Part shown: positions 1 to 64,000 of the stretch, in pieces | Layout: each line of letters starts with the position of its first letter | Position numbering within the stretch: the first letter of the stretch is position 1 | Source of the DNA: a virus | Taxonomy: Duplodnaviria > Caudoviricetes | Direction: 5' to 3' (one strand) | IMG/VR virus record: IMGVR_UViG_3300031963_009887 | Location: 1 to 64,000 of that record | Length of the DNA stretch: 64,000 nucleotides | Program-made: the position numbers and the translations under genes | The notes under the pieces: generated by a model | Told to the model about the DNA's origin: nothing | The model's input: only the letters and a program-made list of their open reading frames with translations | Database searches by the model: none

Positions 1-2
1 GA

Positions 3-2081
3 ACATCTGGTACTTCAGGAATAAGTGGTTCATCAGGTTCGGCAGGTTCATCGGCAACTTCAGGAACAAATGGTTCTTCAGGAACATCAGGAGTTGCGGG
101 AACATCAGGAGCTTCAAGAACATCAGGAACATCAGGAACAAATGGTTCATCAGGAACTAGTGGTACTTCTGGTACTGATGGAACATCAGGAGCTTCAAGA
201 ACATCAGGAACTAGCGGTACATCAGGTACATCAGGTTCAAGTGGAACTTCAGGAACATCAGGTTCAGCAGGTTCGGCGGGTTCTTCAGCAACTTCAGGTA
301 CATCAGGAACTAGCGGAACAAGTGGTTCTTCAGGTTCAGCAGGTTCATCAGCGACTTCAGGTTCTTCAGGAACATCAGGTGCGTCAGGAACATCAGGTTC
401 AGCAGGTTCATCAGCGACTTCAGGTTCTTCAGGAACATCAGGAGCGTCAGGAACATCAGGTTCAGCAGGTTCTTCAGCAACTTCAGGAACATCTGGTACT
501 TCAGGAATAAGTGGTTCGTCAGGTTCGGCAGGTTCTTCAGCAACTTCAGGAACAAACGGTTCTTCAGGAACATCGGGAGTTGCGGGAACATCAGGAGCTT
601 CAAGAACATCAGGAACATCAGGAACAAACGGTTCGTCTGGTACAAGTGGTACATCAGGTGTTGATGGAACATCAGGAGCTTCAAGAACATCAGGAACTAG
701 CGGTACATCAGGTACAAGTGGTTCTTCAGGTTCAGCAGGTTCATCAGCAACTTCAGGTACAAGTGGAACATCAGGAGTATCAGGAGCATCGGGAACATCA
801 GGTTCAGCAGGTTCATCGGCAACTTCAGGTTCAACAGGAACAAGTGGTTCTTCAGGAGCATCAGGAAATGCTGGTACATCAGGAGCGTCAGCAACATCAG
901 GTTCAAGTGGAACATCGGGAACTTCAGGTTCATCAGGAGCGTCAGGAGCATCGGCAACATCAGGAACAAGTGGAACTTCAGGTACATCAGGTTCCGCAGG
1001 AGCGTCAGGAGCATCGGCAACATCAGGAACATCAGGTACAAGTGGTACTTCAGGTTCAGCGGGTTCTTCAGCGACATCAGGAACAAATGGTTCTTCAGGA
1101 ACATCAGGAGTCGCGGGAACATCAGGAGCTTCAAGAACATCAGGAACATCAGGAACAAACGGCTCATCTGGTACAAGTGGTACATCAGGTGTTGATGGAA
1201 CATCAGGAGCTTCAAGAACATCAGGAACTAGTGGTACATCAGGTACAAGTGGTTCATCAGGAGCGTCAGGAGCATCGGCAACATCAGGAACAAGTGGAAC
1301 TTCAGGTACATCAGGTTCCGCAGGAGCGTCAGGAGCATCGGCAACATCAGGAACAAGTGGAACTTCAGGTACATCAGGTTCCGCAGGAGCGTCAGGAGCA
1401 TCTCAAACTTCAGGAACAAGTGGAACTTCAGGTACGTCAGGAGCATCAGGAAACGCTGGAACATCAGGAGCATCTGCAACTTCAGGAACTAGCGGTACAT
1501 CAGGAACATCAGGTTCAAGTGGTACTTCAGGTATATCAGGAGCTGCGGGAGCGTCAGGACAATCGGCAACATCAGGTACCTCAGGTACATCAGGAACTGC
1601 TGGTTCATCAGGAGCGTCAGGAGCATCAGCAACATCAGGTACTTCAGGTACAAGTGGTACGTCAGGAGCATCAGGAAACGCTGGAACATCAGGAGCATCT
1701 GCAACTTCAGGTTCATCAGGAACTTCAGGAACTGCAGGTTCATCAGGAGCGTCAGGAGCATCAGCAACTTCAGGTTCAAGCGGTACATCAGGAACTGCAG
1801 GTTCATCAGGAGCATCAAGAACTGCAGGTTCATCGGCAACTTCAGGTTCATCAGGAACTTCAGGAACTGCAGGTTCATCAGGAGCTGCGGGAGCTTCAGG
1901 AGCGTCAGCAACTTCAGGTACAAGTGGAACATCAGGTTCAGCGGGTTCATCAGGAAATGCGGGTACATCAGGGGCATCAAGAACTTCAGGAAGTTCAGGA
2001 ACTTCAGGAACTAGCGGTACTTCAGGTACAACAGGTTCTTCAGGATTAAGTGGTCCAAGTGGTACTTCAGGTATTAGCGGT
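3..2081 (+). repeat. Coding triplet repeat (xSG)n with nested duplications (~200-nt block at ~62, ~548, ~1079; 63-nt tandem x3 at ~1258-1400)
   Basis: Read directly: recurring tcaggaaca/tcaggttca units. The block ggaacaaa(t/c)ggttcttcagga recurs at offsets of 486 and 531 nt, and caggagcgtc recurs at 1258, 1321 and 1384. Confidence 0.9.
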
Positions 2082-2699
2082 GGTTCATTCACATGTAATA
2101 ACGTATCTGATTTGTATATCGTATACGCAGTGAATGGTTCACAAATACAATCATCTTGTTGTCTATTCATTAAAGGTTCGGATTCGTTTGTCCACAACTG
2201 CGCGGGTTACAGGTCAGGAGTTTCAGGTTCGGCAGGAGCACCATCATTCTCATGGACGGCAAATACAAACACAGGTATATTCAACAGTGGAACTTCATAT
2301 CTTGGATACTCATTGAACGGAACTGAAATGTTCAGAATGACAAACAATGGTGGATATGGTGATTTCCACGCAACTGCGAACATTATTGGATATTCAACAA
2401 CACCATCAGATGAAAGATTAAAAGATAATGTTAAAACTCTTGAAAACAGTTTAGGTATTATTGAAAAATTAAGACCTGTGTCATATACTTGGAAAGATGT
2501 TATGAGAAGAGGAAATGACTTTGGATTAATTGCTCAAGAAGTTGAAAAAATAATACCTGAAATCGTTACAAATACAACATTACTTCAAACAGGTGATGAG
2601 GAGTTATATAAAACAGTGTCATACGAAAGATTGGTACCATTCCTAATCCAATCAATTCAAGAATTGAACAATAAAATTAAAGAATTAGAAAAGAAATAA
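3..2699 (+). CDS. 5'-partial tail fibre: long Gly-X-Y Ser/Thr/Gly repeat stalk plus C-terminal peptidase S74 intramolecular chaperone
   Basis: Frame 3 reads [15 protein letters not shown]... with no stop seen and runs in frame into the track ORF 2112..2699 (junction read as ...[25 protein letters not shown]). The C-terminus [10 protein letters not shown]...LRPVSYTW...[15 protein letters not shown]...LIQSIQEL is the typical S74 chaperone. The start lies upstream of the window. Confidence 0.9.
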
Positions 2700-2700
2700 A

Positions 2701-3012
2701 ATGGCTATAAAAGTAACAACACAAATAGGAACCAGTGGTGGAATCACCACTGAAGCCTATGTAAGAATAGGTACTTATTTAATTGATAAATCCAACAATG
2801 CTGTTAGATTTGGGTTAGAAATTTATAACTCAGAAGTAGATAAAAACAATAAAGACAATATTGTGACAAATAAACAAATTGGTAATTATGTATATAAAAA
2901 GGTTAGTAGTTTTACTTCATTTGAAACTACTGATATCTTTTCAGCGGGGTATTCTGAATTAAGAACTCATTTGCAAAGTATTTACGGACCATCATCAACA
3001 GTTGATTGTTAA
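2701..3012 (+). CDS. Hypothetical protein, probable tail-fibre-associated
   Basis: 103-aa ORF starting 1 nt after the fibre stop; function inferred from position only. Confidence 0.6.
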   Translation: MAIKVTTQIGTSGGITTEAYVRIGTYLIDKSNNAVRFGLEIYNSEVDKNNKDNIVTNKQIGNYVYKKVSSFTSFETTDIFSAGYSELRTHLQSIYGPSSTVDC

Positions 3013-3018
3013 TAGAAT

Positions 3019-3633
3019 ATGGCAACACCACCAGGACCAGCATCACCCGGTAATCCTATTAGTTATGATAATATTAGGGCTGAGGTTAACTTTACGCCTA
3101 ATATTGATATTGGATTGTATGATTTTGCAACATACATATATGATGATGGTTTTATTAATGACTATACATTTTATCCAGCATTTTATCCTTTACCATCAAG
3201 TCCTGCTGGAGGTGCAGTAACACAAAACGCATCTATATCAATGTTTTATGATATAGATTCTGAGAGTTATTATGACATTCAATTCCAATCAGGAACACCT
3301 AGTTGGGTATCAACTATTGATGTGACAATTAATGATGCAACTGTTTTGGCTAGCGGTTCAAATAGTGGACCAAACGCTGATACACAAACACAAATTAATG
3401 CAATGATTCGAGGGGGGACCGCTGGTAACCAACCCCATTGGTATCAAATAGATTTACAGGTTAATTTAAATGCTGGTGCACCACCATTTACACCAGCGGT
3501 AAATGTTGATTATGACACTGGTGCTGGTTTCACCGCTTTTCCTGGTTCACCAACTACATTTCCGGGTCTATTAACTACCGGAGCAATTATTAATGTTGCA
3601 AATGGTGGGACTGTTTACATTAGAGTTTCATAA
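3019..3633 (+). CDS. Probable small fibre-tip/adhesin virion protein
   Basis: The N-terminal PISYDNIRAEV resembles the 'G.IS.SDI..E' attachment motif of proteins encoded after phage fibres; G/N/T-rich beta composition. Confidence 0.5.
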   Translation: MATPPGPASPGNPISYDNIRAEVNFTPNIDIGLYDFATYIYDDGFINDYTFYPAFYPLPSSPAGGAVTQNASISMFYDIDSESYYDIQFQSGTPSWVSTIDVTINDATVLASGSNSGPNADTQTQINAMIRGGTAGNQPHWYQIDLQVNLNAGAPPFTPAVNVDYDTGAGFTAFPGSPTTFPGLLTTGAIINVANGGTVYIRVS

Positions 3634-3647
3634 TTTTAATTTGCAAG

Positions 3648-3676
3648 TTTACTTAATAGATTTTATTTAATATACT
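3648..3676 (+). promoter_or_regulatory. Possible sigma70-like promoter (TTTACT-N17-TATACT) upstream of the 2OG oxygenase
   Basis: Hexamers at 3648-3653 and 3671-3676 with a 17-nt spacer, ending 6 nt before the ATG at 3683. The AT-rich context weakens this call. Confidence 0.4.
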
Positions 3677-3682
3677 TTATTT

Positions 3683-4282
3683 ATGTCAAGTAAAATACCG
3701 ATATTTCCATACCCACCAACAATTGATATAGGTAAGCACGCAAATGTTGATGACCAATTTTCACAACCTGAAATTGATGAATTAATTAATATAATTAATT
3801 CTTTAGAGTATGAAGAAGGAAGAATTGTAAATGAAAATTTTGTTGGTGAGGTTAACAAAGATGTTAGAAAAAGTAATGTTAAATGGATATACCCAACAAA
3901 TGAAACTATGTGGTTATTTACCAAATTAATGAAAATCATCCAATCAGTTAATGGTCAACTTTGGAATTTTGAATTAATTATGGCGAGAGAACCTATTCAA
4001 TACACTGAATATGAAGACGATGGTGAATATGGTTGGCACATAGATACAGGACATGGTCCTAGTGCTCAAAGAAAAGTGTCTATGTCGGTACTGTTAACAA
4101 ATCCTGACGAATATGAAGGTGGTGATTTGGAACTATGGCCTGGTGGTGAGATTAAAACAGTGGAAAGAAAACAATATAGTATGACAATATTCCCAAGTTG
4201 TATTATGCATAGGGTTACACCCGTAACAAAAGGTATTAGAAAAAGTTTGGTATTTTGGGTAGGTGGAACACCTTACAGATAA
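3683..4282 (+). CDS. 2OG-Fe(II) oxygenase (prolyl-4-hydroxylase/PKHD-like)
   Basis: WHID (HxD), YEGGDL, MHRVTPVTKGIRKSLVFW (distal His and 2OG-binding Arg). Confidence 0.9.
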   Translation: MSSKIPIFPYPPTIDIGKHANVDDQFSQPEIDELINIINSLEYEEGRIVNENFVGEVNKDVRKSNVKWIYPTNETMWLFTKLMKIIQSVNGQLWNFELIMAREPIQYTEYEDDGEYGWHIDTGHGPSAQRKVSMSVLLTNPDEYEGGDLELWPGGEIKTVERKQYSMTIFPSCIMHRVTPVTKGIRKSLVFWVGGTPYR

Positions 4283-4653
4283 TCACTGTAAGATTTTTCT
4301 TCAATAAATCCTGAAGAAAACTTCAAATTAATTTCTTTTTTAATTTTAGCACGAACATCATTAGTATAGTAAACTGAACGAGCAAGACTAACAAATTCTT
4401 CATCAAATTCTTTTTGTCTTTCTTTGTCCCTAATATCATCTTCAATAACCCAAAGGTCTTTATTAACTGACAATAATTCTAAATACTCAGGTGATAAAGT
4501 TGAAATACCCAAATCATTTTCAACCACAGATAAAAGATACTCATACTCTTTTATGATGTTATCTAATTTATTTGGGTCGGTAATATTTTCCTTTTTAATT
4601 TGAAGAATTGTTAATTTGTCAACAATTTCTCCATGTGATACTTCTATATTCAT
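4273..4653 (-). CDS. DUF6165-like small protein of phage glycosylation clusters
   Basis: The N-terminus MNIEVSHGEIVDKLTILQIK matches the family pattern as recalled. Confidence 0.7.
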   Translation of the reverse strand: MNIEVSHGEIVDKLTILQIKKENITDPNKLDNIIKEYEYLLSVVENDLGISTLSPEYLELLSVNKDLWVIEDDIRDKERQKEFDEEFVSLARSVYYTNDVRAKIKKEINLKFSSGFIEEKSYSDYL

Positions 4654-6755
4654 AATAAATTTTGTATTTGTGATATAACCATATCTGCGGTTATAGATTT
4701 ATGACATTCAAATTGTCTTTCAGTATCTTTATGTTCAGGACACCAATTCCAATCTCCTTTATTAAATAAGAACATGGGATTATTCCAACAACCATTACAT
4801 ACTGACATATTTATAATCCTTGTACAATTTGAAGTAAATTCATGGTCAGGTTCTGTAAAATTAGAAATCATCACAACGTGTTTACCTAAAGCCCAACTTA
4901 ACCAAGATAATCCACTTGAAAGACCGACAACAAATTGACTGTGATAAATTACATTCATTGTATTATCAATTGAGTCATCTTCTAATGAATCGGCACCTTC
5001 GTATTTATCACCATTTTGTGAGATATTAATTACTTTATATCCTAATGATTTAAAATGTCTAATTAAATCAACCCATCCTGTTGGATTGTTCCAATATTTA
5101 CAACCAGCGGTTGAGTTGGTTGCAATACAAATATACTTTTCAGGGTAAGGTTTTTCTTTTGGTATAAAATCAATATTTGTTTTAATTTCTTTAAATTCTA
5201 ACCCAAGAATATTACTAGCGGTTTGTTGTAATGGTATTGTATTAGGTAATGTAGGTTCTAAATCACGATTATAAAACCAACCCAACTTATACATTGCGTA
5301 TATGTTTTTAACTTCAATACCTGGCGTAACAAACTCAATTTCAGGGTATGATTTTTCAAATAAAAAATTCTTGAAAGTTGAACAAATCACATGACATTTA
5401 TGTTTTTTTCTAAACTCATCAACATATGGTACCCAAGCAATTGAATCACCTAACGAACTTGAATCAATTGCAATATAAACTCTCATACCTTCAAAAGGAA
5501 ACTTACGGTTAAGTATTGTTCCTGATGAATTAGAAACTCTGATTCTCCAATCTTTATGAAATTTCTTATTTGATTTTGTCCACATATTACTTCTTATTTT
5601 TGAAGTATATGTTAGTGTGTTATCATCTTCAAAAAAATCTACGGTATATTCATCGTCAAGATTACTTTGAACATCAACAGTTGGACCATCAACAAAATGT
5701 ACATTTATTGCCAATTTTTCATTTAACATTGGTTTTAAATCTTTTGTTTCGTTAAACGCTTTAATAAATAAATTTTTGGTAATATCAGAAGTATATTCTT
5801 TTTGTATTTTAAGAACATCACCATACATGTTTAACAATCTTGTACAAACTGTTGACCAATCATAATATTTTCTATCAATTTCGGTATTAATCATATAATG
5901 AGCATAGTTCTCAATAACTTCCAATATACCTTTTTTAACTGATTCAGTTGACCTTTCTACTTTATACAAACCTTCAATTTTGTGGTTACCATCATATGTC
6001 CCAACAACAGGTACTCTACATGAAATTGATTCCAATAATGTTAAATTTGGGTGACCAGCTTCCAATTCTGATGGGTGAAGGAATATTGAATGCTCTTCAA
6101 TTATTTTTAATAATTCTTCTTCACTTGGATTGTGAGAAATTATGTTTAATTTACCGTACTCCAATAAATCAGGATTTGCGTTGAAAAAATTCATATTGTT
6201 AGGAGGACCAACAATTGTAATATCCATGTTTAATTCTTTAGCGGCTTCAATAGCGTATCTAAATCCTTTTCTATCTATGGTTTGGTCATCAGCATAACCA
6301 TTATTTGCTATACATAATAATTTGTGTTTAAAATCTTCCTTATAAGGTAAATCAAAAAACTTGGTATCAACACCATGTGTTAAATAAAATAACTTATCAG
6401 TTTCCTCAAAGTAATCAACTAAAAATTCTGCATGTGTAAAGGATACTATTGAACCTTTAATGGCTTCTAAATTTTGTTTATATGTATGAGAATCTTTACC
6501 ATGTCTAACAACATGATGGTCATGTAATGAAAAGATGTATGGTATACCTCTTTTTTGAGCTTCAATACCTAAATTGGCAACGTGTAAATGAATGATATCT
6601 GTATTATTTACATCAACATCATTTAAGTATTTAATATCACATACGTGACCCATTTCTTCAAATTGAAGTTTATAGTTCCATATTACTTTTTCAATTGCTC
6701 CCCAACCATTTGGAGGTATTGATATAAGACCTGGTGTTACTTGTGTTATTTTCAT
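4650..6755 (-). CDS. GT4 glycosyltransferase fused to a TibC/Aah-type (autotransporter) heptosyltransferase
   Basis: N-terminal GT-B (GWGAIEKV; FLHPSELEAGHPNLTLLESISC). C-terminal SSSLGDSIAWVPY, GLSSGLSWLSWA and four-Cys CNGCWN...WCPEH...FEC motif of TibC-like enzymes. Confidence 0.85.
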   Translation of the reverse strand: MKITQVTPGLISIPPNGWGAIEKVIWNYKLQFEEMGHVCDIKYLNDVDVNNTDIIHLHVANLGIEAQKRGIPYIFSLHDHHVVRHGKDSHTYKQNLEAIKGSIVSFTHAEFLVDYFEETDKLFYLTHGVDTKFFDLPYKEDFKHKLLCIANNGYADDQTIDRKGFRYAIEAAKELNMDITIVGPPNNMNFFNANPDLLEYGKLNIISHNPSEEELLKIIEEHSIFLHPSELEAGHPNLTLLESISCRVPVVGTYDGNHKIEGLYKVERSTESVKKGILEVIENYAHYMINTEIDRKYYDWSTVCTRLLNMYGDVLKIQKEYTSDITKNLFIKAFNETKDLKPMLNEKLAINVHFVDGPTVDVQSNLDDEYTVDFFEDDNTLTYTSKIRSNMWTKSNKKFHKDWRIRVSNSSGTILNRKFPFEGMRVYIAIDSSSLGDSIAWVPYVDEFRKKHKCHVICSTFKNFLFEKSYPEIEFVTPGIEVKNIYAMYKLGWFYNRDLEPTLPNTIPLQQTASNILGLEFKEIKTNIDFIPKEKPYPEKYICIATNSTAGCKYWNNPTGWVDLIRHFKSLGYKVINISQNGDKYEGADSLEDDSIDNTMNVIYHSQFVVGLSSGLSWLSWALGKHVVMISNFTEPDHEFTSNCTRIINMSVCNGCWNNPMFLFNKGDWNWCPEHKDTERQFECHKSITADMVISQIQNLL

Positions 6756-7750
6756 ATTGTTTTAATAAATTCGCTAAATGATTTTAATATTTGGTTATAT
6801 TCTTTTATGTGAAAATCATTATCAAATAAAAAATTTGGGTCAACAAACCCAAAATTATCAGTATAATCTTTTTTCCAATTAAAATATAGAAAATTTTCAT
6901 TAGAAAAAAACTCATCAAATGAATCAACACAATATTTTCTTTCATTATTTGTTCCTTTAATTAATTGACGTTCTTTTTCTTCATCAATTAAACCATTTTT
7001 AATTGGTGGGTTTGGGGACATAACAATCACTTTATTATTTGGATGTTTGGAAATAAAAGTCTGTAGAAATTCTTTATATTTAAATAATAACTTATTTGTT
7101 AAATGAGAAATTGAAGTATTTTTTTCTTGAGATGATTTAGGTAGACCATATCTAGTATCTATTTCACCTAAATAAAAGGCTATAATATCGCCATCTTCTA
7201 TGGGTAATAAATCAATAAATGATTTATTATCTTTATTTAAAAATCTATGTAAACTTAGTGAGGGGTGACTATACCTTATGGGTAAATAATCATGTATTGG
7301 TTCAGGGGTGTACTCATCATTACCAAAAGTTCCCCACACATTTGAATCACCAATAATCCATAATCGTTTATAATTCATTGGATATTGTTGTGATATGTTT
7401 CTTAATGGTAGATAGTTCTTATAAAAGAAAAACTTTTTTTCAAAAACTAAATAATCTTCTATATAACATCTTAAATGTACCCCACCTTTAAAACCCAATC
7501 TATTATGTTTCCCAAAATGACTACCAATCGTAAAATTAACAAAATAATTTGGACCATCAATACAATTTACATTAATAATTTCGGGTGAGTATGGTATATC
7601 AAAATACGGGTCTGATATCTTTACAGATATTGTTTGTTGTTGGTCATTTAACCCTAATGTTGTAAAATTAATTTTTAAAATTGCATTATTTATAGCAGTT
7701 TCAACATCAATATTATTAATATTGATTAATATTTTTTCTTGTTTTAACAT
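6752..7750 (-). CDS. Hypothetical protein with C-terminal SGNH/GDSL-like domain
   Basis: IIGDSN, LGEIDTR and DFH motifs; lies within the glycosylation operon. Confidence 0.5.
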   Translation of the reverse strand: MLKQEKILININNIDVETAINNAILKINFTTLGLNDQQQTISVKISDPYFDIPYSPEIINVNCIDGPNYFVNFTIGSHFGKHNRLGFKGGVHLRCYIEDYLVFEKKFFFYKNYLPLRNISQQYPMNYKRLWIIGDSNVWGTFGNDEYTPEPIHDYLPIRYSHPSLSLHRFLNKDNKSFIDLLPIEDGDIIAFYLGEIDTRYGLPKSSQEKNTSISHLTNKLLFKYKEFLQTFISKHPNNKVIVMSPNPPIKNGLIDEEKERQLIKGTNNERKYCVDSFDEFFSNENFLYFNWKKDYTDNFGFVDPNFLFDNDFHIKEYNQILKSFSEFIKTI

Positions 7751-8316
7751 TTAATAAAACTCCCCCAAAGGACTTGTTTAAATTCATTATAAAGATATGG
7801 TCTTAATTTTAATTCGGGAAGATATCTTTCTAAATTTTTATAATGAGATTCGGAAATTGTTGGCCAATCTAATTCGGTTTTTATTTTTTCGTACTCTTCG
7901 GGTGTTTCTTCATAGTCATGTAACATAACAACATCACCCGTTTTAAGATACCTTGAGAATAATTTAAATTCAGTTTCTTTATCACCACCATCACATAATA
8001 ATAATGTTTTTTTTGGTTGACTAATTAATGATTTTATTTCACCAATCACGTCAACATCAAAACAATCGGCAACTCTTAAGGTGGTATCTTTAATATTATT
8101 AACTTGTAAATAATCAGGATTATTATCGTATGATATTATTTTACATGAATCAGATTTATTTTCTGATAACCAATATGTAAAAGCACCTGTAAAAGTACCA
8201 ATCTCAATAATTTGTTCAAAGTCTTTTAATATTATTGAAAAGGCTTTAGGTATGTGTTTTGTTTGAGCGGTTCTAAATTGTTGGTCACCAATTGTAACCC
8301 ATAAAAAGTTTTCCAT
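7744..8316 (-). CDS. Class I SAM-dependent methyltransferase-like protein
   Basis: IIEIGTFTG (motif I), CDGG and MLHD. Confidence 0.6.
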   Translation of the reverse strand: MENFLWVTIGDQQFRTAQTKHIPKAFSIILKDFEQIIEIGTFTGAFTYWLSENKSDSCKIISYDNNPDYLQVNNIKDTTLRVADCFDVDVIGEIKSLISQPKKTLLLCDGGDKETEFKLFSRYLKTGDVVMLHDYEETPEEYEKIKTELDWPTISESHYKNLERYLPELKLRPYLYNEFKQVLWGSFIKC

Positions 8317-8317
8317 T

Positions 8318-9082
8318 TTATCTTTCTGAATTGTTTAAGTTGTATGATGAATTATGAATACCTATATGATAACAAATTCTTTCCAAATGTAAAAATGATT
8401 TGTATTTTTTTGCAAACCTTAATGCGAATTCTAATTCAAATGAATCCATATTTCCATTAAAATTATCAATAGTTTTTAATTTTTTAATATCATGTATTGC
8501 TGGTCTAAATCCAAAGTATGGCCAATTGATTACTTTAACCCAATCACCTTCAGGTAAGTATTTCATTTCAACCTCATCTAAAAATAATGGTTCATTTAAT
8601 TCGTGTTTTTCAGAATAATACCATTCCCAAAAATCACCAATTATTCTTGGTGTAAATAATTCTGGTGGGAATATCTTTTTTTCCCATGAATAGCCAACTA
8701 ATGCAATATCGTCATTATTACTTAATAAATTAATACCATCTAATAATCTAAAATTTTGTTGAAATAACCAATCATCCTCTAAATGAAACACATAATCAAA
8801 ATTAAATTTTTCATTGTTTGTTTTCCAAACTTTCATAATCTCCAAATGTCTTTTTCTGGTATTAAAATCTGAAGGTTGAAATGTTATTGATGTTAACATC
8901 ACCTTTGGAAATAATTTCTTTAATAAAAGAAACATTTCTTTCCTTTCAAAATCTGAAGATGAATCATCATAATGAAAGATGTGTGATATCAAATCACGGT
9001 CAACACAATTATTATAGAAAGAATTTATTGTTCTTTCAAACAATGAAAATCTTTTACACGTTGTAATGGTTAATGATATCAT
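8318..9082 (-). CDS. GT-A (GT2-like) glycosyltransferase
   Basis: ITTCKR, HYDDSS and FHLEDDW (DXD-type). Confidence 0.75.
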   Translation of the reverse strand: MISLTITTCKRFSLFERTINSFYNNCVDRDLISHIFHYDDSSSDFERKEMFLLLKKLFPKVMLTSITFQPSDFNTRKRHLEIMKVWKTNNEKFNFDYVFHLEDDWLFQQNFRLLDGINLLSNNDDIALVGYSWEKKIFPPELFTPRIIGDFWEWYYSEKHELNEPLFLDEVEMKYLPEGDWVKVINWPYFGFRPAIHDIKKLKTIDNFNGNMDSFELEFALRFAKKYKSFLHLERICYHIGIHNSSYNLNNSER

Positions 9083-10833
9083 TTAATATACATGTTAGCA
9101 TATACATTGTTATTTGTTTCAGAATATAGAAATCTACCATCTTCATACACATCAATTTTTTCTAAACCATCTTTTGGAATATAGTATGACCAACTATGTT
9201 TTCCACTAACAGATTGATTAAATGTTTGTTCAGTTCCGTCATTAAAATATGATATAACAACTCTATTTTTTGGTGTATCTGTATAGTTGTAAGATACAAC
9301 AGCCAAATAGTTTGTTAATGTTTTTACACTATCAATATTTCTATATACTTTATATATTCTTGTTGAACAACCTTCATACTTGGGGGATATGTTACTAATT
9401 GAAGTCTCAGTATTCCATAAGGTACCTTCAAAATCAATTGTTTGTTGGTCACCAGTTTTTCTTAAAATGTGTGAGTCAATATCATTATCAATAATATTCT
9501 GATACAAATATTCTTCGGCAATTTTAAAATCTAAATTACCAAACCTATCCATTAAATAATTTACATAATCTTGTTCACATGTAATTCGTTTAATGATTTG
9601 TAAAAAATACTCAATCTCACAGTAAAAATAGTGAAACGAAACATCTTTTCTTGAGTCATTTTCATTAAAATAAAACAATCCTTTTTTACCATTGTCGTGA
9701 CACAATGATGGTACGGTATTTATGTAATCCCAAGATGACTCTGAAAGTTTATCATCAACTTCTAATCTTTGAAAGTGGGTATAACCTAATGACTTTGCAA
9801 ATATTAAAGAATTGAATAGATTAACTAATACAGGTAGACCATGTCTTTGTAAACCTGGCATAACATCAAAAATATCAATATCATCTCTCAAATGATATAA
9901 AGTCACATTACTAACATTTGTATAATCATTTTCAAACAATTTATTATTTGAGTCGTATAAGTAATAGTTTGTTTTGGATAAAATTTCAGGTTTAATAATT
10001 GTGTTAGATACTAATAAAGTATCTTGATTATTTCCTTTTAAAATATCCAAAAATTGTGATAATTTAACTTCAACTTCTTTGTTATGAACAAAAGAATCTA
10101 TGATTGTAATTGTTTTATTTTTCATTTGATTGTGTCTGTTATATAGGTAATCTCTTACGTATTTATGTGTTTGTTTTTTTTCTTCAGGTGAAAGTGATGT
10201 TAAAACACCTTGACCATGTTCTCTGTATATACCACCAACCCATTCATCACCACGTATCTTACCTCTTAATGATAACTCATAATTGACAGGATAATCTAAA
10301 TAAGGTAATGACATCATGTATGGTTTAATTAAATCTTTGTAATTTCTAAACATTCTTCCAAAAGATACGTAATTCTCTACAAATAAGTCTTCTGTTGTTA
10401 TGTCTTTAATTGGACTACATAACCATGTATTAGTTTTGTTGGGGGTATAAATACCATTAGTGTATAACCAATAACCTGTACAATGCATTGAATAGTCAGG
10501 GTTTGCATCTAAAAAATCAACTTGTTTTTGTAATTTATACTCATTAAAAAAATAATCATCTCCATCTAAATAGGCGATATATTCACCTTGTGCTTGCGAT
10601 AATAAAAATGGTATGTTTTTATGAAAACCTAAATTTTCAGTTGCACGAAAATGTTTTAAATTGGGATAAAAATTAGTTAATCGCTCAATAATTTGCTCTG
10701 AACCATCTTGAGAAAAATCATCTCTAACTAATACCTCAAACTCAAAACTTGTTTTTTGCCATAAAGCGGACAATAACGCTTGTTCTAAATAATTCGCAAA
10801 TTTATAAGCGGGTACTATAACACTTACTTTCAT
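9079..10833 (-). CDS. GT2 glycosyltransferase with additional C-terminal domain(s)
   Basis: VSVIVPAY...VRDDFSQD...GEYIAYLDGDDYF; a second region has an EVDD motif. Confidence 0.85.
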   Translation of the reverse strand: MKVSVIVPAYKFANYLEQALLSALWQKTSFEFEVLVRDDFSQDGSEQIIERLTNFYPNLKHFRATENLGFHKNIPFLLSQAQGEYIAYLDGDDYFFNEYKLQKQVDFLDANPDYSMHCTGYWLYTNGIYTPNKTNTWLCSPIKDITTEDLFVENYVSFGRMFRNYKDLIKPYMMSLPYLDYPVNYELSLRGKIRGDEWVGGIYREHGQGVLTSLSPEEKKQTHKYVRDYLYNRHNQMKNKTITIIDSFVHNKEVEVKLSQFLDILKGNNQDTLLVSNTIIKPEILSKTNYYLYDSNNKLFENDYTNVSNVTLYHLRDDIDIFDVMPGLQRHGLPVLVNLFNSLIFAKSLGYTHFQRLEVDDKLSESSWDYINTVPSLCHDNGKKGLFYFNENDSRKDVSFHYFYCEIEYFLQIIKRITCEQDYVNYLMDRFGNLDFKIAEEYLYQNIIDNDIDSHILRKTGDQQTIDFEGTLWNTETSISNISPKYEGCSTRIYKVYRNIDSVKTLTNYLAVVSYNYTDTPKNRVVISYFNDGTEQTFNQSVSGKHSWSYYIPKDGLEKIDVYEDGRFLYSETNNNVYANMYIK

Positions 10834-11402
10834 AACATTCTTGTATTTGCTCCAACGTAAATTCCTTCTTTATTAATGTTTTTAACAATACCAGTGTTTA
10901 AACCTATTGTTACATTATCAACAACTGATAATTTTTCTTTAATTGATGAATTAGTTCCTAAATAAACTTTATCACCTATTGTGACATTTCCTGAAACAAT
11001 AGAACCTGGCATTGCACTAAAATAATCACCAATGATACAATCATGACCAATATGGTTACTACGATTTAATAATGTGTGTGAACCTAATTTAATATTAGTT
11101 GTTAATATTGAATAAGCACCAATAAAACTACCATCACCAATTTCTACATCATCCATGATAATAGCTGTGGGATGTATGAATGTAAAATATTTTGTGTTTT
11201 TTGGTAATCTTTGTATTATATCGTATCTATCTTTAGAGTTTGCAACTGCAACCATTACAACATGTTTATCAGGTTGTAATGAAGATAATGGTAATGTATC
11301 TGAGTTAACATATTCGTCATCAACAAATCTTTTTAATTTAACACCCATTTGTGACATAACTTCACGAGCGTGACCACCATTACCAACTAAAACTTTAATC
11401 AT
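10830..11402 (-). CDS. NeuD/PglD-family sugar O/N-acetyltransferase
   Basis: VGNGGHAREV, IHPTA and hexapeptide repeats including IGHDCIIG. Confidence 0.9.
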   Translation of the reverse strand: MIKVLVGNGGHAREVMSQMGVKLKRFVDDEYVNSDTLPLSSLQPDKHVVMVAVANSKDRYDIIQRLPKNTKYFTFIHPTAIIMDDVEIGDGSFIGAYSILTTNIKLGSHTLLNRSNHIGHDCIIGDYFSAMPGSIVSGNVTIGDKVYLGTNSSIKEKLSVVDNVTIGLNTGIVKNINKEGIYVGANTRML

Positions 11403-12043
11403 TGTTTATAAATTTCAAATTTTGATAAATCAGGATATGGTAATTCTAAATCATTATTTTGTTTTTTAGTACCATCAATATTATAGAATTGATTCATTAG
11501 TAGTAAACCACGTGTTGCTAACTCAGGCATCATATAAAAGTTCCAACCTAACATATCCAAGTTATCATCATGATATGAACATTCACGTCTACCACTATAT
11601 CTTGCTCGTTTAAACCAGTGATACGCATCTAAACTATCTGTTAGTATTGCACCACCTTTACTTAGTTTAAAGTGTTTATATGGTCCTGTAAATGAAATAC
11701 ACATGTGACTATTTGGTTTATACATGTCAGCAGTAAATGACAATGCTGAATCCCAAACATTTGAACCAATTAATTGATAAGAACCTTTAATTGTTTTTCC
11801 ATCAACAGGTATAAAATCAACTTTTAATCCTGCGTGTATTATTTCACAAGGAACTGAAGGATATGTTCTATTTGGTATTGATATTTTTTCACTTTGAATT
11901 GATTTGGTTATATTTTTTTCATAATACAATGCTAAAAATAATGCGTTACTCATGTTATCTAATGTAACAACATAAGGTGCTCCAGTATATCTACCAAGTT
12001 CTTTTTCAAAGTCATCTGTTATTTTATAAACTCCGTTTGCCAT
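11399..12043 (-). CDS. DegT/DnrJ/EryC1/StrS-family PLP aminotransferase (short form)
   Basis: FEKELGRYTG, SNALFLAL, TYPSVP, WDSA, SFTGPYKH (PLP Lys) and GGAILTD. Confidence 0.8.
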   Translation of the reverse strand: MANGVYKITDDFEKELGRYTGAPYVVTLDNMSNALFLALYYEKNITKSIQSEKISIPNRTYPSVPCEIIHAGLKVDFIPVDGKTIKGSYQLIGSNVWDSALSFTADMYKPNSHMCISFTGPYKHFKLSKGGAILTDSLDAYHWFKRARYSGRRECSYHDDNLDMLGWNFYMMPELATRGLLLMNQFYNIDGTKKQNNDLELPYPDLSKFEIYKQ

Positions 12044-12045
12044 AT

Positions 12046-12888
12046 TTAATTTTTAATTGCTAATGTTGAAATATCGTAATTAAATAGTTCATACCCTAAA
12101 GATAATAAAAAATTATTTACCTCATCATTATCTTCATCAGTAATATTTGAGTTTTCAAAAATAATAAAATCAGATAACAGATGGGTATTATTTTTTAACG
12201 ATAAAATTAATTTAGCGTCTAACCCCTCAACATCTAAGTGCATCCAAAAAGGTTTAGTATCAAAATTATTTATAATTAAATCTTTTAACGATATTGATGT
12301 TTTTCTTGTTTCAACAATATCTGTAATATTAAATTTTTCAAAATGATTAATATCTGTTGAATTAAAATAACCTGATTCACTTTCATAGAAAGAAACTTCA
12401 TCCCCATTTGGTGTTATTAAAGACTGAATTAGTTTAACGTTGTTAATTGATTTATAATTGTTTATTAAACCATTAAATTGTTTATCAGACGCTTCAACAA
12501 GAATTGCGTTTGTGTGTCCTTCTTTAACAGATTGTACCCATTCACCATATTCACCATCATGTGTTCCTATAGCCAAACCAACATTATTAGGGTTTGATGA
12601 ACAATATGTTAAGAATATTTGGTGTAAAAAATCTTGTTTATTTGGTATGAACCTTTCCTCAAAAATAGTTTTACCTGATTTAGTGGTTACAGTAATATTC
12701 TTAAAATTAAAATCGTTGTAATCTACAAACCAATTGTCATTTGCGGTTGATTTCCAAACAATTTCGTCATTAATGTATTTTGAAAAATACACATTTAATG
12801 GAAATTCATCATCATTTATTACTTTAGAAACACCGTGAGTTCTAAAAGTAACCTTATTGTTAACACTATTTAATGAAAAAATATTCAT
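12046..12888 (-). CDS. FkbM-family methyltransferase
   Basis: IGTHDG, LVEA, HLDVEGLDAKLI and IIFE. Confidence 0.75.
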   Translation of the reverse strand: MNIFSLNSVNNKVTFRTHGVSKVINDDEFPLNVYFSKYINDEIVWKSTANDNWFVDYNDFNFKNITVTTKSGKTIFEERFIPNKQDFLHQIFLTYCSSNPNNVGLAIGTHDGEYGEWVQSVKEGHTNAILVEASDKQFNGLINNYKSINNVKLIQSLITPNGDEVSFYESESGYFNSTDINHFEKFNITDIVETRKTSISLKDLIINNFDTKPFWMHLDVEGLDAKLILSLKNNTHLLSDFIIFENSNITDEDNDEVNNFLLSLGYELFNYDISTLAIKN

Positions 12889-14849
12889 TATTTTTTTCTT
12901 TTAGTGATTAAAACACCGTGAGGTTCATTAACACTAACCCTATCTTTACGAGTCATATGTAGTGTGAATAATTCACATTCAAATCCAAATTTAGTTAACT
13001 TATCCACCATTGGTATCAATTCACCATTATTATTACCATGAAACTCAATAATAAACTTTTCAATCATATTCATTTGTTCATCAGTTAATGATTCAATTAA
13101 CTCATATTCACCACCCTCAATATCACATTTAAATAATGAAATATTTGTTAAATTATTTTCGTTAACAATCTCATCAAATGTTATGGTTTCTAAGTCCATA
13201 GTTGAATCTAAATCACTGTACGATGGATTTGAGTTATCAAAAGTATGAGTACCAATTGTTGAATTTTTTGTTGAGTAATGAAACTTTATGTTTTGTTTCT
13301 TACCTGTTAAAGGTGCTAAATAGACCGGTGATTTTTCATAATCAGAACCTAAAACTGTTTTAATATTTTTATCCAATAAAGGATTCGCTTCAACTAAAAT
13401 AACTTTTTTAGCGTCTTTAGCGTACATGTACTTAGCAAATAAACCAATATTAGCACCAACATCAATTACCGTATCCATATCATTTAGGTTAAAACTACCG
13501 TAAATGTCATCACTAAAGAATTCTATATAATTCCTGAATGAACAATCAAATGGTTCAAAATTTACTTTAGGTAATCTTGGAAAAATATCATTTACAACAA
13601 TTTCGTGACTGTATTTTAAATTGTCATTTTGGTCATAAAAATCAAGTGAGAAACCTCTAAAAGTTGCCAATTGATGGAACTTTATGATATGTTGAGGTAT
13701 TGGTATTACAAACCAACCCAAAGGTGAGTCGGCTTTAAAATTCATCCAATACATTGGTGCTCCCGATGTTAAACATTTGAACGATACTTTATAATCAATT
13801 GGGTCGTAACCACTGTAAAAAATATTGATTTTGTTTTCATCTTTTTCGTAGCTGATGTGCATTAAGTTTTGTAAATTATCCATGTTAAATTTTTTAAGTA
13901 GTAAGTTTGTATCCTGGTTTATATCTCCAGTAAGATATGTGATGTTATCATAAATGTCATATTTACCACAGTAAACATCTAAATTAAACATCATCATTGG
14001 CATTTTATATTCCAACGCTTCTTTAATTGCAATTGGATTTAATTCTTTATTATTTCGGTCACCTTTTGATGCGAAGAAGAATAAATCAGCCGCTTGTAAA
14101 AAGTTATAGACATCATGTCTTTCACCCCAAACAATACAGTTATCAGGTTTGTTATTCATTAAAGGTTCCCAATAATCTTTAAAATTACCAGCTTGATTAC
14201 CTAAGAAGTGAAATCTAAATTTATGACCTTGTAATTTACGAGCAATTTCAAACAAATAACCCTGATTTTTTCTTTGGGTAAATAAACCAACATTTACAAT
14301 GTGTATACAATCTTTTTCAAGACCGAGTAATTCTTTATATTTTTCTTGGTCTCTTGATTTGAAATCAACAGGGTATTCAATAACTTCGTATGGTATATCA
14401 TATACTGAATATCTGAAAGCGTTAAAAGGACTAACAAATAAAAATTTATCAGGAAACCATCTTTTATTTTGAACAGGAAATGATGAATCGTGCGTAGTTT
14501 CAAATACTTTATATTTTCTTTGTTTGTTATAAACAACCGCAGTTATTTCATCCTCTAAAAAATATTCAGGAAATTCTTCTAAACATACTAAATCAGGGTC
14601 AAACGATGTTAGTAATTCAGTGAAGTGTTCTTTTCTTCTACTATCATCTAATGTAATCAATTTGTCTTCACCAATAAGTTCCAATACTCTATTTCTTTGT
14701 ACATTAAATAACCACGCATGATTATGGTGTTCAACACATAAAATATCATATTCATCTTTTAATAAAGAAATTTTATTTACCAATACTTGAGGTAATCCAC
14801 CTGTTGATAAGTGAGGTGTAAAAAATAATAGTTTTTCCTTGTTATTCAT
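12888..14849 (-). CDS. GT4-like glycosyltransferase / FkbM methyltransferase fusion
   Basis: N-terminal HLSTGGLPQ...NVGLFTQRKNQ...ELNPIAIKEAL; C-terminal IDVGANIGLF...KCDIEGGEY...IEFH. Confidence 0.85.
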   Translation of the reverse strand: MNNKEKLLFFTPHLSTGGLPQVLVNKISLLKDEYDILCVEHHNHAWLFNVQRNRVLELIGEDKLITLDDSRRKEHFTELLTSFDPDLVCLEEFPEYFLEDEITAVVYNKQRKYKVFETTHDSSFPVQNKRWFPDKFLFVSPFNAFRYSVYDIPYEVIEYPVDFKSRDQEKYKELLGLEKDCIHIVNVGLFTQRKNQGYLFEIARKLQGHKFRFHFLGNQAGNFKDYWEPLMNNKPDNCIVWGERHDVYNFLQAADLFFFASKGDRNNKELNPIAIKEALEYKMPMMMFNLDVYCGKYDIYDNITYLTGDINQDTNLLLKKFNMDNLQNLMHISYEKDENKINIFYSGYDPIDYKVSFKCLTSGAPMYWMNFKADSPLGWFVIPIPQHIIKFHQLATFRGFSLDFYDQNDNLKYSHEIVVNDIFPRLPKVNFEPFDCSFRNYIEFFSDDIYGSFNLNDMDTVIDVGANIGLFAKYMYAKDAKKVILVEANPLLDKNIKTVLGSDYEKSPVYLAPLTGKKQNIKFHYSTKNSTIGTHTFDNSNPSYSDLDSTMDLETITFDEIVNENNLTNISLFKCDIEGGEYELIESLTDEQMNMIEKFIIEFHGNNNGELIPMVDKLTKFGFECELFTLHMTRKDRVSVNEPHGVLITKRKK

Positions 14850-16432
14850 TATAGCTTACTAAAAATAAAATGTTCTGTAGCAATATAATCAACACAACCT
14901 TCAAGTAAATGTTTTATAACTTGACTTGGGTAGTTATTGATTGGTTCCCCGTGAGCATTAAATGATGTGTTTAATACAACAGGAATATCGGATAACTTAT
15001 AGTATTCTGATATGATACTATGAAAATTTGGGTTATTATTTTTATCAACAGCTTGAGGTCTTGCAGTTTTATCCTTTGGATGAATAACTGCTGGAATCTT
15101 ATCAACCCATTCTTTTCTGGTGTCATAACACAATGTCATAAATTCTGCTGCGTATAGTGACCTATCTGCGTGAAAGATAGTATTAATATGTTCTTTTAAC
15201 ACACTTGGTGCAAATGGCATAATTTCATTACGTCTTAATTTTTTATTTAACAATACGTGTGTTTTGGTGTCGGTAGGTCTAGTAACAATACTTCTATTAC
15301 CTAACGCTCTTGGACCATACTCTGTTTTACCATAAAATAAACCAACAACTTTTCCTTCATCTATTAATTCGGCAACTCTACTATGTGAAGAAGGTTCAAA
15401 ATAAATTTGACCTGGATAGTTATTTATTTCTGACATCCAATCGTCACCATTAAATTCTGAACCAAAAAATACATTATCTAATTTAAGTGGTAATAACAAT
15501 TCACCAAGTTCATTTGCTTTACACAACGCAGCACCGGTAGACAAACCACCATCACCCATTGAAGGGTGTATGTAAATCTCCTCAAAGAAATTAAAACTAT
15601 TGATGGATTGATTTAATTTTACGTTAGCAAATAAACCACCATTAAATGTTACTTTATTATAATCAGGATATCTGGATTTCAAATCTCTAAGATATTGCCA
15701 CATTAATTCTTCGGTGTGTTTTTCTAAACAAAATGCTAAGTCATTTCTATTTTCTTCAGAATCAAAATAACCTGAATTTTTTAATTTATCAACAAAAATA
15801 AAATCAAACAATGTTTCAGAATTTGATGGTCCAAATGTTAAGTCACCATTATATTTTATAATGTGTTTAAGATAGTTGTACAACATTTCATTGTATTTAC
15901 CATGAGATGCCATACCAACGACTTTACCTTCATCTTTAAACATCTGCCAACCAAGTAATACGGTTACTCTTCCCCACAAACCAGCTAATGATGTGGTTGT
16001 TGGAACGTTTTGTGAACTAACAACTTCATAGTCACCATTGTCACATAAGTAAACTTTTCCTCTACTTCTATTACCTTGACCATCATGACTCACAGCCAAT
16101 ACTTTACCCTCAAATCCTGATGTAAAATATGCTCCTAAAGCATGACATTTATGGTGTGAATAACTAGTTGTTTTATCAATTAAACATATGTTATCATCTT
16201 CAATCTTATAGTGTTTTGGTAATGCAAAAGCAACATGGTCACAATTTTCCAATGTAACACCAAAGTTCTTTTCAATGAACTCTAAACCTTTAATTGGGTG
16301 TGCCCAATAACTATGTATTGCTTTAATACCTGTTAATTTTTCTTCTTCAATAGCACAAACTAATTTACCATCAATTACTAATGCAACTGATGAATCGTGA
16401 CCTCCGTGATGTATTCCTATAATTGTACTCAT
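14849..16432 (-). CDS. Carbamoyltransferase (NodU/CmcH/TobZ family)
   Basis: HDSSVAL, HHKCHA, EGKVVGMA, GGLFANVKLN, MGDGGL, GPRALGNRSI and LNTSFNAHGEPI. Confidence 0.95.
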   Translation of the reverse strand: MSTIIGIHHGGHDSSVALVIDGKLVCAIEEEKLTGIKAIHSYWAHPIKGLEFIEKNFGVTLENCDHVAFALPKHYKIEDDNICLIDKTTSYSHHKCHALGAYFTSGFEGKVLAVSHDGQGNRSRGKVYLCDNGDYEVVSSQNVPTTTSLAGLWGRVTVLLGWQMFKDEGKVVGMASHGKYNEMLYNYLKHIIKYNGDLTFGPSNSETLFDFIFVDKLKNSGYFDSEENRNDLAFCLEKHTEELMWQYLRDLKSRYPDYNKVTFNGGLFANVKLNQSINSFNFFEEIYIHPSMGDGGLSTGAALCKANELGELLLPLKLDNVFFGSEFNGDDWMSEINNYPGQIYFEPSSHSRVAELIDEGKVVGLFYGKTEYGPRALGNRSIVTRPTDTKTHVLLNKKLRRNEIMPFAPSVLKEHINTIFHADRSLYAAEFMTLCYDTRKEWVDKIPAVIHPKDKTARPQAVDKNNNPNFHSIISEYYKLSDIPVVLNTSFNAHGEPINNYPSQVIKHLLEGCVDYIATEHFIFSKL

Positions 16433-17073
16433 AAATTCATTATATCGTTAAAAAGTTCTCTTGAGTTAAATGGTAACCAGTTATTTTTATGTTCTGATGA
16501 TACGTTTGGTTTTGTATGGTTACTACAAAATAAAAAACCACTTCCCCATTCACCTAAAGATTCTCGTTTAATGTTAAACCTACCAATTTTAAATCTTGAA
16601 TAGTATTTTGTATTTAATCTACTAATGTCGGTTAAAGGTAAGAATGTTATTTTAGAATCAACATATTGTTGTGATAATCTGTCTGAAAATTTTGAATATA
16701 TTGTAAGATTTGTTCTTACTTTATCTCGATAATCAATTGATTGTTCTGCCCACGTACATGACTCTTTATATGAGTCAGTATCAAATGTTAAGGCTACTTC
16801 TTTATCTGATTCATTAAATGTATGTTGAGTAACTAATACTGGATAGTTATTTTTCCAACCCCAAATTTTAACTCTCCACTGATTTCTAAATTTTTTACCT
16901 AAATGTACAAACCAATTTTCGGGGGACATTATGTTATGATTGACCAACGCCCAATCATTTCCGTAATTTTCATAAACCTCAACAAGATACCTGTGACTCC
17001 AAGTATCCCATATGTTAATAAAAACACCGTCAACAAAGTTTATAGTACAATTTATATTATTAAAATCCGTCAT
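16429..17073 (-). CDS. Protein with a TibC-like N-terminal beta domain and no recognisable catalytic core
   Basis: INFVDG...YLVEVYE...W...KKFRNQWRVKI parallels VHFVDG...YTVDFFE...W..SNKKFHKDWRIRV of 4650..6755. Confidence 0.55.
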   Translation of the reverse strand: MTDFNNINCTINFVDGVFINIWDTWSHRYLVEVYENYGNDWALVNHNIMSPENWFVHLGKKFRNQWRVKIWGWKNNYPVLVTQHTFNESDKEVALTFDTDSYKESCTWAEQSIDYRDKVRTNLTIYSKFSDRLSQQYVDSKITFLPLTDISRLNTKYYSRFKIGRFNIKRESLGEWGSGFLFCSNHTKPNVSSEHKNNWLPFNSRELFNDIMNL

Positions 17074-18260
17074 ATTAAATTATTTTCTTTTATTTTATCA
17101 ATTACCATTTTTGGTGATATTTTTCTTGAACACTCCCAGTTTTTATTTTCGGGACATAATGTTTTTTCAAACACAGTAAATTTATCGGCATGTTTTTCAG
17201 AGTTCCAACAACCATGACAAACATCTTCATTGATTACTCTTATACAATCTTCAGTAAATTCATTGGTTGCTTTTGTCACACCAGAAATCATAACTACTTT
17301 TCTACCACATGCCCATGCTAACCAAGCAAGACCTGAACTCACACCAATAAAAAACTCACAATGATGTAGATACCACATACGGTCAGTTAATGGTAAATTA
17401 CCATTTCTTTTTGTAACTTTTTTTAAGTCAGTTTTTTCTTTTGAAATTGAAACCACCTCATAACCTAATGAAGTTAATTCATTTACTAAAGTTTGCCAAC
17501 CAACTTTATTATTCCATTGTTTAATTTCACCTGACGCAAATTCAGAAATACAGACATATTTTTTTTGAATTGGTCTTTCATTATTTTCACAAATTAAATG
17601 AGGTCTCATCTCTTTTAATTCTAAACCAAGTACTGATGGTGCAAAATGTTGAAGAGGGATTAATGATGGATGATACGGTGATTCATTTTTTTTCCAATAT
17701 GTTAAGTCATCAAAATGAAGATATTTTTTCTTAAATAATAACTTACGTAAATTGATATGTTCTTCATTTGGAATGCCGTATGATATTTTATAAGTTGCGT
17801 AAAATTTAGAATCATTAAATTCGTAAGTATCACCACGAACAATTGTAAAATCACTATAAGATTTTTCAAATATTGAAGGAATAAAAGTTTGGAATGTAAT
17901 ATTACAATTATGAATTTTACCAAATTCTTTAACATATTCAACCCAAGCCAAATTATCACCAATTGGTGTGTTTGTAATTGCGATTAATACATCTTTATCT
18001 TTTAAATCTAAAACTTCCTCATGAATAATTCCCAAACCATTTTTCATAACAACCACTTTCCATTCAACATAATAATTGATTGCGGTTTTTGTCCAATAAT
18101 TTGGTTTTAAAGTGTCTGAATGTAAAAGTTTATTTGTTTTATTATCTAAGAATAAAACTTCATAAGTTTCATCTTCAGGATATTCCTTATCGGGAACACC
18201 AACAATCTCAACTTTGGCGCCAAGATGAAAATCTACTTTTATTTTAATTTCCTGTTCCAT
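17070..18260 (-). CDS. TibC/Aah-type heptosyltransferase paralog
   Basis: PIGDNLAW, GVSSGLAWLAWA and CHGCWN...CPE...WEC. Confidence 0.85.
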   Translation of the reverse strand: MEQEIKIKVDFHLGAKVEIVGVPDKEYPEDETYEVLFLDNKTNKLLHSDTLKPNYWTKTAINYYVEWKVVVMKNGLGIIHEEVLDLKDKDVLIAITNTPIGDNLAWVEYVKEFGKIHNCNITFQTFIPSIFEKSYSDFTIVRGDTYEFNDSKFYATYKISYGIPNEEHINLRKLLFKKKYLHFDDLTYWKKNESPYHPSLIPLQHFAPSVLGLELKEMRPHLICENNERPIQKKYVCISEFASGEIKQWNNKVGWQTLVNELTSLGYEVVSISKEKTDLKKVTKRNGNLPLTDRMWYLHHCEFFIGVSSGLAWLAWACGRKVVMISGVTKATNEFTEDCIRVINEDVCHGCWNSEKHADKFTVFEKTLCPENKNWECSRKISPKMVIDKIKENNLI

Positions 18261-19257
18261 AAATTTCTATTACTTTTTTGAAAATTTGTTCATCACTCGG
18301 ATGACATTCAAAAGTTTCTTTTTTCTCTAAACAATTAATCAAAGGTGCAACACCTTGAATTGAACCCCACTCCTCAATACCATATTTTAATTCTGAAGCA
18401 CAAAATATATCACAACCACCACCAACATAATGAAACTTATATTGTTGTGAGTTTTTTCTATATGGAATCCTCCAATATGGGTTAATTGAAGAACCAAGTT
18501 GAATAATGTGAGCGTCTGTTGTACCTGCCAAGTGTAACAATCCTGAATCCATTGTTATAAAACAAATTGAATTTTGAATTAAATGCCAAGCCTGAGAGAT
18601 ATTTGTTTGATTCATTAAGTTCAACCCTAATTTAATATCAATATCAAATCCTTTCTTTTCAATATGCCAAAAACCAACTTCATCTGTGTCTTTACCAATT
18701 GAAACAACAGCAATTCCCATTTCATTTAATTTGGTTGTTACTGATTGCCATTTATCAAAATCCCAAGTACGAGATTGCCACGTGGTTGCTGGATGTATCA
18801 ATACATATTTTTCAGGTAAACCTTCAATAGGTTCAAATGGGTCTGAATAATATTCACATTCCATTTCAGTGGGTAATAAGTTAAAACCTAAATTCATGGC
18901 ATGGAATTGACGAATATCAATTCTAGCATGTTTTGACTGAACTCCTTTATCATTTTGTCTACCAACATTATAGAAAGAACTATGGATTAGGAAGTTTTCT
19001 CTTAGGTAGTCAAAGTTAATTGAATCGGGACGATAAGTGTTTTTAATATATGGATTGTGTTTAAACAATTCAGGATGTTTCGTAATTAGATTTAACTTAC
19101 AACCATATGCTTCTGAAACTTTTTTAATAGTGGGGGTTGAACAAAGAGCATCGCCCATTGAATAACATTCTGACAAATCAAAGTATACCGCATCTCCAAC
19201 TTCTTGAGCTGGTACGTTCCATAAAAATTCGTTTCTTGTATGCCAAATTTTTCTCAT
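18244..19257 (-). CDS. GT9-family (ADP-heptose-type) glycosyltransferase
   Basis: SMGDALCSTP, LIHPATTWQSRTW, ITMDSGLLHLAG and a C-terminal Cys cluster. Confidence 0.85.
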   Translation of the reverse strand: MRKIWHTRNEFLWNVPAQEVGDAVYFDLSECYSMGDALCSTPTIKKVSEAYGCKLNLITKHPELFKHNPYIKNTYRPDSINFDYLRENFLIHSSFYNVGRQNDKGVQSKHARIDIRQFHAMNLGFNLLPTEMECEYYSDPFEPIEGLPEKYVLIHPATTWQSRTWDFDKWQSVTTKLNEMGIAVVSIGKDTDEVGFWHIEKKGFDIDIKLGLNLMNQTNISQAWHLIQNSICFITMDSGLLHLAGTTDAHIIQLGSSINPYWRIPYRKNSQQYKFHYVGGGCDIFCASELKYGIEEWGSIQGVAPLINCLEKKETFECHPSDEQIFKKVIEIYGTGN

Positions 19258-19280
19258 AAATTAAATAATAATAAATCAAA

Positions 19281-19991
19281 TTAACATATCCAAACTAATG
19301 GAAAATCTTGAAGTTCTGGATTATTTGGCATATCCAATTCTGTTGGCCATTGACCTCTATCAAAATGAAATGCTTCAAACAATCTATCATTAATAAATGT
19401 TAACTCCATTGTATCAGGTACCGCAATCCACCATGAACCAATCATTGGTGCGGAATTGTTTCCGTGTAAATGTGTTAAAGTAAAATGGTTTGTAATTTTT
19501 TCTAAAATTTTGGTTGCTCTTGGACGATATTCATTAACATCACCAGTCCAATGTATTTCCAACACAATACCAATCACATTTTTTGATAGTTCTTCAATAT
19601 TGGTATTTTCAAAGAATTCATACTCGGCACCCTCAACATCAATTTTTAAAAAAACATTTTTATCTTCATCACCATTTTCTTTAAGATGGTCAAAAAAATG
19701 TTTTTTATCGTTTTCTTTTATGTGACTTAATCCTTCTTTGTGAAAAATTAAGTTGTCGTTAGGGTGTGTAAAATCAACGGTGTGGTCATATAAATGAACA
19801 GGTTTAGATGTTCTATTGTGAAAATCTAGTTCAAAATCACAATTATATTCAACACCATATGTGTACAACACATCAGCCTTGTCCAATATTGTTTGATTTA
19901 CAATATAACCACCATCATTATTACTACCCAATCTAACTTTAGTATCTAAAACACCATATGGTCTTAGAAAGTTTACAAAATCGTCTCTCAT
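19281..19991 (-). CDS. FkbM/Methyltransf_22-like methyltransferase
   Basis: RLGSNNDGGY, LKIDVEGAEY, EIH and HLHGNN. Confidence 0.8.
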   Translation of the reverse strand: MRDDFVNFLRPYGVLDTKVRLGSNNDGGYIVNQTILDKADVLYTYGVEYNCDFELDFHNRTSKPVHLYDHTVDFTHPNDNLIFHKEGLSHIKENDKKHFFDHLKENGDEDKNVFLKIDVEGAEYEFFENTNIEELSKNVIGIVLEIHWTGDVNEYRPRATKILEKITNHFTLTHLHGNNSAPMIGSWWIAVPDTMELTFINDRLFEAFHFDRGQWPTELDMPNNPELQDFPLVWIC

Positions 19992-20794
19992 TTTAAATAA
20001 TTCATATATTCAGTTAATCCTTTTTCAAGTGTGTATTTTGGTTCCCAACCCTTCATCCATTTTAATTTATTGGAACAAGTATAAAATTGATAACCTTTTG
20101 GAATTATATCTTTTGATGTGTATCCAAAATCAATTTTCATAATATTCAATATTTTTTCAAATGATTCTGCAACGCCTGAACCAACATCATAAAACTTACC
20201 CAATAACTTTTTATAGTTTTCAAATGCAAATATGTTTGCTGATATAATATCTTTAACATATATAAAATCTCTTTTTGGACTACCAGGAAATAATTTAATT
20301 TCATCACCTGATAAATTCTTTTTGTGCATTTGATATGCGACAGATGACATAATTCCTTTATGTTCTTCACCTGGTCCATACACATTAAAGTATCTAAGTG
20401 CAATTCCACCATTATTAATAATGTAATCTTCGGCAATATATTTGCTCCACCCGTATAAGTTAGATGGGAATTCATTATTGGTTCCATAATTTGCTGCTGA
20501 TGACGAATAAATCAAAGGAATTTTTTTTGATTTACAAATGTTTGATATGTGTTTACTAAACTCATAATTAACCAACATCATATAATTAACGTCTTGTTCT
20601 AATGTGTTTGAACAAGCGCCAACGTGAAATACAGATTTAATGTCTAACCAAAATAAATTTGAGACATCTGACTTCCATGTGTGAGAATTAAATACATCCT
20701 CATTAATTTCAATAACCTCAAATTGTTTTTCTAATTCTACTTTCAAATTAGACCCGATAAAACCTTTTGAACCTGTTAAGATTACTTTTTCCAT
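19988..20794 (-). CDS. hldD: ADP-L-glycero-D-manno-heptose 6-epimerase (HldD/RfaD-like)
   Basis: TGSKGFIGSN, HVGACSNT, SSSAANYG, NLYGWSK (YxxxK), LRYFNVYGPGEEHKG.MSSV, RDFIYVKD and YQFYT: the HldD-type pattern of extended SDRs. Confidence 0.8.
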   Translation of the reverse strand: MEKVILTGSKGFIGSNLKVELEKQFEVIEINEDVFNSHTWKSDVSNLFWLDIKSVFHVGACSNTLEQDVNYMMLVNYEFSKHISNICKSKKIPLIYSSSAANYGTNNEFPSNLYGWSKYIAEDYIINNGGIALRYFNVYGPGEEHKGIMSSVAYQMHKKNLSGDEIKLFPGSPKRDFIYVKDIISANIFAFENYKKLLGKFYDVGSGVAESFEKILNIMKIDFGYTSKDIIPKGYQFYTCSNKLKWMKGWEPKYTLEKGLTEYMNYLK

Positions 20795-20855
20795 TTGGAA
20801 TAAAAATACGAAAGAAATGATTAAAGGAAAACATTTTGTGGTATTTATTATTACA

Positions 20856-23003
20856 ATGCCAAGACCAATTGCCTATAAAACGGGAACAATCCAACCTCCA
20901 AATACTGCAAAACAATCCAATATTCTTGTGGGTGTTGGTCCTTCAAATTGGGGAGCTGGTGCTGCAAATGCGACTTTTTATAATAGTGTTGATTCATCTT
21001 ATCAATATGTTATTATAAAAAATTCTAATCCACCGGCAATGTGGGCTACTGGTGATTTTACTGATACAAGTTTATTAAGAATAATTAATGGTTTACCTGA
21101 AAGAATTAATCAGACCGTTTTTACAAACGTAAATACTGCGATAAATTGGTTATTTGAAACAGGAGTTTATTCCATGTTGAAAAGTGAACAACTTTATGGT
21201 GAACCTATTACTAACGGGTTAGTAATATCTGTAAATGGACCATCAACAGGTAAAAATATATTTAATGCGACAACTTATCCTGATTTTATAGGATGGTATG
21301 ATTATGGTGGATACGCAAGTTATAATATAACTAATGACCCTCCTTATCCAGGAAGTACTACAAAAACAGCAATCAGAGGAGGATTCGGATGTTATTCAGG
21401 TATTGCTATGGAAGTTGGAAAACAATATGTGTTTTCCTTTTGGGTAAAAGCAATTGGGGATATTCCTAGTGATGCGCTTTTAACATGGAATAATCAATTT
21501 GGTAGCGGAGAAACTAATTCTTGGGTTGGATATTTACCCTCTAGTTCAGGCATATTTCCTACAAGTTGGACAAAATTTTCTTTTACTTTTACTTTAAATG
21601 CTGTAAGAACTCAATTTTATTTTTATGTTTATTCTCCTTCAACTCCTTCTTTTAGGAGTCCAACTAGTCCAGTATTATTTACTGAATTACAATTAGAAGA
21701 AGGTTCAACAGCAACAAATTATGCAATCCCTTCTGTTTATAATTTATATAGTCTCTCAATGAAACCAACTAATGAAGGTTTATTAAATACATCTAGTTTA
21801 TCTTTAGCTAATGGTACTTATTTCAATACAAATCAGGGTGGTGTGTTTAATTTTGATGGGATTGACGATTATGCTGTTTTAACTGATGCTTCATTAAAAA
21901 ATTATACAACAATAACCGCAAATATTTGGATGTATATTAATAGTTTTACATCAACATTTGAAACATATTTCTCATATAATGCCGAGGAAGCAGGATTAAC
22001 TCAAGGTTGGGGTTTAAGACGAAGTGGTGATAACACTTTTCAATATTGGGGTGGAACGGGAAATTCGGGTATTAAACTTTATAAAAATGGTTCTCTTGTT
22101 GGAAGTAGTAATTCAACATGGAGTTATGTTTACGATTTAAATACGACAGGTTCATGGGCAATGATTACATTAGTTGCTACTGGAGTTTCTTCTTGGAATT
22201 CACATAATAGACTTACTTTGGGAACTCGAAGTGACTCTTTAAATTCGGCGACTAATTATAAAGTTGGTTTATTTAATTTATATAATAGAGAATTGTCTGT
22301 AACTGAAATTGAAAATTTATACACCGCTGGTTTACCAACATATCAAGCAAGTAATAGTATAATGATTAATCAAGGATTAACGCTTTATTTAGACGCTACA
22401 AATCCAAACTGTTATCCCGGTTCAGGGACGGCAATATATGATTTAAGTGGGTATGGAAATAATGGTACTTTATATAATGGTGTCGCGTTCAGTTCAACGT
22501 ATGGTGGAGGATTAGTTTTTGATGGTGTTGATGATTATATCATAATTCCAGGTAATGGAAGTGTAAACGCCTCAAGACCGACAGTTGAATTAGTGATGAC
22601 CACCTCAACAAACGGGGGAAATATACTTGCTCAAGGTCAATACGGTTCAAATTGGGGTTTTGGTGTTGGTGTTAAACCTACAAATATTATGGCTAGAAAT
22701 AATAGTGGAGATGCTACTATTAGTGTAAATAACAGTGGTTTAGTTCATGTGGTGGTTGTTTGGGATGGAAGTGGAAACCAGTATTATAAAAATGGTCAAT
22801 ATTTAGGTAGAACAACGGCTAACTATTCACCCAACCCTGGTGGTGATGTTACTATAGGTGGTGTTAGGGCTCAAGTACCATCTCAAAATTTACAAGAATT
22901 TGGTAATTCAACAGTTAATATTGTTAGAATATATAATAGACCATTAACTAATACTGAAGTACAACAAAACTTTAACTCAATAAAAACACAATTTGGACTA
23001 TAA
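20856..23003 (+). CDS. Virion receptor-binding-like protein 1: conserved N-terminal anchor, CBM-like domain, two LamG/ConA domains
   Basis: Start moved to ATG 20856 by alignment with the paralogs (MPRPIAYKTG). LamG signature FDGIDDY/FDGVDDY and IYNRPLT..EV.QNF. Confidence 0.8.
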   Translation: MPRPIAYKTGTIQPPNTAKQSNILVGVGPSNWGAGAANATFYNSVDSSYQYVIIKNSNPPAMWATGDFTDTSLLRIINGLPERINQTVFTNVNTAINWLFETGVYSMLKSEQLYGEPITNGLVISVNGPSTGKNIFNATTYPDFIGWYDYGGYASYNITNDPPYPGSTTKTAIRGGFGCYSGIAMEVGKQYVFSFWVKAIGDIPSDALLTWNNQFGSGETNSWVGYLPSSSGIFPTSWTKFSFTFTLNAVRTQFYFYVYSPSTPSFRSPTSPVLFTELQLEEGSTATNYAIPSVYNLYSLSMKPTNEGLLNTSSLSLANGTYFNTNQGGVFNFDGIDDYAVLTDASLKNYTTITANIWMYINSFTSTFETYFSYNAEEAGLTQGWGLRRSGDNTFQYWGGTGNSGIKLYKNGSLVGSSNSTWSYVYDLNTTGSWAMITLVATGVSSWNSHNRLTLGTRSDSLNSATNYKVGLFNLYNRELSVTEIENLYTAGLPTYQASNSIMINQGLTLYLDATNPNCYPGSGTAIYDLSGYGNNGTLYNGVAFSSTYGGGLVFDGVDDYIIIPGNGSVNASRPTVELVMTTSTNGGNILAQGQYGSNWGFGVGVKPTNIMARNNSGDATISVNNSGLVHVVVVWDGSGNQYYKNGQYLGRTTANYSPNPGGDVTIGGVRAQVPSQNLQEFGNSTVNIVRIYNRPLTNTEVQQNFNSIKTQFGL

Positions 23004-25174
23004 TGCCGAAACCAATAGCATATAAAACGGGTTCAATCCAACCACCAAACACGGCAAAACAATCCAATATTCTTGTGGGTGTTGGTCCTGCAAACTGGGG
23101 TGCGGGTGCGGCAAACGCAACTTTCTATAATAGTGTTGATTCATCTTATCAATATGTGATTATAAGAAATACTAACCCACCAGCAATGTGGGCAACAGGT
23201 GATTTCACTGATGCAAGTTTATTAACAATAATAAATGGTTTACCTGATAGAGTAGGTTCAACACCATTTACAAGTGTTAGTACTGCAATAAATTGGTTGT
23301 TGGGTTCAGGAACTTATTCTATGTTAAAAAATGAACAACCTTACGGTGGTCCTGTTGTTAGTGGATTGGCTGCGGGATTTAATGCAACACAAAAGAATTT
23401 ATTTGTTAATGGAGATTTTAACAACACAGAATCTGGATATCCTTTTTATTTTGGTTCTTATGGTGGTTCATCTACTGTAATTGATATTACAAATAATAAA
23501 CCATATGTTGGTTCTAAAACTACTAAAGCATTACAAATTACAAATGGTGGTAATGTAATGTATACAACTAATTTAATGGAAGTAGGTAAAACATACACAT
23601 TTTCGTTTTGGGGTAGAAAAACAGATGGTACTAGCGGGGATATTGGATTTGATAAAGGACCTATTTGGAATAACCAAAATGGGTTGGGAGAATTAAACAA
23701 TTTTTCATATCCTTGGAACGGAACTGTTTTACCAAGTACTACAATAGATGGTACTTGGAGAAAGTATAATTATACTTTTTTATATAACGACGCTAGAACT
23801 CAATTTTATTTTTATAATGTCGCTGGTGTGTCTATTTTTACTGAATTTCAAATTGAAGAAGGTTCAACATCAACAACTTTTTCATCATTTCCTAATTACA
23901 CTCCACAAAACACAGGTTTAATAAACACTGGAAATTGGTCTTTAATTAATGGTGCTTATTTTGGTGGAAAATATGGTGGGTCATACAATTTTGACGGTGT
24001 GGATGATAGAATTACTTATCCTATAGGATTCTCAACTTGGAATGATAAAACTTTCACTATTGAAAGTTGGTTTGAATGGGGAACAGGGGCGTCTAATAAT
24101 AATTACGGATGGTTTGAATTGGCTGGTGCTGGAGGTTCAAATTGGGGATTATCACATGTTCCTAGAACTGGTGCTTTTTATTTTTATTGGGTATCATCGG
24201 CTAATGGTGGTGGATATTATGTGTTAAATAACGCTATCCAAGATAATGTTCCTTTACATATGGCTATTACCTTTAATGGGGTTGGTGGAAATAACGCTAC
24301 AACACTCTATAATAATACTAAAATTTATATCAATGGTGTTTTGCAAACTAATGTAGAAGGTGGTGGTGCCGGTGTAAGTTCTAATAGTGTAATTAGTGTT
24401 GGTGGTCAACAATATCCTTTTAAAGGTAACATTTATACTTTTAATTATTATAATAGGGTGTTATCAAATACGGAAATTCAAAATATATATAGTGCTGGAG
24501 TACCAATTTATCTCCCATCCCAATCTATAGTTAATCAAGGATTAACAGTTTATTACGATTTTTCAAATCCAAATTGTTATGGTGGTGAAGGAACAACAAT
24601 TTATGATTTGAGTGGATATAACAATAACGGAACATTAATAAATGGGACTTCATATAGCACAACAAATGGAGGAGCATTAGTATTTGATGGTGTGGATGAT
24701 TACGTTCAATTTACTTCAACATATGCGGGTACCATTTGTTTTTGGGGTATAATGGATAACGATATTCCTGGATTGGCAGCTTTAGTGGGTGTTAATGCTA
24801 CAGGTGATGGTGCTTTAAGATGGTATGGTACTAATTTTAAATCTTTTAGAGGTGCTGTACCACCACCTTATATTGCGGGAGCTGCAGATGCTAACGATTA
24901 TCAAACTGGTTATCTTAACCAATTTATGATAAATGGTGTATCTAATTTACCATTAGATGGTAATGGGTTTTATATTATTCCAAATAATAGAACATTAGAC
25001 CAAAATTTCTATGTGGGTGCAATAGGTAATAGAAACGTAAGTACTCTTTCACATACCTTTATGGGTAGAACATATAAAGGAAAAATATTTAAAGTAATGA
25101 TTTACAACAGACAATTAACAAATGCCGAATTATTACAAAATTATAATGCTACAAAAGCACAATATGGACTTTAA
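23003..25174 (+). CDS. Virion receptor-binding-like protein 2 (LamG paralog)
   Basis: The same ~100-aa N-terminus; NLFVNGDF CBM-like start; FDGVDD twice. Confidence 0.8.
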   Translation: MPKPIAYKTGSIQPPNTAKQSNILVGVGPANWGAGAANATFYNSVDSSYQYVIIRNTNPPAMWATGDFTDASLLTIINGLPDRVGSTPFTSVSTAINWLLGSGTYSMLKNEQPYGGPVVSGLAAGFNATQKNLFVNGDFNNTESGYPFYFGSYGGSSTVIDITNNKPYVGSKTTKALQITNGGNVMYTTNLMEVGKTYTFSFWGRKTDGTSGDIGFDKGPIWNNQNGLGELNNFSYPWNGTVLPSTTIDGTWRKYNYTFLYNDARTQFYFYNVAGVSIFTEFQIEEGSTSTTFSSFPNYTPQNTGLINTGNWSLINGAYFGGKYGGSYNFDGVDDRITYPIGFSTWNDKTFTIESWFEWGTGASNNNYGWFELAGAGGSNWGLSHVPRTGAFYFYWVSSANGGGYYVLNNAIQDNVPLHMAITFNGVGGNNATTLYNNTKIYINGVLQTNVEGGGAGVSSNSVISVGGQQYPFKGNIYTFNYYNRVLSNTEIQNIYSAGVPIYLPSQSIVNQGLTVYYDFSNPNCYGGEGTTIYDLSGYNNNGTLINGTSYSTTNGGALVFDGVDDYVQFTSTYAGTICFWGIMDNDIPGLAALVGVNATGDGALRWYGTNFKSFRGAVPPPYIAGAADANDYQTGYLNQFMINGVSNLPLDGNGFYIIPNNRTLDQNFYVGAIGNRNVSTLSHTFMGRTYKGKIFKVMIYNRQLTNAELLQNYNATKAQYGL

Positions 25175-25185
25175 TAAATAAAATT

Positions 25186-25443
25186 ATGATACAAATATAC
25201 GATGAACGCAATTTTTTAATTTTTAACGTAAGTGAAATTAACAAAATTAATTTTGATGAGGTTTTAGAAACATCAGCAACTACATTACGAAAGTCAGTTA
25301 ATGAAACTAAGACATTAATTAAATGGGACGGTGAAGCGCCAGATTTTGTTGCAACAATGACAACAAAAGAAGGTCCTTACACCTATGATGAAATATTAAC
25401 AATTTTGGCAACACCAGAATGGACAGACCCAAACCCAATTTAA
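25186..25443 (+). CDS. Small protein associated with the LamG genes (possible assembly chaperone)
   Basis: 85-aa ORF between paralogs 2 and 3; function inferred from context. Confidence 0.6.
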   Translation: MIQIYDERNFLIFNVSEINKINFDEVLETSATTLRKSVNETKTLIKWDGEAPDFVATMTTKEGPYTYDEILTILATPEWTDPNPI

Positions 25444-25476
25444 GGTTTGTAAATCTTTAAATTGGTATTTATCATT

Positions 25477-27606
25477 ATGTCCAAACCAATAGCATATAAG
25501 ACAGGTTCAGTACAACCACCAAACACGGCAAAACAGTCCAACATCCTTGTAGGTGTTGGTCCCGCAAACTGGGGTGCAGGTGCGGCAAACGCTACTTTTT
25601 ACAATAGTGTTGATTCGTCTTATCAATATGTTATTATAAAAAATTCTAACCCACCTTTAATGTGGGGAACGGGTGATTTTACCAATACAAGTTTATTAAC
25701 AATAATTAACGGGTTACCAGATAGAGTAGGTTCAACACCATTTACAGGAACTACTACTGCAATAAATTGGTTGTTAGATTCAGGAATCTATTCCATGTTA
25801 AAAAATGAATTACCTTACGGTGGGTCAATAACTAGTGGGTTAGTATTAGATTTTTGTCCTAAGGTAAACAATTATTTTGCTAATGGTGATTTTGCTTATG
25901 GAACCACAATTGGTTGGGTGGCATATGGTGGTACTATCAGTATTGCGGATATAACAAATGACCGTCCTTATGTTGGTTCTAAATCAACGAAGGCTTTACA
26001 AAATTTAGGAGGTGGGTTTACTTGGGGTAGATATACTAATCCAGTTTATGGTCCGGGCGGATTATTAGTTACAGGACAAACTTATACTTTTTCTTTTTGG
26101 GGTAAAGTCTTATCGGGACCTAATTTTGATATTAATTGGAATAATCAAAACGGAAGTGGAGATGTAAGTAGTTGGAGCTATGGGAATTTTCCAGTTACAA
26201 CTACTTGGCAAAAATATACCCAAACTTTTACTTATAATATTTCTAAAAATTTTTTATATATTGCTGGAAGTTATGCTGCTAATACTCAATATGTACTCAC
26301 AGAATTTCAACTAGAAGATGGAACCACTGCAAACCCATTTTCATCGTTTCCTGTAACTGCGGCTGGTTTAACAATCCCAAATAATGGTTTATTAAACACG
26401 TCAAGTTTTAGTTTGATTAATGGTCCTTATTTAAATGCGATTAACAATGGTAATATTAATCTTGATGGTGTTGATGATTATATTCTTTTAACAGATTCAA
26501 CATTAAAAAATTATACAACAATAACTGCCAATATTTGGATGTATGTTAATAGTACCAATACTTGGGAAACATATTTTTCATATAATGCTGAAGAGGCTGG
26601 ATTATTACAAGGATGGGGAGTAAGAAGACAAAGTAATCTTAATAATTACCAATACTGGGGAGGAACAGGAAATTCAGGAATTAAATTATATAAAAATGGA
26701 ACTCTTATTTCATCTGGTAATACTTCTAGTGTAGTATCAGATGGAACAAATACAACAGGTTCTTGGAATATGATTACTTTAGTAGCTAATGGTGTTTCGT
26801 CTTGGAATACACATAATAGACTAACTATGGGAACTAGAAGTGATAGTGTCAATTCTGCTACCAATATGAACGTTGGCTCTTTTAATTTATATAATAGAGA
26901 ATTATCCGCAACCGATATTGTTAATTTATATAATTCACAACTTCCAATATATCAACCAACCGCATTTCCTGTAAATTCAGGGTTAGTTCTTTTTTTAGAT
27001 GCTTCAGACCCAAATTCATATACATCAGGTTCAAGTACTTGGAATGATATAAGTGGATATGGAAGTAATATGACTTTATTAAATTCACCAACATTTAATT
27101 CGGCTAATGGTGGTTTCATTAGTTTTGATAATGTTGATGATTTTGGTTTTATAAATGTAACAAGTGGTAATTTATTGGGAAATGTAAATATATCTATGGA
27201 ATTATGGATAAAAAATCCTGTTGGAAATTTTGTAATGAATGGGATTTATGGTAGTTATTTTTCTAGTGGGTTTTATTCGGGTGGTTTATTAAAAAATAGT
27301 GGAGGTTCGGCAGGACCTTCTTGGTCATCAACAGCATCATGGCAACAATGGGTTGCGGTATGGGACCAAACATTAAATCAAACTAGATTATACGTAAATG
27401 GTGTACTAACAGGTACTTCATCCAACACTTCTTGGAGTCCAAGCTCAGGAGGTAAATTAGTATTTGGTGGTGGTGCTCAGGGTAACGGAACTTATAGTAA
27501 AGAAGGTTCTATGGATATTGCAATCTACAGATTTTATAATAAAATACTAACCCAATCTGAAATTATTCAAAATTACAACGCAAACAAAACACAATTTGGG
27601 TTATAG
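25477..27606 (+). CDS. Virion receptor-binding-like protein 3 (LamG paralog)
   Basis: Start moved to ATG 25477 (MSKPIAYKTG); same architecture as paralogs 1 and 2. Confidence 0.8.
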   Translation: MSKPIAYKTGSVQPPNTAKQSNILVGVGPANWGAGAANATFYNSVDSSYQYVIIKNSNPPLMWGTGDFTNTSLLTIINGLPDRVGSTPFTGTTTAINWLLDSGIYSMLKNELPYGGSITSGLVLDFCPKVNNYFANGDFAYGTTIGWVAYGGTISIADITNDRPYVGSKSTKALQNLGGGFTWGRYTNPVYGPGGLLVTGQTYTFSFWGKVLSGPNFDINWNNQNGSGDVSSWSYGNFPVTTTWQKYTQTFTYNISKNFLYIAGSYAANTQYVLTEFQLEDGTTANPFSSFPVTAAGLTIPNNGLLNTSSFSLINGPYLNAINNGNINLDGVDDYILLTDSTLKNYTTITANIWMYVNSTNTWETYFSYNAEEAGLLQGWGVRRQSNLNNYQYWGGTGNSGIKLYKNGTLISSGNTSSVVSDGTNTTGSWNMITLVANGVSSWNTHNRLTMGTRSDSVNSATNMNVGSFNLYNRELSATDIVNLYNSQLPIYQPTAFPVNSGLVLFLDASDPNSYTSGSSTWNDISGYGSNMTLLNSPTFNSANGGFISFDNVDDFGFINVTSGNLLGNVNISMELWIKNPVGNFVMNGIYGSYFSSGFYSGGLLKNSGGSAGPSWSSTASWQQWVAVWDQTLNQTRLYVNGVLTGTSSNTSWSPSSGGKLVFGGGAQGNGTYSKEGSMDIAIYRFYNKILTQSEIIQNYNANKTQFGL

Positions 27607-27608
27607 TA

Positions 27609-27776
27609 TTAATTCTTTTTGTTAATCTGATGAAAGGTTTTCATCAATTTTAAACTGTCCTTGTAGTTCTTTTCAAGACGGTCCAATTCTTTTTCGTCAA
27701 CAACAGACTCCAACGCTTTATTATAAGCGTCCTCAGATTCTCTTATTAATTTTTCTATTGTTTTAAGTAATTTCAT
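27609..27776 (-). CDS. 55-aa protein missed by the ORF track (MKLLKTIEKLIRESEDAY...)
   Basis: Translated by hand; TATTTATA 4 nt upstream; the N-terminus matches the MKL...[IL]-x-E pattern seen in other genes. Confidence 0.65.
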   Translation of the reverse strand: MKLLKTIEKLIRESEDAYNKALESVVDEKELDRLEKNYKDSLKLMKTFHQINKKN

Positions 27777-27876
27777 TTACTATAAATATTTCCATATAAA
27801 TATAAAGTACAAACAATTCTTTATATTCACTTCATTAGGTAAAAACTTATATTCTTTTATAAATGGAATTTTTATA

Positions 27877-29142
27877 ATGAAACCTAAGAAAAACTCAAAA
27901 ATTTTTGTACAGATTGCGTCCTATCGTGACCCACAACTGATTCCAACAATTAAGAACATGTTGGAAAACGCTAAGAACCCCCAAAACATTACCATTGGTA
28001 TTGCAAGACAATTTCATCCTGATGATAAATTTGATGATTTATCTGAATATGAAAATGACGATAGATTCAGAATCTTAAATATTCCTTATCAAGAAGCTGA
28101 AGGTGTTTGTTGGGCGAGACACTTAGTTCAACAACTATATAAAGACGAAGCATATACACTTCAAATTGACTCACATATGAGGTTTGCACCTGATTGGGAT
28201 GAAGAAATGATTAACATGGTTAAACAACTTCAAAAGAAAGGACATAAGAAACCATTACTTACAGGATATGTGTCATCATTTGACCCTGACAATGACCCAG
28301 CGGGTAGGGTACAAGAGCCTTGGAGAATGGCGTTTGATAGATTTATTCCTGAAGGTGCGGTATTCTTCTTACCTGAGACAATTCCAAATTGGAGAGAGAT
28401 GACAGAACCAGTACCAGCAAGATTCTATTCCGCACACTACTGTTTTACCTTAGGACAATTCTCAAAAGAAGTTCAACACAATCCGCACTACTATTTTCAC
28501 GGTGAAGAAATTTCAATTTCAGCAAGAGCTTACACTTGTGGATATGACTTATTCCACCCACATAAAGTATTGATTTGGCACGAATATACTCGTAAGGGTA
28601 GAACCAAACAATGGGATGATGATAAAGAATGGGTTAGAAGAAATAATCAAGCGCACTTATTGAATAGAAAACTATTTGGTATGGACGGAGAAGTTCAAGA
28701 AGGACATGATGGTCCTTATGGATTCGGAACTACAAGAACATTAAGAGATTACGAAAAATATGCGGGTCTTATTTTTCAAAAAAGAGCTGTACAACAATAC
28801 ACCTTAGATAAAAAGTATCCACCAAATCCGCAAGAATTTGAAAGTGAAGAAAAATGGTTAGAAAGTTTTGCTAGCATATTTAAACATTGTATTGATGTTA
28901 ATTATGGCTCGGTACCTGAAAAAGATTATGATTTTTGGGTTGTTGCGTTCCACAATGAACAGGATGAAACAATATATAGAAAAGACGCTGATAAATCTGA
29001 AATTAACCAAATGATGAATGACCCTGATGGATATTGTAAAGTATGGAGAGAGTTCCAAACGGCACATAAACCAAAGTATTGGGTTGTTTGGCCTCACTCA
29101 GAATCTAAAGGATGGTGTGAAAGAATAACTGGCAATTTATAG
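27877..29142 (+). CDS. GT60-family polypeptide/hydroxyproline alpha-GlcNAc transferase-like (Dictyostelium Gnt1/Gnt2-like)
   Basis: IFVQIASYRD, GVCWAR, LQIDSHMRF (DSH motif), FHGEE and ARAYTCGYDLFHP...WHEY. Confidence 0.85.
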   Translation: MKPKKNSKIFVQIASYRDPQLIPTIKNMLENAKNPQNITIGIARQFHPDDKFDDLSEYENDDRFRILNIPYQEAEGVCWARHLVQQLYKDEAYTLQIDSHMRFAPDWDEEMINMVKQLQKKGHKKPLLTGYVSSFDPDNDPAGRVQEPWRMAFDRFIPEGAVFFLPETIPNWREMTEPVPARFYSAHYCFTLGQFSKEVQHNPHYYFHGEEISISARAYTCGYDLFHPHKVLIWHEYTRKGRTKQWDDDKEWVRRNNQAHLLNRKLFGMDGEVQEGHDGPYGFGTTRTLRDYEKYAGLIFQKRAVQQYTLDKKYPPNPQEFESEEKWLESFASIFKHCIDVNYGSVPEKDYDFWVVAFHNEQDETIYRKDADKSEINQMMNDPDGYCKVWREFQTAHKPKYWVVWPHSESKGWCERITGNL

Positions 29143-29158
29143 TTTATACCCTATAATA

Positions 29159-29998
29159 ATGATAACATTTTATGATGAATATGTTCAAGGATTGTCGGGT
29201 GGGCATTTTTCAACGTTCAGAAAAAATTTAGGTAATAAATTATTTATTTACGGTGTAAGTAGAGTTGCGTCAGATATATTAGATTATGATTTAATTTTAC
29301 CACCAAACCCATTAATAAGACGGGAGTTAACTAGTGTGGGTAATTATGTAAATGAAAAATTTCCCTTTGGAAGTTTGACGGGTAGAAAAAGAGTTGAGTC
29401 TCCAACAAAAACTATGGACGACATTGACCTTTTTAATTTTAACGGATTGGAAGGTTTTATTAATCAATTTAATAATCATCATATTGAAGTGGTAGGATAC
29501 TTTACAAAATATGATTATATCAAACCATATAAAGAAAAAATTCGTTCTTATTATTCAAGTTTGGTTAGACCAAAACGTAATAATAATGATATGGTCATCA
29601 TGCTAAGAAACAGTAGAGACGATGCTAGATTTGTATTACCGGATGACTATTATATTAATATTTTAGAAAATGAGTCATTTGATAAGTTATATGTTGGTTA
29701 CGACCATTTATATAAACATCAAAGTCTAATCAGTAAAATTGAAAAATATAATCCGATTTATTTGGAGTCAGGAATCTTGGATATTTTCTCAGAGATAACA
29801 TCGTTCAATAAAATTGTTGCTTGTCAAGGAACATTTTCATTTTGGGCAAGTTTTTTATCAAACGCAGATAAAATATATTGGCCAACAACTAACGATGGTC
29901 CCAATTCAAACAATGAAGTTTTTGCACAATTTGTTAACTTAAAGGTTGATGACGAAGACCGATACACTTTTGTACCAATTAATAACATATATACATGA
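29159..29998 (+). CDS. GT11-like (alpha-1,2-fucosyltransferase-type) glycosyltransferase
   Basis: LGNKLFIY, GYF, LPDDYY and QGTFSFWASFL (cf. the NSTFSWWAA motif). Confidence 0.65.
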   Translation: MITFYDEYVQGLSGGHFSTFRKNLGNKLFIYGVSRVASDILDYDLILPPNPLIRRELTSVGNYVNEKFPFGSLTGRKRVESPTKTMDDIDLFNFNGLEGFINQFNNHHIEVVGYFTKYDYIKPYKEKIRSYYSSLVRPKRNNNDMVIMLRNSRDDARFVLPDDYYINILENESFDKLYVGYDHLYKHQSLISKIEKYNPIYLESGILDIFSEITSFNKIVACQGTFSFWASFLSNADKIYWPTTNDGPNSNNEVFAQFVNLKVDDEDRYTFVPINNIYT

Positions 29999-30990
29999 AA
30001 AAAACTATAAAATTATCTAGAGCTAGTTTCCCTGGTGTTGGAAATTTTTCTTGGATGAATTACTTTGTAAACATCCTAAATAAAAAATATAATGTTGTGA
30101 TTGACGCAATCAATCCGGACATTGTAATCTATACTAATCAATTTTATCGTGAAAACGAATTAGATTATTACACAAATGAAACTGTAAGAGGTATTCATCA
30201 ATATGATGATTCTATTAAAAAAGTTTTTATTAGTGGTGAAGCTAGACCCGATTTTAACGCACATTTAAATAAAGGTGATAACTATTATGTTTTAGGTTAT
30301 GAACATATTGATAATGAGAGATATCTTAGGTTCCCAACTTTAGTATTAGATGCTTTTGTTTTACATAATGAAGGAGGAATGTTTGACACACCATTTGATT
30401 GGTTAACCAAAAAAAGGGACGGGTCGAAGATACTCGAAAGTAAAAAACATTTTTGTAGTATAGTCCAATCAAGCAACAATCCCGACAGAGAAAAATTGTT
30501 TGATTTGATTCAAGAGAAACATTTCATTAAATCATCAGGACCTTGGCGTAGAACAGTTCCCGACGAAGAAACACTAAACCCTTATCAATACCACAATTAT
30601 TCAAACAAAGAATACATGGGTAGAATTGATGGACTAACATATAGGGATAAGATTAATTTTTTCTCTGACACAGTGTTTAACATTGCCTACCAATTTACAA
30701 ATACTGATAATTTAACTCAAGAAAAAATTATACACGCTTACGCAGCAAATACAATACCATTATTTTATGGTAATCAATATATTGAGGAAGAAGGATTTAA
30801 TCCTAAATCTTTTATTAACTGTCACAAATTTGAAAGTTTTGAAAGTTTAGTTGAATTTTTAGATGAGTTATATAAAGATAATGATAGATTAAAATCATAT
30901 TTTGAAGAACCAATTTTTGTTGATAATAAATTACCAATTTATTTTAATGAGGATTACATTTTGAATTTTTTTAGTAAAATTATTGAGTAG
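29995..30990 (+). CDS. GT10-like (alpha-1,3-fucosyltransferase-type) glycosyltransferase
   Basis: GEARPDF, KKHFCSIVQSSNN..R, KINF...FNIAY...TQEKII.AYAANTIPLFYG (cf. the alpha-1,3-FucT motif). Confidence 0.8.
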   Translation: MKKTIKLSRASFPGVGNFSWMNYFVNILNKKYNVVIDAINPDIVIYTNQFYRENELDYYTNETVRGIHQYDDSIKKVFISGEARPDFNAHLNKGDNYYVLGYEHIDNERYLRFPTLVLDAFVLHNEGGMFDTPFDWLTKKRDGSKILESKKHFCSIVQSSNNPDREKLFDLIQEKHFIKSSGPWRRTVPDEETLNPYQYHNYSNKEYMGRIDGLTYRDKINFFSDTVFNIAYQFTNTDNLTQEKIIHAYAANTIPLFYGNQYIEEEGFNPKSFINCHKFESFESLVEFLDELYKDNDRLKSYFEEPIFVDNKLPIYFNEDYILNFFSKIIE

Positions 30991-31669
30991 TATGAAACAT
31001 ATATCATTTAGTCTTTTTGGTTATGACCCAAAATATTATGTTGGGGCTGAAAAAAATATAATAATTAATAAGGAATTGTTACCTGATTGGACAACAGTCA
31101 TTTATTATCACCCCGAAAATATATTACAAGGTTATGTTGAAAAACTTACTGAAATGGGCGCAGTAATGATTGATGTTTCCAAAATTAAATTAGGTGAAAA
31201 AGAATCAATACATTTTCCATATTTTTGGAGATTTTTTTCTTTCTTACAAGATATTCCAACAATTGTGAGAGATTTAGATAGTAGAATATCTGAAAGAGAA
31301 GTTCAATATATTAGAATATGGGAACAAAGTAATGAAGATTATTTTATTATCAGAGACCACCCGTGGCACGCACCCGTGCCAAGTGGTTTGTTTGGAATCA
31401 AAAGAAAAATAAATAAGTTTGAAGAACACTTTATACAATTCGTTAATACGTCTGACTTAAGGTGGGGAACAGACCAAGAAATTTTACATCAGTATATCAA
31501 TAATATTGATAAATCCAATGTTTTATATTTTGGTTTTGATAAACAAGACACATACATACCAAGAGACAATCAAGATTTTTTTATTGGTATACAATTAGAC
31601 GAAAACGATGAACCAACAAAACCGAGTGGTGTTAAGTGTTTGGAATTTTTAAAAGAATTAAATTTATAA
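30983..31669 (+). CDS. Uncharacterised GT-A-like protein
   Basis: ISFSLFG...KY, FWRF, IVRDLDSR, RDHPWH and DQEIL; this pattern recurs in glycosylation loci. Confidence 0.55.
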   Translation: MSSMKHISFSLFGYDPKYYVGAEKNIIINKELLPDWTTVIYYHPENILQGYVEKLTEMGAVMIDVSKIKLGEKESIHFPYFWRFFSFLQDIPTIVRDLDSRISEREVQYIRIWEQSNEDYFIIRDHPWHAPVPSGLFGIKRKINKFEEHFIQFVNTSDLRWGTDQEILHQYINNIDKSNVLYFGFDKQDTYIPRDNQDFFIGIQLDENDEPTKPSGVKCLEFLKELNL

Positions 31670-31672
31670 ATA

Positions 31673-32410
31673 ATGAAATACTGTTTTACAACTTTAGCGG
31701 TAAATGAACCGTACGAATCAATTACACCATCTTTCTATAAAGAACTAAGGGATAATACAACCGAATGTGAATTTTTTATTACAACCACAAATCATGAACT
31801 TCAAAATCAGGGTAATAGAATACACACCAAAGTAATAAACCCACCATTATATGATTCTCGAGGTGGGTTCAATTTTAATTTAAATTTAAAAGTATTGTCT
31901 TTAAAACATATTTTGGAACACCAAAAAATAACAGGAGATAAACCTGAGTATATTATTTTTACTGATGGTGATTGGAGAATGCATAATGGATTTTCAGAAG
32001 AAAAAATATTGAACATGTTGTCTTACATGGAAAAAGATGGTTTAGATTTTTTATTCGAAAGACCCGCTCCAATCGGACCACATAAAAAAGAACCCGAACA
32101 AAGTTTTTTCAAAGATAAACTGTACGATTATGATGTTTTTGAACACAACAAATGGGATGAAGCACACGTTGTTAATGAACAATTCTTGGTATTCAAAAAT
32201 AATTGGAAGTTTAAATTTTTTGTTCAAAGATGGGAACAATTTTTATGGTATAGTATAGCTAATGATATCAGAAATTATCCAGATGGTTTTGAAATAGGAA
32301 TTTCAGCTTTAGAAGCTGAAATGAAATATGCATATCAAGGTTATTTTAATTTGATTCAAAATTGTTTTTCTTTTTATACTAAACTCGGCGATTTTCACAC
32401 AAGATTTTAA
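31673..32410 (+). CDS. Hypothetical GT-A-like protein
   Basis: YIIFTDGDW (DXD) and operon context. Confidence 0.5.
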   Translation: MKYCFTTLAVNEPYESITPSFYKELRDNTTECEFFITTTNHELQNQGNRIHTKVINPPLYDSRGGFNFNLNLKVLSLKHILEHQKITGDKPEYIIFTDGDWRMHNGFSEEKILNMLSYMEKDGLDFLFERPAPIGPHKKEPEQSFFKDKLYDYDVFEHNKWDEAHVVNEQFLVFKNNWKFKFFVQRWEQFLWYSIANDIRNYPDGFEIGISALEAEMKYAYQGYFNLIQNCFSFYTKLGDFHTRF

Positions 32411-33336
32411 TGAAGTCAAAAATAGTTACAGGGTATTGGATGGATGTTGAGGGGTATCCATTTCAAGGAACAAGAGCAAGTAGAAAACCAAGATATTGGG
32501 GTTCGTTAATTAGTCATTGTCGCGGTATAAATTTACCAATAATTTGCTATACCCAAAAAAAAAATCAAGAAGAATTATTAAGTTTAAAAAACACACATAA
32601 TTTAGACAATCTTGAAATTAAAATTCTTGAGCTTACTGATATGAAACTTCACAAAGAAATTAGCATTGTTAGAGATAAGAATTTTGAAAACAATGGTCTT
32701 GATGGTAGAGGTACTGAAATAATGTGGGGAAAGTTTCAAGTCTTGGAACAGGAACTTGATGGTTTTGACCGAGTATATTGGGTTGATATAGGCTTACAAC
32801 ATCCTGGTATCTTTCCTTGGCGTTATTGTGTTCCATTTGGTGATAAATCATACCACAGTGGTAATGGACCTTTAGCTTGGCAACACAATGAAATGTTACA
32901 ATACGATTTTACTAAATTATTTAACACGAAAATATTTGAAAAATTGAATGATATTTGTGATAATAAAATTGTTACACTTGTTGGTTCTAACGCACAAACT
33001 AGCTATGAATTCAAACAACATGGGATTATAGATTATGATATTGTAAGAGATTTTCCAATAGGTGGATTAATTGGTGGTGACACAATACAACTCAAAAAAT
33101 ATATTGAAGAATTTTGGAAATTATCTGTTGAAGTATTAAAACACAATTTTTTATGTACTGAAGAATCTATTATGAAAGTAGTTTATGATTTATTTGATAA
33201 AAATCACTTGTTAGATTTTTTATTTGACGTTCATCAAACAAATCAACACGACGAATTTCATTTTGAAATGTGGAATAAAAGTTGGAATAAACCCAAACCT
33301 TTATACATGGTTTGGCATGATATATTACAATATTAA
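32410..33336 (+). CDS. WlaTC/HtrL(YibB)-family glycosyltransferase
   Basis: IVTGYW, YWVDIG, GGLIGG and TEESI. Confidence 0.7.
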   Translation: MKSKIVTGYWMDVEGYPFQGTRASRKPRYWGSLISHCRGINLPIICYTQKKNQEELLSLKNTHNLDNLEIKILELTDMKLHKEISIVRDKNFENNGLDGRGTEIMWGKFQVLEQELDGFDRVYWVDIGLQHPGIFPWRYCVPFGDKSYHSGNGPLAWQHNEMLQYDFTKLFNTKIFEKLNDICDNKIVTLVGSNAQTSYEFKQHGIIDYDIVRDFPIGGLIGGDTIQLKKYIEEFWKLSVEVLKHNFLCTEESIMKVVYDLFDKNHLLDFLFDVHQTNQHDEFHFEMWNKSWNKPKPLYMVWHDILQY

Positions 33337-33337
33337 T

Positions 33338-35014
33338 ATGAGTAACGTAACAGTTGTAACAGGACTTTGGAATATTAAACGTGACGAACTTGGTGAAGGA
33401 TGGTCAAGGACATTTCAACATTATTTGGATAAATTTGACCAATTATTACAAATTGAAAACAATATGATTATTTTTGGTGAACCCGAATTAGAATCATTTG
33501 TTTTTGAAAGAAGAGATAGGTCAAATACACAATTCATTACAAGAGATAAGGAATGGTTCAAACAAACTGTTCCTTATGATAAAATACAAGAGATTAGAAA
33601 TAATCCTGATTGGTTTGGACAAGCTGGTTGGTTACAAGATTCAACACAAGCAAAACTTGAGTGGTATAATCCTTTGGTAATGTCCAAAATGTTCTTGATG
33701 AATGATGCAAGAATTATGGACCAATTTAACTCACAACATCTTTATTGGATTGATGCTGGTATTACAAACACAATTCATCCAGGATATTTTACGCACGATA
33801 AAATACAAAACAAATTACCTGAGGTTTTTGATAAGTTTGGTTTTGTTGCGTTTCCATATGATGCAAACAACGAAATTCATGGATTCTCATATCCTAAAAT
33901 AAATTCATATGCTGGTGATGAAGTTAAGTTAGTATGTAGAGGTGGATTATTTGGCGGACCAAAACACGTATTTTCAGATATTAACGGAATATATTACAAC
34001 ATATTATCCGAGACACTAAGAAGTGGATACATGGGTACCGAAGAATCAATCTTTAGTATTATGTTATATAAACATAGTGATATGATTGATTATGTTGAAA
34101 TTGAAGGTAACGGGTTAATTTCAAAGTTCTGTGAAGATTTAAAAAATGATACATACGAAGTTAAAAATATATCAGGTAAAAAATCATTAAACAAAGATTT
34201 AAACATTAATAATTCAGCTCTTTATGTTATAACATTTAATAGTCCAAAACAATTTGAGACATTGATTGAGTCTATGATTCAATACGACAGAAACTTTTTG
34301 GATAGACCAAAAAAATATCTATTGGATAATTCATCAGATTTAGAAACAACTGAAAGATATATTGAGTTATGTAATGAGTTTGGTTTTGAACACATTAAGA
34401 AAGATAATTTAGGTATCTGTGGTGGTAGACAATTTATTGCCGAACATGCCGATGAAAACAATTTTGATTTTTATTTCTTCTTTGAGGATGACATGTTCTT
34501 TTTTCCAAAGAAAGGTGAAGTTTGTAAAAACGGATTCAATAGAACTGTAAATAATTTGTATATTAATTCATTAGAGATTACTAAGAAAGAAGACCTTGAT
34601 TTCTTAAAAATGAATTACACCGAGTTTTATGGTGACAACGGAACTCAATGGTCATGGTATAATGTACCACAACATATTAGAGAAGAATTTTGGCCAAACA
34701 AACCAAATTTACCTGTGATGGGTTTAGACCCAAATGCACCAAAAACCAACTTTAATAAAATATTAACATATAAAGGTATTCCATACGCTTTGGGTGATGT
34801 TTATTATTGTAATTGGCCACAAGTGGTTACAAAATATGGTAATCAAAAAATGTTTTTAGAAACAAAATGGGCCAGACCTTTTGAACAAACTTGGATGAGT
34901 TTCATATATCAGGAAACAAAAAAAGGTAATATAAACCCTGGATTGTTATTGTTAACACCAACCGAACATGACCGATTTGATTTTTATGACGGTTCTTTAA
35001 GAAAAGAATCATAA
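33338..35014 (+). CDS. HtrL-family domain fused to a GT-A domain
   Basis: Start moved to ATG 33338 (MSNVTVVTGLWNI). YWIDAG, GGLFGG, GTEESI, then GICGGRQ and FFEDDM. Confidence 0.75.
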   Translation: MSNVTVVTGLWNIKRDELGEGWSRTFQHYLDKFDQLLQIENNMIIFGEPELESFVFERRDRSNTQFITRDKEWFKQTVPYDKIQEIRNNPDWFGQAGWLQDSTQAKLEWYNPLVMSKMFLMNDARIMDQFNSQHLYWIDAGITNTIHPGYFTHDKIQNKLPEVFDKFGFVAFPYDANNEIHGFSYPKINSYAGDEVKLVCRGGLFGGPKHVFSDINGIYYNILSETLRSGYMGTEESIFSIMLYKHSDMIDYVEIEGNGLISKFCEDLKNDTYEVKNISGKKSLNKDLNINNSALYVITFNSPKQFETLIESMIQYDRNFLDRPKKYLLDNSSDLETTERYIELCNEFGFEHIKKDNLGICGGRQFIAEHADENNFDFYFFFEDDMFFFPKKGEVCKNGFNRTVNNLYINSLEITKKEDLDFLKMNYTEFYGDNGTQWSWYNVPQHIREEFWPNKPNLPVMGLDPNAPKTNFNKILTYKGIPYALGDVYYCNWPQVVTKYGNQKMFLETKWARPFEQTWMSFIYQETKKGNINPGLLLLTPTEHDRFDFYDGSLRKES

Positions 35015-35045
35015 AAAACAAACATTTGATTATTTATAATATAAT

Positions 35046-37811
35046 ATGGCACTAGTTAATAGGTATTTTTATCAATGTTGTAACCCTTTAGGGTCTGGTG
35101 CTCCAATTTATAGAACATTTGAAATTGACACTGCTGGTACGTGGACCGCAAATGTAAGCACCGTTATTTATACCGGTGACGGTAGTTGTTATTACTACAC
35201 AATTACTAATTCTTTAGACCCACCAGAACAATCATTTGCAACTGAACAATATAGTACTTGTCCGGCATGTGACGCTGCAAATCCAAATGGATGTTATTAT
35301 ACTTTTTCAGCTTGTTGTGATGGTAGTACCTTTAGTATTAGAAGGGGTGATTTCGCTTTTGAAAATACATATGGACCATTAACCGTTGGTGAAATATGGA
35401 GATTTTCTATAACCACTGCCACAACGAGCCCTACAACATTTGCTTTTGTTGGGTGTGCATCTTATATTACAGGAGTCACAGGTTCAACAATTTATGTTCA
35501 GACAGGTGAAACAACAATAAATGTTACAACACCTGGTACTTGGTCTGATTGTAATGATTGTTTAACAACATACCCTTGTTGTGTTTCAGGTACCGTTGAT
35601 AATATACTTTGTTCGTATACTGATTGTTGTGGAACATTTGTGAGCGGTGGTAGTATTAATGATGTTGTATGTTTTAACCCTAATTTACCACACAGAGGTT
35701 TAGTAAGTTCGTATACCGATGCTTGTTCACAAGTTTGCCCAACACCTACACCTACGCCTACAAATACCGTAACACCAACTAATACGGTTACACCAACGGT
35801 AACTCCTACAAAAACAGTCACACCAACAGTAACACCAACAGTAACACCAACCAATACGGTTACACCAACTAAAACCGTTACACCAACCAATACGGTTACA
35901 CCAACCAATACGGTTACACCAACTTTAACACCTTCTAATACTCCCACTCCTTCAGTAACAGCTGGTCCTACGGATTATCAATTTAGGGCATGTTGTTCAC
36001 CAAACGAAATTTTTGTTGTCGATGATTATGTTGGAACCATAAATGTTGGTCAGGTGTATTATATAACAGGAACTGGTTTTACAGGCTGTGCTGAAGTAAT
36101 ACCAATGACTGGTTTTGGTGAAAGATATGTTATTAGTGGTCTGACAGGACCATACGATAATTGTTCGGTTTGTACTGACGATTATAGTTGTTGTGGACCG
36201 GGAAGTAACTGTATTGAATATCAAATTAATAATACTCAGGAGTTCCCATCAACAGTAACATATGTAGATTGTAATGGTGATAATCAAAATTTGATTGTAC
36301 CTGAACTATCTGAATTAAATATTTGTGCATGTGAATATAGTGTGATTGTACCTGAGGGTGTATTTGTTACAGTAATTGGGGACTGTAATCAAACAACACC
36401 AACACCAACTGTTACACCAACCCAAACGCCGACACCATCTGTTACACCTGTTTACAGTCCTTGTAATACTGAATTTTGTTTATATACAAACTTTTCAGGT
36501 ACATCAATGTATGATGGAAATTATACATCGGGTGGAACTTATAATGGAAGACCATATTGGACAGGTTCCACATCAGGTACTGTTTTTTATGATGGAACAA
36601 AATGGTGTTTATCCGATACTTTAGGTGGTGATTGTATATTGGCGGGTAAAACCCCATGTTTTTCAAATTGTCCTGATTTGGATGAATTGATATGGTCAGA
36701 AGGACCGTGTCCAACACCAACCCCCACACCAACACCAAACGTCTGTATTACGGTTGATTTTCAAGCGTTGTTTGATTGTGACTATGTGCCCGAACCAACT
36801 GAGACTTGTCCGACACCAACACCGACAATTAGTTTAACACCGAGTCCAAATCCTTGTCTTTTGGTAGATGCCGATGTTACAGTTGAAGATATAACTCCAA
36901 CCCCCACACCAACTCCAACAGTCACTCCGACACCAAGTTTACAAAGAAATGTACCAGTATCAGGTTCAACAACTTATATCATAAATGATACTGAATTCGA
37001 GTGTGTGTTTGTACGTAGAATTCAAGATTGTTCTGATGATGAAATTTATTATATCAATGAGTCTATGAGAACATCAGGTGGTACTATTGTAACAACAGGT
37101 CAAACCTTCAGTGCTGATGTATCAGGAACAACTAAGTGTTATACTTATTTGGATATTGTTTATGACCAAAGTCCAACTTTAACTATCAATACTATTATTG
37201 CATCATTCAGTGGATGTTCAAGTTGTGAGAACTCTTTAATACCAACACCTACTCCAACTAGTACTGTAACACCAACGGTAACTCCAACAACAACAGTAAC
37301 ACCAACTAATACAATTACACCAACATCAACACCAACTAGTTCTGTTACTCCGACAATAACACCAACTGTAACTAAGACTTCAACACCAACATATACACCT
37401 AATGCGTCACCGTCAAAGACACCTACACAAACTAAGACACCTACATTAACTCCTACGCCAACTGTTACAGTAACTCCATCGGTTACTATGACTAAGACAC
37501 CAACTAACACACCTACTAAGACACCAACTAACACACCTACCTTAACTAAAACTCCAACTCCTACACCAACTAAGACACCTACTCAAACTCCTACAAAAAC
37601 AACTTTACCTGATAAATTTATCGTAGAAAGTTGTTCTGAACCAGTTAGAAGTATTGCGGTTAACAACTTTGGTTTATTGAATGTAAGTGTCGGCGATTTT
37701 GTGAGATTGAATGGAACTGGATACTCAGGATGTTGGGAAGTTGTCGGAACTACACTGGGTGGAACTGCGACATCAATAGTTTCGGTACATAATGATTGTA
37801 CATGTTCATAA
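35046..37811 (+). CDS. Cys-rich virion protein with mucin-like Pro-Thr stalks
   Basis: 921 aa; repeated Cys modules separated by [13 protein letters not shown] blocks; TATTTATA upstream. Confidence 0.75.
35739..35960 (+). repeat. Coding [10 protein letters not shown] repeat block 1
   Basis: [36 protein letters not shown]..., read directly. Confidence 0.9.
37242..37604 (+). repeat. Coding PT repeat block 2 (~120 aa)
   Basis: [22 protein letters not shown]...[12 protein letters not shown], read directly. Confidence 0.9.
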
Positions 37812-37823
37812 TACTTAATTAAA

Positions 37824-38039
37824 ATGGGAAGACAGATTACAATAAACTCAATTACAGCAACACAAGGATATAATGTTTATATCTGTGATACATCACTAAT
37901 AACCTGTGTGTATTTGGCAACGATTAATGATGCTGATTTACCATTTAGTGTCAGTATACCAGCACCTTATGATACAATGGTTGATTTTAGTGTTAAAATT
38001 GTCGATGCCAATAATTGTGAAATAATTAAAAACTTCTGA
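37824..38039 (+). CDS. Small beta-rich virion-associated protein
   Basis: 71-aa ORF whose stop overlaps the next start (TGATG). Confidence 0.6.
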   Translation: MGRQITINSITATQGYNVYICDTSLITCVYLATINDADLPFSVSIPAPYDTMVDFSVKIVDANNCEIIKNF

Positions 38040-39838
38040 TGTCAACTATACTATATAATGATTGCGGTGTTATAACAATTCTACCTATGGGTGTAGAATG
38101 TTACTCAATTAATTCTTCAACACCTGACAGTAATGACGGTAGGATATATTTGACAATTACGGGAGGTTCAACACCATATTCAATTACATGGAGTAATGGG
38201 TTAAAAGACCAAAACATCAAAAATTTAATACCTGGTGAATACGTTGCAACTGTGGTAGATTTCTATGGTGATTATAGTGCAACCACAACATGTTTAGTTG
38301 AATCGGATACTTTCTACATGGATTATTTTCAAAGTTGTAATAATTCTGATTATTTGTATTTAACAGGTTTAACATCATCAAACTTTGTTGAAGGTTTAAT
38401 ATATAAATTCACAACAGCTCAGGGATGTTGGACATACTCAGGACAAACTTTATCTAGTGGTCAAACAATTACAGGTGACACTTTAAGTTCAGGTCCATTT
38501 GACACTTGTGAAGAATGTGACCCACCGCCACCACCACTACCATTTTATCCAACTGACCTTTGTTTATATACGGATAGCACACCATTCACAGCTTATCCAT
38601 TTACATTCTATGATTTTGTGAATGAAAGACCGGCCTATACTGGCACATCGTCAGCAAGTTCTGCTTTTACTATATCATATGTTTCTGCAACAACATTTAG
38701 TTATTGGACCGTATTAGGAAAAACAGGAAGTGTTTTGAAAAATTCATCGAACACCTTTAATCCTTTGGGCGGATGGGTTGAAGAAGGAACATTGAATACA
38801 TGGACTGCGGTATCAGGTTCTTGTCCATCATCACCAGTTTTATCTTTTAACTTAACAACGACTAATGAATCTTGTGAAGGTTCTTGTAATGGTAGTGTAA
38901 TAATAAAGGCTAAAGGAGGTACAGGTGGATATCAATATAAATTATTCAACGGTACCTACCAATCTTCACCACTTTTTAATAATCTGTGTCCACAAAGTGA
39001 TACTCAATTTTTTGTAAAGGACAGTTCAAATACAGAAGTTCAAGGTTCATTTACTATACTACCGGGAACTAAGAAAGTTACATATACTTTGTCATTACAA
39101 ACAAAGTCATCTACATCGAAAGAAGATTACGGAAACCAAGTAATTAAAAATTTGGATTACGAATTAAAAGTAAGTCCTCCGTTACCTGATGGTATTACAA
39201 TTGATGTTCCATTATTTATATCTGTTAATAATACCACGGCTGAACCAGGTAGTGCCACTACGGCATATACACCTGTATTATATTCAGGAACATCAACGGT
39301 ATCACCAACATCAAACTCTTTGACTTCAACAAATATTATCGTTCCAAGTCCATACAGTTTTAGATATCCATATACAACAACACAAAAAACTTTTAGTGTT
39401 TTATACCCAACAGTTACACTGAAAAAAGGGTTAACGGTATCAGGTACTGTTATTTCTACTGTTACAAAAATTAGCAGTGGAAGCTCAACACCTTGTTCAC
39501 CATTTGAAATTGAAAATATTGGAAACACTGTTCAGTTTTACACATGGGTCAATTGTACAGGAGGAACGGAAAATGGATATAACGTACAACCAGGTCAAAA
39601 AGTTAATATATGTGCTCGCGGAGTATCAACTCTTCCGCCAGGTGGTTTGAGTACTTTAGTAATAACCACAGGAACATTACCTTGTTCATCAGCAATAGTC
39701 GATGCAAATCAAAATGTTACTGTTGGATTCAATGGTCCGTCAATCACTAATAATTGTACATTATTAAAAGTTTTAACACCACAAACAAACCAATTAATAA
39801 ACACATTGTATGAACAATACTACGGTCCAAGTCAATAA
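38039..39838 (+). CDS. Virion protein with SprB-like repeats and Cys modules
   Basis: ITGGSTPYSITWSNG...NLIPGEYVATVVD and GGTGGYQY are SprB-repeat-like; shares modules with 35046..37811. Confidence 0.65.
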   Translation: MSTILYNDCGVITILPMGVECYSINSSTPDSNDGRIYLTITGGSTPYSITWSNGLKDQNIKNLIPGEYVATVVDFYGDYSATTTCLVESDTFYMDYFQSCNNSDYLYLTGLTSSNFVEGLIYKFTTAQGCWTYSGQTLSSGQTITGDTLSSGPFDTCEECDPPPPPLPFYPTDLCLYTDSTPFTAYPFTFYDFVNERPAYTGTSSASSAFTISYVSATTFSYWTVLGKTGSVLKNSSNTFNPLGGWVEEGTLNTWTAVSGSCPSSPVLSFNLTTTNESCEGSCNGSVIIKAKGGTGGYQYKLFNGTYQSSPLFNNLCPQSDTQFFVKDSSNTEVQGSFTILPGTKKVTYTLSLQTKSSTSKEDYGNQVIKNLDYELKVSPPLPDGITIDVPLFISVNNTTAEPGSATTAYTPVLYSGTSTVSPTSNSLTSTNIIVPSPYSFRYPYTTTQKTFSVLYPTVTLKKGLTVSGTVISTVTKISSGSSTPCSPFEIENIGNTVQFYTWVNCTGGTENGYNVQPGQKVNICARGVSTLPPGGLSTLVITTGTLPCSSAIVDANQNVTVGFNGPSITNNCTLLKVLTPQTNQLINTLYEQYYGPSQ

Positions 39839-39862
39839 ATCAACTAACTATATTTATATAAG

Positions 39863-42067
39863 ATGGCATTCATAATAAAAGATACAACAGCTCTAATAAA
39901 CACCCAACTAACTGATGTTGGAAGAAGAAAAATTTCTCAAGGTAACTTTAATGTTGCTTATTTTCAGTTAGGAGATAGTGAGGTTTGTTATGATTGTATC
40001 AGCGGTGGTAATTTAACAACTTTACAAGTTTTAGTTCCTGAATTTAATTATCAGAATAACACAGGTGTACCACAAAGTAATAAAATGGGTATTAAATATC
40101 CAATTTATTTGTCTAGTTCAACCGGTGAAACTAATACATTTGGTATACCTTTTCAAGATTCACAAGTAGTTCCAATTTTTAACACAGCTCAGCCAAGAGG
40201 ATTTTTTACAGGTTCAACAGGAGCGTTTAGTGCTTTTACAAGTTCAGCACTTACCGTGACTGCAAATTATAAATTTAATTTATCGGCATTAACAAGTGGG
40301 AATACATTTGATGTCACTGTCAACAACTGTGATGCTACTGTGACAGGAACACCTGAAGTTGGTCAGTTTGTTGTTTTATATTTAAATAATGATAATAACT
40401 GCGGTAATGATTTAACTTATCCATATCCTATTTTAACTTACAGAGTTGAAGATGTCGTTGGAAGTACAATAACTGTTGATAGAATATTACCTGACTTTAG
40501 TTCATTTACAGGAACAGGAAGAGCGTTTTTCTACCCATCAGGTATGACACCATATTATGATAGTTATACACCAACACCATACTATGATGGTGGTGTGTTT
40601 TCGTTTGAGTTGAATTGTGAAATTCAACAACAAGATGTCTTAGTTTGGAATATGAATCAGCCATGGACCGAATCACCAGCAGGTTTATCATATACTTTTT
40701 ACAAAGATTTCAGTGAATTTGGTTCAACGGGTTATTCGTCGACAAAAGAATTCTTGGGATATCAAACCAAAGGTGGTCAAATTTTCGAAGACATAAATTA
40801 TGTTTCAGGAACAACTGACACATTTTATTACAATTCATTTGATGAAAAAATATATGTTGAACCAGAGGAACAAAAAGTTATTGGTTTGATACATTATACC
40901 AATCAGGGTATTGATAATTTTTATGGTGAGAAATTTGCAACAGAAGCATTTGACTTGGCAAATTCAGGTGCCACAGGACAAGGAAGAAACTTTAAACTTG
41001 ACTTACCAACTTTGATGTGGCATAAATCAAATACAGGTGTTATGGGTGAATCATTCTACGTTGACCCTGATGGTTTTGATGGTTTAAATTTATTTCAACC
41101 ACATTATATGTTATCAGAAGAAAATGATAATATGAATTATCCGGGTTTACGTTATTATCACTTATGGGATACTCACGCAAATGCTGATGGATATCCAAAC
41201 AGAGTTGGTAAAGTATTTCCTGATTTGAAAATGATAGCAATTGATGATGAAGAATTATCAGCCGCCATGTCGTATAAATCAAATAGAAACTATACATTAC
41301 CCGCACCAAGATTAGGATTGGTGGTTCCAAACACGTTTAACCAAAACATCGCGGCAACAAGTGGTATATTAACAGGTGATACTGAAACAATGTTTGTAAC
41401 ATACCGATTTGAAAACACTGGTTCTACAAATGGTTTACATTGTAACTATTACTCAAAAATTGCAGGTTCAACCGTAAGTGGTCAAACAGATGATGTAATT
41501 GTGAGATTTGGTAATGAATTCCCATTCTTAATTGAGGACATGGGTTTACAACCTTCAGGATTTACATGTACTAATGTTAAGTTAATTTGTCAAATTGTAC
41601 CAACGGGTGAAAGACCTGATTCGATGCAGTGGAGAGAAATTGATGTTACATCTGCAATTACAGCAAACACTGGCTCTATCAATATTGGACCACTCGAAAT
41701 AAGCGGAACAACATTTCAAATAACAAAAGACGAATACGATAACGCGAGTTTTTATAGATTAGAAAATTACATTGAATTACCATTGATTAACTATAATACT
41801 GGTATGACGTTTGGTGATGAATATTTCTTTTATGGAACAGTTCATTCTGATGTACAAGCAACAATATATGAAATGAGATATTTGGTTAACCTTGCTGATT
41901 CACAATATATTCGTTCATCAAATCCAAAATGGTCGTTAGGTAAAGATGTGTATTTCACTGAAGTAGGATTATATAACTCTGACCAAGATTTATTAATGAT
42001 GTCAAAATTACAGAATCCCGAAAAAAGACAAGGGGTACAACAGATTACCGTAAAATACGATTTTTAA
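39863..42067 (+). CDS. Large structural protein, probable baseplate/tail-collar component
   Basis: The C-terminus VYFTEVGLY...LMMSKLQNP resembles tail-collar/baseplate ends; TATTTATA upstream. Confidence 0.55.
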   Translation: MAFIIKDTTALINTQLTDVGRRKISQGNFNVAYFQLGDSEVCYDCISGGNLTTLQVLVPEFNYQNNTGVPQSNKMGIKYPIYLSSSTGETNTFGIPFQDSQVVPIFNTAQPRGFFTGSTGAFSAFTSSALTVTANYKFNLSALTSGNTFDVTVNNCDATVTGTPEVGQFVVLYLNNDNNCGNDLTYPYPILTYRVEDVVGSTITVDRILPDFSSFTGTGRAFFYPSGMTPYYDSYTPTPYYDGGVFSFELNCEIQQQDVLVWNMNQPWTESPAGLSYTFYKDFSEFGSTGYSSTKEFLGYQTKGGQIFEDINYVSGTTDTFYYNSFDEKIYVEPEEQKVIGLIHYTNQGIDNFYGEKFATEAFDLANSGATGQGRNFKLDLPTLMWHKSNTGVMGESFYVDPDGFDGLNLFQPHYMLSEENDNMNYPGLRYYHLWDTHANADGYPNRVGKVFPDLKMIAIDDEELSAAMSYKSNRNYTLPAPRLGLVVPNTFNQNIAATSGILTGDTETMFVTYRFENTGSTNGLHCNYYSKIAGSTVSGQTDDVIVRFGNEFPFLIEDMGLQPSGFTCTNVKLICQIVPTGERPDSMQWREIDVTSAITANTGSINIGPLEISGTTFQITKDEYDNASFYRLENYIELPLINYNTGMTFGDEYFFYGTVHSDVQATIYEMRYLVNLADSQYIRSSNPKWSLGKDVYFTEVGLYNSDQDLLMMSKLQNPEKRQGVQQITVKYDF

Positions 42068-42075
42068 AAAAAAAG

Positions 42076-42106
42076 TTTGTATTTATCAAAATATTCACTA
42101 TCTTTG
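42076..42106 (+). promoter_or_regulatory. Bacteroidota primary-sigma promoter (TTTG-N19-TATCTTTG)
   Basis: Exact match to the -33/-7 consensus TTTG...TAnnTTTG. Confidence 0.8.
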
Positions 42107-42110
42107 TATA

Positions 42111-42266
42111 GTGAAGTCTGAAGGTTCTGAAGACTTAAATCAAAAGAACCTGATTGGAAAGGTTGAAGGTAACCCTCCCAATGAACCCGAAACAAAACCT
42201 TCTGAGCAAGTCCACCGCTAACTAGAACATTGTGGACAAGAGGTGGAGCCAAGTCTCACGACTTCT
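42111..42266 (+). ncRNA. Candidate structured small RNA (alternative: leaderless 36-aa GTG ORF 42111..42221)
   Basis: Own promoter and terminator; ~44% GC by hand count versus AT-rich flanks; several complementary segments (gaagtc/gacttc, aggttct/agaacct, gtccac/gtggac). Confidence 0.45.
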
Positions 42267-42294
42267 AAAAGAGGACCCAAAAGGTCCTCTTTTT
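42267..42294 (+). terminator. Intrinsic terminator
   Basis: aaaagaggacc-caaaa-ggtcctctttt(t): a perfect 11-bp stem ending in a T tract. Confidence 0.85.
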
Positions 42295-42316
42295 AATTTA
42301 TGAGTATTTATAACTA

Positions 42317-42841
42317 ATGAAACTACTTGGGATTCTTAACATATTGGTTGAAGAACAAATTGATAATCCAATTGTTGATGTTACCTTAAATGATTATAAA
42401 ATAAGGTTTATATTAAGTACTCATGCTCAAGAAAGAATGACAAGAAAAGAAAATGATTCAGATATAACAATTGATGAAATCAAGTCGGCAATTAAAGACG
42501 CAATCCCAAAGATTACAAACAAAGCGTTTATTGTACAAAAAAGGGCAATACAAGGTCCAGTAATCGACGGAACCTTATTAAAAAAAGATTTTAGCTCAGG
42601 TCAAACTAGAAAAGAAAATTCACAAGAATTTTTTATTGTAAAAACAGATTCAGGATTACAAATTAGCTGTAAGGTGTTAAACTTTAATAAAAACAGAGGT
42701 GAAATTGAAATTATAATTAAAACATTAATGAAGAGTAACACAAATAAGTTAAACATTGATAACCCCCGTAGAAACACTTTACACTTGAATATTATTGAAA
42801 ATATGGATGAGTTTGACAACTACTTCACAATCACAGTTTAA
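42317..42841 (+). CDS. Hypothetical protein with a DUF4258/BrnT-like 'HA.ERM' motif
   Basis: LSTHAQERMTRK...ITIDEIKSAI; N-terminal MKLLGILNILVEE. Confidence 0.5.
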   Translation: MKLLGILNILVEEQIDNPIVDVTLNDYKIRFILSTHAQERMTRKENDSDITIDEIKSAIKDAIPKITNKAFIVQKRAIQGPVIDGTLLKKDFSSGQTRKENSQEFFIVKTDSGLQISCKVLNFNKNRGEIEIIIKTLMKSNTNKLNIDNPRRNTLHLNIIENMDEFDNYFTITV

Positions 42842-42887
42842 TATTTTCTTTACTTAAAGAAAAGTATCGGTAAATTACTGATAATAT

Positions 42888-43493
42888 ATGGCAAAAAAAC
42901 AAGATTTAAAAAATTCACCTAAAGTTTTGGGTTTGGACATTAGTACCAAAACAATTGGTTGGGCTTTGTTTGATATTCAATCTGAGAAGTTATTAGAATT
43001 AACTCACTTCTCACCTGTGATTAAACCACAACCTGAAGAAAAAATTGAGGAGTTAATTCTAAAGGTAAATTCTTTTATTAAAAAGATTGAGGATTATAAA
43101 AATCTTGGTATTACCAAAGTCGTTATTGAGGAACCATTATTAGGTTCAAATAACATTCACACAGTTGGAACATTAATGAGATATAATGCAATGATTACAA
43201 AAGCAATCTATGATGCATTAGGAATCGTGCCAAACTATATTTCAACTTACAACTCAAGAAAATTTGCTTGGCAAAATTTGATGGGTAAAAATGATAAAAA
43301 TCGTGAAGTCTTGTTTGGTGGTTATCCAAAAGACGTAGACAAAAAACAAGTGATTTGGGATATGGTGGCAAAAGAAGAACCACAGATTACTTGGTTATAT
43401 ACAAAGAACATGACTCTTAAAAAAGAGTGTTACGACCAAGCGGATGCATATACCTGTGTCAGAGGGTATATGAAAATGAATAAGTTTTGGTAA
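42888..43493 (+). CDS. RuvC-like Holliday junction resolvase
   Basis: VLGLDISTKTIGWA, VVIEEP and DQADAY (RNase H-fold catalytic D/E/D). Confidence 0.8.
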   Translation: MAKKQDLKNSPKVLGLDISTKTIGWALFDIQSEKLLELTHFSPVIKPQPEEKIEELILKVNSFIKKIEDYKNLGITKVVIEEPLLGSNNIHTVGTLMRYNAMITKAIYDALGIVPNYISTYNSRKFAWQNLMGKNDKNREVLFGGYPKDVDKKQVIWDMVAKEEPQITWLYTKNMTLKKECYDQADAYTCVRGYMKMNKFW

Positions 43494-43524
43494 TTTGATT
43501 CTTACTAATTTTTTATTATCTTTC
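43494..43524 (+). promoter_or_regulatory. Near-consensus Bacteroidota promoter (TTTG-N19-TATCTTTC)
   Basis: One mismatch to the -7 element; ends 4 nt before the primase ATG. Confidence 0.55.
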
Positions 43525-43528
43525 TAAT

Positions 43529-44452
43529 ATGGAAGATAATGCTCTATTAGTTGAGTTACTTGACGGTGTGTTTGGTAAACACAAACTACACTACCCGTCT
43601 AAAGGACAGATAAGTTATGACTGTCCTATTTGTTCCTATGATTTAAAAGCATTAGACAAAGGTGATGGAAAGGGAAACCTTGAAATCAACTACGCTCAAC
43701 ACGTATTCAAATGTTGGGTGTGTGGTGAAACTCATAATACCAAAGGACACTTAGGTTATTTGATTGACCGATTTGGTAAGAAAAAAGATAAGGAAATGTA
43801 TGACCTTATTCGTCCTGATGAGTTTAAACCAATTGATAAGAGATACGAAAAACTTAGACTACCAAAAGAATATCAACTTTGTACAGAAGGTAACCAATAT
43901 CACATTCCTTTTAGGGAAATGAGGAACTACATTAAACGAAGGGGTATAACCGATGAGATGGTCTTAAAACACCGAATTGGGTATTGTACGGAAGGTGAAT
44001 ACGCTTACAGAATCATTGTACCATCATTTGACTTGGAAGGTGAGTTAAATTATTTTGTTGGTCGTTCATGGAACCCAAACAGTAAGTCAAAATACAAGAA
44101 TCCTGAAGCTGAAAAACAAATTATCATATTCAATGAAAATCTAATTGATTGGGATAAAGACATATACCTTTGTGAAGGTCCGTTTGATGCATTGTTCTTA
44201 GATAACTCAATTCCTTTGTTAGGTAAGAAAATGTCAGATTTATTATTTGAAACCTTATATGAAAAGGCAAAAGGTAAAATTACTATTGTATTAGATGGTG
44301 ACGCATGGGAAGACGCTAAAAGATTATATTTTAGATTGAGTGGTGGTAAGTTATATGGTAAAATAAAAGTGGTTAAACTCCCGATTGAAAGTGATATTGC
44401 TGACATGAGAGGTGTGATACCTGAAGATAGTTATATTGAATTAGAAAGATAA
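43529..44452 (+). CDS. DNA primase (Zn finger + TOPRIM)
   Basis: CPIC...CWVC Zn finger; YLCEGPFDAL and VLDGDA. Confidence 0.9.
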   Translation: MEDNALLVELLDGVFGKHKLHYPSKGQISYDCPICSYDLKALDKGDGKGNLEINYAQHVFKCWVCGETHNTKGHLGYLIDRFGKKKDKEMYDLIRPDEFKPIDKRYEKLRLPKEYQLCTEGNQYHIPFREMRNYIKRRGITDEMVLKHRIGYCTEGEYAYRIIVPSFDLEGELNYFVGRSWNPNSKSKYKNPEAEKQIIIFNENLIDWDKDIYLCEGPFDALFLDNSIPLLGKKMSDLLFETLYEKAKGKITIVLDGDAWEDAKRLYFRLSGGKLYGKIKVVKLPIESDIADMRGVIPEDSYIELER

Positions 44453-45237
44453 TGGATACAATTTTAGAATTAGCAAAATTTAATGATGTAAAATATTTTG
44501 ATGGTCCACACAAATATTATGTGGGTAATAAAGAATATGTTTCAGCAACAACTTTTATCAAGAAGTTTAAAAAAGAATTTGAAACCCAAAGGTTAGCTGA
44601 AACCTATGCCGCAAAAAGAGGATTAACTGTTGAGAGTGTATTAGGTGATTGGGATTTAAAGAGAGACATTTCAACAGTCAAAGGAACATTAGTTCACAAC
44701 ATGGCTGAAAACTGGTGGAACAACAAATCATTTCCGTATGACCCGTCAGATGCTGTTAAAACTTTTGGACATGATATTATTGAAGAAAGATATAAAAAAT
44801 GTGAAACAATGTTTCACCAATTTTATCAAGACGCAAAGAAAAACTTGATTCCTGTTAAAATGGAATTGGTAGTTTGTGACCACGATTATGAAATTGCAGG
44901 AATGGTAGACTGTTTATTTTACAATATGAAATCACAAATGCTCGAAATATGGGATTACAAGACCAACAAAGAAATTAAAATGAGTAATTCATATGGTAAC
45001 AAATATCTAAAACCAATATCACATTTAGATGAATGTGAAATGAATACATACTCACTTCAATTAGGGTTATATAAACATATTATTGAAAAGAATACCAATC
45101 TTAAGATAGGGGATAGCTATTTGATATGGATAAATGAAAACAGTGATAATTATAAGGTATACAAATGTAAGGACTTACAGGCGGAACTTAAACTTATGAT
45201 TGAACACTATGAAAATACAAAGAACAAGAAAGGGTAA
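44452..45237 (+). CDS. PD-(D/E)XK exonuclease
   Basis: GTLVHN, GMVD, IWDYKTN and YSLQL. Confidence 0.85.
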   Translation: MDTILELAKFNDVKYFDGPHKYYVGNKEYVSATTFIKKFKKEFETQRLAETYAAKRGLTVESVLGDWDLKRDISTVKGTLVHNMAENWWNNKSFPYDPSDAVKTFGHDIIEERYKKCETMFHQFYQDAKKNLIPVKMELVVCDHDYEIAGMVDCLFYNMKSQMLEIWDYKTNKEIKMSNSYGNKYLKPISHLDECEMNTYSLQLGLYKHIIEKNTNLKIGDSYLIWINENSDNYKVYKCKDLQAELKLMIEHYENTKNKKG

Positions 45238-45319
45238 GTACAGACAAGAAAGAAAGTTTTGGGAAAAACTTTCAAAAAAGTTTAGTAACAACCCTCACGT
45301 AAAAATACCAAATGATTAA
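45209..45319 (+). CDS. Possible 36-aa basic peptide (MKIQRTRKGKYRQERKFWEKL...)
   Basis: Hand-translated; fills the gap after the exonuclease and overlaps it by 29 nt; no homology recognised. Confidence 0.3.
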   Translation: MKIQRTRKGKYRQERKFWEKLSKKFSNNPHVKIPND

Positions 45320-45356
45320 GTTGGTTTTTTAATTTTAATTTACTATATTTTCATTT

Positions 45357-45578
45357 ATGGATATGGATACACCAAAAATGAATATTGACCTCAGAGAACA
45401 ACCATCGGTTGTTTGTGAGGCTTGTGGACATGATATGTTCCGAGAAGTTACTTATATCAAAAAAGTTTCAAAACTATTAACTGGTTCACACGAGGATACT
45501 ATTGTACCATTTCCAACTTATTGTTGTGATAAGTGTTCACATGTGAATCAAGACTTTAAATTATTTGATAATGATTAA
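45357..45578 (+). CDS. Small Zn-ribbon protein
   Basis: CEAC...CDKC. Confidence 0.7.
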   Translation: MDMDTPKMNIDLREQPSVVCEACGHDMFREVTYIKKVSKLLTGSHEDTIVPFPTYCCDKCSHVNQDFKLFDND

Positions 45579-46353
45579 AAAACTCGTACACTTTTCAGAT
45601 TTACACGTAAGGATGTTTAAAGACCATGATTTGTATCGTGGTATTTTAAATACAATGTTTGAACAATGGAGAGAAATTGCACCTGACCGTATTGTATTTA
45701 CGGGAGATTTAGTCCATTCAAAGAATCAAATGACACCAGAACTAATTGAGTTTGTTGCTTGGACACTGACCGAATGTTCTAAGATTGCCAAAACAGTATT
45801 AATTATTGGAAACCATGATTTCCTTGAAAACAACTCATCAAGGTTGGATGCTCTATCACCAATTATTGATTCACTACAAAATGAACAAATAAATTATTAT
45901 AAAAATAGAGGAGTTTATAAAGATGAAAATATTGATTGGGTGGTTTACTCACTTATGGACCACAACATTACACCCGACATTGACCCGAATTCGCAAAATG
46001 TTAAGATTGGATTATTTCATGGACCGATTGTCGGTCTTACTACAGATGTTGGTTATAAATTTGAAGAAGGGTTCGATACACATCGTTTTATGGGTTGTAG
46101 CCTTGTGCTTTGTGGTGATATCCATAAGCGCCAAGTCTTTGATATTCCCGGCCAAAAGAAAGCTTATATGGTTGGGTCAACGATTCAACAAAATTTTGGT
46201 GAAACAGTAAAGTCACATGGATACGGTATTTATGATGTTGAAAATGATAAATACGAATTTGTGGATTTAGAAAACCCAAAACCTTTCTTGGTATTCAAAA
46301 TGGATGATTATTCTATTATTGAATCAGGGACTGAAAAACTTCACAACTATTAA
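45571..46353 (+). CDS. sbcD: Mre11/SbcD/gp47-like metallophosphoesterase nuclease
   Basis: SDLH, TGDLVH, GNHD, FHG and GDIH. Confidence 0.85.
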   Translation: MIKKLVHFSDLHVRMFKDHDLYRGILNTMFEQWREIAPDRIVFTGDLVHSKNQMTPELIEFVAWTLTECSKIAKTVLIIGNHDFLENNSSRLDALSPIIDSLQNEQINYYKNRGVYKDENIDWVVYSLMDHNITPDIDPNSQNVKIGLFHGPIVGLTTDVGYKFEEGFDTHRFMGCSLVLCGDIHKRQVFDIPGQKKAYMVGSTIQQNFGETVKSHGYGIYDVENDKYEFVDLENPKPFLVFKMDDYSIIESGTEKLHNY

Positions 46354-46354
46354 T

Positions 46355-47011
46355 ATGGAACACAAAATAACTCTATCTTATTCTGAACAACAGGAGGTTG
46401 AGTTATTTTGCAAACTTAATAACATCACAATTGATGAGTTGATTAAGAAATCATTCAAGACCGGATATAACATTGAAAAGTACGGACTTGTGGGAAATAT
46501 GGGTGGGATTCAAGAAAAATGGGTGGAAAAGGAGGTAATCCGTGAAAAACGGGTGGAAATTCCTGTTGAAGTGATTAAAGAGGTTGAAAAAATTGTTGAA
46601 GTTATTAAAGAAGTACCTGTTGACCGAGTGGTTATCAAAGAGGTTCCTGTAGAGACCGTTGTAACAAAAATAGAATATATTAGTGACAAAACAAGTGAGA
46701 ATGAACTGTTGTTAAAAATACAACAGTTAGAATCTGAAAAAAAAATATTTTCCACTAAAATAGAAGAATTAGAGTCAGAACTAGTAGTATTTTCCACTAA
46801 GATGACAGAAATGGAAAATATTTTCCACGATAACAACAATTCACAACAATTGCAAAATACAATTCAATCTTTAATGAAGAACCTTAGAGATAAGAATATT
46901 GAGATTGATGAGTTGAACAAAAAATTAACAGAACAACAAAAAAATAATGAAATAAACGAGAGGGCAAAGTATTTACGTTCCTCAAATTTAGATGATACTT
47001 TATACAAATAA
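46355..47011 (+). CDS. Coiled-coil protein with VEVIKEVPV repeats
   Basis: Start moved to ATG 46355; EIPVEVIKEVEKIVEVIKEVPVDRVVIKEVPVE followed by heptad-rich sequence. Confidence 0.7.
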   Translation: MEHKITLSYSEQQEVELFCKLNNITIDELIKKSFKTGYNIEKYGLVGNMGGIQEKWVEKEVIREKRVEIPVEVIKEVEKIVEVIKEVPVDRVVIKEVPVETVVTKIEYISDKTSENELLLKIQQLESEKKIFSTKIEELESELVVFSTKMTEMENIFHDNNNSQQLQNTIQSLMKNLRDKNIEIDELNKKLTEQQKNNEINERAKYLRSSNLDDTLYK

Positions 47012-47019
47012 TTTAAAAT

Positions 47020-47352
47020 ATGTGGTTAACAATTTGGATTTTAATGGCTTATGGAATGAGTCAAATTTTAGTTTACGGTTCAATATTTGAATCCTTAAGA
47101 GCTGGTCTTTATAAATGGGGAGCAGATGAATATGCACCATTTCAATCATTAGGTGAATTTTTATCAGGATTACTGAAATGTATGATGTGTACATCAACAT
47201 GGGTTGGATTTTTTATGAGTTTGGTGTTGTTTTCACCGACCAAGTATTGTTTTGATACAAACATAATTGCAAGTACATTTTTTGATGGTATGTTAGCATC
47301 TGGTTCAGTTTGGGCGGTCAACGCAATCATTGAATGGTTCGAAAAAAAATAA
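47020..47352 (+). CDS. Membrane protein, DUF1360-like
   Basis: Hydrophobic segments and CMMCTSTW. Confidence 0.6.
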   Translation: MWLTIWILMAYGMSQILVYGSIFESLRAGLYKWGADEYAPFQSLGEFLSGLLKCMMCTSTWVGFFMSLVLFSPTKYCFDTNIIASTFFDGMLASGSVWAVNAIIEWFEKK

Positions 47353-47374
47353 CCTAATTTAAATCTAAAATACG

Positions 47375-47412
47375 GTCCTTGTAAGCGAAAGTTTACAGGG
47401 ACTTCTTTTTTT
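47375..47412 (+). terminator. Intrinsic terminator with GAAA tetraloop
   Basis: gtccttgtaagc-gaaa-gtttacagggac followed by ttcttttttt. Confidence 0.85.
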
Positions 47413-47459
47413 AATCATTTATTTTTCTTATACTTAAACAACATTAATATTTTTCACAG

Positions 47460-47666
47460 ATGCCAAAATCAAGAAATAGAAAAGACCACAAAAAGAAAGT
47501 GCAACAACGAAACACTCAGATTGACCAATTGGGTAAGATGTATCAAAAAATGTATAATCAGAAAATGGTTGAACATTTGAAAGCATTACATGAGGAACAC
47601 ATAAAAAATTCAGGAACCACAGAAAATGATGGACCTATTCAACCCACCGATAGTACCGAACTTTAA
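47460..47666 (+). CDS. Small basic hypothetical protein
   Basis: 68-aa ORF beginning MPKSRNRKDHKKK. Confidence 0.6.
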   Translation: MPKSRNRKDHKKKVQQRNTQIDQLGKMYQKMYNQKMVEHLKALHEEHIKNSGTTENDGPIQPTDSTEL

Positions 47667-49995
47667 ATTTATGACACACAAATTAGATGTAAGTAAACTT
47701 GAAAATCCATATGTCCAAGTGGTGTGGGAGGATACTGCTGAAAATTTCACACAAGAAAGAATCAAAAGTGTTAGAACATACTTCTCAAAGAAATATAACT
47801 CAACAAACATAAACGTATTAACCAAAGTTAAAACATCTAGTGATGTAAAACAAACTGTGGACGTTTCGTTCAATATAATGGACCGAAACTACCAGATTGA
47901 ATTGATGAAAGAACTTCTTAAACAGAAGGGACAAGATAACATATTTGATGATGTTATTAAGTTGGATACTGCGGTTGAAAATAAAATGACATCACAAGAG
48001 GTTACCGCATTTAAAAAGTGGTACATTAAGAAAATTGAGTTTTCAAACTTCTTGTCTTATGGTGAAAATCAGGTGCTAGATTTTGACCAATGTAATGGTA
48101 TCACAGTTGTTGAGTCAGACCCACCAAACTTTGGTGGAAAGACGGTCTTAACTGTCGACTTGTTACTTTTCTTATTCTTTAACACCACAACCAAGACAAC
48201 CAAAGCCGAAGAAATTTTCAACAGATTTTCTGATAAGAACAAAGTATCAGTTAGGGGTGACATTATGATTGATGGTGAAGAATACATTATTGTTCGTCAA
48301 ATTGAAAGAAAAAAAGCCAAATCAGGTGAATGGAATGTAAAAACTGAATTGGACTTCTTTAAAAAACTTGCTGATGGACAATTACAAAATTTCACAGGTG
48401 AACAAAGAAGGGAGACCGAAAGTTTCATCAAGAATTCAATTGGGGATATTGATGACTTCTTAATGACAATCTTGACCACAGCGTCAAATTTGGAAGACTT
48501 ATTGGAAGCCAAACCAACCGCTCGTGGTCAGGTCTTATCAAGATTTTTGGGTCTTGAATTCTTGAAGAAAAAAGAAGAGACTGGTAAGGAACTCTACTCT
48601 GAATTTAACAAATCAATGATGTCGAATGTCTATAATACCGAGACATTAAAATCTGATATTATAGATTTAGAAGGTAAAATTGTAAGCTATGAAAATGAAA
48701 ACAAAGATTTAGATGTCAAGATTTTAGATGCAGATACAAGGTTAACAAAAGGTAGGGATTACAAAGAAGGGTTGATTTCACAAAAATACAATGATATCGA
48801 CCACGAATTGTTAGTTCTTAATTTGTCAACACTTGAATCCGAGATTACAACTCTCAAAGGAAAGATTAATACAACCAAATTACAAATCAAAGAAGTTGAT
48901 GTGGTTGAACCATCAAAGTACTTTAAAGAGGATGAGTATGATTTAATTAAAGAATCTTACAATGACAATTACAAACAAAAAACACTTGTTGATGTAAAGA
49001 TTAACGAATTGGTCCAATTGTCCAAGACAGTGTCAGGTGGAATCAAATGTGAACACTGTGGAATTGATTTAATGAACGCAGCTTTAACACAAGCTAAACT
49101 TTCAGAAATAGACTCCCTGAAGGAACAAAGTGAAAACCTAAATTGTGTTTTAATAGAACTTAATACAAAAGAAAAAGAATATGTACAAATTAAGAAAGAA
49201 TTCGAACAATACGAGAAGAGCAAACTCATCAAAGAAAAGTATGAACTTACTCTTGAGGCAGACGGTCTCAAGCTCGCCAATGCTGAGGGGAAACTTGAAA
49301 GATATCACCAAGTTCAAACAAAGATTGAAAAGAACAAGAGCATTGAAGAACAAATCATTAAAGCTAATCTTCGCATAGAAGAAATTGAACGTGAAAAAAC
49401 ATCTCACACATCTAAAATATCTTCCAACAAAACGATGATTCAGAATTGTGAACGTGATATCAAAAACAAACAAGGTATCATAACACAAATTGCATCCGAG
49501 TTCGAAAAAGAAAAGATTTATAAAACCTACTTGGAAATCTTTGGTAAGAACGGTATTTCAAAAATGATTATGAAAACCATGACACCATTGATTAACGATG
49601 AGTTACAAAGATTGTTACAAGATAGTGCGTTCTTTAAACTTGAAGTTAGAATTAATGACAAGAATGAAGTTGAATTTGTGATGGTTGACAATGGAACAGG
49701 TGTTGAAAAACTAATGGCAAGTGGTTCAGGTTTTGAAAGAACAATTGCATCATTGGCACTTAGAGCGGTATTGAGTAAAGTATGTTCATTACCTAAACCA
49801 AACATAGTTGTATTTGACGAGGTGTTTGGTAAGGTATCAAACGAAAACCTTGACATGGTAGGGGAATTTTTTACTAAGATTAAGGATTACTTTGAAAAAG
49901 TGTTTGTAATTACCCACAACCCATTGGTATCAAATTGGTCGGACAACGTAGTTAAGATTAAAAAAGAAGATAATATTTCAAAGGTAATACAGTAA
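47626..49995 (+). CDS. sbcC: Rad50/SbcC/gp46-like SMC ATPase
   Basis: IEFSNFLSYG, Walker A NFGGKT, CEHC Zn hook, variant signature GSGFE, Walker B VFDEVFG and ITHN. Confidence 0.9.
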   Translation: MMDLFNPPIVPNFKFMTHKLDVSKLENPYVQVVWEDTAENFTQERIKSVRTYFSKKYNSTNINVLTKVKTSSDVKQTVDVSFNIMDRNYQIELMKELLKQKGQDNIFDDVIKLDTAVENKMTSQEVTAFKKWYIKKIEFSNFLSYGENQVLDFDQCNGITVVESDPPNFGGKTVLTVDLLLFLFFNTTTKTTKAEEIFNRFSDKNKVSVRGDIMIDGEEYIIVRQIERKKAKSGEWNVKTELDFFKKLADGQLQNFTGEQRRETESFIKNSIGDIDDFLMTILTTASNLEDLLEAKPTARGQVLSRFLGLEFLKKKEETGKELYSEFNKSMMSNVYNTETLKSDIIDLEGKIVSYENENKDLDVKILDADTRLTKGRDYKEGLISQKYNDIDHELLVLNLSTLESEITTLKGKINTTKLQIKEVDVVEPSKYFKEDEYDLIKESYNDNYKQKTLVDVKINELVQLSKTVSGGIKCEHCGIDLMNAALTQAKLSEIDSLKEQSENLNCVLIELNTKEKEYVQIKKEFEQYEKSKLIKEKYELTLEADGLKLANAEGKLERYHQVQTKIEKNKSIEEQIIKANLRIEEIEREKTSHTSKISSNKTMIQNCERDIKNKQGIITQIASEFEKEKIYKTYLEIFGKNGISKMIMKTMTPLINDELQRLLQDSAFFKLEVRINDKNEVEFVMVDNGTGVEKLMASGSGFERTIASLALRAVLSKVCSLPKPNIVVFDEVFGKVSNENLDMVGEFFTKIKDYFEKVFVITHNPLVSNWSDNVVKIKKEDNISKVIQ

Positions 49996-49999
49996 TTAG

Positions 50000-50031
50000 T
50001 TTGGTTAATTGCGTATTTAGTAGTATCTTTG
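50000..50031 (+). promoter_or_regulatory. Bacteroidota primary-sigma promoter (TTTG-N20-TATCTTTG)
   Basis: Exact consensus match, 7 nt before ATG 50039. Confidence 0.8.
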
Positions 50032-50038
50032 TATTGTT

Positions 50039-50170
50039 ATGGAAAAGAAAGATTGGAAACAGGGTTTATCAGACGGACACATCGCACAAATTGTTCGTAG
50101 AAAAAATGTTGTGAGGGTTGTAAAATCCAAAAAAGTATATTCAAGAAAACAAAAAACCTCCTATGATTAA
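50039..50170 (+). CDS. 43-aa basic protein, ArfA-like (alternative ribosome rescue factor-like)
   Basis: Hand-translated MEKKDWKQGLSDGHIAQIVRRKNVVRVVKSKKVYSRKQKTSYD; RVVKSKKVYSRK resembles the ArfA R..K.KK..Y.RK core; own promoter and terminator. Confidence 0.55.
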   Translation: MEKKDWKQGLSDGHIAQIVRRKNVVRVVKSKKVYSRKQKTSYD

Positions 50171-50184
50171 TAGGAGGTCTTTTT
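50151..50184. terminator. Bidirectional intrinsic terminator
   Basis: acctcctat-gatta-ataggaggt with an A tract before and a T tract after; lies between convergent genes. Confidence 0.85.
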
Positions 50185-50221
50185 ATTTCTTGGTAATCGG
50201 AGGATTTAGTCCTCAATAATT

Positions 50222-50506
50222 TTAATCAATTTTATTCATCATAAAATCAAATACTTGGTCTATATTTGTTTTCGCTTCGGAAATGTGGTCATCAGCCCAA
50301 TCATGTCCGTCTTGTATAATAGAGTCAACCATTTGTGGGTCTAATTCTAATAACAATCCTAATTGTCTATGCATCTGTTCAATGTTACCAAAAAACATAT
50401 AGTTAGAAACATTCATATCGTTTCCTTCCTTAATATTTTTTTTGGTTTTATTAAGTTTTTTAGCTATATTTGCTAATTGATTTTCAGTAATAATAATCTG
50501 TTTCAT
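50222..50506 (-). CDS. Hypothetical protein (MKQIIITENQL...), probable head-associated
   Basis: Start moved to ATG 50506 with TATTTATA 4 nt upstream; contains YMFFGNIEQM...GHDWADDHI. Confidence 0.65.
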   Translation of the reverse strand: MKQIIITENQLANIAKKLNKTKKNIKEGNDMNVSNYMFFGNIEQMHRQLGLLLELDPQMVDSIIQDGHDWADDHISEAKTNIDQVFDFMMNKID

Positions 50507-50519
50507 AAAATATAAATAT

Positions 50520-51077
50520 ATGTCAAATAAAAAAAGAGAAGTTGTAGGTACAAAGTATTTCCTGTTGTTGTTCGGTGATTTTAAAAACAATAACTTTCTA
50601 TTAGAACAAATTTTAGGACAATTTGAACCTGTTTTATGTTCAAATTTTATGAAGTTTCATTTTACAGATGAATATGTGATTTCACATTTCGAAACAGAAG
50701 AGACACCAAAGGATATCAAAGAGTTCTGTAAAATTGTGTTAGAAGATATAATTGACAATTATATTTTATTACCACACAATAAAAATATATTAGTATCGTT
50801 ACCTAAAGACATTGAAGATGACTTAATGGATTTAGATAATGAAAACACGCTAAAAACTGACAAATTGTCCGAAAATACTGACATAAAACACATATCTGAA
50901 GTCATGGAACATGTTTTGACCAACTTGTTTGGTTCCAAAAATGAACCTGATGATATATATGAACAGGCAAACGTGCCAACATTAGACGAACTATTAGACA
51001 AAATAAAAACAGTCGGAATCGACAAACTAACAAACCAAGAAAAAGAACTACTTTATGACTACTCCAGAGCTATCTAA
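50520..51077 (+). CDS. Hypothetical protein with a C-terminal DUF6576-like motif
   Basis: LDELLDKIKTVGIDKLTNQEKELL resembles the C-terminal motif of Bacteroidota rhomboid-associated DUF6576. Confidence 0.6.
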   Translation: MSNKKREVVGTKYFLLLFGDFKNNNFLLEQILGQFEPVLCSNFMKFHFTDEYVISHFETEETPKDIKEFCKIVLEDIIDNYILLPHNKNILVSLPKDIEDDLMDLDNENTLKTDKLSENTDIKHISEVMEHVLTNLFGSKNEPDDIYEQANVPTLDELLDKIKTVGIDKLTNQEKELLYDYSRAI

Positions 51078-51882
51078 AAACCACCAAACAACTAAGAACA
51101 CAGGTTCTATTAACCAAGAAGAAATTTCATCATACCTTAAGGACATTCGTAAACTAAAAGTAATGACACCTGACCGTGAACGTCAACTGTCAGATTTGAT
51201 TTTAGATATAAATTGTACTGAGCGTCAAAAACAACAGATTCACAAAGAATTACTCGAAGGTAATTTACGTTTTGTAATTACAGTTGCTAAACAATACCAA
51301 AATCAAGGATTAGACCTTTCAGATTTGATTGCTGAAGGGAACTTAGGATTAATAAAAGCCATTCAAAACTTCGATTGGACTAAAAAATTACGTTTTATTT
51401 CATACGCTGTTTGGTGGGTTAAACAATCAATCTTACAATCCCTTAATGAAAACGCACGAACAATTCGTCTTCCTGTAAATGTGGTTCAAGAGCTACACAG
51501 GGCAAAGAAAGAAGTCGATAAAGGTATTTCGGAACTCGACAGTAGATTAGCCACACTCCCAACTACAATTAATTTGCAACAAACAATTAATGAAGATGGT
51601 GATACACTTTTGGATATGATTATTAACCAAAACGCTTCAATGCCTGACGAAGGGTTGAATACTGAGGAAATGTTAAAAGAAAAACTACTTTCCATTTTGA
51701 GCATCTTGGATGAACGTGAAAGAATTATTGTTGAGGACTATTTTGGACTAACTGGAACTCCAAGAACACTTGAAGACATCGGTAATGATTTTAAATTGAC
51801 TAAGGAAAGAGTTCGTCAAATTAAAGAAAAAGCGTTACGTAAATTACGTAATGAGTGTTCAACATTATTTGACTATTTATAA
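51055..51882 (+). CDS. RNA polymerase sigma-70 factor (RpoD/SigA-like, lacking region 1.1)
   Basis: ISSYLKDI (region 1.2), GNLRFVITVAKQY, EGNLGLIKA, RFISYAVWW and TLEDIG...TKERVRQI (region 4.2 HTH). Confidence 0.95.
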   Translation: MTTPELSKNHQTTKNTGSINQEEISSYLKDIRKLKVMTPDRERQLSDLILDINCTERQKQQIHKELLEGNLRFVITVAKQYQNQGLDLSDLIAEGNLGLIKAIQNFDWTKKLRFISYAVWWVKQSILQSLNENARTIRLPVNVVQELHRAKKEVDKGISELDSRLATLPTTINLQQTINEDGDTLLDMIINQNASMPDEGLNTEEMLKEKLLSILSILDERERIIVEDYFGLTGTPRTLEDIGNDFKLTKERVRQIKEKALRKLRNECSTLFDYL

Positions 51883-51912
51883 AAATTTGGTATTTATTAA
51901 TAAAAAAACATT

Positions 51913-52173
51913 ATGAAAAAGATTAAAGAAAATTTAGAGTGGATTCTTTTGGTCGTTTTAGTACTGGTATTATTCCGTACTTGTGGAACAGGTTCTGAAG
52001 TTTCAAGATTAAAAAAACAAGTTGATTCTATTAACTCAAAAATTGTTACAGAACAAAAGATGAAAGAAATTATCAAGACAACACCTAATTGGAAAACTCT
52101 TGAAATTGAAGAACTTAGTGACAAGGAACACGTTCCGATTAATCACTATAAAAACGAAGAAGATAAAAAATAA
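51913..52173 (+). CDS. Single-TM membrane protein
   Basis: WILLVVLVLVLFRTC followed by a coiled coil. Confidence 0.65.
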   Translation: MKKIKENLEWILLVVLVLVLFRTCGTGSEVSRLKKQVDSINSKIVTEQKMKEIIKTTPNWKTLEIEELSDKEHVPINHYKNEEDKK

Positions 52174-52985
52174 TGAAGAACTTGAAGAATTGGGTTAGAG
52201 AAAATCTAAAAGGAATTATTGCTACGTCATTTACAATTCCTATTTTATTAGTTGCCTTTGTTTCCATTAGTCACGTAACAACTTTTTATGGTTTAACTAA
52301 CCCTTTTTCTTGGGCAATTTATTTGTCCGTAGCAATTGAAATTGCCGCTCTTGGAGCACTTGCTGGTATTTCAGCGAACATGGGTAGATTTGTCTATGTT
52401 CCATTTTTGATTGTAACTTTTATTCAGTTTGTTGGTAACGTATTTTTTGCTTATTCATTTATTAATCAGACAAGTGATTTATTTAAACAATGGGTCGAAT
52501 TATCGGGTCCGTTACTCGAAACATTTGGAGTTGACATTACAGACATGTTAGCACAAAAAAGATGGTTAGCTTTAATTTCAGGTGGAATGTTACCATTAAT
52601 ATCCTTAACATTTGCACACATGTTGGTTAAGTATTCTGAACAAACAAAAATTGAAACTATACCAATGGTCGAAGTTACCGATGAAATTATTGATGAGATA
52701 TCTAAAGAAGCTGGTAAAAAAGAAAAAGAAATTGTTGAAAAATATCAACCATACATACCAACTCAAGATGATTTGAATAAATTACAAGAGTTATTCGAAA
52801 AAAAATACAATCAAAAGACTGAAATTAATGAACCAGTAACTGATACTGTAAATGATACTGTAAATGATACTGTAAATGAAGTTATACCTCCTACACCTAC
52901 ACCATCAGAACAATTATACTTTGTAGATGACGAACCTGTTATTGAACCACAAATAAACAGATTAGTTTATACGAAGAATGACTGA
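52173..52985 (+). CDS. Multi-pass membrane protein (possible holin/lysis-associated)
   Basis: Three to four hydrophobic helices, then an acidic tail; sits upstream of the amidase-like gene. Confidence 0.55.
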   Translation: MKNLKNWVRENLKGIIATSFTIPILLVAFVSISHVTTFYGLTNPFSWAIYLSVAIEIAALGALAGISANMGRFVYVPFLIVTFIQFVGNVFFAYSFINQTSDLFKQWVELSGPLLETFGVDITDMLAQKRWLALISGGMLPLISLTFAHMLVKYSEQTKIETIPMVEVTDEIIDEISKEAGKKEKEIVEKYQPYIPTQDDLNKLQELFEKKYNQKTEINEPVTDTVNDTVNDTVNEVIPPTPTPSEQLYFVDDEPVIEPQINRLVYTKND

Positions 52986-53538
52986 ATCAAAAAAGAAAAA
53001 ATTAATAATTTTAAGCCACACATCAAGGGTGGGAAAAGATTATTTAACGTCACTAGATTTTAGAAATAATGGGAAGTATGACCGACTTCCCAATTATGTT
53101 ATATTAAAGGATGGTTCAGTTGTTGAGACATTATCACCTGAAAAATCCTCAGAGTTTTTAGAAGATAAAAAACTTGGTGATAAATCAATTGTTATTTGTT
53201 TAGAAAACTTAGGTTGGGTAAATAAAAATTTACTATCAACAACTTATTCAAATTGGTTGGGAAACAAAGTTACAGATGTTCATGAAAGAAAATGGAGAAA
53301 CAAATATTTTTGGGACAAATACAGTGAAGAACAATTACAAAGTTTGGTTAAATTGTGTACTACATTATGTGAAGAATTCAAAATACCAAAAAAATTTATA
53401 GGTCATAATACCAAATTAAACGGGGTTGAAAAATTCAACGGAATAATTAATAGAAGTAATTTGTCAGAAGATTACACAGATTTGTCGCCAGCTTTCAACT
53501 TCGTATATTTATTAGAAAACTTTAATGATGAACAATAA
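52978..53538 (+). CDS. Amidase_2 (N-acetylmuramoyl-L-alanine amidase)-fold protein, possibly non-catalytic
   Basis: IILSHT, YVILKDGSV, YSEEQLQSL..LC..LC..F.IP and TDLSP.F match the fold. Confidence 0.7.
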   Translation: MTESKKKKLIILSHTSRVGKDYLTSLDFRNNGKYDRLPNYVILKDGSVVETLSPEKSSEFLEDKKLGDKSIVICLENLGWVNKNLLSTTYSNWLGNKVTDVHERKWRNKYFWDKYSEEQLQSLVKLCTTLCEEFKIPKKFIGHNTKLNGVEKFNGIINRSNLSEDYTDLSPAFNFVYLLENFNDEQ

Positions 53539-54055
53539 TCAATACGACGAAATTAAAGACCTTTTGAAAAGGTCAAGATTACTAACAGAACAACCAATAG
53601 GTGCACCAAATATCGGTGCTGATATTGAAGAAAAAATTGACCAAGATGAACAAAAAACACCAAAAGACCAATACAAAAAGTATAGAGTTTCAGGTGGTAT
53701 CTTAGTTATTCATGGTACAAACGCTACTGAAACATCAATCACTACTGATGATAAAACAACATTCCAAGAGACAATGGACGAATTTGTTTCTGAAGTATCT
53801 GATTTGACAGATTTTGGTCCTTTAAACTTGTATAAAAATTCTGTAGAATGGAGTGGTAAAATTATTGACCACGATATTGAATTTTTTATGACAATTGGTG
53901 AACAAAATGGTGTATATATTAATGGTAACCAATTAAAACTCGACGAGAAGTTTATGGATACTATTAGTAAACTAACAGGATATTATGAGAAGTTCAAATC
54001 TAAATGGGCTAAGGTAATTGCCGGAAGAAAGAAAACATCAGTAAAGGAAAATTAA
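53525..54055 (+). CDS. Hypothetical protein
   Basis: 176-aa ORF; N-terminal ...RLLTE motif. Confidence 0.65.
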   Translation: MMNNNQYDEIKDLLKRSRLLTEQPIGAPNIGADIEEKIDQDEQKTPKDQYKKYRVSGGILVIHGTNATETSITTDDKTTFQETMDEFVSEVSDLTDFGPLNLYKNSVEWSGKIIDHDIEFFMTIGEQNGVYINGNQLKLDEKFMDTISKLTGYYEKFKSKWAKVIAGRKKTSVKEN

Positions 54056-54056
54056 T

Positions 54057-54401
54057 ATGAAAAGAACAATTATTGAAATTGTTGTGGTATTGTTATTCAT
54101 TGGTTATATCATTATGACCCAACCTAAACCTGTTAATTTATCTAAAGTCAATGATTTGGAAAAACAATGTGATTCATTAAATCTTCTGATTGGAAAAAAT
54201 AAATTAATGGTTGATAGTATTGCAGAAGAGACTAAAAAACTTCACGACAAAAATTTACAACTTAATAATAAACTTGGTGATTTAAACCAAAAAACAAAAA
54301 AATTAAAAGAACAACATGAAAAAGATATTGCTCATCTTAACAGTCTTTCTGACAATGATGTCGCCGATTTATTCGCAAAAGAGTTCGCCGAACTTAAGTA
54401 A
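54057..54401 (+). CDS. N-terminal TM + coiled coil (i-spanin-like)
   Basis: IIEIVVVLLFIGYII then heptads; overlaps the next gene by 86 nt. Confidence 0.5.
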   Translation: MKRTIIEIVVVLLFIGYIIMTQPKPVNLSKVNDLEKQCDSLNLLIGKNKLMVDSIAEETKKLHDKNLQLNNKLGDLNQKTKKLKEQHEKDIAHLNSLSDNDVADLFAKEFAELK

Positions 54402-54726
54402 AGATAGTTGTATAGTTCCTGTATCAACATTGAGAAATGCTTTATTGGTACTACAACAAAGAAATAATTGTTATGAAGAAATAAAAATTGTTAGAGATTC
54501 AGTTTCAATTATGAGTCAACAATTAGTATTGAAAGATTCAATCATTAGTAACAACAACGAAACAATAAACCTTTATATTGACAGTGAAAAAAAATATATT
54601 GAAACTGTTAAATTAAAAGAATCAATTGCTGAAGAATACAAACGAGCGTACATTAAACAAAGAAACCTTAAGTGGGGTGGAATTGCTATTGGTACAATAG
54701 GTGTTATTTTTGCAGTCATTAAATAA
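54316..54726 (+). CDS. Secreted coiled-coil protein with C-terminal TM (spanin-partner-like)
   Basis: Signal peptide MKKILLILTVFLTMMSPIYS|Q and C-terminal WGGIAIGTIGVIFAV; no lipobox. Confidence 0.5.
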   Translation: MKKILLILTVFLTMMSPIYSQKSSPNLSKDSCIVPVSTLRNALLVLQQRNNCYEEIKIVRDSVSIMSQQLVLKDSIISNNNETINLYIDSEKKYIETVKLKESIAEEYKRAYIKQRNLKWGGIAIGTIGVIFAVIK

Positions 54727-54733
54727 GTTTAAT

Positions 54734-55414
54734 ATGAATATTGTAACAAAACAATTTCAAGATAGTTTACAAAAGGTAGGTGCACAATTAACATCACCTG
54801 AAGCTAAAAAACAAGTTAGGGACTTGTATAGTAAAATTGAGACTAAAGAGACTACAAGTACTGGTGGTGGGGGTTATGAAGGACCATTATCGGGACCTAA
54901 AATGTCTATGTGGGCTGATGAGGCACCAAAGAAAATTCAAGCAAAAGGTGGACCTGTTGAAGAAGAAAAAGAATTAGACGAAAAATGGTCTGAAAAGTAT
55001 AAAAAAAGTATTAATTGTAATAACCCAAAAGGATTCAGTCAAAAAGCTCATTGTCAAGGTAAAAAGAAACATATGAAAGAAGAAGACACCGAAATTGAAA
55101 AAGGTGAATTCAAAGAAGCAACTGGTTCGGCGTCATCAGGTTCATATGTTGGTGCTTCTTTTTTAGCTAAAAACAGTAAGAATTGGAGAGGTGGTGCAAA
55201 ACCATTATACAAAGGTGGAAAATTTGTTAGGGTTAAAAAGAAATGTAAGAATTTCCCATATTGTAATCAGGGTGATATTAAAGCTTTGAAAATGTGGGAA
55301 GACAATAATTTAACGGAAGCAATTAAAAACGTTGCAAAAAATAAAAATATTCATGAAAATATTGTAAGAGCAATACTTTTACACGAGATTGAAGAAACTA
55401 TTTTCAAGGATTAA
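54734..55414 (+). CDS. Modular hypothetical protein, probable head-internal
   Basis: Start moved to ATG 54734; modules LDEKWSEKYKKSINCNNPKGFSQKAHCQGKKK and KCKNFPYCNQG. Confidence 0.6.
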   Translation: MNIVTKQFQDSLQKVGAQLTSPEAKKQVRDLYSKIETKETTSTGGGGYEGPLSGPKMSMWADEAPKKIQAKGGPVEEEKELDEKWSEKYKKSINCNNPKGFSQKAHCQGKKKHMKEEDTEIEKGEFKEATGSASSGSYVGASFLAKNSKNWRGGAKPLYKGGKFVRVKKKCKNFPYCNQGDIKALKMWEDNNLTEAIKNVAKNKNIHENIVRAILLHEIEETIFKD

Positions 55415-55439
55415 ACTATTTATATAGAAATAAATTAAC

Positions 55440-57236
55440 ATGGAAAACAAAATTTTAAATTTACTTAAGAAGATTATCAAGGAAGATGAAGATACTTTCA
55501 TTGATATTACTGATATGGATGACGATTCTGCTGCTGAAACAGTTATATCTAAAAAAGATATATTTAAGAAATTAAGAGATAAGATGTCAGATAAAGATAG
55601 AACACCAGCTGGGTTTGAATACGGTGAGATTGTTTCAGGTGAAATGGGTGAAGAAAACATATTCAAGAAAATGTTTGGTAAAAAAGAAGACCCTGAAGTT
55701 GCTCGTGAAAAAGACAGAAAAGAAAACCCATATTTAGGAAATTTAGGATATGACTATGACGATATTAGGGGTTGGCACTATGTTGGACCTGGTCAGGGTA
55801 GATTTGACAACAGAGACTCAGAAGATATGGAAATTGAAGAAGGTATGTATGGTTCATTTGGTGACCCTAAAAGAAAAGATTTTAAAGGTGATGAATACCG
55901 TGACGAAAAAGACAGACCAGTTAGAAGTGGAGATATCTATGGTATAGGTGGTGATGATTTTGATACTGAAGAATTTGATACTTTTAAACAATTATATGAC
56001 AAATATGGTGATAAACAATCTTGGTTTAATAAAAGAGATGGTGAAACAATGTTTAACAAATATAGAGAAATGACAGGTAAACCATTTAAGGTAAAAACAA
56101 GAAAAAATGAAATTGGTGAAGCTATGTATGGTTCATTTGGTGACCCTAAAAGAAAAGATTTTAAAGGTGATGAATACCGTGACGAAAAAGACAGACCGGT
56201 TAGAAGTGGAGATATCTATGGTATAGGTGGTGATGATTTTGATACTGAAGAATTTGATACTTTTCAGCAATTATATGACAAATATGGCGATAAACAATCT
56301 TGGTTTAATAAAAGAAATGGTGAAACAATGTTTAACAAATATAGAGAAATGACAGGTAAACCATTTAAGGTAAAAACAAGAAAAAATGAAATGGGTGAAA
56401 ACGAAGTGGGGGAAGGTAACGCATTTTCAGGAGCTTTAGCAAATGCTAAAAAAGATGGTAAAAGTTCTTTTGAAGTTGACGGAAAAACATATCAAGTAAA
56501 AGAAAGTAAAAATAAAAATACTAAAGAAAAAGTTGTTTTTACAGAATCTGAATTAATTAACTTTATTGAAAGATTAGTTGAAGCTGAAAAAGTTGTAGAC
56601 AAAGGGTTTAAAACCGCAATGAATACAACTAAGAAAGAAAATACAGATGCTATGAAACAAGTAGCGGCTAAAATGAAGGATTACATGAAAAACATGGGTA
56701 CTGAATATGAAGAAAACCCACAGTCATTTCCTAAAGGTAATAAAATTATGTCAAGAGAAGATTTTGGTAAAGAAGTTTCTGATGACAAGAAAAATGCTTA
56801 TGACGCATCGAACGCTGTAGATGAATATATAGATGCTTTCGCGTATCCTGGTCAAACAAATTTAGTATTTGATGAAATCAAACCTGATGATACTAAAATT
56901 GAAAAGTACTTAAAAGGTCACTCAACTACTGGTAACGCACAAGTTGATGAAGACGGTAACGCTTTAGGTAATGTAGTACCAAGTGAAGTAGGTGAAAAAT
57001 TCTACAAGAATTATAAAGAAAATTTATATGGTGCAGAACAAATGAACGCATCTTATAAGAGACAACCAGCACCTGTTGACATTGCTGGTAGTGAAAAATC
57101 AAACGGTAATTTGAAATCGTTGAAAGCAACACAACAAATTTTTAACAAGCTTGAAGAGTCAGTTGAAAACAAAAAAGTAATCAGTGATATGGAAAAAATG
57201 AAAAATCTTATTGATTACAACAGAAAAACTCAATAA
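55440..57236 (+). CDS. Acidic modular protein with a 93-aa tandem duplication, probable prohead core/internal protein
   Basis: 598 aa; repeated E[IMV][GE]E motifs; TATTTATA upstream. Confidence 0.65.
   Translation: MENKILNLLKKIIKEDEDTFIDITDMDDDSAAETVISKKDIFKKLRDKMSDKDRTPAGFEYGEIVSGEMGEENIFKKMFGKKEDPEVAREKDRKENPYLGNLGYDYDDIRGWHYVGPGQGRFDNRDSEDMEIEEGMYGSFGDPKRKDFKGDEYRDEKDRPVRSGDIYGIGGDDFDTEEFDTFKQLYDKYGDKQSWFNKRDGETMFNKYREMTGKPFKVKTRKNEIGEAMYGSFGDPKRKDFKGDEYRDEKDRPVRSGDIYGIGGDDFDTEEFDTFQQLYDKYGDKQSWFNKRNGETMFNKYREMTGKPFKVKTRKNEMGENEVGEGNAFSGALANAKKDGKSSFEVDGKTYQVKESKNKNTKEKVVFTESELINFIERLVEAEKVVDKGFKTAMNTTKKENTDAMKQVAAKMKDYMKNMGTEYEENPQSFPKGNKIMSREDFGKEVSDDKKNAYDASNAVDEYIDAFAYPGQTNLVFDEIKPDDTKIEKYLKGHSTTGNAQVDEDGNALGNVVPSEVGEKFYKNYKENLYGAEQMNASYKRQPAPVDIAGSEKSNGNLKSLKATQQIFNKLEESVENKKVISDMEKMKNLIDYNRKTQ
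55845..56399 (+). repeat. Direct tandem duplication, period 279 nt
   Basis: 55845-56120 versus 56124-56399; 6 mismatches by manual comparison. Confidence 0.95.
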
Positions 57237-57283
57237 AAAATTTAATCTTTTCTTTATTTGGTCCATAGGTATATTTCTTTATA

Positions 57284-57769
57284 ATGAAGAAGTATAATAT
57301 GGACCAATTTTTTAATTGGCTAGCTAAACCGATGAACTACGAAGAAATTGATGCTTGGTATAAAGCAAACAATATTATTCCTGAATTAAGTGATTTATTC
57401 AGAGATTTTTGTTTCTCATTACTTAACTTGGTTCAAGACACTTATTTAGGTGATACATCCAATGACAATAAAGAAACCAATATTGGATTAACTTTAGAAG
57501 ATAAAGAATCACATTTCATTTGGTGTTGGAATAAAACAGTTGAAAACTTTTCAAAAGAAAACATATTCTTTGTTAAAACTGACGAGAGTTATGAATACTT
57601 CAAAAGTTTTTTTATGGATGTATTTTATAACCAAGACCAAGAAGTTGTCAAAAATTCTTTAAATGATTTTTTTACATCAATATTCTCGAGAAAAAATCAA
57701 CATTCAAAATCTGATATTGAGATGTTTACTGAGTTGTACAAACTATTAGAAAAAAGTTTAGAAGTTTAA
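57284..57769 (+). CDS. Hypothetical protein
   Basis: 161-aa ORF in operon orientation. Confidence 0.65.
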   Translation: MKKYNMDQFFNWLAKPMNYEEIDAWYKANNIIPELSDLFRDFCFSLLNLVQDTYLGDTSNDNKETNIGLTLEDKESHFIWCWNKTVENFSKENIFFVKTDESYEYFKSFFMDVFYNQDQEVVKNSLNDFFTSIFSRKNQHSKSDIEMFTELYKLLEKSLEV

Positions 57770-57851
57770 TTTTTCTTTATTCTCTTTACTACCAGCATAA
57801 TAAAATTAAAATTATCTAAAATAAAAAATAAATTAAAAAACAATTATAAAG

Positions 57852-58028
57852 ATGGAAACATTAGAAAAAATCAAAGTTCTTGTTGAAACATTGTCAGTTG
57901 ATACTAACAAATTTTACGCAGGAAACAAATCAGCGGGAACAAGAGCAAGAAAAACTTGTCAAGAGTTGAAAGCATTAGCACAAGCACTAAGAGCTGAAAT
58001 TTTGGATTCAAAGAAAGATGGTGAATAA
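57852..58028 (+). CDS. Histone H1-like (Hc1-family) nucleoid protein, missed by the ORF track
   Basis: Hand-translated METLEKIKVLVETLSVDTNKFYAGNKSAGTRARKTCQELKALAQALRAEI...; GNK.AGTRARK is the Hc1 signature. Confidence 0.85.
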   Translation: METLEKIKVLVETLSVDTNKFYAGNKSAGTRARKTCQELKALAQALRAEILDSKKDGE

Positions 58029-58209
58029 TATTTTATATTATATTGCAACATTTGTATTTGTATTCTCAATTCTGAGTTTACTCAGATTATCTATTAGATT
58101 TGTAAGTTCTCTCATCTCATTCACTAAAATGGAGATGAGTTTGGGGGAACTTACATACTATGGTTTGACATTGTCGTATTTAATTACTTATATTGTTTTT
58201 GGACTATGA
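58018..58209 (+). CDS. Small two-TM membrane protein
   Basis: 63 aa, two hydrophobic stretches. Confidence 0.55.
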   Translation: MVNNILYYIATFVFVFSILSLLRLSIRFVSSLISFTKMEMSLGELTYYGLTLSYLITYIVFGL

Positions 58210-58607
58210 GTTTATACAAAGAAATTGAAAACATTGTTGATTATTGTGCATCGATAAGAAAACTTAAAACTTATTTAAGTTTTGATATGGTATTTCCTGC
58301 GAGTTGGGCGGTATTAAAAAGTCAGGTTGATGAAACCAAAACAGTATTCAATAAATCTGACGATAAAAGTAAAAACATTTCGTTTGTTTCTGAAATAAAC
58401 GAAGAATCAATATCTGAAACAATCAATAATATTGAAACAGTTATTAATTACAATAAGGAGAAAGAGGAAAAAGAAAGACTTTTCAAAGAAAAGGTTAATG
58501 AATTAAAAACTTTATTTGAAAAAGGTGGATTGGAAGATTTGAAAAATTTAAAATTTGACGTAGATGACATCCCAAAACTCGAATCAGAACAAGAATCCAT
58601 ATCTTGA
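58206..58607 (+). CDS. Hypothetical protein
   Basis: 133-aa ORF, translationally coupled (ATGA overlap). Confidence 0.6.
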   Translation: MSLYKEIENIVDYCASIRKLKTYLSFDMVFPASWAVLKSQVDETKTVFNKSDDKSKNISFVSEINEESISETINNIETVINYNKEKEEKERLFKEKVNELKTLFEKGGLEDLKNLKFDVDDIPKLESEQESIS

Positions 58608-58791
58608 TAAATTATTGGATTGGTATGACAAGTCAAAACTTCAGGACCAAAATGAAATCCAATTACAAAAAGAAAATTTTGTTAAAAGCTTAAAAACTAT
58701 TAATAAAGAAGATATTAAAAATACAATTGATATTGAACCAACAGACATTTCGTTATGGAAGAGAATAAAGAAAACTCTAGGGATTGGTTAA
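58564..58791 (+). CDS. Hypothetical protein
   Basis: 75-aa ORF overlapping its neighbours. Confidence 0.5.
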   Translation: MTSQNSNQNKNPYLDKLLDWYDKSKLQDQNEIQLQKENFVKSLKTINKEDIKNTIDIEPTDISLWKRIKKTLGIG

Positions 58792-58979
58792 CACAGTTGG
58801 CTGAACTAACAGAATCAATTGAAAATACATTTATTTCAGGACACAGCAAGATTATAGTGGAATTACCTGAAGAAAAATTTAGAAAATTACAAACTAATTT
58901 TAGGGAAATTGACAAAGGAAATAATGAAATTGTTATTTCGATTTCAGACGTTGATTTTACTTTCGTTCTGAAAAAGTAG
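58755..58979 (+). CDS. Hypothetical protein
   Basis: 74-aa ORF overlapping its neighbours. Confidence 0.5.
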   Translation: MEENKENSRDWLTQLAELTESIENTFISGHSKIIVELPEEKFRKLQTNFREIDKGNNEIVISISDVDFTFVLKK

Positions 58980-59598
58980 TAGATTGTCTATACAATCTTT
59001 TTTTATCTATACCCAATTTTTCCAAATGTTCATACAGATACTTTCTTTGTATAGTATCCATGTCTTTAACAAATATTGCGTCTGCCCTTTTTAACCTAAT
59101 AAATTCATCCTGTAATAACATTAATAACCTTTGTGACTCATCAACATTTTTCAATGAATATATTGATGTATCATCGTCTTTTTGAATGACAATTTTATTA
59201 TTAACGGTAAAAACATTCTTTAAATCTTTGTTGGTAAAATGTTTTTTAAAGAATTCATCATATGTAATTCTTTTATTTGTTGACCAATCCTGTAATTTTT
59301 CAGGTATTCTATATTTGTGAATTTTAATTATCTGTAAATCAGAATCATCAAGGTTTACCCTAACATTTCTACCAATATCATCTTGAGAGAATAATTGAAA
59401 TTGGGTATCAATAGTTTTAGATAATAAACCAACTTCATACGTTACATCCAATGAGTTTTCAACCTCAACATTAAACTTTACTTGGTCAGATTGCTCACAA
59501 ATTTTCTTAAAATACAATTCCGCAACATTTTTTCTAACAAAAGATTTGATGATTTTTTTTCTTTTCTTATTCTTAAACAATACAACAATGTAATTCAT
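58957..59598 (-). CDS. Hypothetical protein
   Basis: 213-aa ORF, back-to-back with dnaJ. Confidence 0.65.
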   Translation of the reverse strand: MNYIVVLFKNKKRKKIIKSFVRKNVAELYFKKICEQSDQVKFNVEVENSLDVTYEVGLLSKTIDTQFQLFSQDDIGRNVRVNLDDSDLQIIKIHKYRIPEKLQDWSTNKRITYDEFFKKHFTNKDLKNVFTVNNKIVIQKDDDTSIYSLKNVDESQRLLMLLQDEFIRLKRADAIFVKDMDTIQRKYLYEHLEKLGIDKKRLYRQSTTFSERK

Positions 59599-60604
59599 GA
59601 AAGATTTCTACTCAATATTAGGTGTTAATGAAAAAGCTTCCCAAGAGGAAATAAAGAAAGCCTATAGGAAATTAAGTAAGCAATTCCACCCAGATGTAAA
59701 CCCTGAAGGTGCTGATAGGTTTAAGGAAATAGCTGAAGCGTATGACACAATTGGTACTGAATCAAAAAGACAAGAATATGATAATAAAAAAAACAACCCA
59801 TTTGGCGGTATGTTTAATGGTTCAGGTGGTGGAGGTATGGATGACTTGTTTTCAATGTTTAACGGTGGATTTAATCCATTTCAACAAAGGAGAAGACAAA
59901 GAGCTCCTGACAAAGTATTGAACGTACATGTAACACCCTCTGAATCAATGTTGGGGTCAAACAAAAAGATTAATTACCACAAAAAAGAACAATGTAGCGT
60001 TTGTAGTGGTAATGGTGGAAAACGTGAACAATGTATGACTTGTCAAGGAAGGGGTGTTGTTCAACAACAGTTTAATTTTGGTGGTCAGATACACGTTCAG
60101 ACCCACGATTGTCCATCTTGTAAGGGTCAGGGTTCAGTATTGATTGAAACGTGTTTTACGTGCAATGGCAATGGTCACAAACCAACATTTGCATCCATAG
60201 ATATTAATATACCACGTTCATTAGACAATGGTGATTTCTTGAGGGTTCCAAATGCCGGTGATTATCAAAATAGTGTTGGGGTTGGTGATTTGGTAATTCA
60301 AATCAGATTAAACCCTGATGAAAATTTTGAGAAAATTGGCGCTGACTTATATGCTAACATAAGAGTATCACCAGAAGATTTTATAACTGAAAATAGTTTT
60401 AAAATACCACACCCTGAAGGTGAGTTAATGATTAAGGTACCTGTTGATACTTTAACAACTGAAAAACCATTGAGAATTAAAGGTAAAGGATATTATATCA
60501 ATGAAGGAAGGGGTGATTTGATAGTCAAAATACATGTGAATCGTTCATTGAGTAAAATTACTGAAGAACAAAAAGAAAAAATCTTGAGTATATTAAAAAA
60601 GTGA
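59597..60604 (+). CDS. dnaJ: DnaJ chaperone (class A: J domain + Zn finger + C-terminal domain)
   Basis: FHPDVN (HPD) and four CxxCxGxG repeats (CSVCSGNG, CMTCQGRG, CPSCKGQG, CFTCNGNG). Confidence 0.95.
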   Translation: MKDFYSILGVNEKASQEEIKKAYRKLSKQFHPDVNPEGADRFKEIAEAYDTIGTESKRQEYDNKKNNPFGGMFNGSGGGGMDDLFSMFNGGFNPFQQRRRQRAPDKVLNVHVTPSESMLGSNKKINYHKKEQCSVCSGNGGKREQCMTCQGRGVVQQQFNFGGQIHVQTHDCPSCKGQGSVLIETCFTCNGNGHKPTFASIDINIPRSLDNGDFLRVPNAGDYQNSVGVGDLVIQIRLNPDENFEKIGADLYANIRVSPEDFITENSFKIPHPEGELMIKVPVDTLTTEKPLRIKGKGYYINEGRGDLIVKIHVNRSLSKITEEQKEKILSILKK

Positions 60605-60730
60605 TAAGATGAACTTATATAGTTCAATTGTACCTAACACAGATGTTATTAGTAGATAAACTGAAATAACCGTTACAAAAGTATTATAACGAGTTAACGG
60701 TTTCTTTTTACATTGCTTACATTCTGACAT
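60593..60730 (-). CDS. 45-aa CxxC + TM micro-protein missed by the ORF track
   Basis: Hand-translated MSECKQCKKKPLTRYNTFVTVISVYLLITSVLGTIELYKFILSLF. Confidence 0.5.
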   Translation of the reverse strand: MSECKQCKKKPLTRYNTFVTVISVYLLITSVLGTIELYKFILSLF

Positions 60731-60809
60731 AATCATAAGTATATTAAAATAAAAATATCAGTAAATATTATTTACATTTTAACGCACTTTTCTGATATTT
60801 ATATTATAC

Positions 60810-60974
60810 ATGACAACAAAAAGAAAACCTTATAAAGACGAAAAAGATAAAAAAGTAAAATACGGAATTAGTATTGACCGACATCTGTTTGATAAGATGA
60901 AAAACGAAGAAATTAGTGTTTCTAAGTTTATTCAAAATTTAGTTAAAAAACATTATGAAAAAGAAAATATATAA
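60810..60974 (+). CDS. 54-aa ribbon-helix-helix-like DNA-binding protein missed by the ORF track
   Basis: Hand-translated MTTKRKPYKDEKDKKVKYGISIDRHLFDKMKNEEISVSKFIQNLVKKHYEKENI: beta strand (VKYGISI), helix, then S.S.FI helix. Confidence 0.6.
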   Translation: MTTKRKPYKDEKDKKVKYGISIDRHLFDKMKNEEISVSKFIQNLVKKHYEKENI

Positions 60975-61638
60975 TGAAAATTATTTTGAAACAATAGACA
61001 GTGAAGAAAAAGCTTACTTTTTGGGATTTATATTTGCGGATGGGTGCGTAACCAACGACCCAAGAAAACACCGATATCAATTAACTTTAAAATTACATAG
61101 TAAAGATGTTGGTATCTTAGAGAAATTTATTAAATCCATTGACGGTGAAATGAATGTTTGGAAAAACAAAAAAAGAGAAACTTGTGAAGTTTTTATGTCT
61201 GGAAAAAAAATAATTAATGATTTAGAAAAATTGGGTGTATTACAAAATAAAACATTTTCTGTAAAATATCCTCAAATTAATGAAAAATTTGAAAGACATT
61301 TTTTAAGGGGTTATTTTGATGGTGATGGATGCATAAGAATTAATACCGACAAAAGAGATGGTTCACAAAGAGGTGATTTAAAAATTGTTGGAGGGTCTTT
61401 GGATATGTTAAACAACATTAATGAAAGAATGAATTTATTGTTTGGTACAAACATTAACAAATTATACGGACCAAAAAATAAAGAATATAAATTTATTGGA
61501 TGGTCAGGAATGAAAGACATTGAAAATATATATTACGGATTTTATTTTGACTCAAACTTTTTTCTTCAAAGAAAAAGACTTATATTTGACGAAGTAATTG
61601 AAACAATAAAAAATAAACAAAAATATAGAAAAAAATAA
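60955..61638 (+). mobile_element. Free-standing LAGLIDADG (DOD-type) homing endonuclease
   Basis: Two motifs, AYFLGFIFADG and FLRGYFDGDG; NENYFETIDSEEKAY N-terminus. Confidence 0.85.
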
Positions 61639-61641
61639 GTT

Positions 61642-62484
61642 ATGGCATTAAGTTATATTGGTGGTAAAAGTAGAATAGGAAAATGGATAAATGAATTTTA
61701 TCCAAAAGACATGGAAACATACGTAGAAACATTTGGTGGAATGTTTTGGTGTTTTTTTAATATGGATTTAAAAAAATTTCCAAATTTAAAAGAAGTTGTT
61801 TATAACGACTTTAATCCTCTAAATTACAATCTATTTAGATGTATTCAGAACCCTTCAGAACTATTAAAAGCTGTAAACAACATACCATGTCAACAACGTG
61901 GTGAAAGCGTAACGCCATTAATTTACAAAGAACAATTTGATACATTCCAAAAAGAATTGTACGCATCTGGATTTACAGTAAATTATCCTGATTATGAAGT
62001 TGCCGCAAAATACGCATACATTCTTACATCAATCTTTAGCGGTTCAAAACCTGAATCATCTGGGTTTATTGACTTGAAAGGTAATTACAAATCAAAGTTT
62101 TTGACATTTAGGGACAAGTTAAGTAAACCTGATTGGGTTGAACACTTCAACAAAATAACAAAAGTTGAAAATATGGACTTTGCTGATGTTATTAAAAAGT
62201 ATGACTCTGAATCTACTTACATTTATTTGGACCCACCGTATTGGAAAACTGAAAACTATTATTCTAATCATGACTTTGACCGTGAAGACCACGAAAGGTT
62301 GGCAAAAGTATTACATGATGTTAAAGGTAAGTTTTCGTTGTCATATTATGACTTTGAATTGTTACACACATGGTTTCCTGAATCAGAATACACTTGGAAA
62401 ATGAAAGAGTTTGCTAAGGCGGCTTCTGCAAAAAAAGGTGTAACACAAAATATGGGACAAGAATTATTGATTATGAACTATTAA
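61642..62484 (+). CDS. D12-class N6-adenine DNA methyltransferase (Dam-like)
   Basis: YIGGKS, YVETFGG, YND and YLDPPY. Confidence 0.9.
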   Translation: MALSYIGGKSRIGKWINEFYPKDMETYVETFGGMFWCFFNMDLKKFPNLKEVVYNDFNPLNYNLFRCIQNPSELLKAVNNIPCQQRGESVTPLIYKEQFDTFQKELYASGFTVNYPDYEVAAKYAYILTSIFSGSKPESSGFIDLKGNYKSKFLTFRDKLSKPDWVEHFNKITKVENMDFADVIKKYDSESTYIYLDPPYWKTENYYSNHDFDREDHERLAKVLHDVKGKFSLSYYDFELLHTWFPESEYTWKMKEFAKAASAKKGVTQNMGQELLIMNY

Positions 62485-62528
62485 TTTTCTACTTATTAAG
62501 ATATTTATTTTAAAAGATATTCTAAATT

Positions 62529-63812
62529 ATGAAATTCACAGAAATGTTAAAAACTATCATCAATGAAGATGTTCGTTCAGAACTCTTCTTGAAGAAGTTT
62601 ACTGAGCCAACAGTTGATAAAAAAACAGGTAAAAAAATTAGACCTGTTTTGACACCTAATGAGTTATTGATATTAATTGCCAATGACCCAACATCAAGAG
62701 TTGAGGAAAATCCTGAAAATTTTAACCAAGTTAAAAAGACTGGTGGATATGTTCAATGGATGATTAATCAAATTAAAAGATTACGTCCTGAAGGTGTTGG
62801 TAAAAATATTACAGGAGAATCACAAGGAAGAATTGATTTATTTTTTGAGGATTTATATAAGGTTAAAGATGATTTAATTAAATTTGAAAGATTCAAGAAT
62901 CAATTACCTGTTGACAAAAGAGATATTAATAAATTGACCTCAGACGAACTTTATGATTTGGTTAAAGATTTTTCATTAGAAAAAGCGACAACAACTAAAG
63001 CAGAAAGAAAAGATGCTAAATATTCACATCCTGGTGGTTCATTTGAAGTTGAAACACCAAACTATGTAATTACAAAAATTACAAGAACAGATGAATTGGG
63101 TAAAGAAGCGGCTTGTTTCTACGGTGGTCAAAATAAAGAAACAAGATGGTGCACATCAGCACCAGGTTTGTCTTATTTTGAAAGATATATCAAAGACGGT
63201 CCATTGTACCAGATTTACGACAAAAACTCTGAACCATCTAAAGATACTGGATTACCAACAAATAGATGGCAATTCCATTTCCAAAGTTCTCAATTCATGG
63301 ACAAGGATGACCGTTCAATCAACTTAGTTGAGTTTTTAAATCAAACTGACAAAGAAGTAAAAGAATACTTCAAACCTCAGTTTATGGAAAATATGACCAA
63401 GAGTTCAGGTAAAGGAGGAACATCGGTTGATGTTGAATTCCCAAGAAGCCCAGCAGCACAATTCATTGCGTTATATGGATTTGATGAGTTCTTTGAATCA
63501 TTGCCTGATACTATTACAAAAATGGATTTCTCAGGTGGAAATTCAGGTTCACAAGGTTTCCCATTACCAAAAACAATCGGTAGATTAACAAACCTTGAAG
63601 GACTTCACATTGATGGATTGATTAGTGAATTACCATCTGAAATATGTGACTGTAAGAAATTAAGATACTTGTCACTTCCAAACAACAAGAATCTTAAATC
63701 AATTCCTGAATGTTTGAAAGATTTACCAAATCTTAAATTGGTGAACTTCAAAGGATGTGATAGCTTAAAACTTCCTGAGGATTTGAAAGTGAAATTGAGA
63801 ATTTGGGGTTAA
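62529..63812 (+). CDS. Protein with C-terminal leucine-rich repeats
   Basis: LPKTIGRLTNLEGLHI...LPSEICDCKKLRYLSL...IPECLKDLPNLKLVN; central YGG..TRWCT...Y...GPLY module. Confidence 0.8.
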   Translation: MKFTEMLKTIINEDVRSELFLKKFTEPTVDKKTGKKIRPVLTPNELLILIANDPTSRVEENPENFNQVKKTGGYVQWMINQIKRLRPEGVGKNITGESQGRIDLFFEDLYKVKDDLIKFERFKNQLPVDKRDINKLTSDELYDLVKDFSLEKATTTKAERKDAKYSHPGGSFEVETPNYVITKITRTDELGKEAACFYGGQNKETRWCTSAPGLSYFERYIKDGPLYQIYDKNSEPSKDTGLPTNRWQFHFQSSQFMDKDDRSINLVEFLNQTDKEVKEYFKPQFMENMTKSSGKGGTSVDVEFPRSPAAQFIALYGFDEFFESLPDTITKMDFSGGNSGSQGFPLPKTIGRLTNLEGLHIDGLISELPSEICDCKKLRYLSLPNNKNLKSIPECLKDLPNLKLVNFKGCDSLKLPEDLKVKLRIWG

Positions 63813-63835
63813 TCTTTTGATTAACCCTTTTTTTT
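63806..63835 (+). terminator. Intrinsic terminator overlapping the LRR stop and the next promoter
   Basis: gggttaatc-tttt-gattaaccc followed by a T tract. Confidence 0.85.
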
Positions 63836-63846
63836 GTTTACCTTTG
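63816..63846 (+). promoter_or_regulatory. Bacteroidota primary-sigma promoter (TTTG-N19-TACCTTTG)
   Basis: Exact consensus, 4 nt before ATG 63851. Confidence 0.75.
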
Positions 63847-63850
63847 TAGT

Positions 63851-64000
63851 ATGAATGTTGATGTTCAAATATATTTGTCCAACTTTAAATCATTTTTTAA
63901 TAACAACCCAAATGACCTAATTAATTTAATTGGTGATGGTGATAAGGATATGTTTTTTGAATTGGTTGAGGGTACGGTTATAGAAAACTATGACAAAGGT
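63851..64000 (+). CDS. 3'-partial hypothetical protein (MNVDVQIYLSNFKSFF...)
   Basis: 50 open codons to the window end, directly after a promoter. Confidence 0.6.
   Translation, partial: MNVDVQIYLSNFKSFFNNNPNDLINLIGDGDKDMFFELVEGTVIENYDKG

Follow-up and report, generated by a model that had tools for sequence, protein, structure and literature searches.

Two clusters of genes for sugar-transferring and sugar-decorating enzymes lie among genes for repeat-rich, fibre-type proteins in an uncultured jumbo phage. This raises the question of what the enzymes glycosylate: the fibres of the phage itself, the host envelope, some other protein, or the phage DNA. The window, i.e. the whole 64,000-nucleotide stretch of DNA that was analysed, represents about one-quarter of a genome of roughly 300 kb. 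Phage-encoded O-glycosylation of the phage's own fibre proteins appears to be the best reading and is considered moderately probable. What the analysis establishes is the family membership, motifs and solubility of the enzymes and the conservation of gene neighbourhoods.

Layout of the locus

As originally noted, two enzyme clusters are situated between genes of structural type, assigned by family and PHROG matches. Sixteen ORFs make up cluster 1 (positions 4273-20794, minus strand), whereas seven, as called, make up cluster 2 (27877-35014, plus strand). Together with a 2OG oxygenase gene and the flanking small ORFs the total is 26 ORFs, and 16 or 17 of these have family-level glycan annotation, with about 19 catalytic domains. 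The original count of about 24 glycan-related genes holds for these 16 or 17 and is overstated for the remainder: five ORFs have no family, a GT11 match is weak (E 0.004) and the ORF at 16429-17073 is degenerate.

The enzymes are predicted to be soluble. Hydrophobic 19-mers exceeding 1.6 on the Kyte-Doolittle scale are absent from the ORFs of both clusters, and there is no membrane segment in the 26 ORFs. Wzx, Wzy and WaaL had not been recognized at the outset, and a profile search gave no match to them or to priming transferase families.

The collagen-like fibre and its neighbours

The first gene (3-2699, plus strand) encodes a collagen-like tail fibre whose 5′ end is cut by the contig start (Collagen, 236 bits; Peptidase_S74, 60 bits); tail-fibre PHROGs also match it. 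A Ser/Gly repeat stalk of about 690 aa had been noted, and this is confirmed by an uninterrupted Gly-X-Y array of 231 triplets within the window. The contig start falls inside the repeat, and 60 further residues are present there. The stalk, ~695 aa in the window, is a proline-free (Gly-Thr/Ser/Ala-Ser)n sequence (Pro content of the array 0.1%). Position 1 is Gly in 86% of triplets, with Ala or Arg instead roughly every seven triplets; X is T in 54%, S in 23% and A in 15%, and Y is S in 82%. The array leads into a globular C-terminal part that contains a Peptidase_S74 intramolecular chaperone. The stalk is proposed as a candidate heptosylation substrate.

Directly 3′ of the fibre gene are two small plus-strand ORFs (2701-3012 and 3019-3633) with no family at E<=0.01 in Pfam or PHROG. 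The only match there, to a Gp77 fibre adaptor, is at chance level (E 0.11). Next is a 2OG-Fe(II) oxygenase of the PKHD (PiuC/YbiX) type (3683-4282, plus strand; PF13640, 60.5 bits; NF003974, 75 bits, under cut-off). Its closest solved structures are PiuC, and it is unlike collagen or Skp1 prolyl hydroxylase. A 36%-identical copy likewise adjoins the collagen fibre gene of a related record, G001. GT60 had initially been regarded as a Ser/Thr/Hyp enzyme, but the hydroxyproline route that this implies has no support from synteny, as none of 80 related GT60 loci has a 2OG oxygenase near GT60; the PiuC/YbiX-like character of the oxygenase does not favour it either.

Cluster 1

Two cluster 1 products exceed the curated cut-off (200 bits) of TIGR04414, the TibC/Aah equivalog model, and by profile and motif their assignment as TibC/Aah-type enzymes is firm. 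One (4650-6755, minus strand; 304.6 bits) is a fusion of an N-terminal GT4-type glycosyltransferase (Glycos_transf_1) and a TibC/Aah-type protein O-heptosyltransferase (residues ~347-699); it keeps the catalytic Asp of GDSIAW and the CNGC...C...C iron-finger cysteines. The second (17070-18260, minus strand; 246.4 bits) stands alone. Aligned to TibC (4rap), it retains the equivalents of Asp110, Arg286 and Cys339/342/358/370, and residues 265-273, the thumb tip, are deleted. Both full-score proteins keep the catalytic Asp, adenine-binding Arg and four iron-finger Cys defined for the TibC family (PMC4358343). They differ from TibC in having no thumb hairpin, which TibC needs for its dodecamer. 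The characterised TibC/Aah enzymes all modify β-helical bacterial autotransporter adhesins, not collagen-like repeats; this and the missing hairpin count against fibre glycosylation. A paralogue of the N-terminal part of TibC (16429-17073, minus strand; TIGR04414, 23.5 bits) is degenerate: in the alignment it lacks the catalytic Asp, having YKES where GDxxAW is expected. A DUF6165 protein (4273-4653, minus strand; PF19662, 38.8 bits) is encoded downstream of the TibC-type gene, a pairing that is conserved.

The other cluster 1 ORFs are also on the minus strand. Those at 6752-7750 (a GDSL-like match at E 0.05 only) and 8318-9082 (no match) have no assignable family in Pfam or NCBIfam, and between them is an FtsJ-like SAM methyltransferase (7744-8316; PF01728, 26.5 bits) with homologues in 13 related GT60 loci. 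They are followed by a GT2 (GT-A) glycosyltransferase whose C-terminal extension weakly matches HAD-IIIC (9079-10833; PF00535, 89.9 bits) and a hexapeptide-repeat (PglD-like) sugar N-acetyltransferase (10830-11402; Hexapep, 58.8 bits, and PglD_N). A short, 214-aa DegT/DnrJ-type aminotransferase-like protein (11399-12043; PF01041, 40 bits) covers positions 24-104 of the 360-position model, and the short form is kept in relatives at 76-90% identity. Then come an FkbM-family methyltransferase (12046-12888; PF05050, 27.7 bits), a GT4 and FkbM methyltransferase fusion (12888-14849; PF00534, 32 bits; PF05050, 55.7 bits) and a NodU/TobZ-type sugar O-carbamoyltransferase (14849-16432; Carbam_trans_C, 174 bits; Carbam_trans_N, 104 bits), whose top NCBIfam match is NodU.

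Beyond the stand-alone TibC-type gene lie a GT9-family, heptosyltransferase-like glycosyltransferase (18244-19257; PF01075, 58.5 bits), another FkbM-family methyltransferase (19281-19991; PF05050, 28.4 bits) and a shortened ADP-glycero-manno-heptose 6-epimerase (HldD)-like protein (19988-20794; Epimerase, 89 bits; TIGR02197, 186 bits, under its cut-off of 274.6). The GT9 protein scores 26-36 bits against LPS heptosyltransferase models with cut-offs of 135-570, i.e. under every equivalog cut-off. GmhA and HldE are absent from the present record and from four related records.

Cluster 2 and the genes around it

Between the clusters are three plus-strand paralogues, each ~720 aa long and containing CBM_4_9 and Laminin_G_3 domains (Pfam; 20817-23003, 23003-25174 and 25462-27606). 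They match phrog_8510, ‘virion structural protein’, and are probably virion fibre or decoration proteins; in relatives, proteins at their position contain PT tracts.

Cluster 2, entirely on the plus strand, opens with a GT60 polypeptide α-GlcNAc-transferase-type enzyme (27877-29142; PF11397, 239 bits, E 1e-70). It carries the invariant DxH motif (D98-S99-H100) typical of GT27/GT60 polypeptide O-glycosyltransferases, and its AF2 model (pLDDT 78) has Foldseek matches mostly to GT27 mucin-type ppGalNAc-Ts. Relatives, 73-97% identical, are found on 286 viral contigs. The profile and motif make the GT60 assignment firm, and both protein-modifying families named in the original prediction, TibC/Aah and GT60, are present. 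The enzyme is proposed as a candidate for initiating glycosylation at Thr/Ser of PT linkers.

The possible GT11 (α-1,2-fucosyltransferase-like) protein is at 29159-29998 (PF01531, 16.8 bits); G001 has a firm GT11 (96 bits) within the corresponding cassette. A GT10 (α-1,3-fucosyltransferase-type) glycosyltransferase follows (29995-30990; PF00852, 37.4 bits), and GT10 is found repeatedly in relatives' cassettes. Three ORFs with no family in Pfam or NCBIfam (30983-31669, 31673-32410 and 32410-33336) have homologues, ~28-32% identical, in 7, 10 and 27 related cassettes, respectively. The cassette is closed by a tandem GT-A protein with an HtrL/YibB-like N-domain and a GT2-like C-domain (33338-35014; PF09612, 57 bits), the start of which is likely ATG 33338 rather than TTG 33224. 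Homologues of ~557 aa are present in 77 of 80 loci and as ORF330 of the cultured phage XacN1. Foldseek aligns its AF2 model (pLDDT 88.9) with two-GT-A enzymes, i.e. LH3, Mimivirus R699, COLGALT1, K4CP and LARGE1. It should be pointed out that GT9, HtrL/YibB and HldD are families classically associated with the LPS core, which counts against fibre glycosylation.

A 921-aa protein (35046-37811, plus strand) begins 32 bp past the cassette end. Its translation and linker map show Cys-rich modules that seven Pro-Thr linkers connect, where only two PT blocks had been counted earlier. Two linkers are long, spanning residues 232-306 and 733-853. Of the 921 residues, 261 belong to linkers, with 118 Thr and 69 Pro; the protein as a whole has 5.5% Cys and 29% S+T. 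Homologues 77-86% identical occupy the equivalent position in loci L003-L005. This putative virion component is proposed as a candidate mucin-like GT60 substrate. Two plus-strand genes follow: a SprB-repeat protein (38039-39838; PF13573, 42.7 bits; Ser+Thr 27%), probably structural or adhesin-like, and a 734-aa phage-specific protein (39863-42067) with no family in Pfam or PHROG and Atlas neighbours that are exclusively viral hypothetical proteins. The latter is the last gene before the sole clear plus-strand terminator (42267-42293).

Related loci

Of 80 related loci, 77 keep the GT60...tandem-GT-A cassette, which encloses 1-13 variable genes. PT tracts are present in the ORF directly upstream of the cassette in 54 of 70 loci and in the ORF following it in 18 of 73; none is found inside the cassette in the related GT60 loci. 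Over all ORFs of these loci the frequency is 145/1221, compared with 0/276 in 12 control loci of related phages. The related loci behind these counts are not phylogenetically independent.

A full-score TibC gene is located <10 kb from a collagen-like fibre gene in five of five informative records, several others being too fragmentary. The distance to the (G-S/T-S)n fibre is 0.03-9 kb in G000, G001, G006, G007 and Microcystis phage Mel-JY01, the last a cultured phage. Genes for TibC, DUF6165 and the fibre follow one another in this order also in G006 (66% identity) and G001 (90%). A counter-example is G012, whose 146 kb (42% complete) include an internal (GSS)n fibre and lack TibC. The association of TibC with collagen-like fibres is not strict.

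A point against fibre glycosylation is that adjacency may reflect no more than fibre and sugar genes sharing one hypervariable accessory island.

Proposed mechanism

Glycosylation of the phage's own fibres is suggested because two of the enzyme families are known only for protein targets and the clusters are wedged between Ser/Thr-repeat fibre genes. Motifs, the lack of membrane segments and of matches to export machinery, conserved adjacency and staining of XacN1 virions support this part of the original prediction; the loose TibC-collagen link (G012) weakens it. The acceptors, donors, step order and benefit described here are those that we infer. Camouflage, stability and host recognition, the roles suggested originally, are candidate benefits.

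Cytoplasmic phage enzymes would decorate the fibres before or during virion assembly, by two arms. In one, the TibC/Aah-type enzymes (4650-6755 and 17070-18260) would place heptose on Ser/Thr of the (Gly-Thr-Ser)n stalk. The donor would be ADP-heptose made by the host, the phage supplying only the HldD-like epimerase step. GT4, GT2 and GT9 enzymes would extend the sugars, and the FkbM and FtsJ methyltransferases, PglD-like acetyltransferase and NodU-type carbamoyltransferase would cap them. Dense sugars would then stabilise and protect a triple helix without proline or hydroxyproline; Thr glycosylation is a documented stabiliser of Hyp-free collagen helices (PMC11923368). In the other arm, neighbouring fibre or decoration proteins would receive mucin-type glycans at Thr/Ser of their Pro-Thr linkers. 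GT60 would start these glycans, probably with α-GlcNAc, variable transferases (GT10, GT11-like and others) would extend them and the conserved tandem GT-A enzyme would complete them. Mycobacteriophages provide a precedent for phage virion glycosylation (as cited in PMC12619734).

Alternative explanations

The main rival, itself rather unlikely, is that the clusters rebuild the LPS core, O-antigen or capsule of the infected cell, e.g. to block superinfection or prevent re-adsorption of progeny, and that fibre adjacency stems only from a shared, fast-evolving accessory island. GT9, HtrL/YibB, HldD, GT25 and GT2/GT4 are typical of LPS/polysaccharide loci, cassette content is hypervariable among close relatives, as in O-antigen loci, and a jumbo-phage survey reads such glycosyltransferase clusters as producing a diversified outer polysaccharide, which would keep other phages from attaching (PMC7824862). 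However, the characterised members of the two best-supported families, TibC/Aah and GT60, glycosylate polypeptides, and the GT9 protein is far under every LPS heptosyltransferase cut-off. The missing matches to a priming transferase, flippase, polymerase or ligase and the lack of membrane segments also argue against envelope remodelling, as do the enrichment of PT-tract proteins specifically at cassette borders and the glycoprotein staining of XacN1 virions.

Quite improbable is modification of acceptors other than virion fibres, either host proteins (surface adhesins, autotransporters or cytoplasmic targets) or non-structural phage proteins, whose modification would help to commandeer the cell or to protect it. 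The autotransporter substrates of all characterised TibC/Aah enzymes point in this direction, and the founding GT60 members include a cytoplasmic enzyme that modifies a regulator; the proposed fibre and PT acceptors are virion components by prediction only. Yet the profile search detected no autotransporter-type protein in the window, the genes conserved next to the enzymes encode repeat-rich fibre-type proteins and no host acceptor can be named. DNA hypermodification, whereby the transferases would build glycans on modified phage bases and so evade restriction, is the least probable and can be given very little weight. DNA glucosylation is the best-known role of phage glycosyltransferases, diverse DNA glycans are reported (as cited in PMC12619734), and the window has a DNA methyltransferase at 61642-62484. 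On the other hand, the ORFs of the window that were scanned include neither a base hydroxymethylase nor a thymidylate-synthase-like gene, and the clusters lie within the fibre module rather than the replication module. We also know of no DNA-modifying members of the TibC/Aah, GT60, GT10/11 or NodU-type families.

Comparison with a cultured phage

Virions of the cultured jumbo phage XacN1 show at least two periodate-Schiff-positive bands, the stain being resolved to bands, not genes. The glycan genes of XacN1 adjoin baseplate genes and a gene whose 3313-aa product has a PT linker. The XacN1 GT60...HtrL-like cassette is homologous to that of the present phage, with 47% identity in GT60 and 41% in the HtrL-like gene, and XacN1 also has a carbamoyltransferase and a GT9.

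The contig and its phage lineage

The window spans bases 183–64182 of a linear 71.7-kb viral contig, estimated at 24% of a genome. The G+C content is about 30% across the window except in the first 2 kb, and the window contains no tRNA genes. Replication and regulation genes occupy the right half and encode a DnaG-like primase, a PD-(D/E)XK nuclease, SbcCD-like nucleases, a sigma factor and a DNA methyltransferase; no capsid or tail-tube genes are found on the 71.7-kb contig. Among database phages, Microcystis phage Mel-JY01 and uncultured huge phages come closest, at 23–35% protein identity. Assignment to a known cyanomyovirus with ‘LPS genes’ was rejected, since megablast against phage records gave nothing and the proteins point to Mel-JY01 and the huge uncultured phages. 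Relatives of the GT60 protein, 73–97% identical, are present in at least 286 IMG/VR contigs of up to 295 kb, one of them rated 98% complete. Thus, the window represents part of a jumbo-phage lineage that is common and uncultured. The start of the contig falls within a collagen-like repeat and many related contigs end in such repeats, which indicates that the repeats are assembly breakpoints.

Gene content of the two clusters

Cluster 1 (4273–20794, minus strand) encodes a DUF6165 protein, a GT4–TibC fusion, an FtsJ-like methyltransferase, a GT2, a PglD-like acetyltransferase, a short DegT-like protein, three FkbM methyltransferase domains (one fused to a GT4), a NodU-type carbamoyltransferase, a degenerate paralogue of the TibC N-terminus, a second TibC-type enzyme, a GT9, a shortened HldD-like epimerase and two ORFs without a family. 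Cluster 2 (27877–35014, plus strand) encodes a GT60, a weak GT11-like protein, a GT10, three ORFs without a family and an HtrL/YibB-domain protein. About 19 catalytic domains from different families are present in this island. The original prediction counted about 24 glycan genes, which is best taken as an upper bound; family-level support extends to some 16–17 of the 26 ORFs, and searches of Pfam (at E up to 5) and NCBIfam yielded nothing usable for the remaining cluster ORFs.

The clusters were said to be set between structural-type genes, and this is what is found. They are flanked by a collagen-like fibre gene, three CBM_4_9/Laminin_G_3 paralogues that match a ‘virion structural protein’ PHROG, genes for a SprB-repeat protein and a 734-aa protein without a family, and the gene of a 921-aa protein with PT linkers (the PT protein; 35046–37811, plus strand). 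An Atlas search with the ORF at 39863–42067 returned viral hypothetical proteins only. The Ser+Thr content is 17–46% in the fibre-type proteins as compared with 8–15% in the cluster enzymes.

The diverging cluster 1 and first CBM/LamG gene (plus strand) are separated by a gap of 22 bp (20794–20817), which leaves hardly any space for two promoters. In a promoter and terminator scan of the window, counts were at chance level and the sole standout was a strong intrinsic terminator at 42267–42293 (plus strand). It has an 11-bp stem, ends the fibre/glycan block and is the only clear one on the plus strand; the arrangement is compatible with co-transcription of the cluster 2 cassette and the PT protein gene up to this point. 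The DegT-like protein (11399–12043) matches only positions 24–104 of a 360-position model. The same short form is kept at 76–90% identity in relatives (L004 3–620; L086, a locus of the 98%-complete genome, 1339–1983), and is not a recent pseudogene.

TibC-type heptosyltransferases

Two cluster 1 proteins, the GT4 fusion (4650–6755) and a stand-alone enzyme (17070–18260), give scores of 304.6 bits (model positions 9–373) and 246.4 bits (11–373) with TIGR04414 (BAHT), where the curated equivalog cut-off is 200. Both the N-terminal barrel and the GT-B-like catalytic domain are covered, in agreement with the TibC/Aah family originally proposed. In TibC, roles have been described for Asp110, Arg286 and Cys339/342/358/370, and for Phe265/Val266 of a thumb that joins dimers into a dodecameric ring (PMC4358343). 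The protein encoded at 17070–18260 keeps the catalytic Asp110, the adenine-contacting Arg286 and the four iron-finger cysteines (339, 342, 358, 370), and the fused copy keeps the catalytic Asp and the Cys pattern. The motifs GDNLAW and GDSIAW of the phage copies align with ...TLGDLLGW of TibC, and CxxC...C...C is common to both. A MAFFT alignment shows that the tip of the thumb hairpin (TibC 265–273) is missing from both phage copies, and in the alignment of 17070–18260 to TibC it falls in a 9-residue gap. The phage proteins belong to the family by sequence and, because this tip is missing, may assemble differently from the dodecamer.

No autotransporter families were detected in the window, and the repetitive protein adjoining a TibC-type gene is the collagen-like fibre instead of an autotransporter passenger. 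A single-protein scan showed no close TibC relatives among viral contigs, and the distribution of TibC in related phages was taken from family searches of whole records. The literature search found nothing relevant on TibC or GT60 in phages.

The ORF at 16429–17073 encodes a 214-aa paralogue that corresponds to the N-terminal barrel region of TibC; YKES replaces GDxxAW, and little of the catalytic domain remains. This protein may bind substrate as a subunit without catalytic activity, or may be a copy in decay. The 126-aa DUF6165 protein (4273–4653 in the window; 14355–14735 in L085, a locus of record G006; 9839–10225 in L086) is in these three divergent genomes always encoded after a TibC-type gene and before the fibre gene. 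Its identity among them is 66–90%, and it may assist the heptosyltransferase as an accessory factor.

The collagen-like stalk

The fibre protein (3–2699, plus strand) has a Peptidase_S74 end, tail-fibre PHROG matches and a Pfam Collagen score of 236 bits. Its stalk consists of 231 Gly-X-Y triplets in a single register with Gly at 86%, X mostly Thr and Y mostly Ser, an uninterrupted array of the kind that defines a collagen repeat. A change of Gly to Ala or Arg about every seven triplets matches 63-bp periods in the DNA. The content of Pro is 0.1%, of Arg 1.1% and of Asp 0.4%, and neither Lys nor Glu is among the residues listed; the stalk is without stabilization by Pro/Hyp or charged pairs. 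Proline and charged pairs are the usual two stabilizers of bacterial collagen-like helices. Thus, if a triple helix forms, another stabilizer is required.

According to a passage in PMC11923368, (Gly-Pro-Thr)10 is triple-helical only once galactosylated, and Hyp-free natural collagens glycosylated on Thr are known, i.e. BclA of the Bacillus anthracis exosporium and the cuticle collagen of Riftia. Glycosylated Thr is therefore a documented alternative stabilizer, and the idea that stalk sugars act in this way is concrete and testable.

Runs of (Gly-Ser/Thr-Ser)n are common in the lineage. The longest frame, with 3345 codons that are nearly all repeat, is at G006:C1:41538–50621 (L085 14765–19000); it is convergent with a TibC–DUF6165 pair 30 bp away, and would be among the longest collagen-like frames in phage. 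In Mel-JY01 (PP395634.1) a plus-strand frame of 1016 codons (L002 2–3052) has 606 residues of Gly-X-Y runs and overlaps the minus-strand CDSs 1–651 and 739–2298; in the deposited record the wrong strand has probably been annotated for this collagen-like repeat.

A 2OG-Fe(II) oxygenase gene (3683–4282; PiuC/YbiX-type and intact-looking) adjoins the fibre gene, as it does in the 98%-complete genome G001 (L086 16395–16982). The stalk offers this enzyme no Pro or Lys to hydroxylate, and prolyl hydroxylases of the collagen or Skp1 kind are less similar to it than PiuC/YbiX.

A full-score TibC gene with a collagen-like fibre gene 0.03–9 kb away is found in five records: this contig, G001, G006, G007 and Mel-JY01. 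The gene order TibC, DUF6165 and convergent fibre gene is seen in three genomes, and in Mel-JY01 the TibC domain forms the end of a 1227-aa fusion that contains FkbM. Neither TibC nor collagen is present in G002 (91% complete), G004, G005, G009 and G014. The records G003, G013 and G015 have a collagen repeat at the contig end only and are unscorable, G008 has TibC without collagen in a 17-kb fragment only, and G010 and G011 have only TibC-like genes below threshold. G012 has internal (GSS)n and a PT protein beside GT60, with TibC absent in 146 kb (42% complete), and this rules out strict co-occurrence. Of the predicted co-occurrence of TibC with S/T-repeat fibres, the proximity within 9 kb in five records stands and generality does not, given the counter-example of G012. 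At the level of gene neighbourhoods the association is real, not obligatory; it should be pointed out that the counts are not independent events because the records are related. The G012 locus (L047) encodes an 1843-aa protein whose ORF ends 2.4 kb upstream of GT60 and which has (GSS)n runs together with eight PT tracts. Perhaps collagen-like stalks are also served by the GT60 arm.

The GT60 and tandem GT-A enzymes

The GT60 protein (27877–29142) scores 239.3 bits with PF11397, where the Pfam gathering cut-off is 21. Its DxH motif, D98-S99-H100, is invariant in 32 GT60 sequences, which include XacN1 and RAS14 and cover two other jumbo-phage groups. DxH instead of DxD is a signature common to GT27 and GT60, and a deep GT-A phylogeny groups these families and ties both to polypeptide Ser/Thr O-glycosylation (PMC7185993). 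The best Foldseek matches of the predicted model (pLDDT 78) are mostly mucin-type ppGalNAc-transferases. At the top are GalNAc-T1/T2/T4/T7/T10, TgGalNAc-T3 and PGANT9B, with E of about 1e-7 and TM of 0.4–0.49, and teichoic-acid GT2 enzymes are also among the matches. Searches with the single sequence and with a 32-sequence profile gave no PDB sequence match. Pfam score, DxH motif and modelled fold agree on the family first assigned.

In the Skp1-type pathway, P4H1 precedes Gnt1, and extension follows. A route of this type (2OG oxygenase to Hyp to GT60) was rejected as the main one, since the oxygenase is never near GT60 and is PiuC/YbiX-like. The sole 2OG oxygenase gene lies 23 kb from GT60, and a homologue occurs in 0 of 80 GT60 loci. 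With no prolyl hydroxylase linked to GT60, direct modification of Thr/Ser is more likely than the Hyp route.

The cassette ends with the HtrL/YibB-domain gene. The mechanical ORF, from TTG 33224, gives a product of 596 aa. Lengths near 557 aa are seen in about 57 homologues, and ATG 33338 is in frame and lies past the previous stop, so the true start is probably 33338 (33338–35014). The model (pLDDT 88.9) shows two GT-A domains, the C-terminal one with GT2-like motifs, and the fold matches include the two-domain transferases LH3, Mimivirus R699, COLGALT1, K4CP and LARGE1. The TM-scores are low (about 0.27), and therefore only the two-GT-A architecture is common to this enzyme and its matches.

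PT-tract proteins at the cassette borders

The original prediction spoke of two PT blocks; in fact, the 921-aa PT protein has seven PT linkers. Its gene starts 32 bp after the cassette. The protein also contains 51 Cys (5.5%) in globular modules, which is unusual for a product of the bacterial cytoplasm; these residues may bind metal or, once the cell has lysed, pair as disulfides.

In 77 of 80 loci around GT60 relatives, GT60 is followed by the HtrL-type tandem GT-A gene, with 1–13 intervening genes that differ among relatives; in the 98%-complete genome they include GT10, a firm GT11, FkbM, GT25 and GT61. PT-tract proteins are concentrated at the cassette borders. An ORF with such tracts lies directly upstream of GT60 in 54 of 70 loci (on the same strand in 69/70) and directly after the cassette in 18 of 73, and none is inside a cassette. 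Over all ORFs the frequency is 145/1221 in GT60 loci and 1/67 on this contig, against 0/276 in 12 control loci of related phages that were anchored on non-structural genes. The expected co-occurrence of GT60 with S/T-repeat genes in related phages is thus borne out by the upstream (54/70) and control (0/276) counts. Those PT-bearing neighbours that can be annotated are Laminin_G_3/CBM-type proteins.

A second, distant jumbo-phage group (XacN1, Xoo-sp13, CM1 and RAS14) has GT60 at 45–47% identity. The XacN1 group also keeps the carbamoyltransferase, an HtrL-like gene (41%) and GT9, and the genes adjoin baseplate genes and a gene for a protein of >3000 aa with a PT linker. XacN1 virions show at least two periodate-Schiff-positive bands, whose protein identities were not assigned, and the authors suggested two annotated glycosyltransferases as the cause (PMC5852040). 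One of the two enzymes that they named is the GT60 homologue.

Proposed mechanism and alternatives

No membrane segments are predicted in any ORF of either cluster. Pfam and NCBIfam searches of the cluster ORFs matched no family of polyprenyl-phosphate priming transferase, flippase, ABC exporter, polymerase or ligase, and the reported lack of Wzx, Wzy and WaaL is upheld. It follows that glycan assembly would be cytoplasmic, with an acceptor that is soluble or peripheral. Cytoplasmic synthesis fits phage proteins awaiting assembly; by itself it is also compatible with soluble transferases of LPS-core type. A phage-encoded ADP-heptose pathway was rejected, as GmhA and the adenylyltransferase domain (domain II) of HldE are absent from five records (this contig, the 98%-complete relative and three others). 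The phage share of the donor pathway is the HldD-like epimerase only, and any heptose used would be drawn from the host pathway.

Family membership, motifs, solubility and gene neighbourhoods are established for the island, and from these we infer acceptors for the TibC-type and GT60 enzymes. The TibC-type enzymes would heptosylate Ser/Thr of the stalk; GT4, GT2 and GT9 would extend these sugars, and methyl, acetyl and carbamoyl groups would cap them. GT60 would initiate on Thr/Ser of the PT linkers, with extension by the GT10/GT11-type and tandem GT-A enzymes.

The main alternative is that the clusters remodel the outer polysaccharide or LPS of the host, as proposed for glycosyltransferase clusters of jumbo cyanophages (PMC7824862). 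The hypervariable cassette content is consistent with such remodelling, and so are the GT9, HtrL, HldD and GT25 families, but the island also has polypeptide-specific families, and the absence of export machinery from the families found argues in the same direction. Also against remodelling of the host are the specific enrichment of PT proteins at cassette borders and the staining of XacN1 virions. Little supports the two further possibilities, that other proteins or DNA are modified. O-glycosylation of the phage's own virion proteins is considered the probable function.

More tentatively, this lineage together with Mel-JY01 and XacN1 might make ‘phage mucins’ and a proline-free collagen. Here, (Gly-Thr-Ser)n stalks, the longest with several thousand residues, would need hyper-heptosylation by TibC-type enzymes in order to fold or to remain folded. 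Glycans started by GT60 and bearing fucose, methyl and carbamoyl groups would sit on the PT linkers of lectin-domain fibre proteins, with a composition that varies between phages like that of O-antigen. Collagen helices would then be stabilized in a new way, and bacteria would host a mucin-type pathway encoded by a virus.

If virion O-glycosylation is correct, complex, fast-diversifying glycans cover the fibres of a large jumbo-phage group that is common in the environment (at least 286 contigs), with consequences for host recognition, particle stability, resistance to proteases and grazers, and prediction of host range from fibre sequences. A new kind of acceptor would be added for heptosyltransferases of autotransporter type and for GT60 enzymes of protist type, and the stalk would be a natural test of a sugar-stabilized proline-free collagen. 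Parts of the system are present in two cultured phages, Mel-JY01 and XacN1, and the idea is therefore directly testable.

Comparison with known systems

To our knowledge, experiments have established self-glycosylation of phage particles in some mycobacteriophages only. A passage in PMC12619734, citing Freeman et al. 2023, describes phage glycosyltransferases and methyltransferases that were proposed or shown to O-glycosylate the phages’ own structural proteins in the host cytoplasm. The acceptors described there are Ser/Thr-rich C-terminal tails of major capsid and tail-tube subunits, and the phages are small siphoviruses of Actinobacteria with one or two transferases. In contrast, the system predicted here pairs the ~19 catalytic domains with jumbo-phage fibre proteins of collagen-like and PT-linker type.

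The heptose arm resembles BAHT systems (TibC and AAH with TibA/AIDA-I) in having a soluble cytoplasmic enzyme encoded next to a long, repetitive fibrous protein with Ser/Thr, presumed here to be hyper-modified. The presumed acceptor is a collagen-like Gly-X-Y stalk, whereas that of BAHT is a β-helical autotransporter passenger. The phage copies also differ in being phage-borne, in lacking the thumb tip, in their association with DUF6165 and in the fusion of one copy to GT4 (FkbM in Mel-JY01). With BclA and Riftia collagen the stalk has in common a Hyp-free, Thr-rich Gly-X-Y repeat; O-glycosylation of Thr is documented in BclA and Riftia collagen, can make the triple helix stable, and is proposed for the stalk. 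The repeats of BclA and Riftia collagen contain proline (Gly-Pro-Thr), whereas the phage stalk is Gly-Thr-Ser with almost none and periodic Gly to Ala/Arg changes, and the associated phage enzymes are unrelated.

Giant viruses glycosylate fibrils and capsids with their own enzymes (Mimivirus R699/L230-type enzymes; chlorovirus capsid glycans). The two-GT-A layout is common to LH3, R699, COLGALT1 and the phage enzyme, and in giant viruses the process is likewise ER-independent, virus-encoded and directed to surface fibres. Glycosylation of the LH3/COLGALT1 type is on hydroxylysine; the phage stalk has no Lys and is virtually without Pro.

The polypeptide α-GlcNAc-transferases of protists in GT60 include Dictyostelium Gnt1/GntB and the Trypanosoma cruzi mucin transferase, and the mucin-type ppGalNAc-transferases of GT27 are related to them. 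Like these enzymes the phage protein has the DxH motif, together with a Pfam match to GT60 and a GT-A fold nearest to ppGalNAc-transferases. The phage gene adjoins mucin-like tracts rich in Thr and Pro, and genes of fucosyltransferase type come after it, which recalls the stepwise extension of protein-linked GlcNAc. It differs in being bacteriophage-encoded, in extension enzymes that are not those of protists and vary from phage to phage, and in the tandem GT-A that closes the cassette. Phage self-glycosylation is already known in mycobacteriophages and suspected in XacN1. New are the recognition that jumbo phages carry protein transferases of BAHT and GT60 type, the conserved GT60 to tandem GT-A cassette with variable content paired with PT-linker proteins, and the pairing of TibC-type genes with proline-free collagen-like fibres.

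Follow-up and report, generated by a model that had tools for sequence, protein, structure and literature searches.

In protists, enzymes of glycosyltransferase family GT60 initiate mucin-type O-glycosylation by transferring alpha-GlcNAc to polypeptides (PMC8724618; PMC3188802), and the family, so far considered eukaryotic, has been traced back to LECA (PMC8724618). Here we describe a cassette headed by a member of this family, studied so far in protists only, in a window of 64,000 nucleotides that represents about a quarter of a jumbo phage genome of roughly 300 kb. If our reading is true, the cassette is a case of virus-encoded protein glycosylation with conserved flanks and a variable island. 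With the initiating enzymes of Dictyostelium (Gnt2/pp-alphaGlcNAcT2) and Trypanosoma cruzi (OGNT), the phage enzyme shares the family PF11397, the DxH motif and the lack of a ricin-type lectin domain. Thr-Pro repeats of the same type occur in the phage candidate acceptor; the spacer of Dictyostelium PsA is (PTVT)n. In both systems the first sugar is extended by further transferases, including fucosyltransferases, as predicted on the phage side. An earlier note on this DNA had likened the pathway to that of Dictyostelium. The common family bears this out, but the likeness is one of analogy only: the phage enzyme is soluble and has no membrane anchor, unlike the Golgi enzyme Gnt2, and, judging by its sequence, must act inside the bacterial cell, in the cytoplasm, where its substrates never pass through a Golgi. 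Moreover, no counterpart of its partners, the two-domain HtrL/GT2-like enzyme and the products of a mosaic island, has been described in protists.

The system that modifies Skp1 in Dictyostelium and Toxoplasma (PhyA, Gnt1 and the two-domain PgtA) also has a cytoplasmic soluble GT60 enzyme followed by a two-domain diglycosyltransferase, and fucose is part of its glycan, as predicted for the phage. However, the phage has neither a consistently linked prolyl hydroxylase nor a Skp1-like acceptor, and has many repeated candidate sites instead of one. As far as mycobacteriophage virion glycosylation (Freeman et al. 2023) is covered in PMC12619734, which cites it, phage-encoded transferases lie next to structural genes there as here, virion proteins would be decorated before assembly, and glycans differ between related phages. 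According to the same source, mycobacteriophages use different enzyme families and carry the sugars at the C-termini of capsid and tail-tube subunits, whereas the probable acceptors here are the Thr-Pro linkers in adhesin-like proteins of modular build, in a jumbo phage with a probably Gram-negative host and with conserved flanks around a variable island. Giant viruses (PBCV-1 Vp54, Mimivirus fibrils R699/L230) likewise encode many transferases and sugar-modifying enzymes for their own surface, and Mimivirus R699 has a fold like that of the phage two-domain enzyme. In contrast to them, the phage has a bacterial host and a different initiating enzyme, and the homology seen is that of generic GT-A folds.

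The architecture of the cassette resembles that of a glycan-synthesis locus: bacterial O-antigen, capsule and LOS outer-core loci also have conserved flanks around a mosaic, rapidly exchanging gene set, and share with the cassette GT25, GT2, GT10, GT11, HtrL, methyltransferases and carbamoyltransferases. Unlike these loci, the phage block has no flippase, polymerase or lipid-carrier initiating transferase; its initiating enzyme comes from a protein-acting family, and it lies in the structural module of a lytic phage.

Conserved flanks of the cassette

The features considered here are as follows.

3-2699: collagen-like fibre, Ser/Thr-rich, with G-S/T-S repeats and an S74 chaperone domain
3683-4282: 2OG-FeII_Oxy_3 gene (E 3e-16)
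20817-27606, + strand: three paralogous CBM_4_9 + LamG proteins (Pfam), upstream of the cassette
27877-29142, + strand: GT60-family glycosyltransferase, 421 aa, conserved 5' flank
29159-29998, + strand: divergent GT11-like enzyme, 279 aa, variable cargo
29995-30990, + strand: GT10 alpha1,3/4-fucosyltransferase-like enzyme, 331 aa, variable cargo (family F16)
30983-31669, + strand: F17 protein, about 225 aa, likely start ATG 30992, variable cargo
31673-32410, + strand: F4 protein, 245 aa, variable cargo
32410-33336, + strand: putative glycosyltransferase with HtrL fold, 308 aa (family F0)
33338-35014, + strand: two-domain glycosyltransferase, 558 aa, conserved 3' flank
35046-37811, + strand: modular Cys-rich protein, 921 aa, candidate acceptor, directly after the transferase block
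37824-42067, + strand: downstream co-directional genes, namely a 71-aa ORF, a 599-aa SprB-repeat protein (38039-39838, +; PF13573, E 4e-11) and a 734-aa protein (39863-42067, +)

All the sequence features named in the earlier note were found where it had placed them, but between the GT10 and HtrL genes the block holds three genes more than it had listed (30983-31669, 31673-32410 and 32410-33336). The operon that it had assumed can be read only from the tight spacing and from the lack of a strong terminator before 42267; the genes downstream of 35046-37811 are also tightly spaced, and the first strong terminator lies at 42267-42293.

The assignment of the 27877 product to GT60 was confirmed by HMM search, in which the protein scored 239 bits (cut-off 21; E 1.1e-70) with PF11397 'GlcNAc', the family that represents CAZy GT60 in Pfam; it also matches phrog_24687 (E 2.7e-169). 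Its IDSHMRF motif occupies residues 97-103, and in an alignment of 63 sequences, including that of Xanthomonas phage XacN1, 126 of the 421 positions are invariant, D98-S-H100 among them. A search by sequence for relatives in the PDB found none, while relatives in metagenomes fall into over 7,300 clusters when grouped at 90% identity, and 286 IMG/VR stretches carry them. By analogy with the protist enzymes, we propose the protein as a candidate initiating polypeptide HexNAc transferase.

The other flank combines two GT-A domains, an N-terminal HtrL_YibB domain (PF09612, E 2.2e-15, 57 bits against a cut-off of 24.1) and a C-terminal GT2-like domain, in which E383-D-D385 is invariant. Thus, the HtrL family suggested for this gene stands, while its start moves from TTG 33224 to ATG 33338. 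The protein is 41% identical to XacN1 ORF330 over the full length. A Foldseek search with its model (pLDDT 88.8) returned the tandem GT-A enzymes LH3, Mimivirus R699, LARGE1, PmHS2, K4CP and COLGALT1, matches that reflect generic tandem GT-A architecture (TM about 0.27). The second domain weakly matches phrog_842 'beta-glucosyl-HMC-alpha-glucosyltransferase' (E 4.5e-4), in the generic DxD region only.

In some 60 related loci from viruses, as in the cultured phage XacN1, where the cassette extends from ORF334 to ORF330, the GT60 and two-domain genes form the conserved flanks. Both are kept in 76 of 80 loci, at a spacing of 0.6-9.3 kb. The conserved unit is therefore this pair of enzymes, and the GT10 and GT11-like genes are lineage-specific cargo.

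The variable island and probable fucosylation

Across loci, the hypervariable island between the flanks comprises 244 genes in 64 families, including GT25, GT2-like, GT34/DUF273, GT10 and GT7-like transferases as well as a sugar O-methyltransferase, a carbamoyltransferase and a HAD+nucleotidyltransferase protein. Counted over 62 distinct loci, the commonest accessory gene is F0 (29/62), which always stands just before the two-domain enzyme; its product has no Pfam match of its own, and its structural look-alikes in the Atlas are HtrL_YibB and WlaTC-HtrL clusters (TM 0.64-0.70). The F17 protein, present in 4/62 loci, has no match in Pfam, NCBIfam or PHROGs, nor do its relatives in other loci, and no family match was found for the F4 protein (11/62 loci; Pfam, NCBIfam and PHROGs searched) or for four of its relatives.

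The GT10 assignment held: the protein matches the C-terminal domain PF00852 (E 2.6e-9, 37.4 bits against a cut-off of 23.9), and its residues 65-331 align with the Helicobacter pylori alpha1,3-fucosyltransferase 2NZW (E 1.6e-14) and with 5ZOI. The GT11-like assignment is less direct, as the protein alone scores below the threshold of PF01531 (16.8 bits against 23.9), but 47 of 60 homologues match that family, and the best PDB folds of its model (pLDDT 94.5) are FUT8, POFUT1, AtFUT1 and NodZ. Its nearest Atlas clusters are viral, with PF01531 in 20-43% of members. It keeps R150 and a TFSFW motif; thus, sequence and model indicate that it is probably a GDP-fucose-dependent fucosyltransferase. 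The protein lacks the His and the Gly-Asp of the HxRRGD motif, and the window holds no gene for GDP-fucose synthesis, the epimerase nearby being HldD-like; both observations count against our proposal below.

Fucosylation had been put forward in the earlier note as part of the pathway. The GT10 family of the window occurs in 4/62 loci, a second GT10 family in 11/62 and the GT11-like family in 3/62. As variable cargo, they would make fucosylation a trait of this lineage and not of the system, so that the glycan of this phage, whose island includes both, is probably fucosylated, while its relatives would make different glycans.

The Thr-Pro-linker protein and its surroundings

The 35046-37811 product is built of Cys-rich modules, with 51 Cys, and of six T-P-T-x linkers between them, which total 290 residues (31% of the protein) with 119 Thr and 72 Pro, and contains the 11-residue repeat on which the earlier note had drawn. 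A codon-degenerate TPTxTPT pattern found 20 matches in the full 71.7 kb record, all of them in this ORF, and the reversed-pattern control found none, indicating that the adjacency of the transferase block to the linker ORF is more than chance. In orthologues, length differences fall in linker 1, and the T and P positions are kept. The N-terminal module recurs in SprB-repeat proteins; for the protein, neither a match in Pfam nor a relative among cultured phages was found. On these sequence features, it is the chief acceptor candidate, fibre-like or adhesin-like.

The three CBM_4_9 + LamG paralogues resemble virion structural proteins, matching phrog_8510 'virion structural protein' and, by tblastn, an S-PM2 'virion structural protein' and a Flavobacterium phage 'structural protein'. 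This places the cassette within a structural or adhesin module, in agreement with the setting proposed before. The downstream genes probably encode further surface or structural proteins; for the 734-aa protein, no relatives were found in cultured phages.

Among the 62 distinct loci, a linker occurs in 38/59 ORFs immediately upstream of GT60 and in 13/58 ORFs immediately following the two-domain enzyme, compared with 36/262 other nearby ORFs and 0/239 island genes, and the linker-bearing neighbours carry LamG, DUF285 and LRR_5 binding (adhesin-type) domains. These counts are not phylogenetically independent, as the cultured GT60-positive phages form one clade with inherited synteny. Nine GT60-positive genomes contain 51, 51, 22, 71, 108, 34, 21, 20 and 0 TPTxTPT matches; that is, the pattern is present in 8/9 of them and in 0/5 GT60-negative relatives, all sharing ancestry. 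The recurrence of this link in related phages makes an enzyme-acceptor relation plausible. The claim that enzymes and acceptor form one unit is thus borne out by adjacency, but not by near-complete relatives, in which linker genes are scattered over about six genome places, nor by G003 (88% complete), which has both flanking enzymes and no Thr-Pro linker. Together with the lack of linkers in the three structural paralogues upstream, these observations also speak against the proposal that follows.

Proposed function and alternatives

As a GT60-headed conserved cassette adjoins a fibre-like Thr-Pro-linker protein, it is probable that the phage decorates proteins of its own surface with sugars that vary, and we lean, with some reserve, towards cytoplasmic O-glycosylation of these proteins. 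We infer the acceptor residue, sugars, step order and virion location as follows. The soluble GT60 enzyme would start O-glycosylation in the host cytoplasm. By analogy with protist GT60, it would most likely transfer HexNAc to Thr, perhaps also to Ser, within the T-P-T-x linkers of fibre or decoration proteins that are adhesin-like and encoded by the phage itself, in this case chiefly the 35046-37811 product. The two-domain enzyme would add the next sugar or sugars, and island transferases and sugar-modifying enzymes, in this phage the GT11-like, GT10 and HtrL-fold enzymes and two proteins without family match, would complete the glycan.

It is extremely unlikely that the transferases hypermodify phage DNA at hydroxymethyl-pyrimidines. 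Viruses are known to encode a variety of DNA glycosyltransferases (Pyle et al. 2024, as cited in PMC12619734), and the phrog_842 match would fit. However, that match covers only a generic region, the cassette lies among structural genes, and G001 (98% complete, with the cassette) has no thymidylate-synthase/hydroxymethylase family gene. To our knowledge, GT60, GT10 and GT11 have no DNA-modifying members. A Skp1-type route, in which a 2OG-Fe(II) prolyl hydroxylase makes hydroxyproline in the linkers and GT60 adds GlcNAc to it, like Dictyostelium Gnt1, would suit the Pro-rich linkers, the soluble cytoplasmic enzyme and the oxygenase gene at 3683-4282. But this gene lies 24 kb from the cassette, best matches PiuC-type PKHD hydroxylases, and occurs in 1/5 other GT60-positive genomes and not in XacN1; the hydroxyproline route raised in the earlier note thus finds no support, and we hold it very improbable. 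Phage proteins could also be glycosylated elsewhere, for example on the collagen-like fibre (3-2699) or, as in mycobacteriophages, on capsid or tail subunits, the linkers being flexible spacers common in adhesin genes of the clade. The sole Ser/Thr-rich ORF of linker-free G003 is a collagen-like protein with GSS/GTS repeats, the window has a collagen-like fibre as well, and three collagen glycosyltransferases (LH3, COLGALT1 and Mimivirus R699) are among the best fold matches to the two-domain enzyme. Bacillus anthracis BclA carries O-HexNAc-linked glycans on Thr of collagen-like repeats. Collagen-like genes, however, do not track GT60: G002, G004 and XacN1 lack them, and GT60-negative Atu_ph07 has them. 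Thr-Pro linkers follow GT60 far more closely and are over-represented in the genes next to the cassette; as the fold matches are generic too, we regard such targets as unlikely.

That the cassette has no phage protein target seems quite improbable; in that case it would, during infection, either remodel a host envelope glycoconjugate (such as the lipooligosaccharide core or a capsule) or produce an oligosaccharide, free or lipid-linked, perhaps to exclude superinfection or to ease release. Several of its families (GT25, GT10/GT11 and HtrL in the island, GT9 nearby) are typical of LPS/LOS loci, HtrL occurring in Acinetobacter outer-core loci, which counts against glycosylation of phage proteins. 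The mosaic island, so like O-antigen and capsule loci, would fit an envelope target. But the characterised GT60 members cited act on polypeptides (PMC8724618), and the genes around the cassette are structural and adhesin genes rather than those of an early or lysogeny module. The hosts of cassette-bearing phages also probably differ widely (Xanthomonadaceae for XacN1, possibly Bacteroidota for this phage), and their lipid acceptors would differ as well. The linker genes of XacN1, ORF369-372, lie directly beside its tail sheath genes, and its virions contain at least two glycoprotein bands, positive by periodic acid-Schiff staining, for which the authors proposed that ORF328/ORF334 are responsible (PMC5852040); both observations favour phage proteins as targets.

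Gene layout of the window and the GT60 enzyme

The window was taken from a 71.7 kb virus record of IMG/VR, in which it spans bases 183-64182. As the CheckV completeness of this record is 24%, the whole phage genome would be roughly 300 kb. The G+C content of the window is ~30%, and no tRNA or Rfam matches were found in it. Besides two large sets of glycan genes, it encodes a collagen-like tail fibre that carries an S74 chaperone domain and three paralogous CBM_4_9/LamG proteins similar to virion structural proteins, and it has genes for an SbcC-like nuclease, primase and resolvase. The block at 27877-35014 (+ strand) is densely packed.

Genes of the block
27877-29142, + strand: GT60 enzyme (PF11397, E 1.1e-70; IDSHMRF at residues 97-103)
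29159-29998, + strand: GT11-like protein of 279 aa (PF01531 match below the cut-off; most aligned homologues match)
29995-30990, + strand: GT10 enzyme, aligning with the Helicobacter pylori alpha1,3-fucosyltransferase over nearly its full length
30983-31669 and 31673-32410, + strand: two proteins without detectable family (families F17 and F4)
32410-33336, + strand: 308-aa protein with an HtrL-family-like predicted structure
33338-35014, + strand: HtrL_YibB protein (two-domain enzyme), true start at ATG 33338

A 921-aa ORF (35046-37811, + strand) starts 31 bases after the two-domain gene. Neither F17 nor F4 gave a family match, whether with the window copies (Pfam, NCBIfam and PHROGs) or with their relatives. 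The candidate promoter words TATTTAT (33 found vs. 45.5 expected) and TATAAATA (16 vs. 12.3) were not enriched in the window, and sigma-70 and terminator scans of the region gave background levels, so the operon structure remains a presumed one. Two copies of TATAAATA, a T4-type late-promoter word, at 27781-27802 (+ strand) precede the GT60 start by ~80-95 bases, and a small divergent ORF (27609-27776, - strand; MKLLKTIEKLIRE...) occupies most of the gap before GT60. Downstream, the gene of a 734-aa protein (39863-42067), for which no relative was found among cultured phages, is followed by an ORF-free interval (42080-42311) with no Rfam match, at the end of which lies the sole strong intrinsic-terminator-like hairpin of the region (42267-42293). 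No nucleotide-level relatives of the region were found.

The first enzyme of the block scored 239.3 bits against PF11397 (cut-off 21), aligning in two stretches (positions 2-43 and 94-350 of the 352-position profile), and the profile search thereby bore out the GT60-like gene with DSHMRF that had been read from the sequence in the earlier note. The DxH metal-binding motif is common to GT60 and the GT27 polypeptide GalNAc transferases. Here it is represented by D98-S99-H100 and is invariant in 63 distinct sequences, including that of the cultured Xanthomonas phage XacN1. By profile and motif, the phage enzyme is thus a GT60 member, and, with 126 of its 421 positions invariant across the 63 sequences, the DSH motif among them, it is strongly constrained as judged from this alignment. 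PF11397 was its sole Pfam domain: no ricin-type lectin domain was found at the C-terminus, a lack that separates GT60 from GT27 (PMC8724618), and the 120-aa C-terminal extension matched nothing in Pfam. As the N-terminus, MKPKKNSKIFVQIASYRD, contains no hydrophobic membrane anchor, the enzyme appears to be soluble. A PDB sequence search with GT60, the GT11-like protein and the two-domain enzyme gave no match. Relatives of the enzyme with 73-97% identity occur in 286 IMG/VR stretches, and metagenomic relatives fall into more than 7,300 clusters at 90% identity. The activity that defines GT60, transfer of alpha-GlcNAc from UDP-GlcNAc onto Thr/Ser or hydroxyproline in polypeptides, is putative for the phage enzyme. 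GT60 is regarded as a eukaryotic invention traced to LECA (PMC8724618), and in the literature searched we found no paper linking it to phages.

The partner enzyme and the variable island

The two-domain enzyme matched HtrL_YibB (PF09612) at residues 40-290 of its long reading with 57.4 bits vs. a cut-off of 24.1, confirming the HtrL-family gene. It scored 62.9 against the 264.9 of the NCBIfam YibB equivalog and is therefore no orthologue of E. coli YibB. The model of the 558-aa enzyme contains two GT-A domains (pLDDT 88.8). Its best PDB folds were the tandem GT-A enzymes LH3, Mimivirus R699, LARGE1, heparosan synthase 2, chondroitin polymerase K4CP and COLGALT1, with TM scores that are low because the domain orientation differs. 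Together with the invariant E383-D-D385 in the second domain, these features indicate that the enzyme is probably a bifunctional transferase. In 11 related loci (L018, L019, L020, L022, L040, L047, L065, L066, L069, L070 and L072), the ORF read from the first ATG has ~780-796 aa, an extra N-terminal part of about 230 residues, which may represent a three-domain fusion or a mere upstream in-frame ATG.

The two-domain enzyme accompanies GT60 in 76 of the 80 loci examined, at a spacing of 0.6-9.3 kb. The interval between these conserved flanks held 244 genes of 64 families, in mosaic arrangement, in 62 distinct loci. Among the families are GT25, GT2-like, GT34/DUF273-like and GT7-like proteins, two GT10 families, sugar O-methyltransferases, a carbamoyltransferase and a fusion of HAD with a nucleotidyltransferase. 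Constant flanks with a variable middle are, as far as gene content tells, the layout of a glycan-diversifying locus, and GT60 is the obvious candidate for its constant first step. The same cassette is found in XacN1, in the order ORF334 (GT60, ~47% identity to that of the window), a carbamoyltransferase, two ORFs and ORF330 (two-domain enzyme, 41% identical over the full length), and GT60 is present too in the Xanthomonas phage Xoo-sp13 and the Stenotrophomonas phages CM1 and RAS14. No paper describing the present cassette was found in the literature searched; the 'moraphage' paper (PMC12619734) mentions core glycosyltransferases, but its lineage could not be tied to the present one.

The GT10-like gene of the earlier note was matched both by the GT10 profile (PF00852, 37.4 bits, cut-off 23.9) and by the solved H. 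pylori FucT 2NZW (E 1.6e-14, residues 65-331). The GT11-like gene held up in part. Its product scored only 16.8 bits against PF01531, under the Pfam cut-off of 23.9, but 47 of the 60 aligned relatives, out of 538 found when 1.84 billion representatives were scanned in full with HMMER, matched PF01531 on their own (best E 2.8e-14), so we filed it as GT11-like, a divergent branch. The window protein keeps G25, N26, F29 and Y31 of the N-terminal GxxGN..F.Y motif, the invariant R150, and TFSFW (family motif SxFSWW); its HxRRGD motif is incomplete, lacking the His and the Gly-Asp. Its model (pLDDT 94.5) had as best folds the GDP-fucose enzymes FUT8, POFUT1, AtFUT1 and NodZ, although with modest values (E 4e-4, TM 0.3-0.5). 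We conclude that it is probably a fucosyltransferase. No GDP-fucose synthesis genes were found within the window, the sole epimerase of which is HldD-like. Since the GT11-like and GT10 genes of the window recur in just 2-3 of the 80 loci, fucosylation, as predicted from these genes, is a trait of the present lineage and not of the system.

Thr-Pro linkers and candidate acceptors

The 921-aa ORF encodes Cys-rich modules (51 Cys) connected by six T-P-T-x linkers, which together comprise 290 residues, including 119 Thr and 72 Pro. All 20 occurrences of a codon-degenerate TPTxTPT pattern in the 71.7 kb record fell inside this ORF, and the reversed-pattern control gave 0. The earlier description of the transferase block and of a repeat protein directly following it was thus correct. 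In orthologues of the 921-aa protein, the length varies mainly in linker 1, with the T and P positions kept; no relatives were found among cultured phages.

In the 62 loci, a linker-bearing ORF lay just upstream of GT60 in 38 of 59 cases and just after the two-domain enzyme in 13 of 58; the remaining same-strand ORFs nearby had one in 36 of 262 cases, and the island genes in 0 of 239. These neighbours are not homologous to the 921-aa protein of the window and carry LamG, DUF285 or BspA-type LRR domains, i.e., adhesin-type binding modules. The pattern was also counted over GT60-positive genomes: XacN1 (51), Xoo-sp13 (51), CM1 (22), the relatives G001 (71), G002 (108), G004 (34) and G005 (21), and the present record (20), with at most one match in the reversed-pattern controls. 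It was absent from the 1.83 Mb of five GT60-negative jumbo phages related by tail sheath (RsoM2USA, Atu_ph07, PA5oct, Vibrio 2.275.O and Escherichia A4); as the genomes share kinship, these counts represent one or two evolutionary events, not fourteen. The linker genes of G001 are scattered over about six places of the genome. No Thr-Pro linker was found in G003, which is 88% complete and has the cassette; its sole Ser/Thr-rich ORF is collagen-like and encodes GSS/GTS repeats (G003:C1:218111-219475).

In XacN1, the linker-bearing ORF369-372 directly adjoin the tail sheath and completion genes, and the cassette is located close to ORF325, a giant ORF that contains TPTPTPT. The cassette is found in a structural setting, and the evidence for a glycan comes from XacN1 only: its purified virions gave at least two periodic-acid-Schiff-positive bands, the protein identity of which was not assigned, and ORF328 or ORF334 was put forward by the authors as responsible for them (PMC5852040). 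ORF232-237, ORF369-372 and ORF384 of XacN1 (AP018399.1) all bear TPTxTPT linkers and form runs of paralogous 'hypothetical proteins' together with a 2,823-aa 'glycerophosphoryl diester phosphodiesterase'; they are candidates for the glycoprotein bands.

Proposed glycosylation, host and second glycan cluster

We somewhat favour cytoplasmic O-glycosylation of phage adhesin-like proteins by the cassette, a reading in which family assignments, architecture and associations are computed and every chemical step is conjectural. In the infected cell, GT60 would put the first sugar, most likely a HexNAc by analogy with the protist enzymes (PMC8724618), on Thr of the T-P-T-x linkers. The two-domain enzyme would add the next one or two residues, and the island enzymes would complete the glycan, here with alpha1,2- and alpha1,3/4-type fucosylation from host GDP-fucose, before the glycosylated proteins are assembled onto the particle. 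The closest way of working is that of mycobacteriophages, PBCV-1 and Mimivirus, which glycosylate their own surface with virus-encoded enzymes, as would the present phage. Of the Dictyostelium-like mucin pathway proposed in the earlier note, the dense repeat domains stand: acceptors of that type have dense Thr/Ser-Pro repeats, as does the 921-aa protein with its 290 linker residues, the glycosylation of which is only predicted. What does not stand is membership in the Dictyostelium secretory pathway, the initiating enzyme of which is Golgi-located and membrane-anchored, in contrast to the anchor-free GT60 expected in the bacterial cytoplasm. The initiating enzyme nevertheless belongs to the family that starts protist mucin-type glycosylation, and the phage system, though no member, may by analogy work like such a pathway.

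That phage proteins other than those with Thr-Pro linkers are the acceptors seems unlikely: G003, with its cassette and no linker, and the collagen-like fibres speak for it, but collagen genes do not track GT60, and collagen-like repeats were therefore rejected as a general acceptor and retained, because of G003, as a minor rival. The collagen-like fibre of the window (3-2699, + strand) has Gly-Ser/Thr-Ser triplets, almost no Pro, and the S74 intramolecular chaperone domain at its end; the GSS/GTS protein of G003 is similar. It is still harder to see host envelope glycoconjugates as the target; the transferases include LOS-type families, but against this stand the structural-gene setting, the known GT60 substrates and the breadth of likely hosts.

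A Skp1-type hydroxyproline route is very improbable and was rejected. A 2OG oxygenase is present at 3683-4282, but it is PiuC-like, is found in just one of the five other GT60-positive genomes, and so is not co-inherited with GT60; the Skp1-type system has a dedicated, GT60-linked prolyl 4-hydroxylase, unlike the phage. This 2OG-Fe(II) oxygenase gene (PF13640, + strand) adjoins that of the collagen-like fibre. Among solved proteins, its product is closest to PiuC and Sbal_3634, which are PKHD-type hydroxylases, and the GT60-positive relative that shares the gene is G001. Modification of DNA by the transferases, to which we give hardly any credence, was rejected as well: the sole hint was a weak PHROG match, and G001 has no thymidylate-synthase-family gene.

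It is possible, and we propose it tentatively, that in a very abundant clade of jumbo phages GT60, its two-domain partner and an exchanging island put strain-specific glycans on Thr-Pro adhesin fibres. This would be a phage counterpart of serotype variation. To our knowledge, few phages have been shown to have glycosylated particles, mainly mycobacteriophages, in which this glycosylation alters immune recognition, and GT60 has been described only in the mucin-type and Skp1 glycosylation of protists. If the proposal is true, glycosylated virions would be common among environmental jumbo phages, as the number of GT60 clusters implies, a phage system would employ this protist family, and GT60 would have many relatives in bacteriophages, relevant to its origin. 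Through its built-in variable region, the system could adjust adsorption, adherence to mucus or particles, resistance to proteases, or recognition by hosts and grazers. It would also provide polypeptide glycosyltransferases that are soluble and cytoplasmic and use a simple repeat as acceptor, and these could serve bacterial glyco-engineering. A concrete, testable model is at hand in two cultured Xanthomonas phages, XacN1 and Xoo-sp13, which have this cassette as well as the linkers.

Five close GT60 loci occur in metagenome-assembled genomes (MAGs) labelled Saprospiraceae (two), Bacteroidetes, Melainabacteria and Geobacter, and are probably phage contigs binned with bacteria. The MAG labels, SprB repeats and a Flavobacterium phage match weakly suggest a Bacteroidota host. 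Two Saprospiraceae MAG contigs, L094 (CALJOK010000014.1, 230 kb) and L096 (JBGCCY010000275.1), encode a GT60 ~70% identical to that of the window, and the former probably represents the genome of a jumbo phage that was binned with its possible host.

The window has a second glycan cluster of ~16 kb at 4273-20794 (- strand), which includes the HldD-like gene:

19988-20794, - strand: HldD-like ADP-heptose 6-epimerase (E 3e-38 to 1EQ2)

The cluster further encodes two GT9 heptosyltransferase-like proteins, a GT2 and enzymes of the GT4/GT1 type, one of which is a fusion with an FkbM methyltransferase. Also present are more FkbM as well as FtsJ-like methyltransferases, a carbamoyltransferase, a hexapeptide acyltransferase and a short ORF resembling DegT. 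The surface proteins that the cluster may supply or decorate could be those proposed for the cassette or others.
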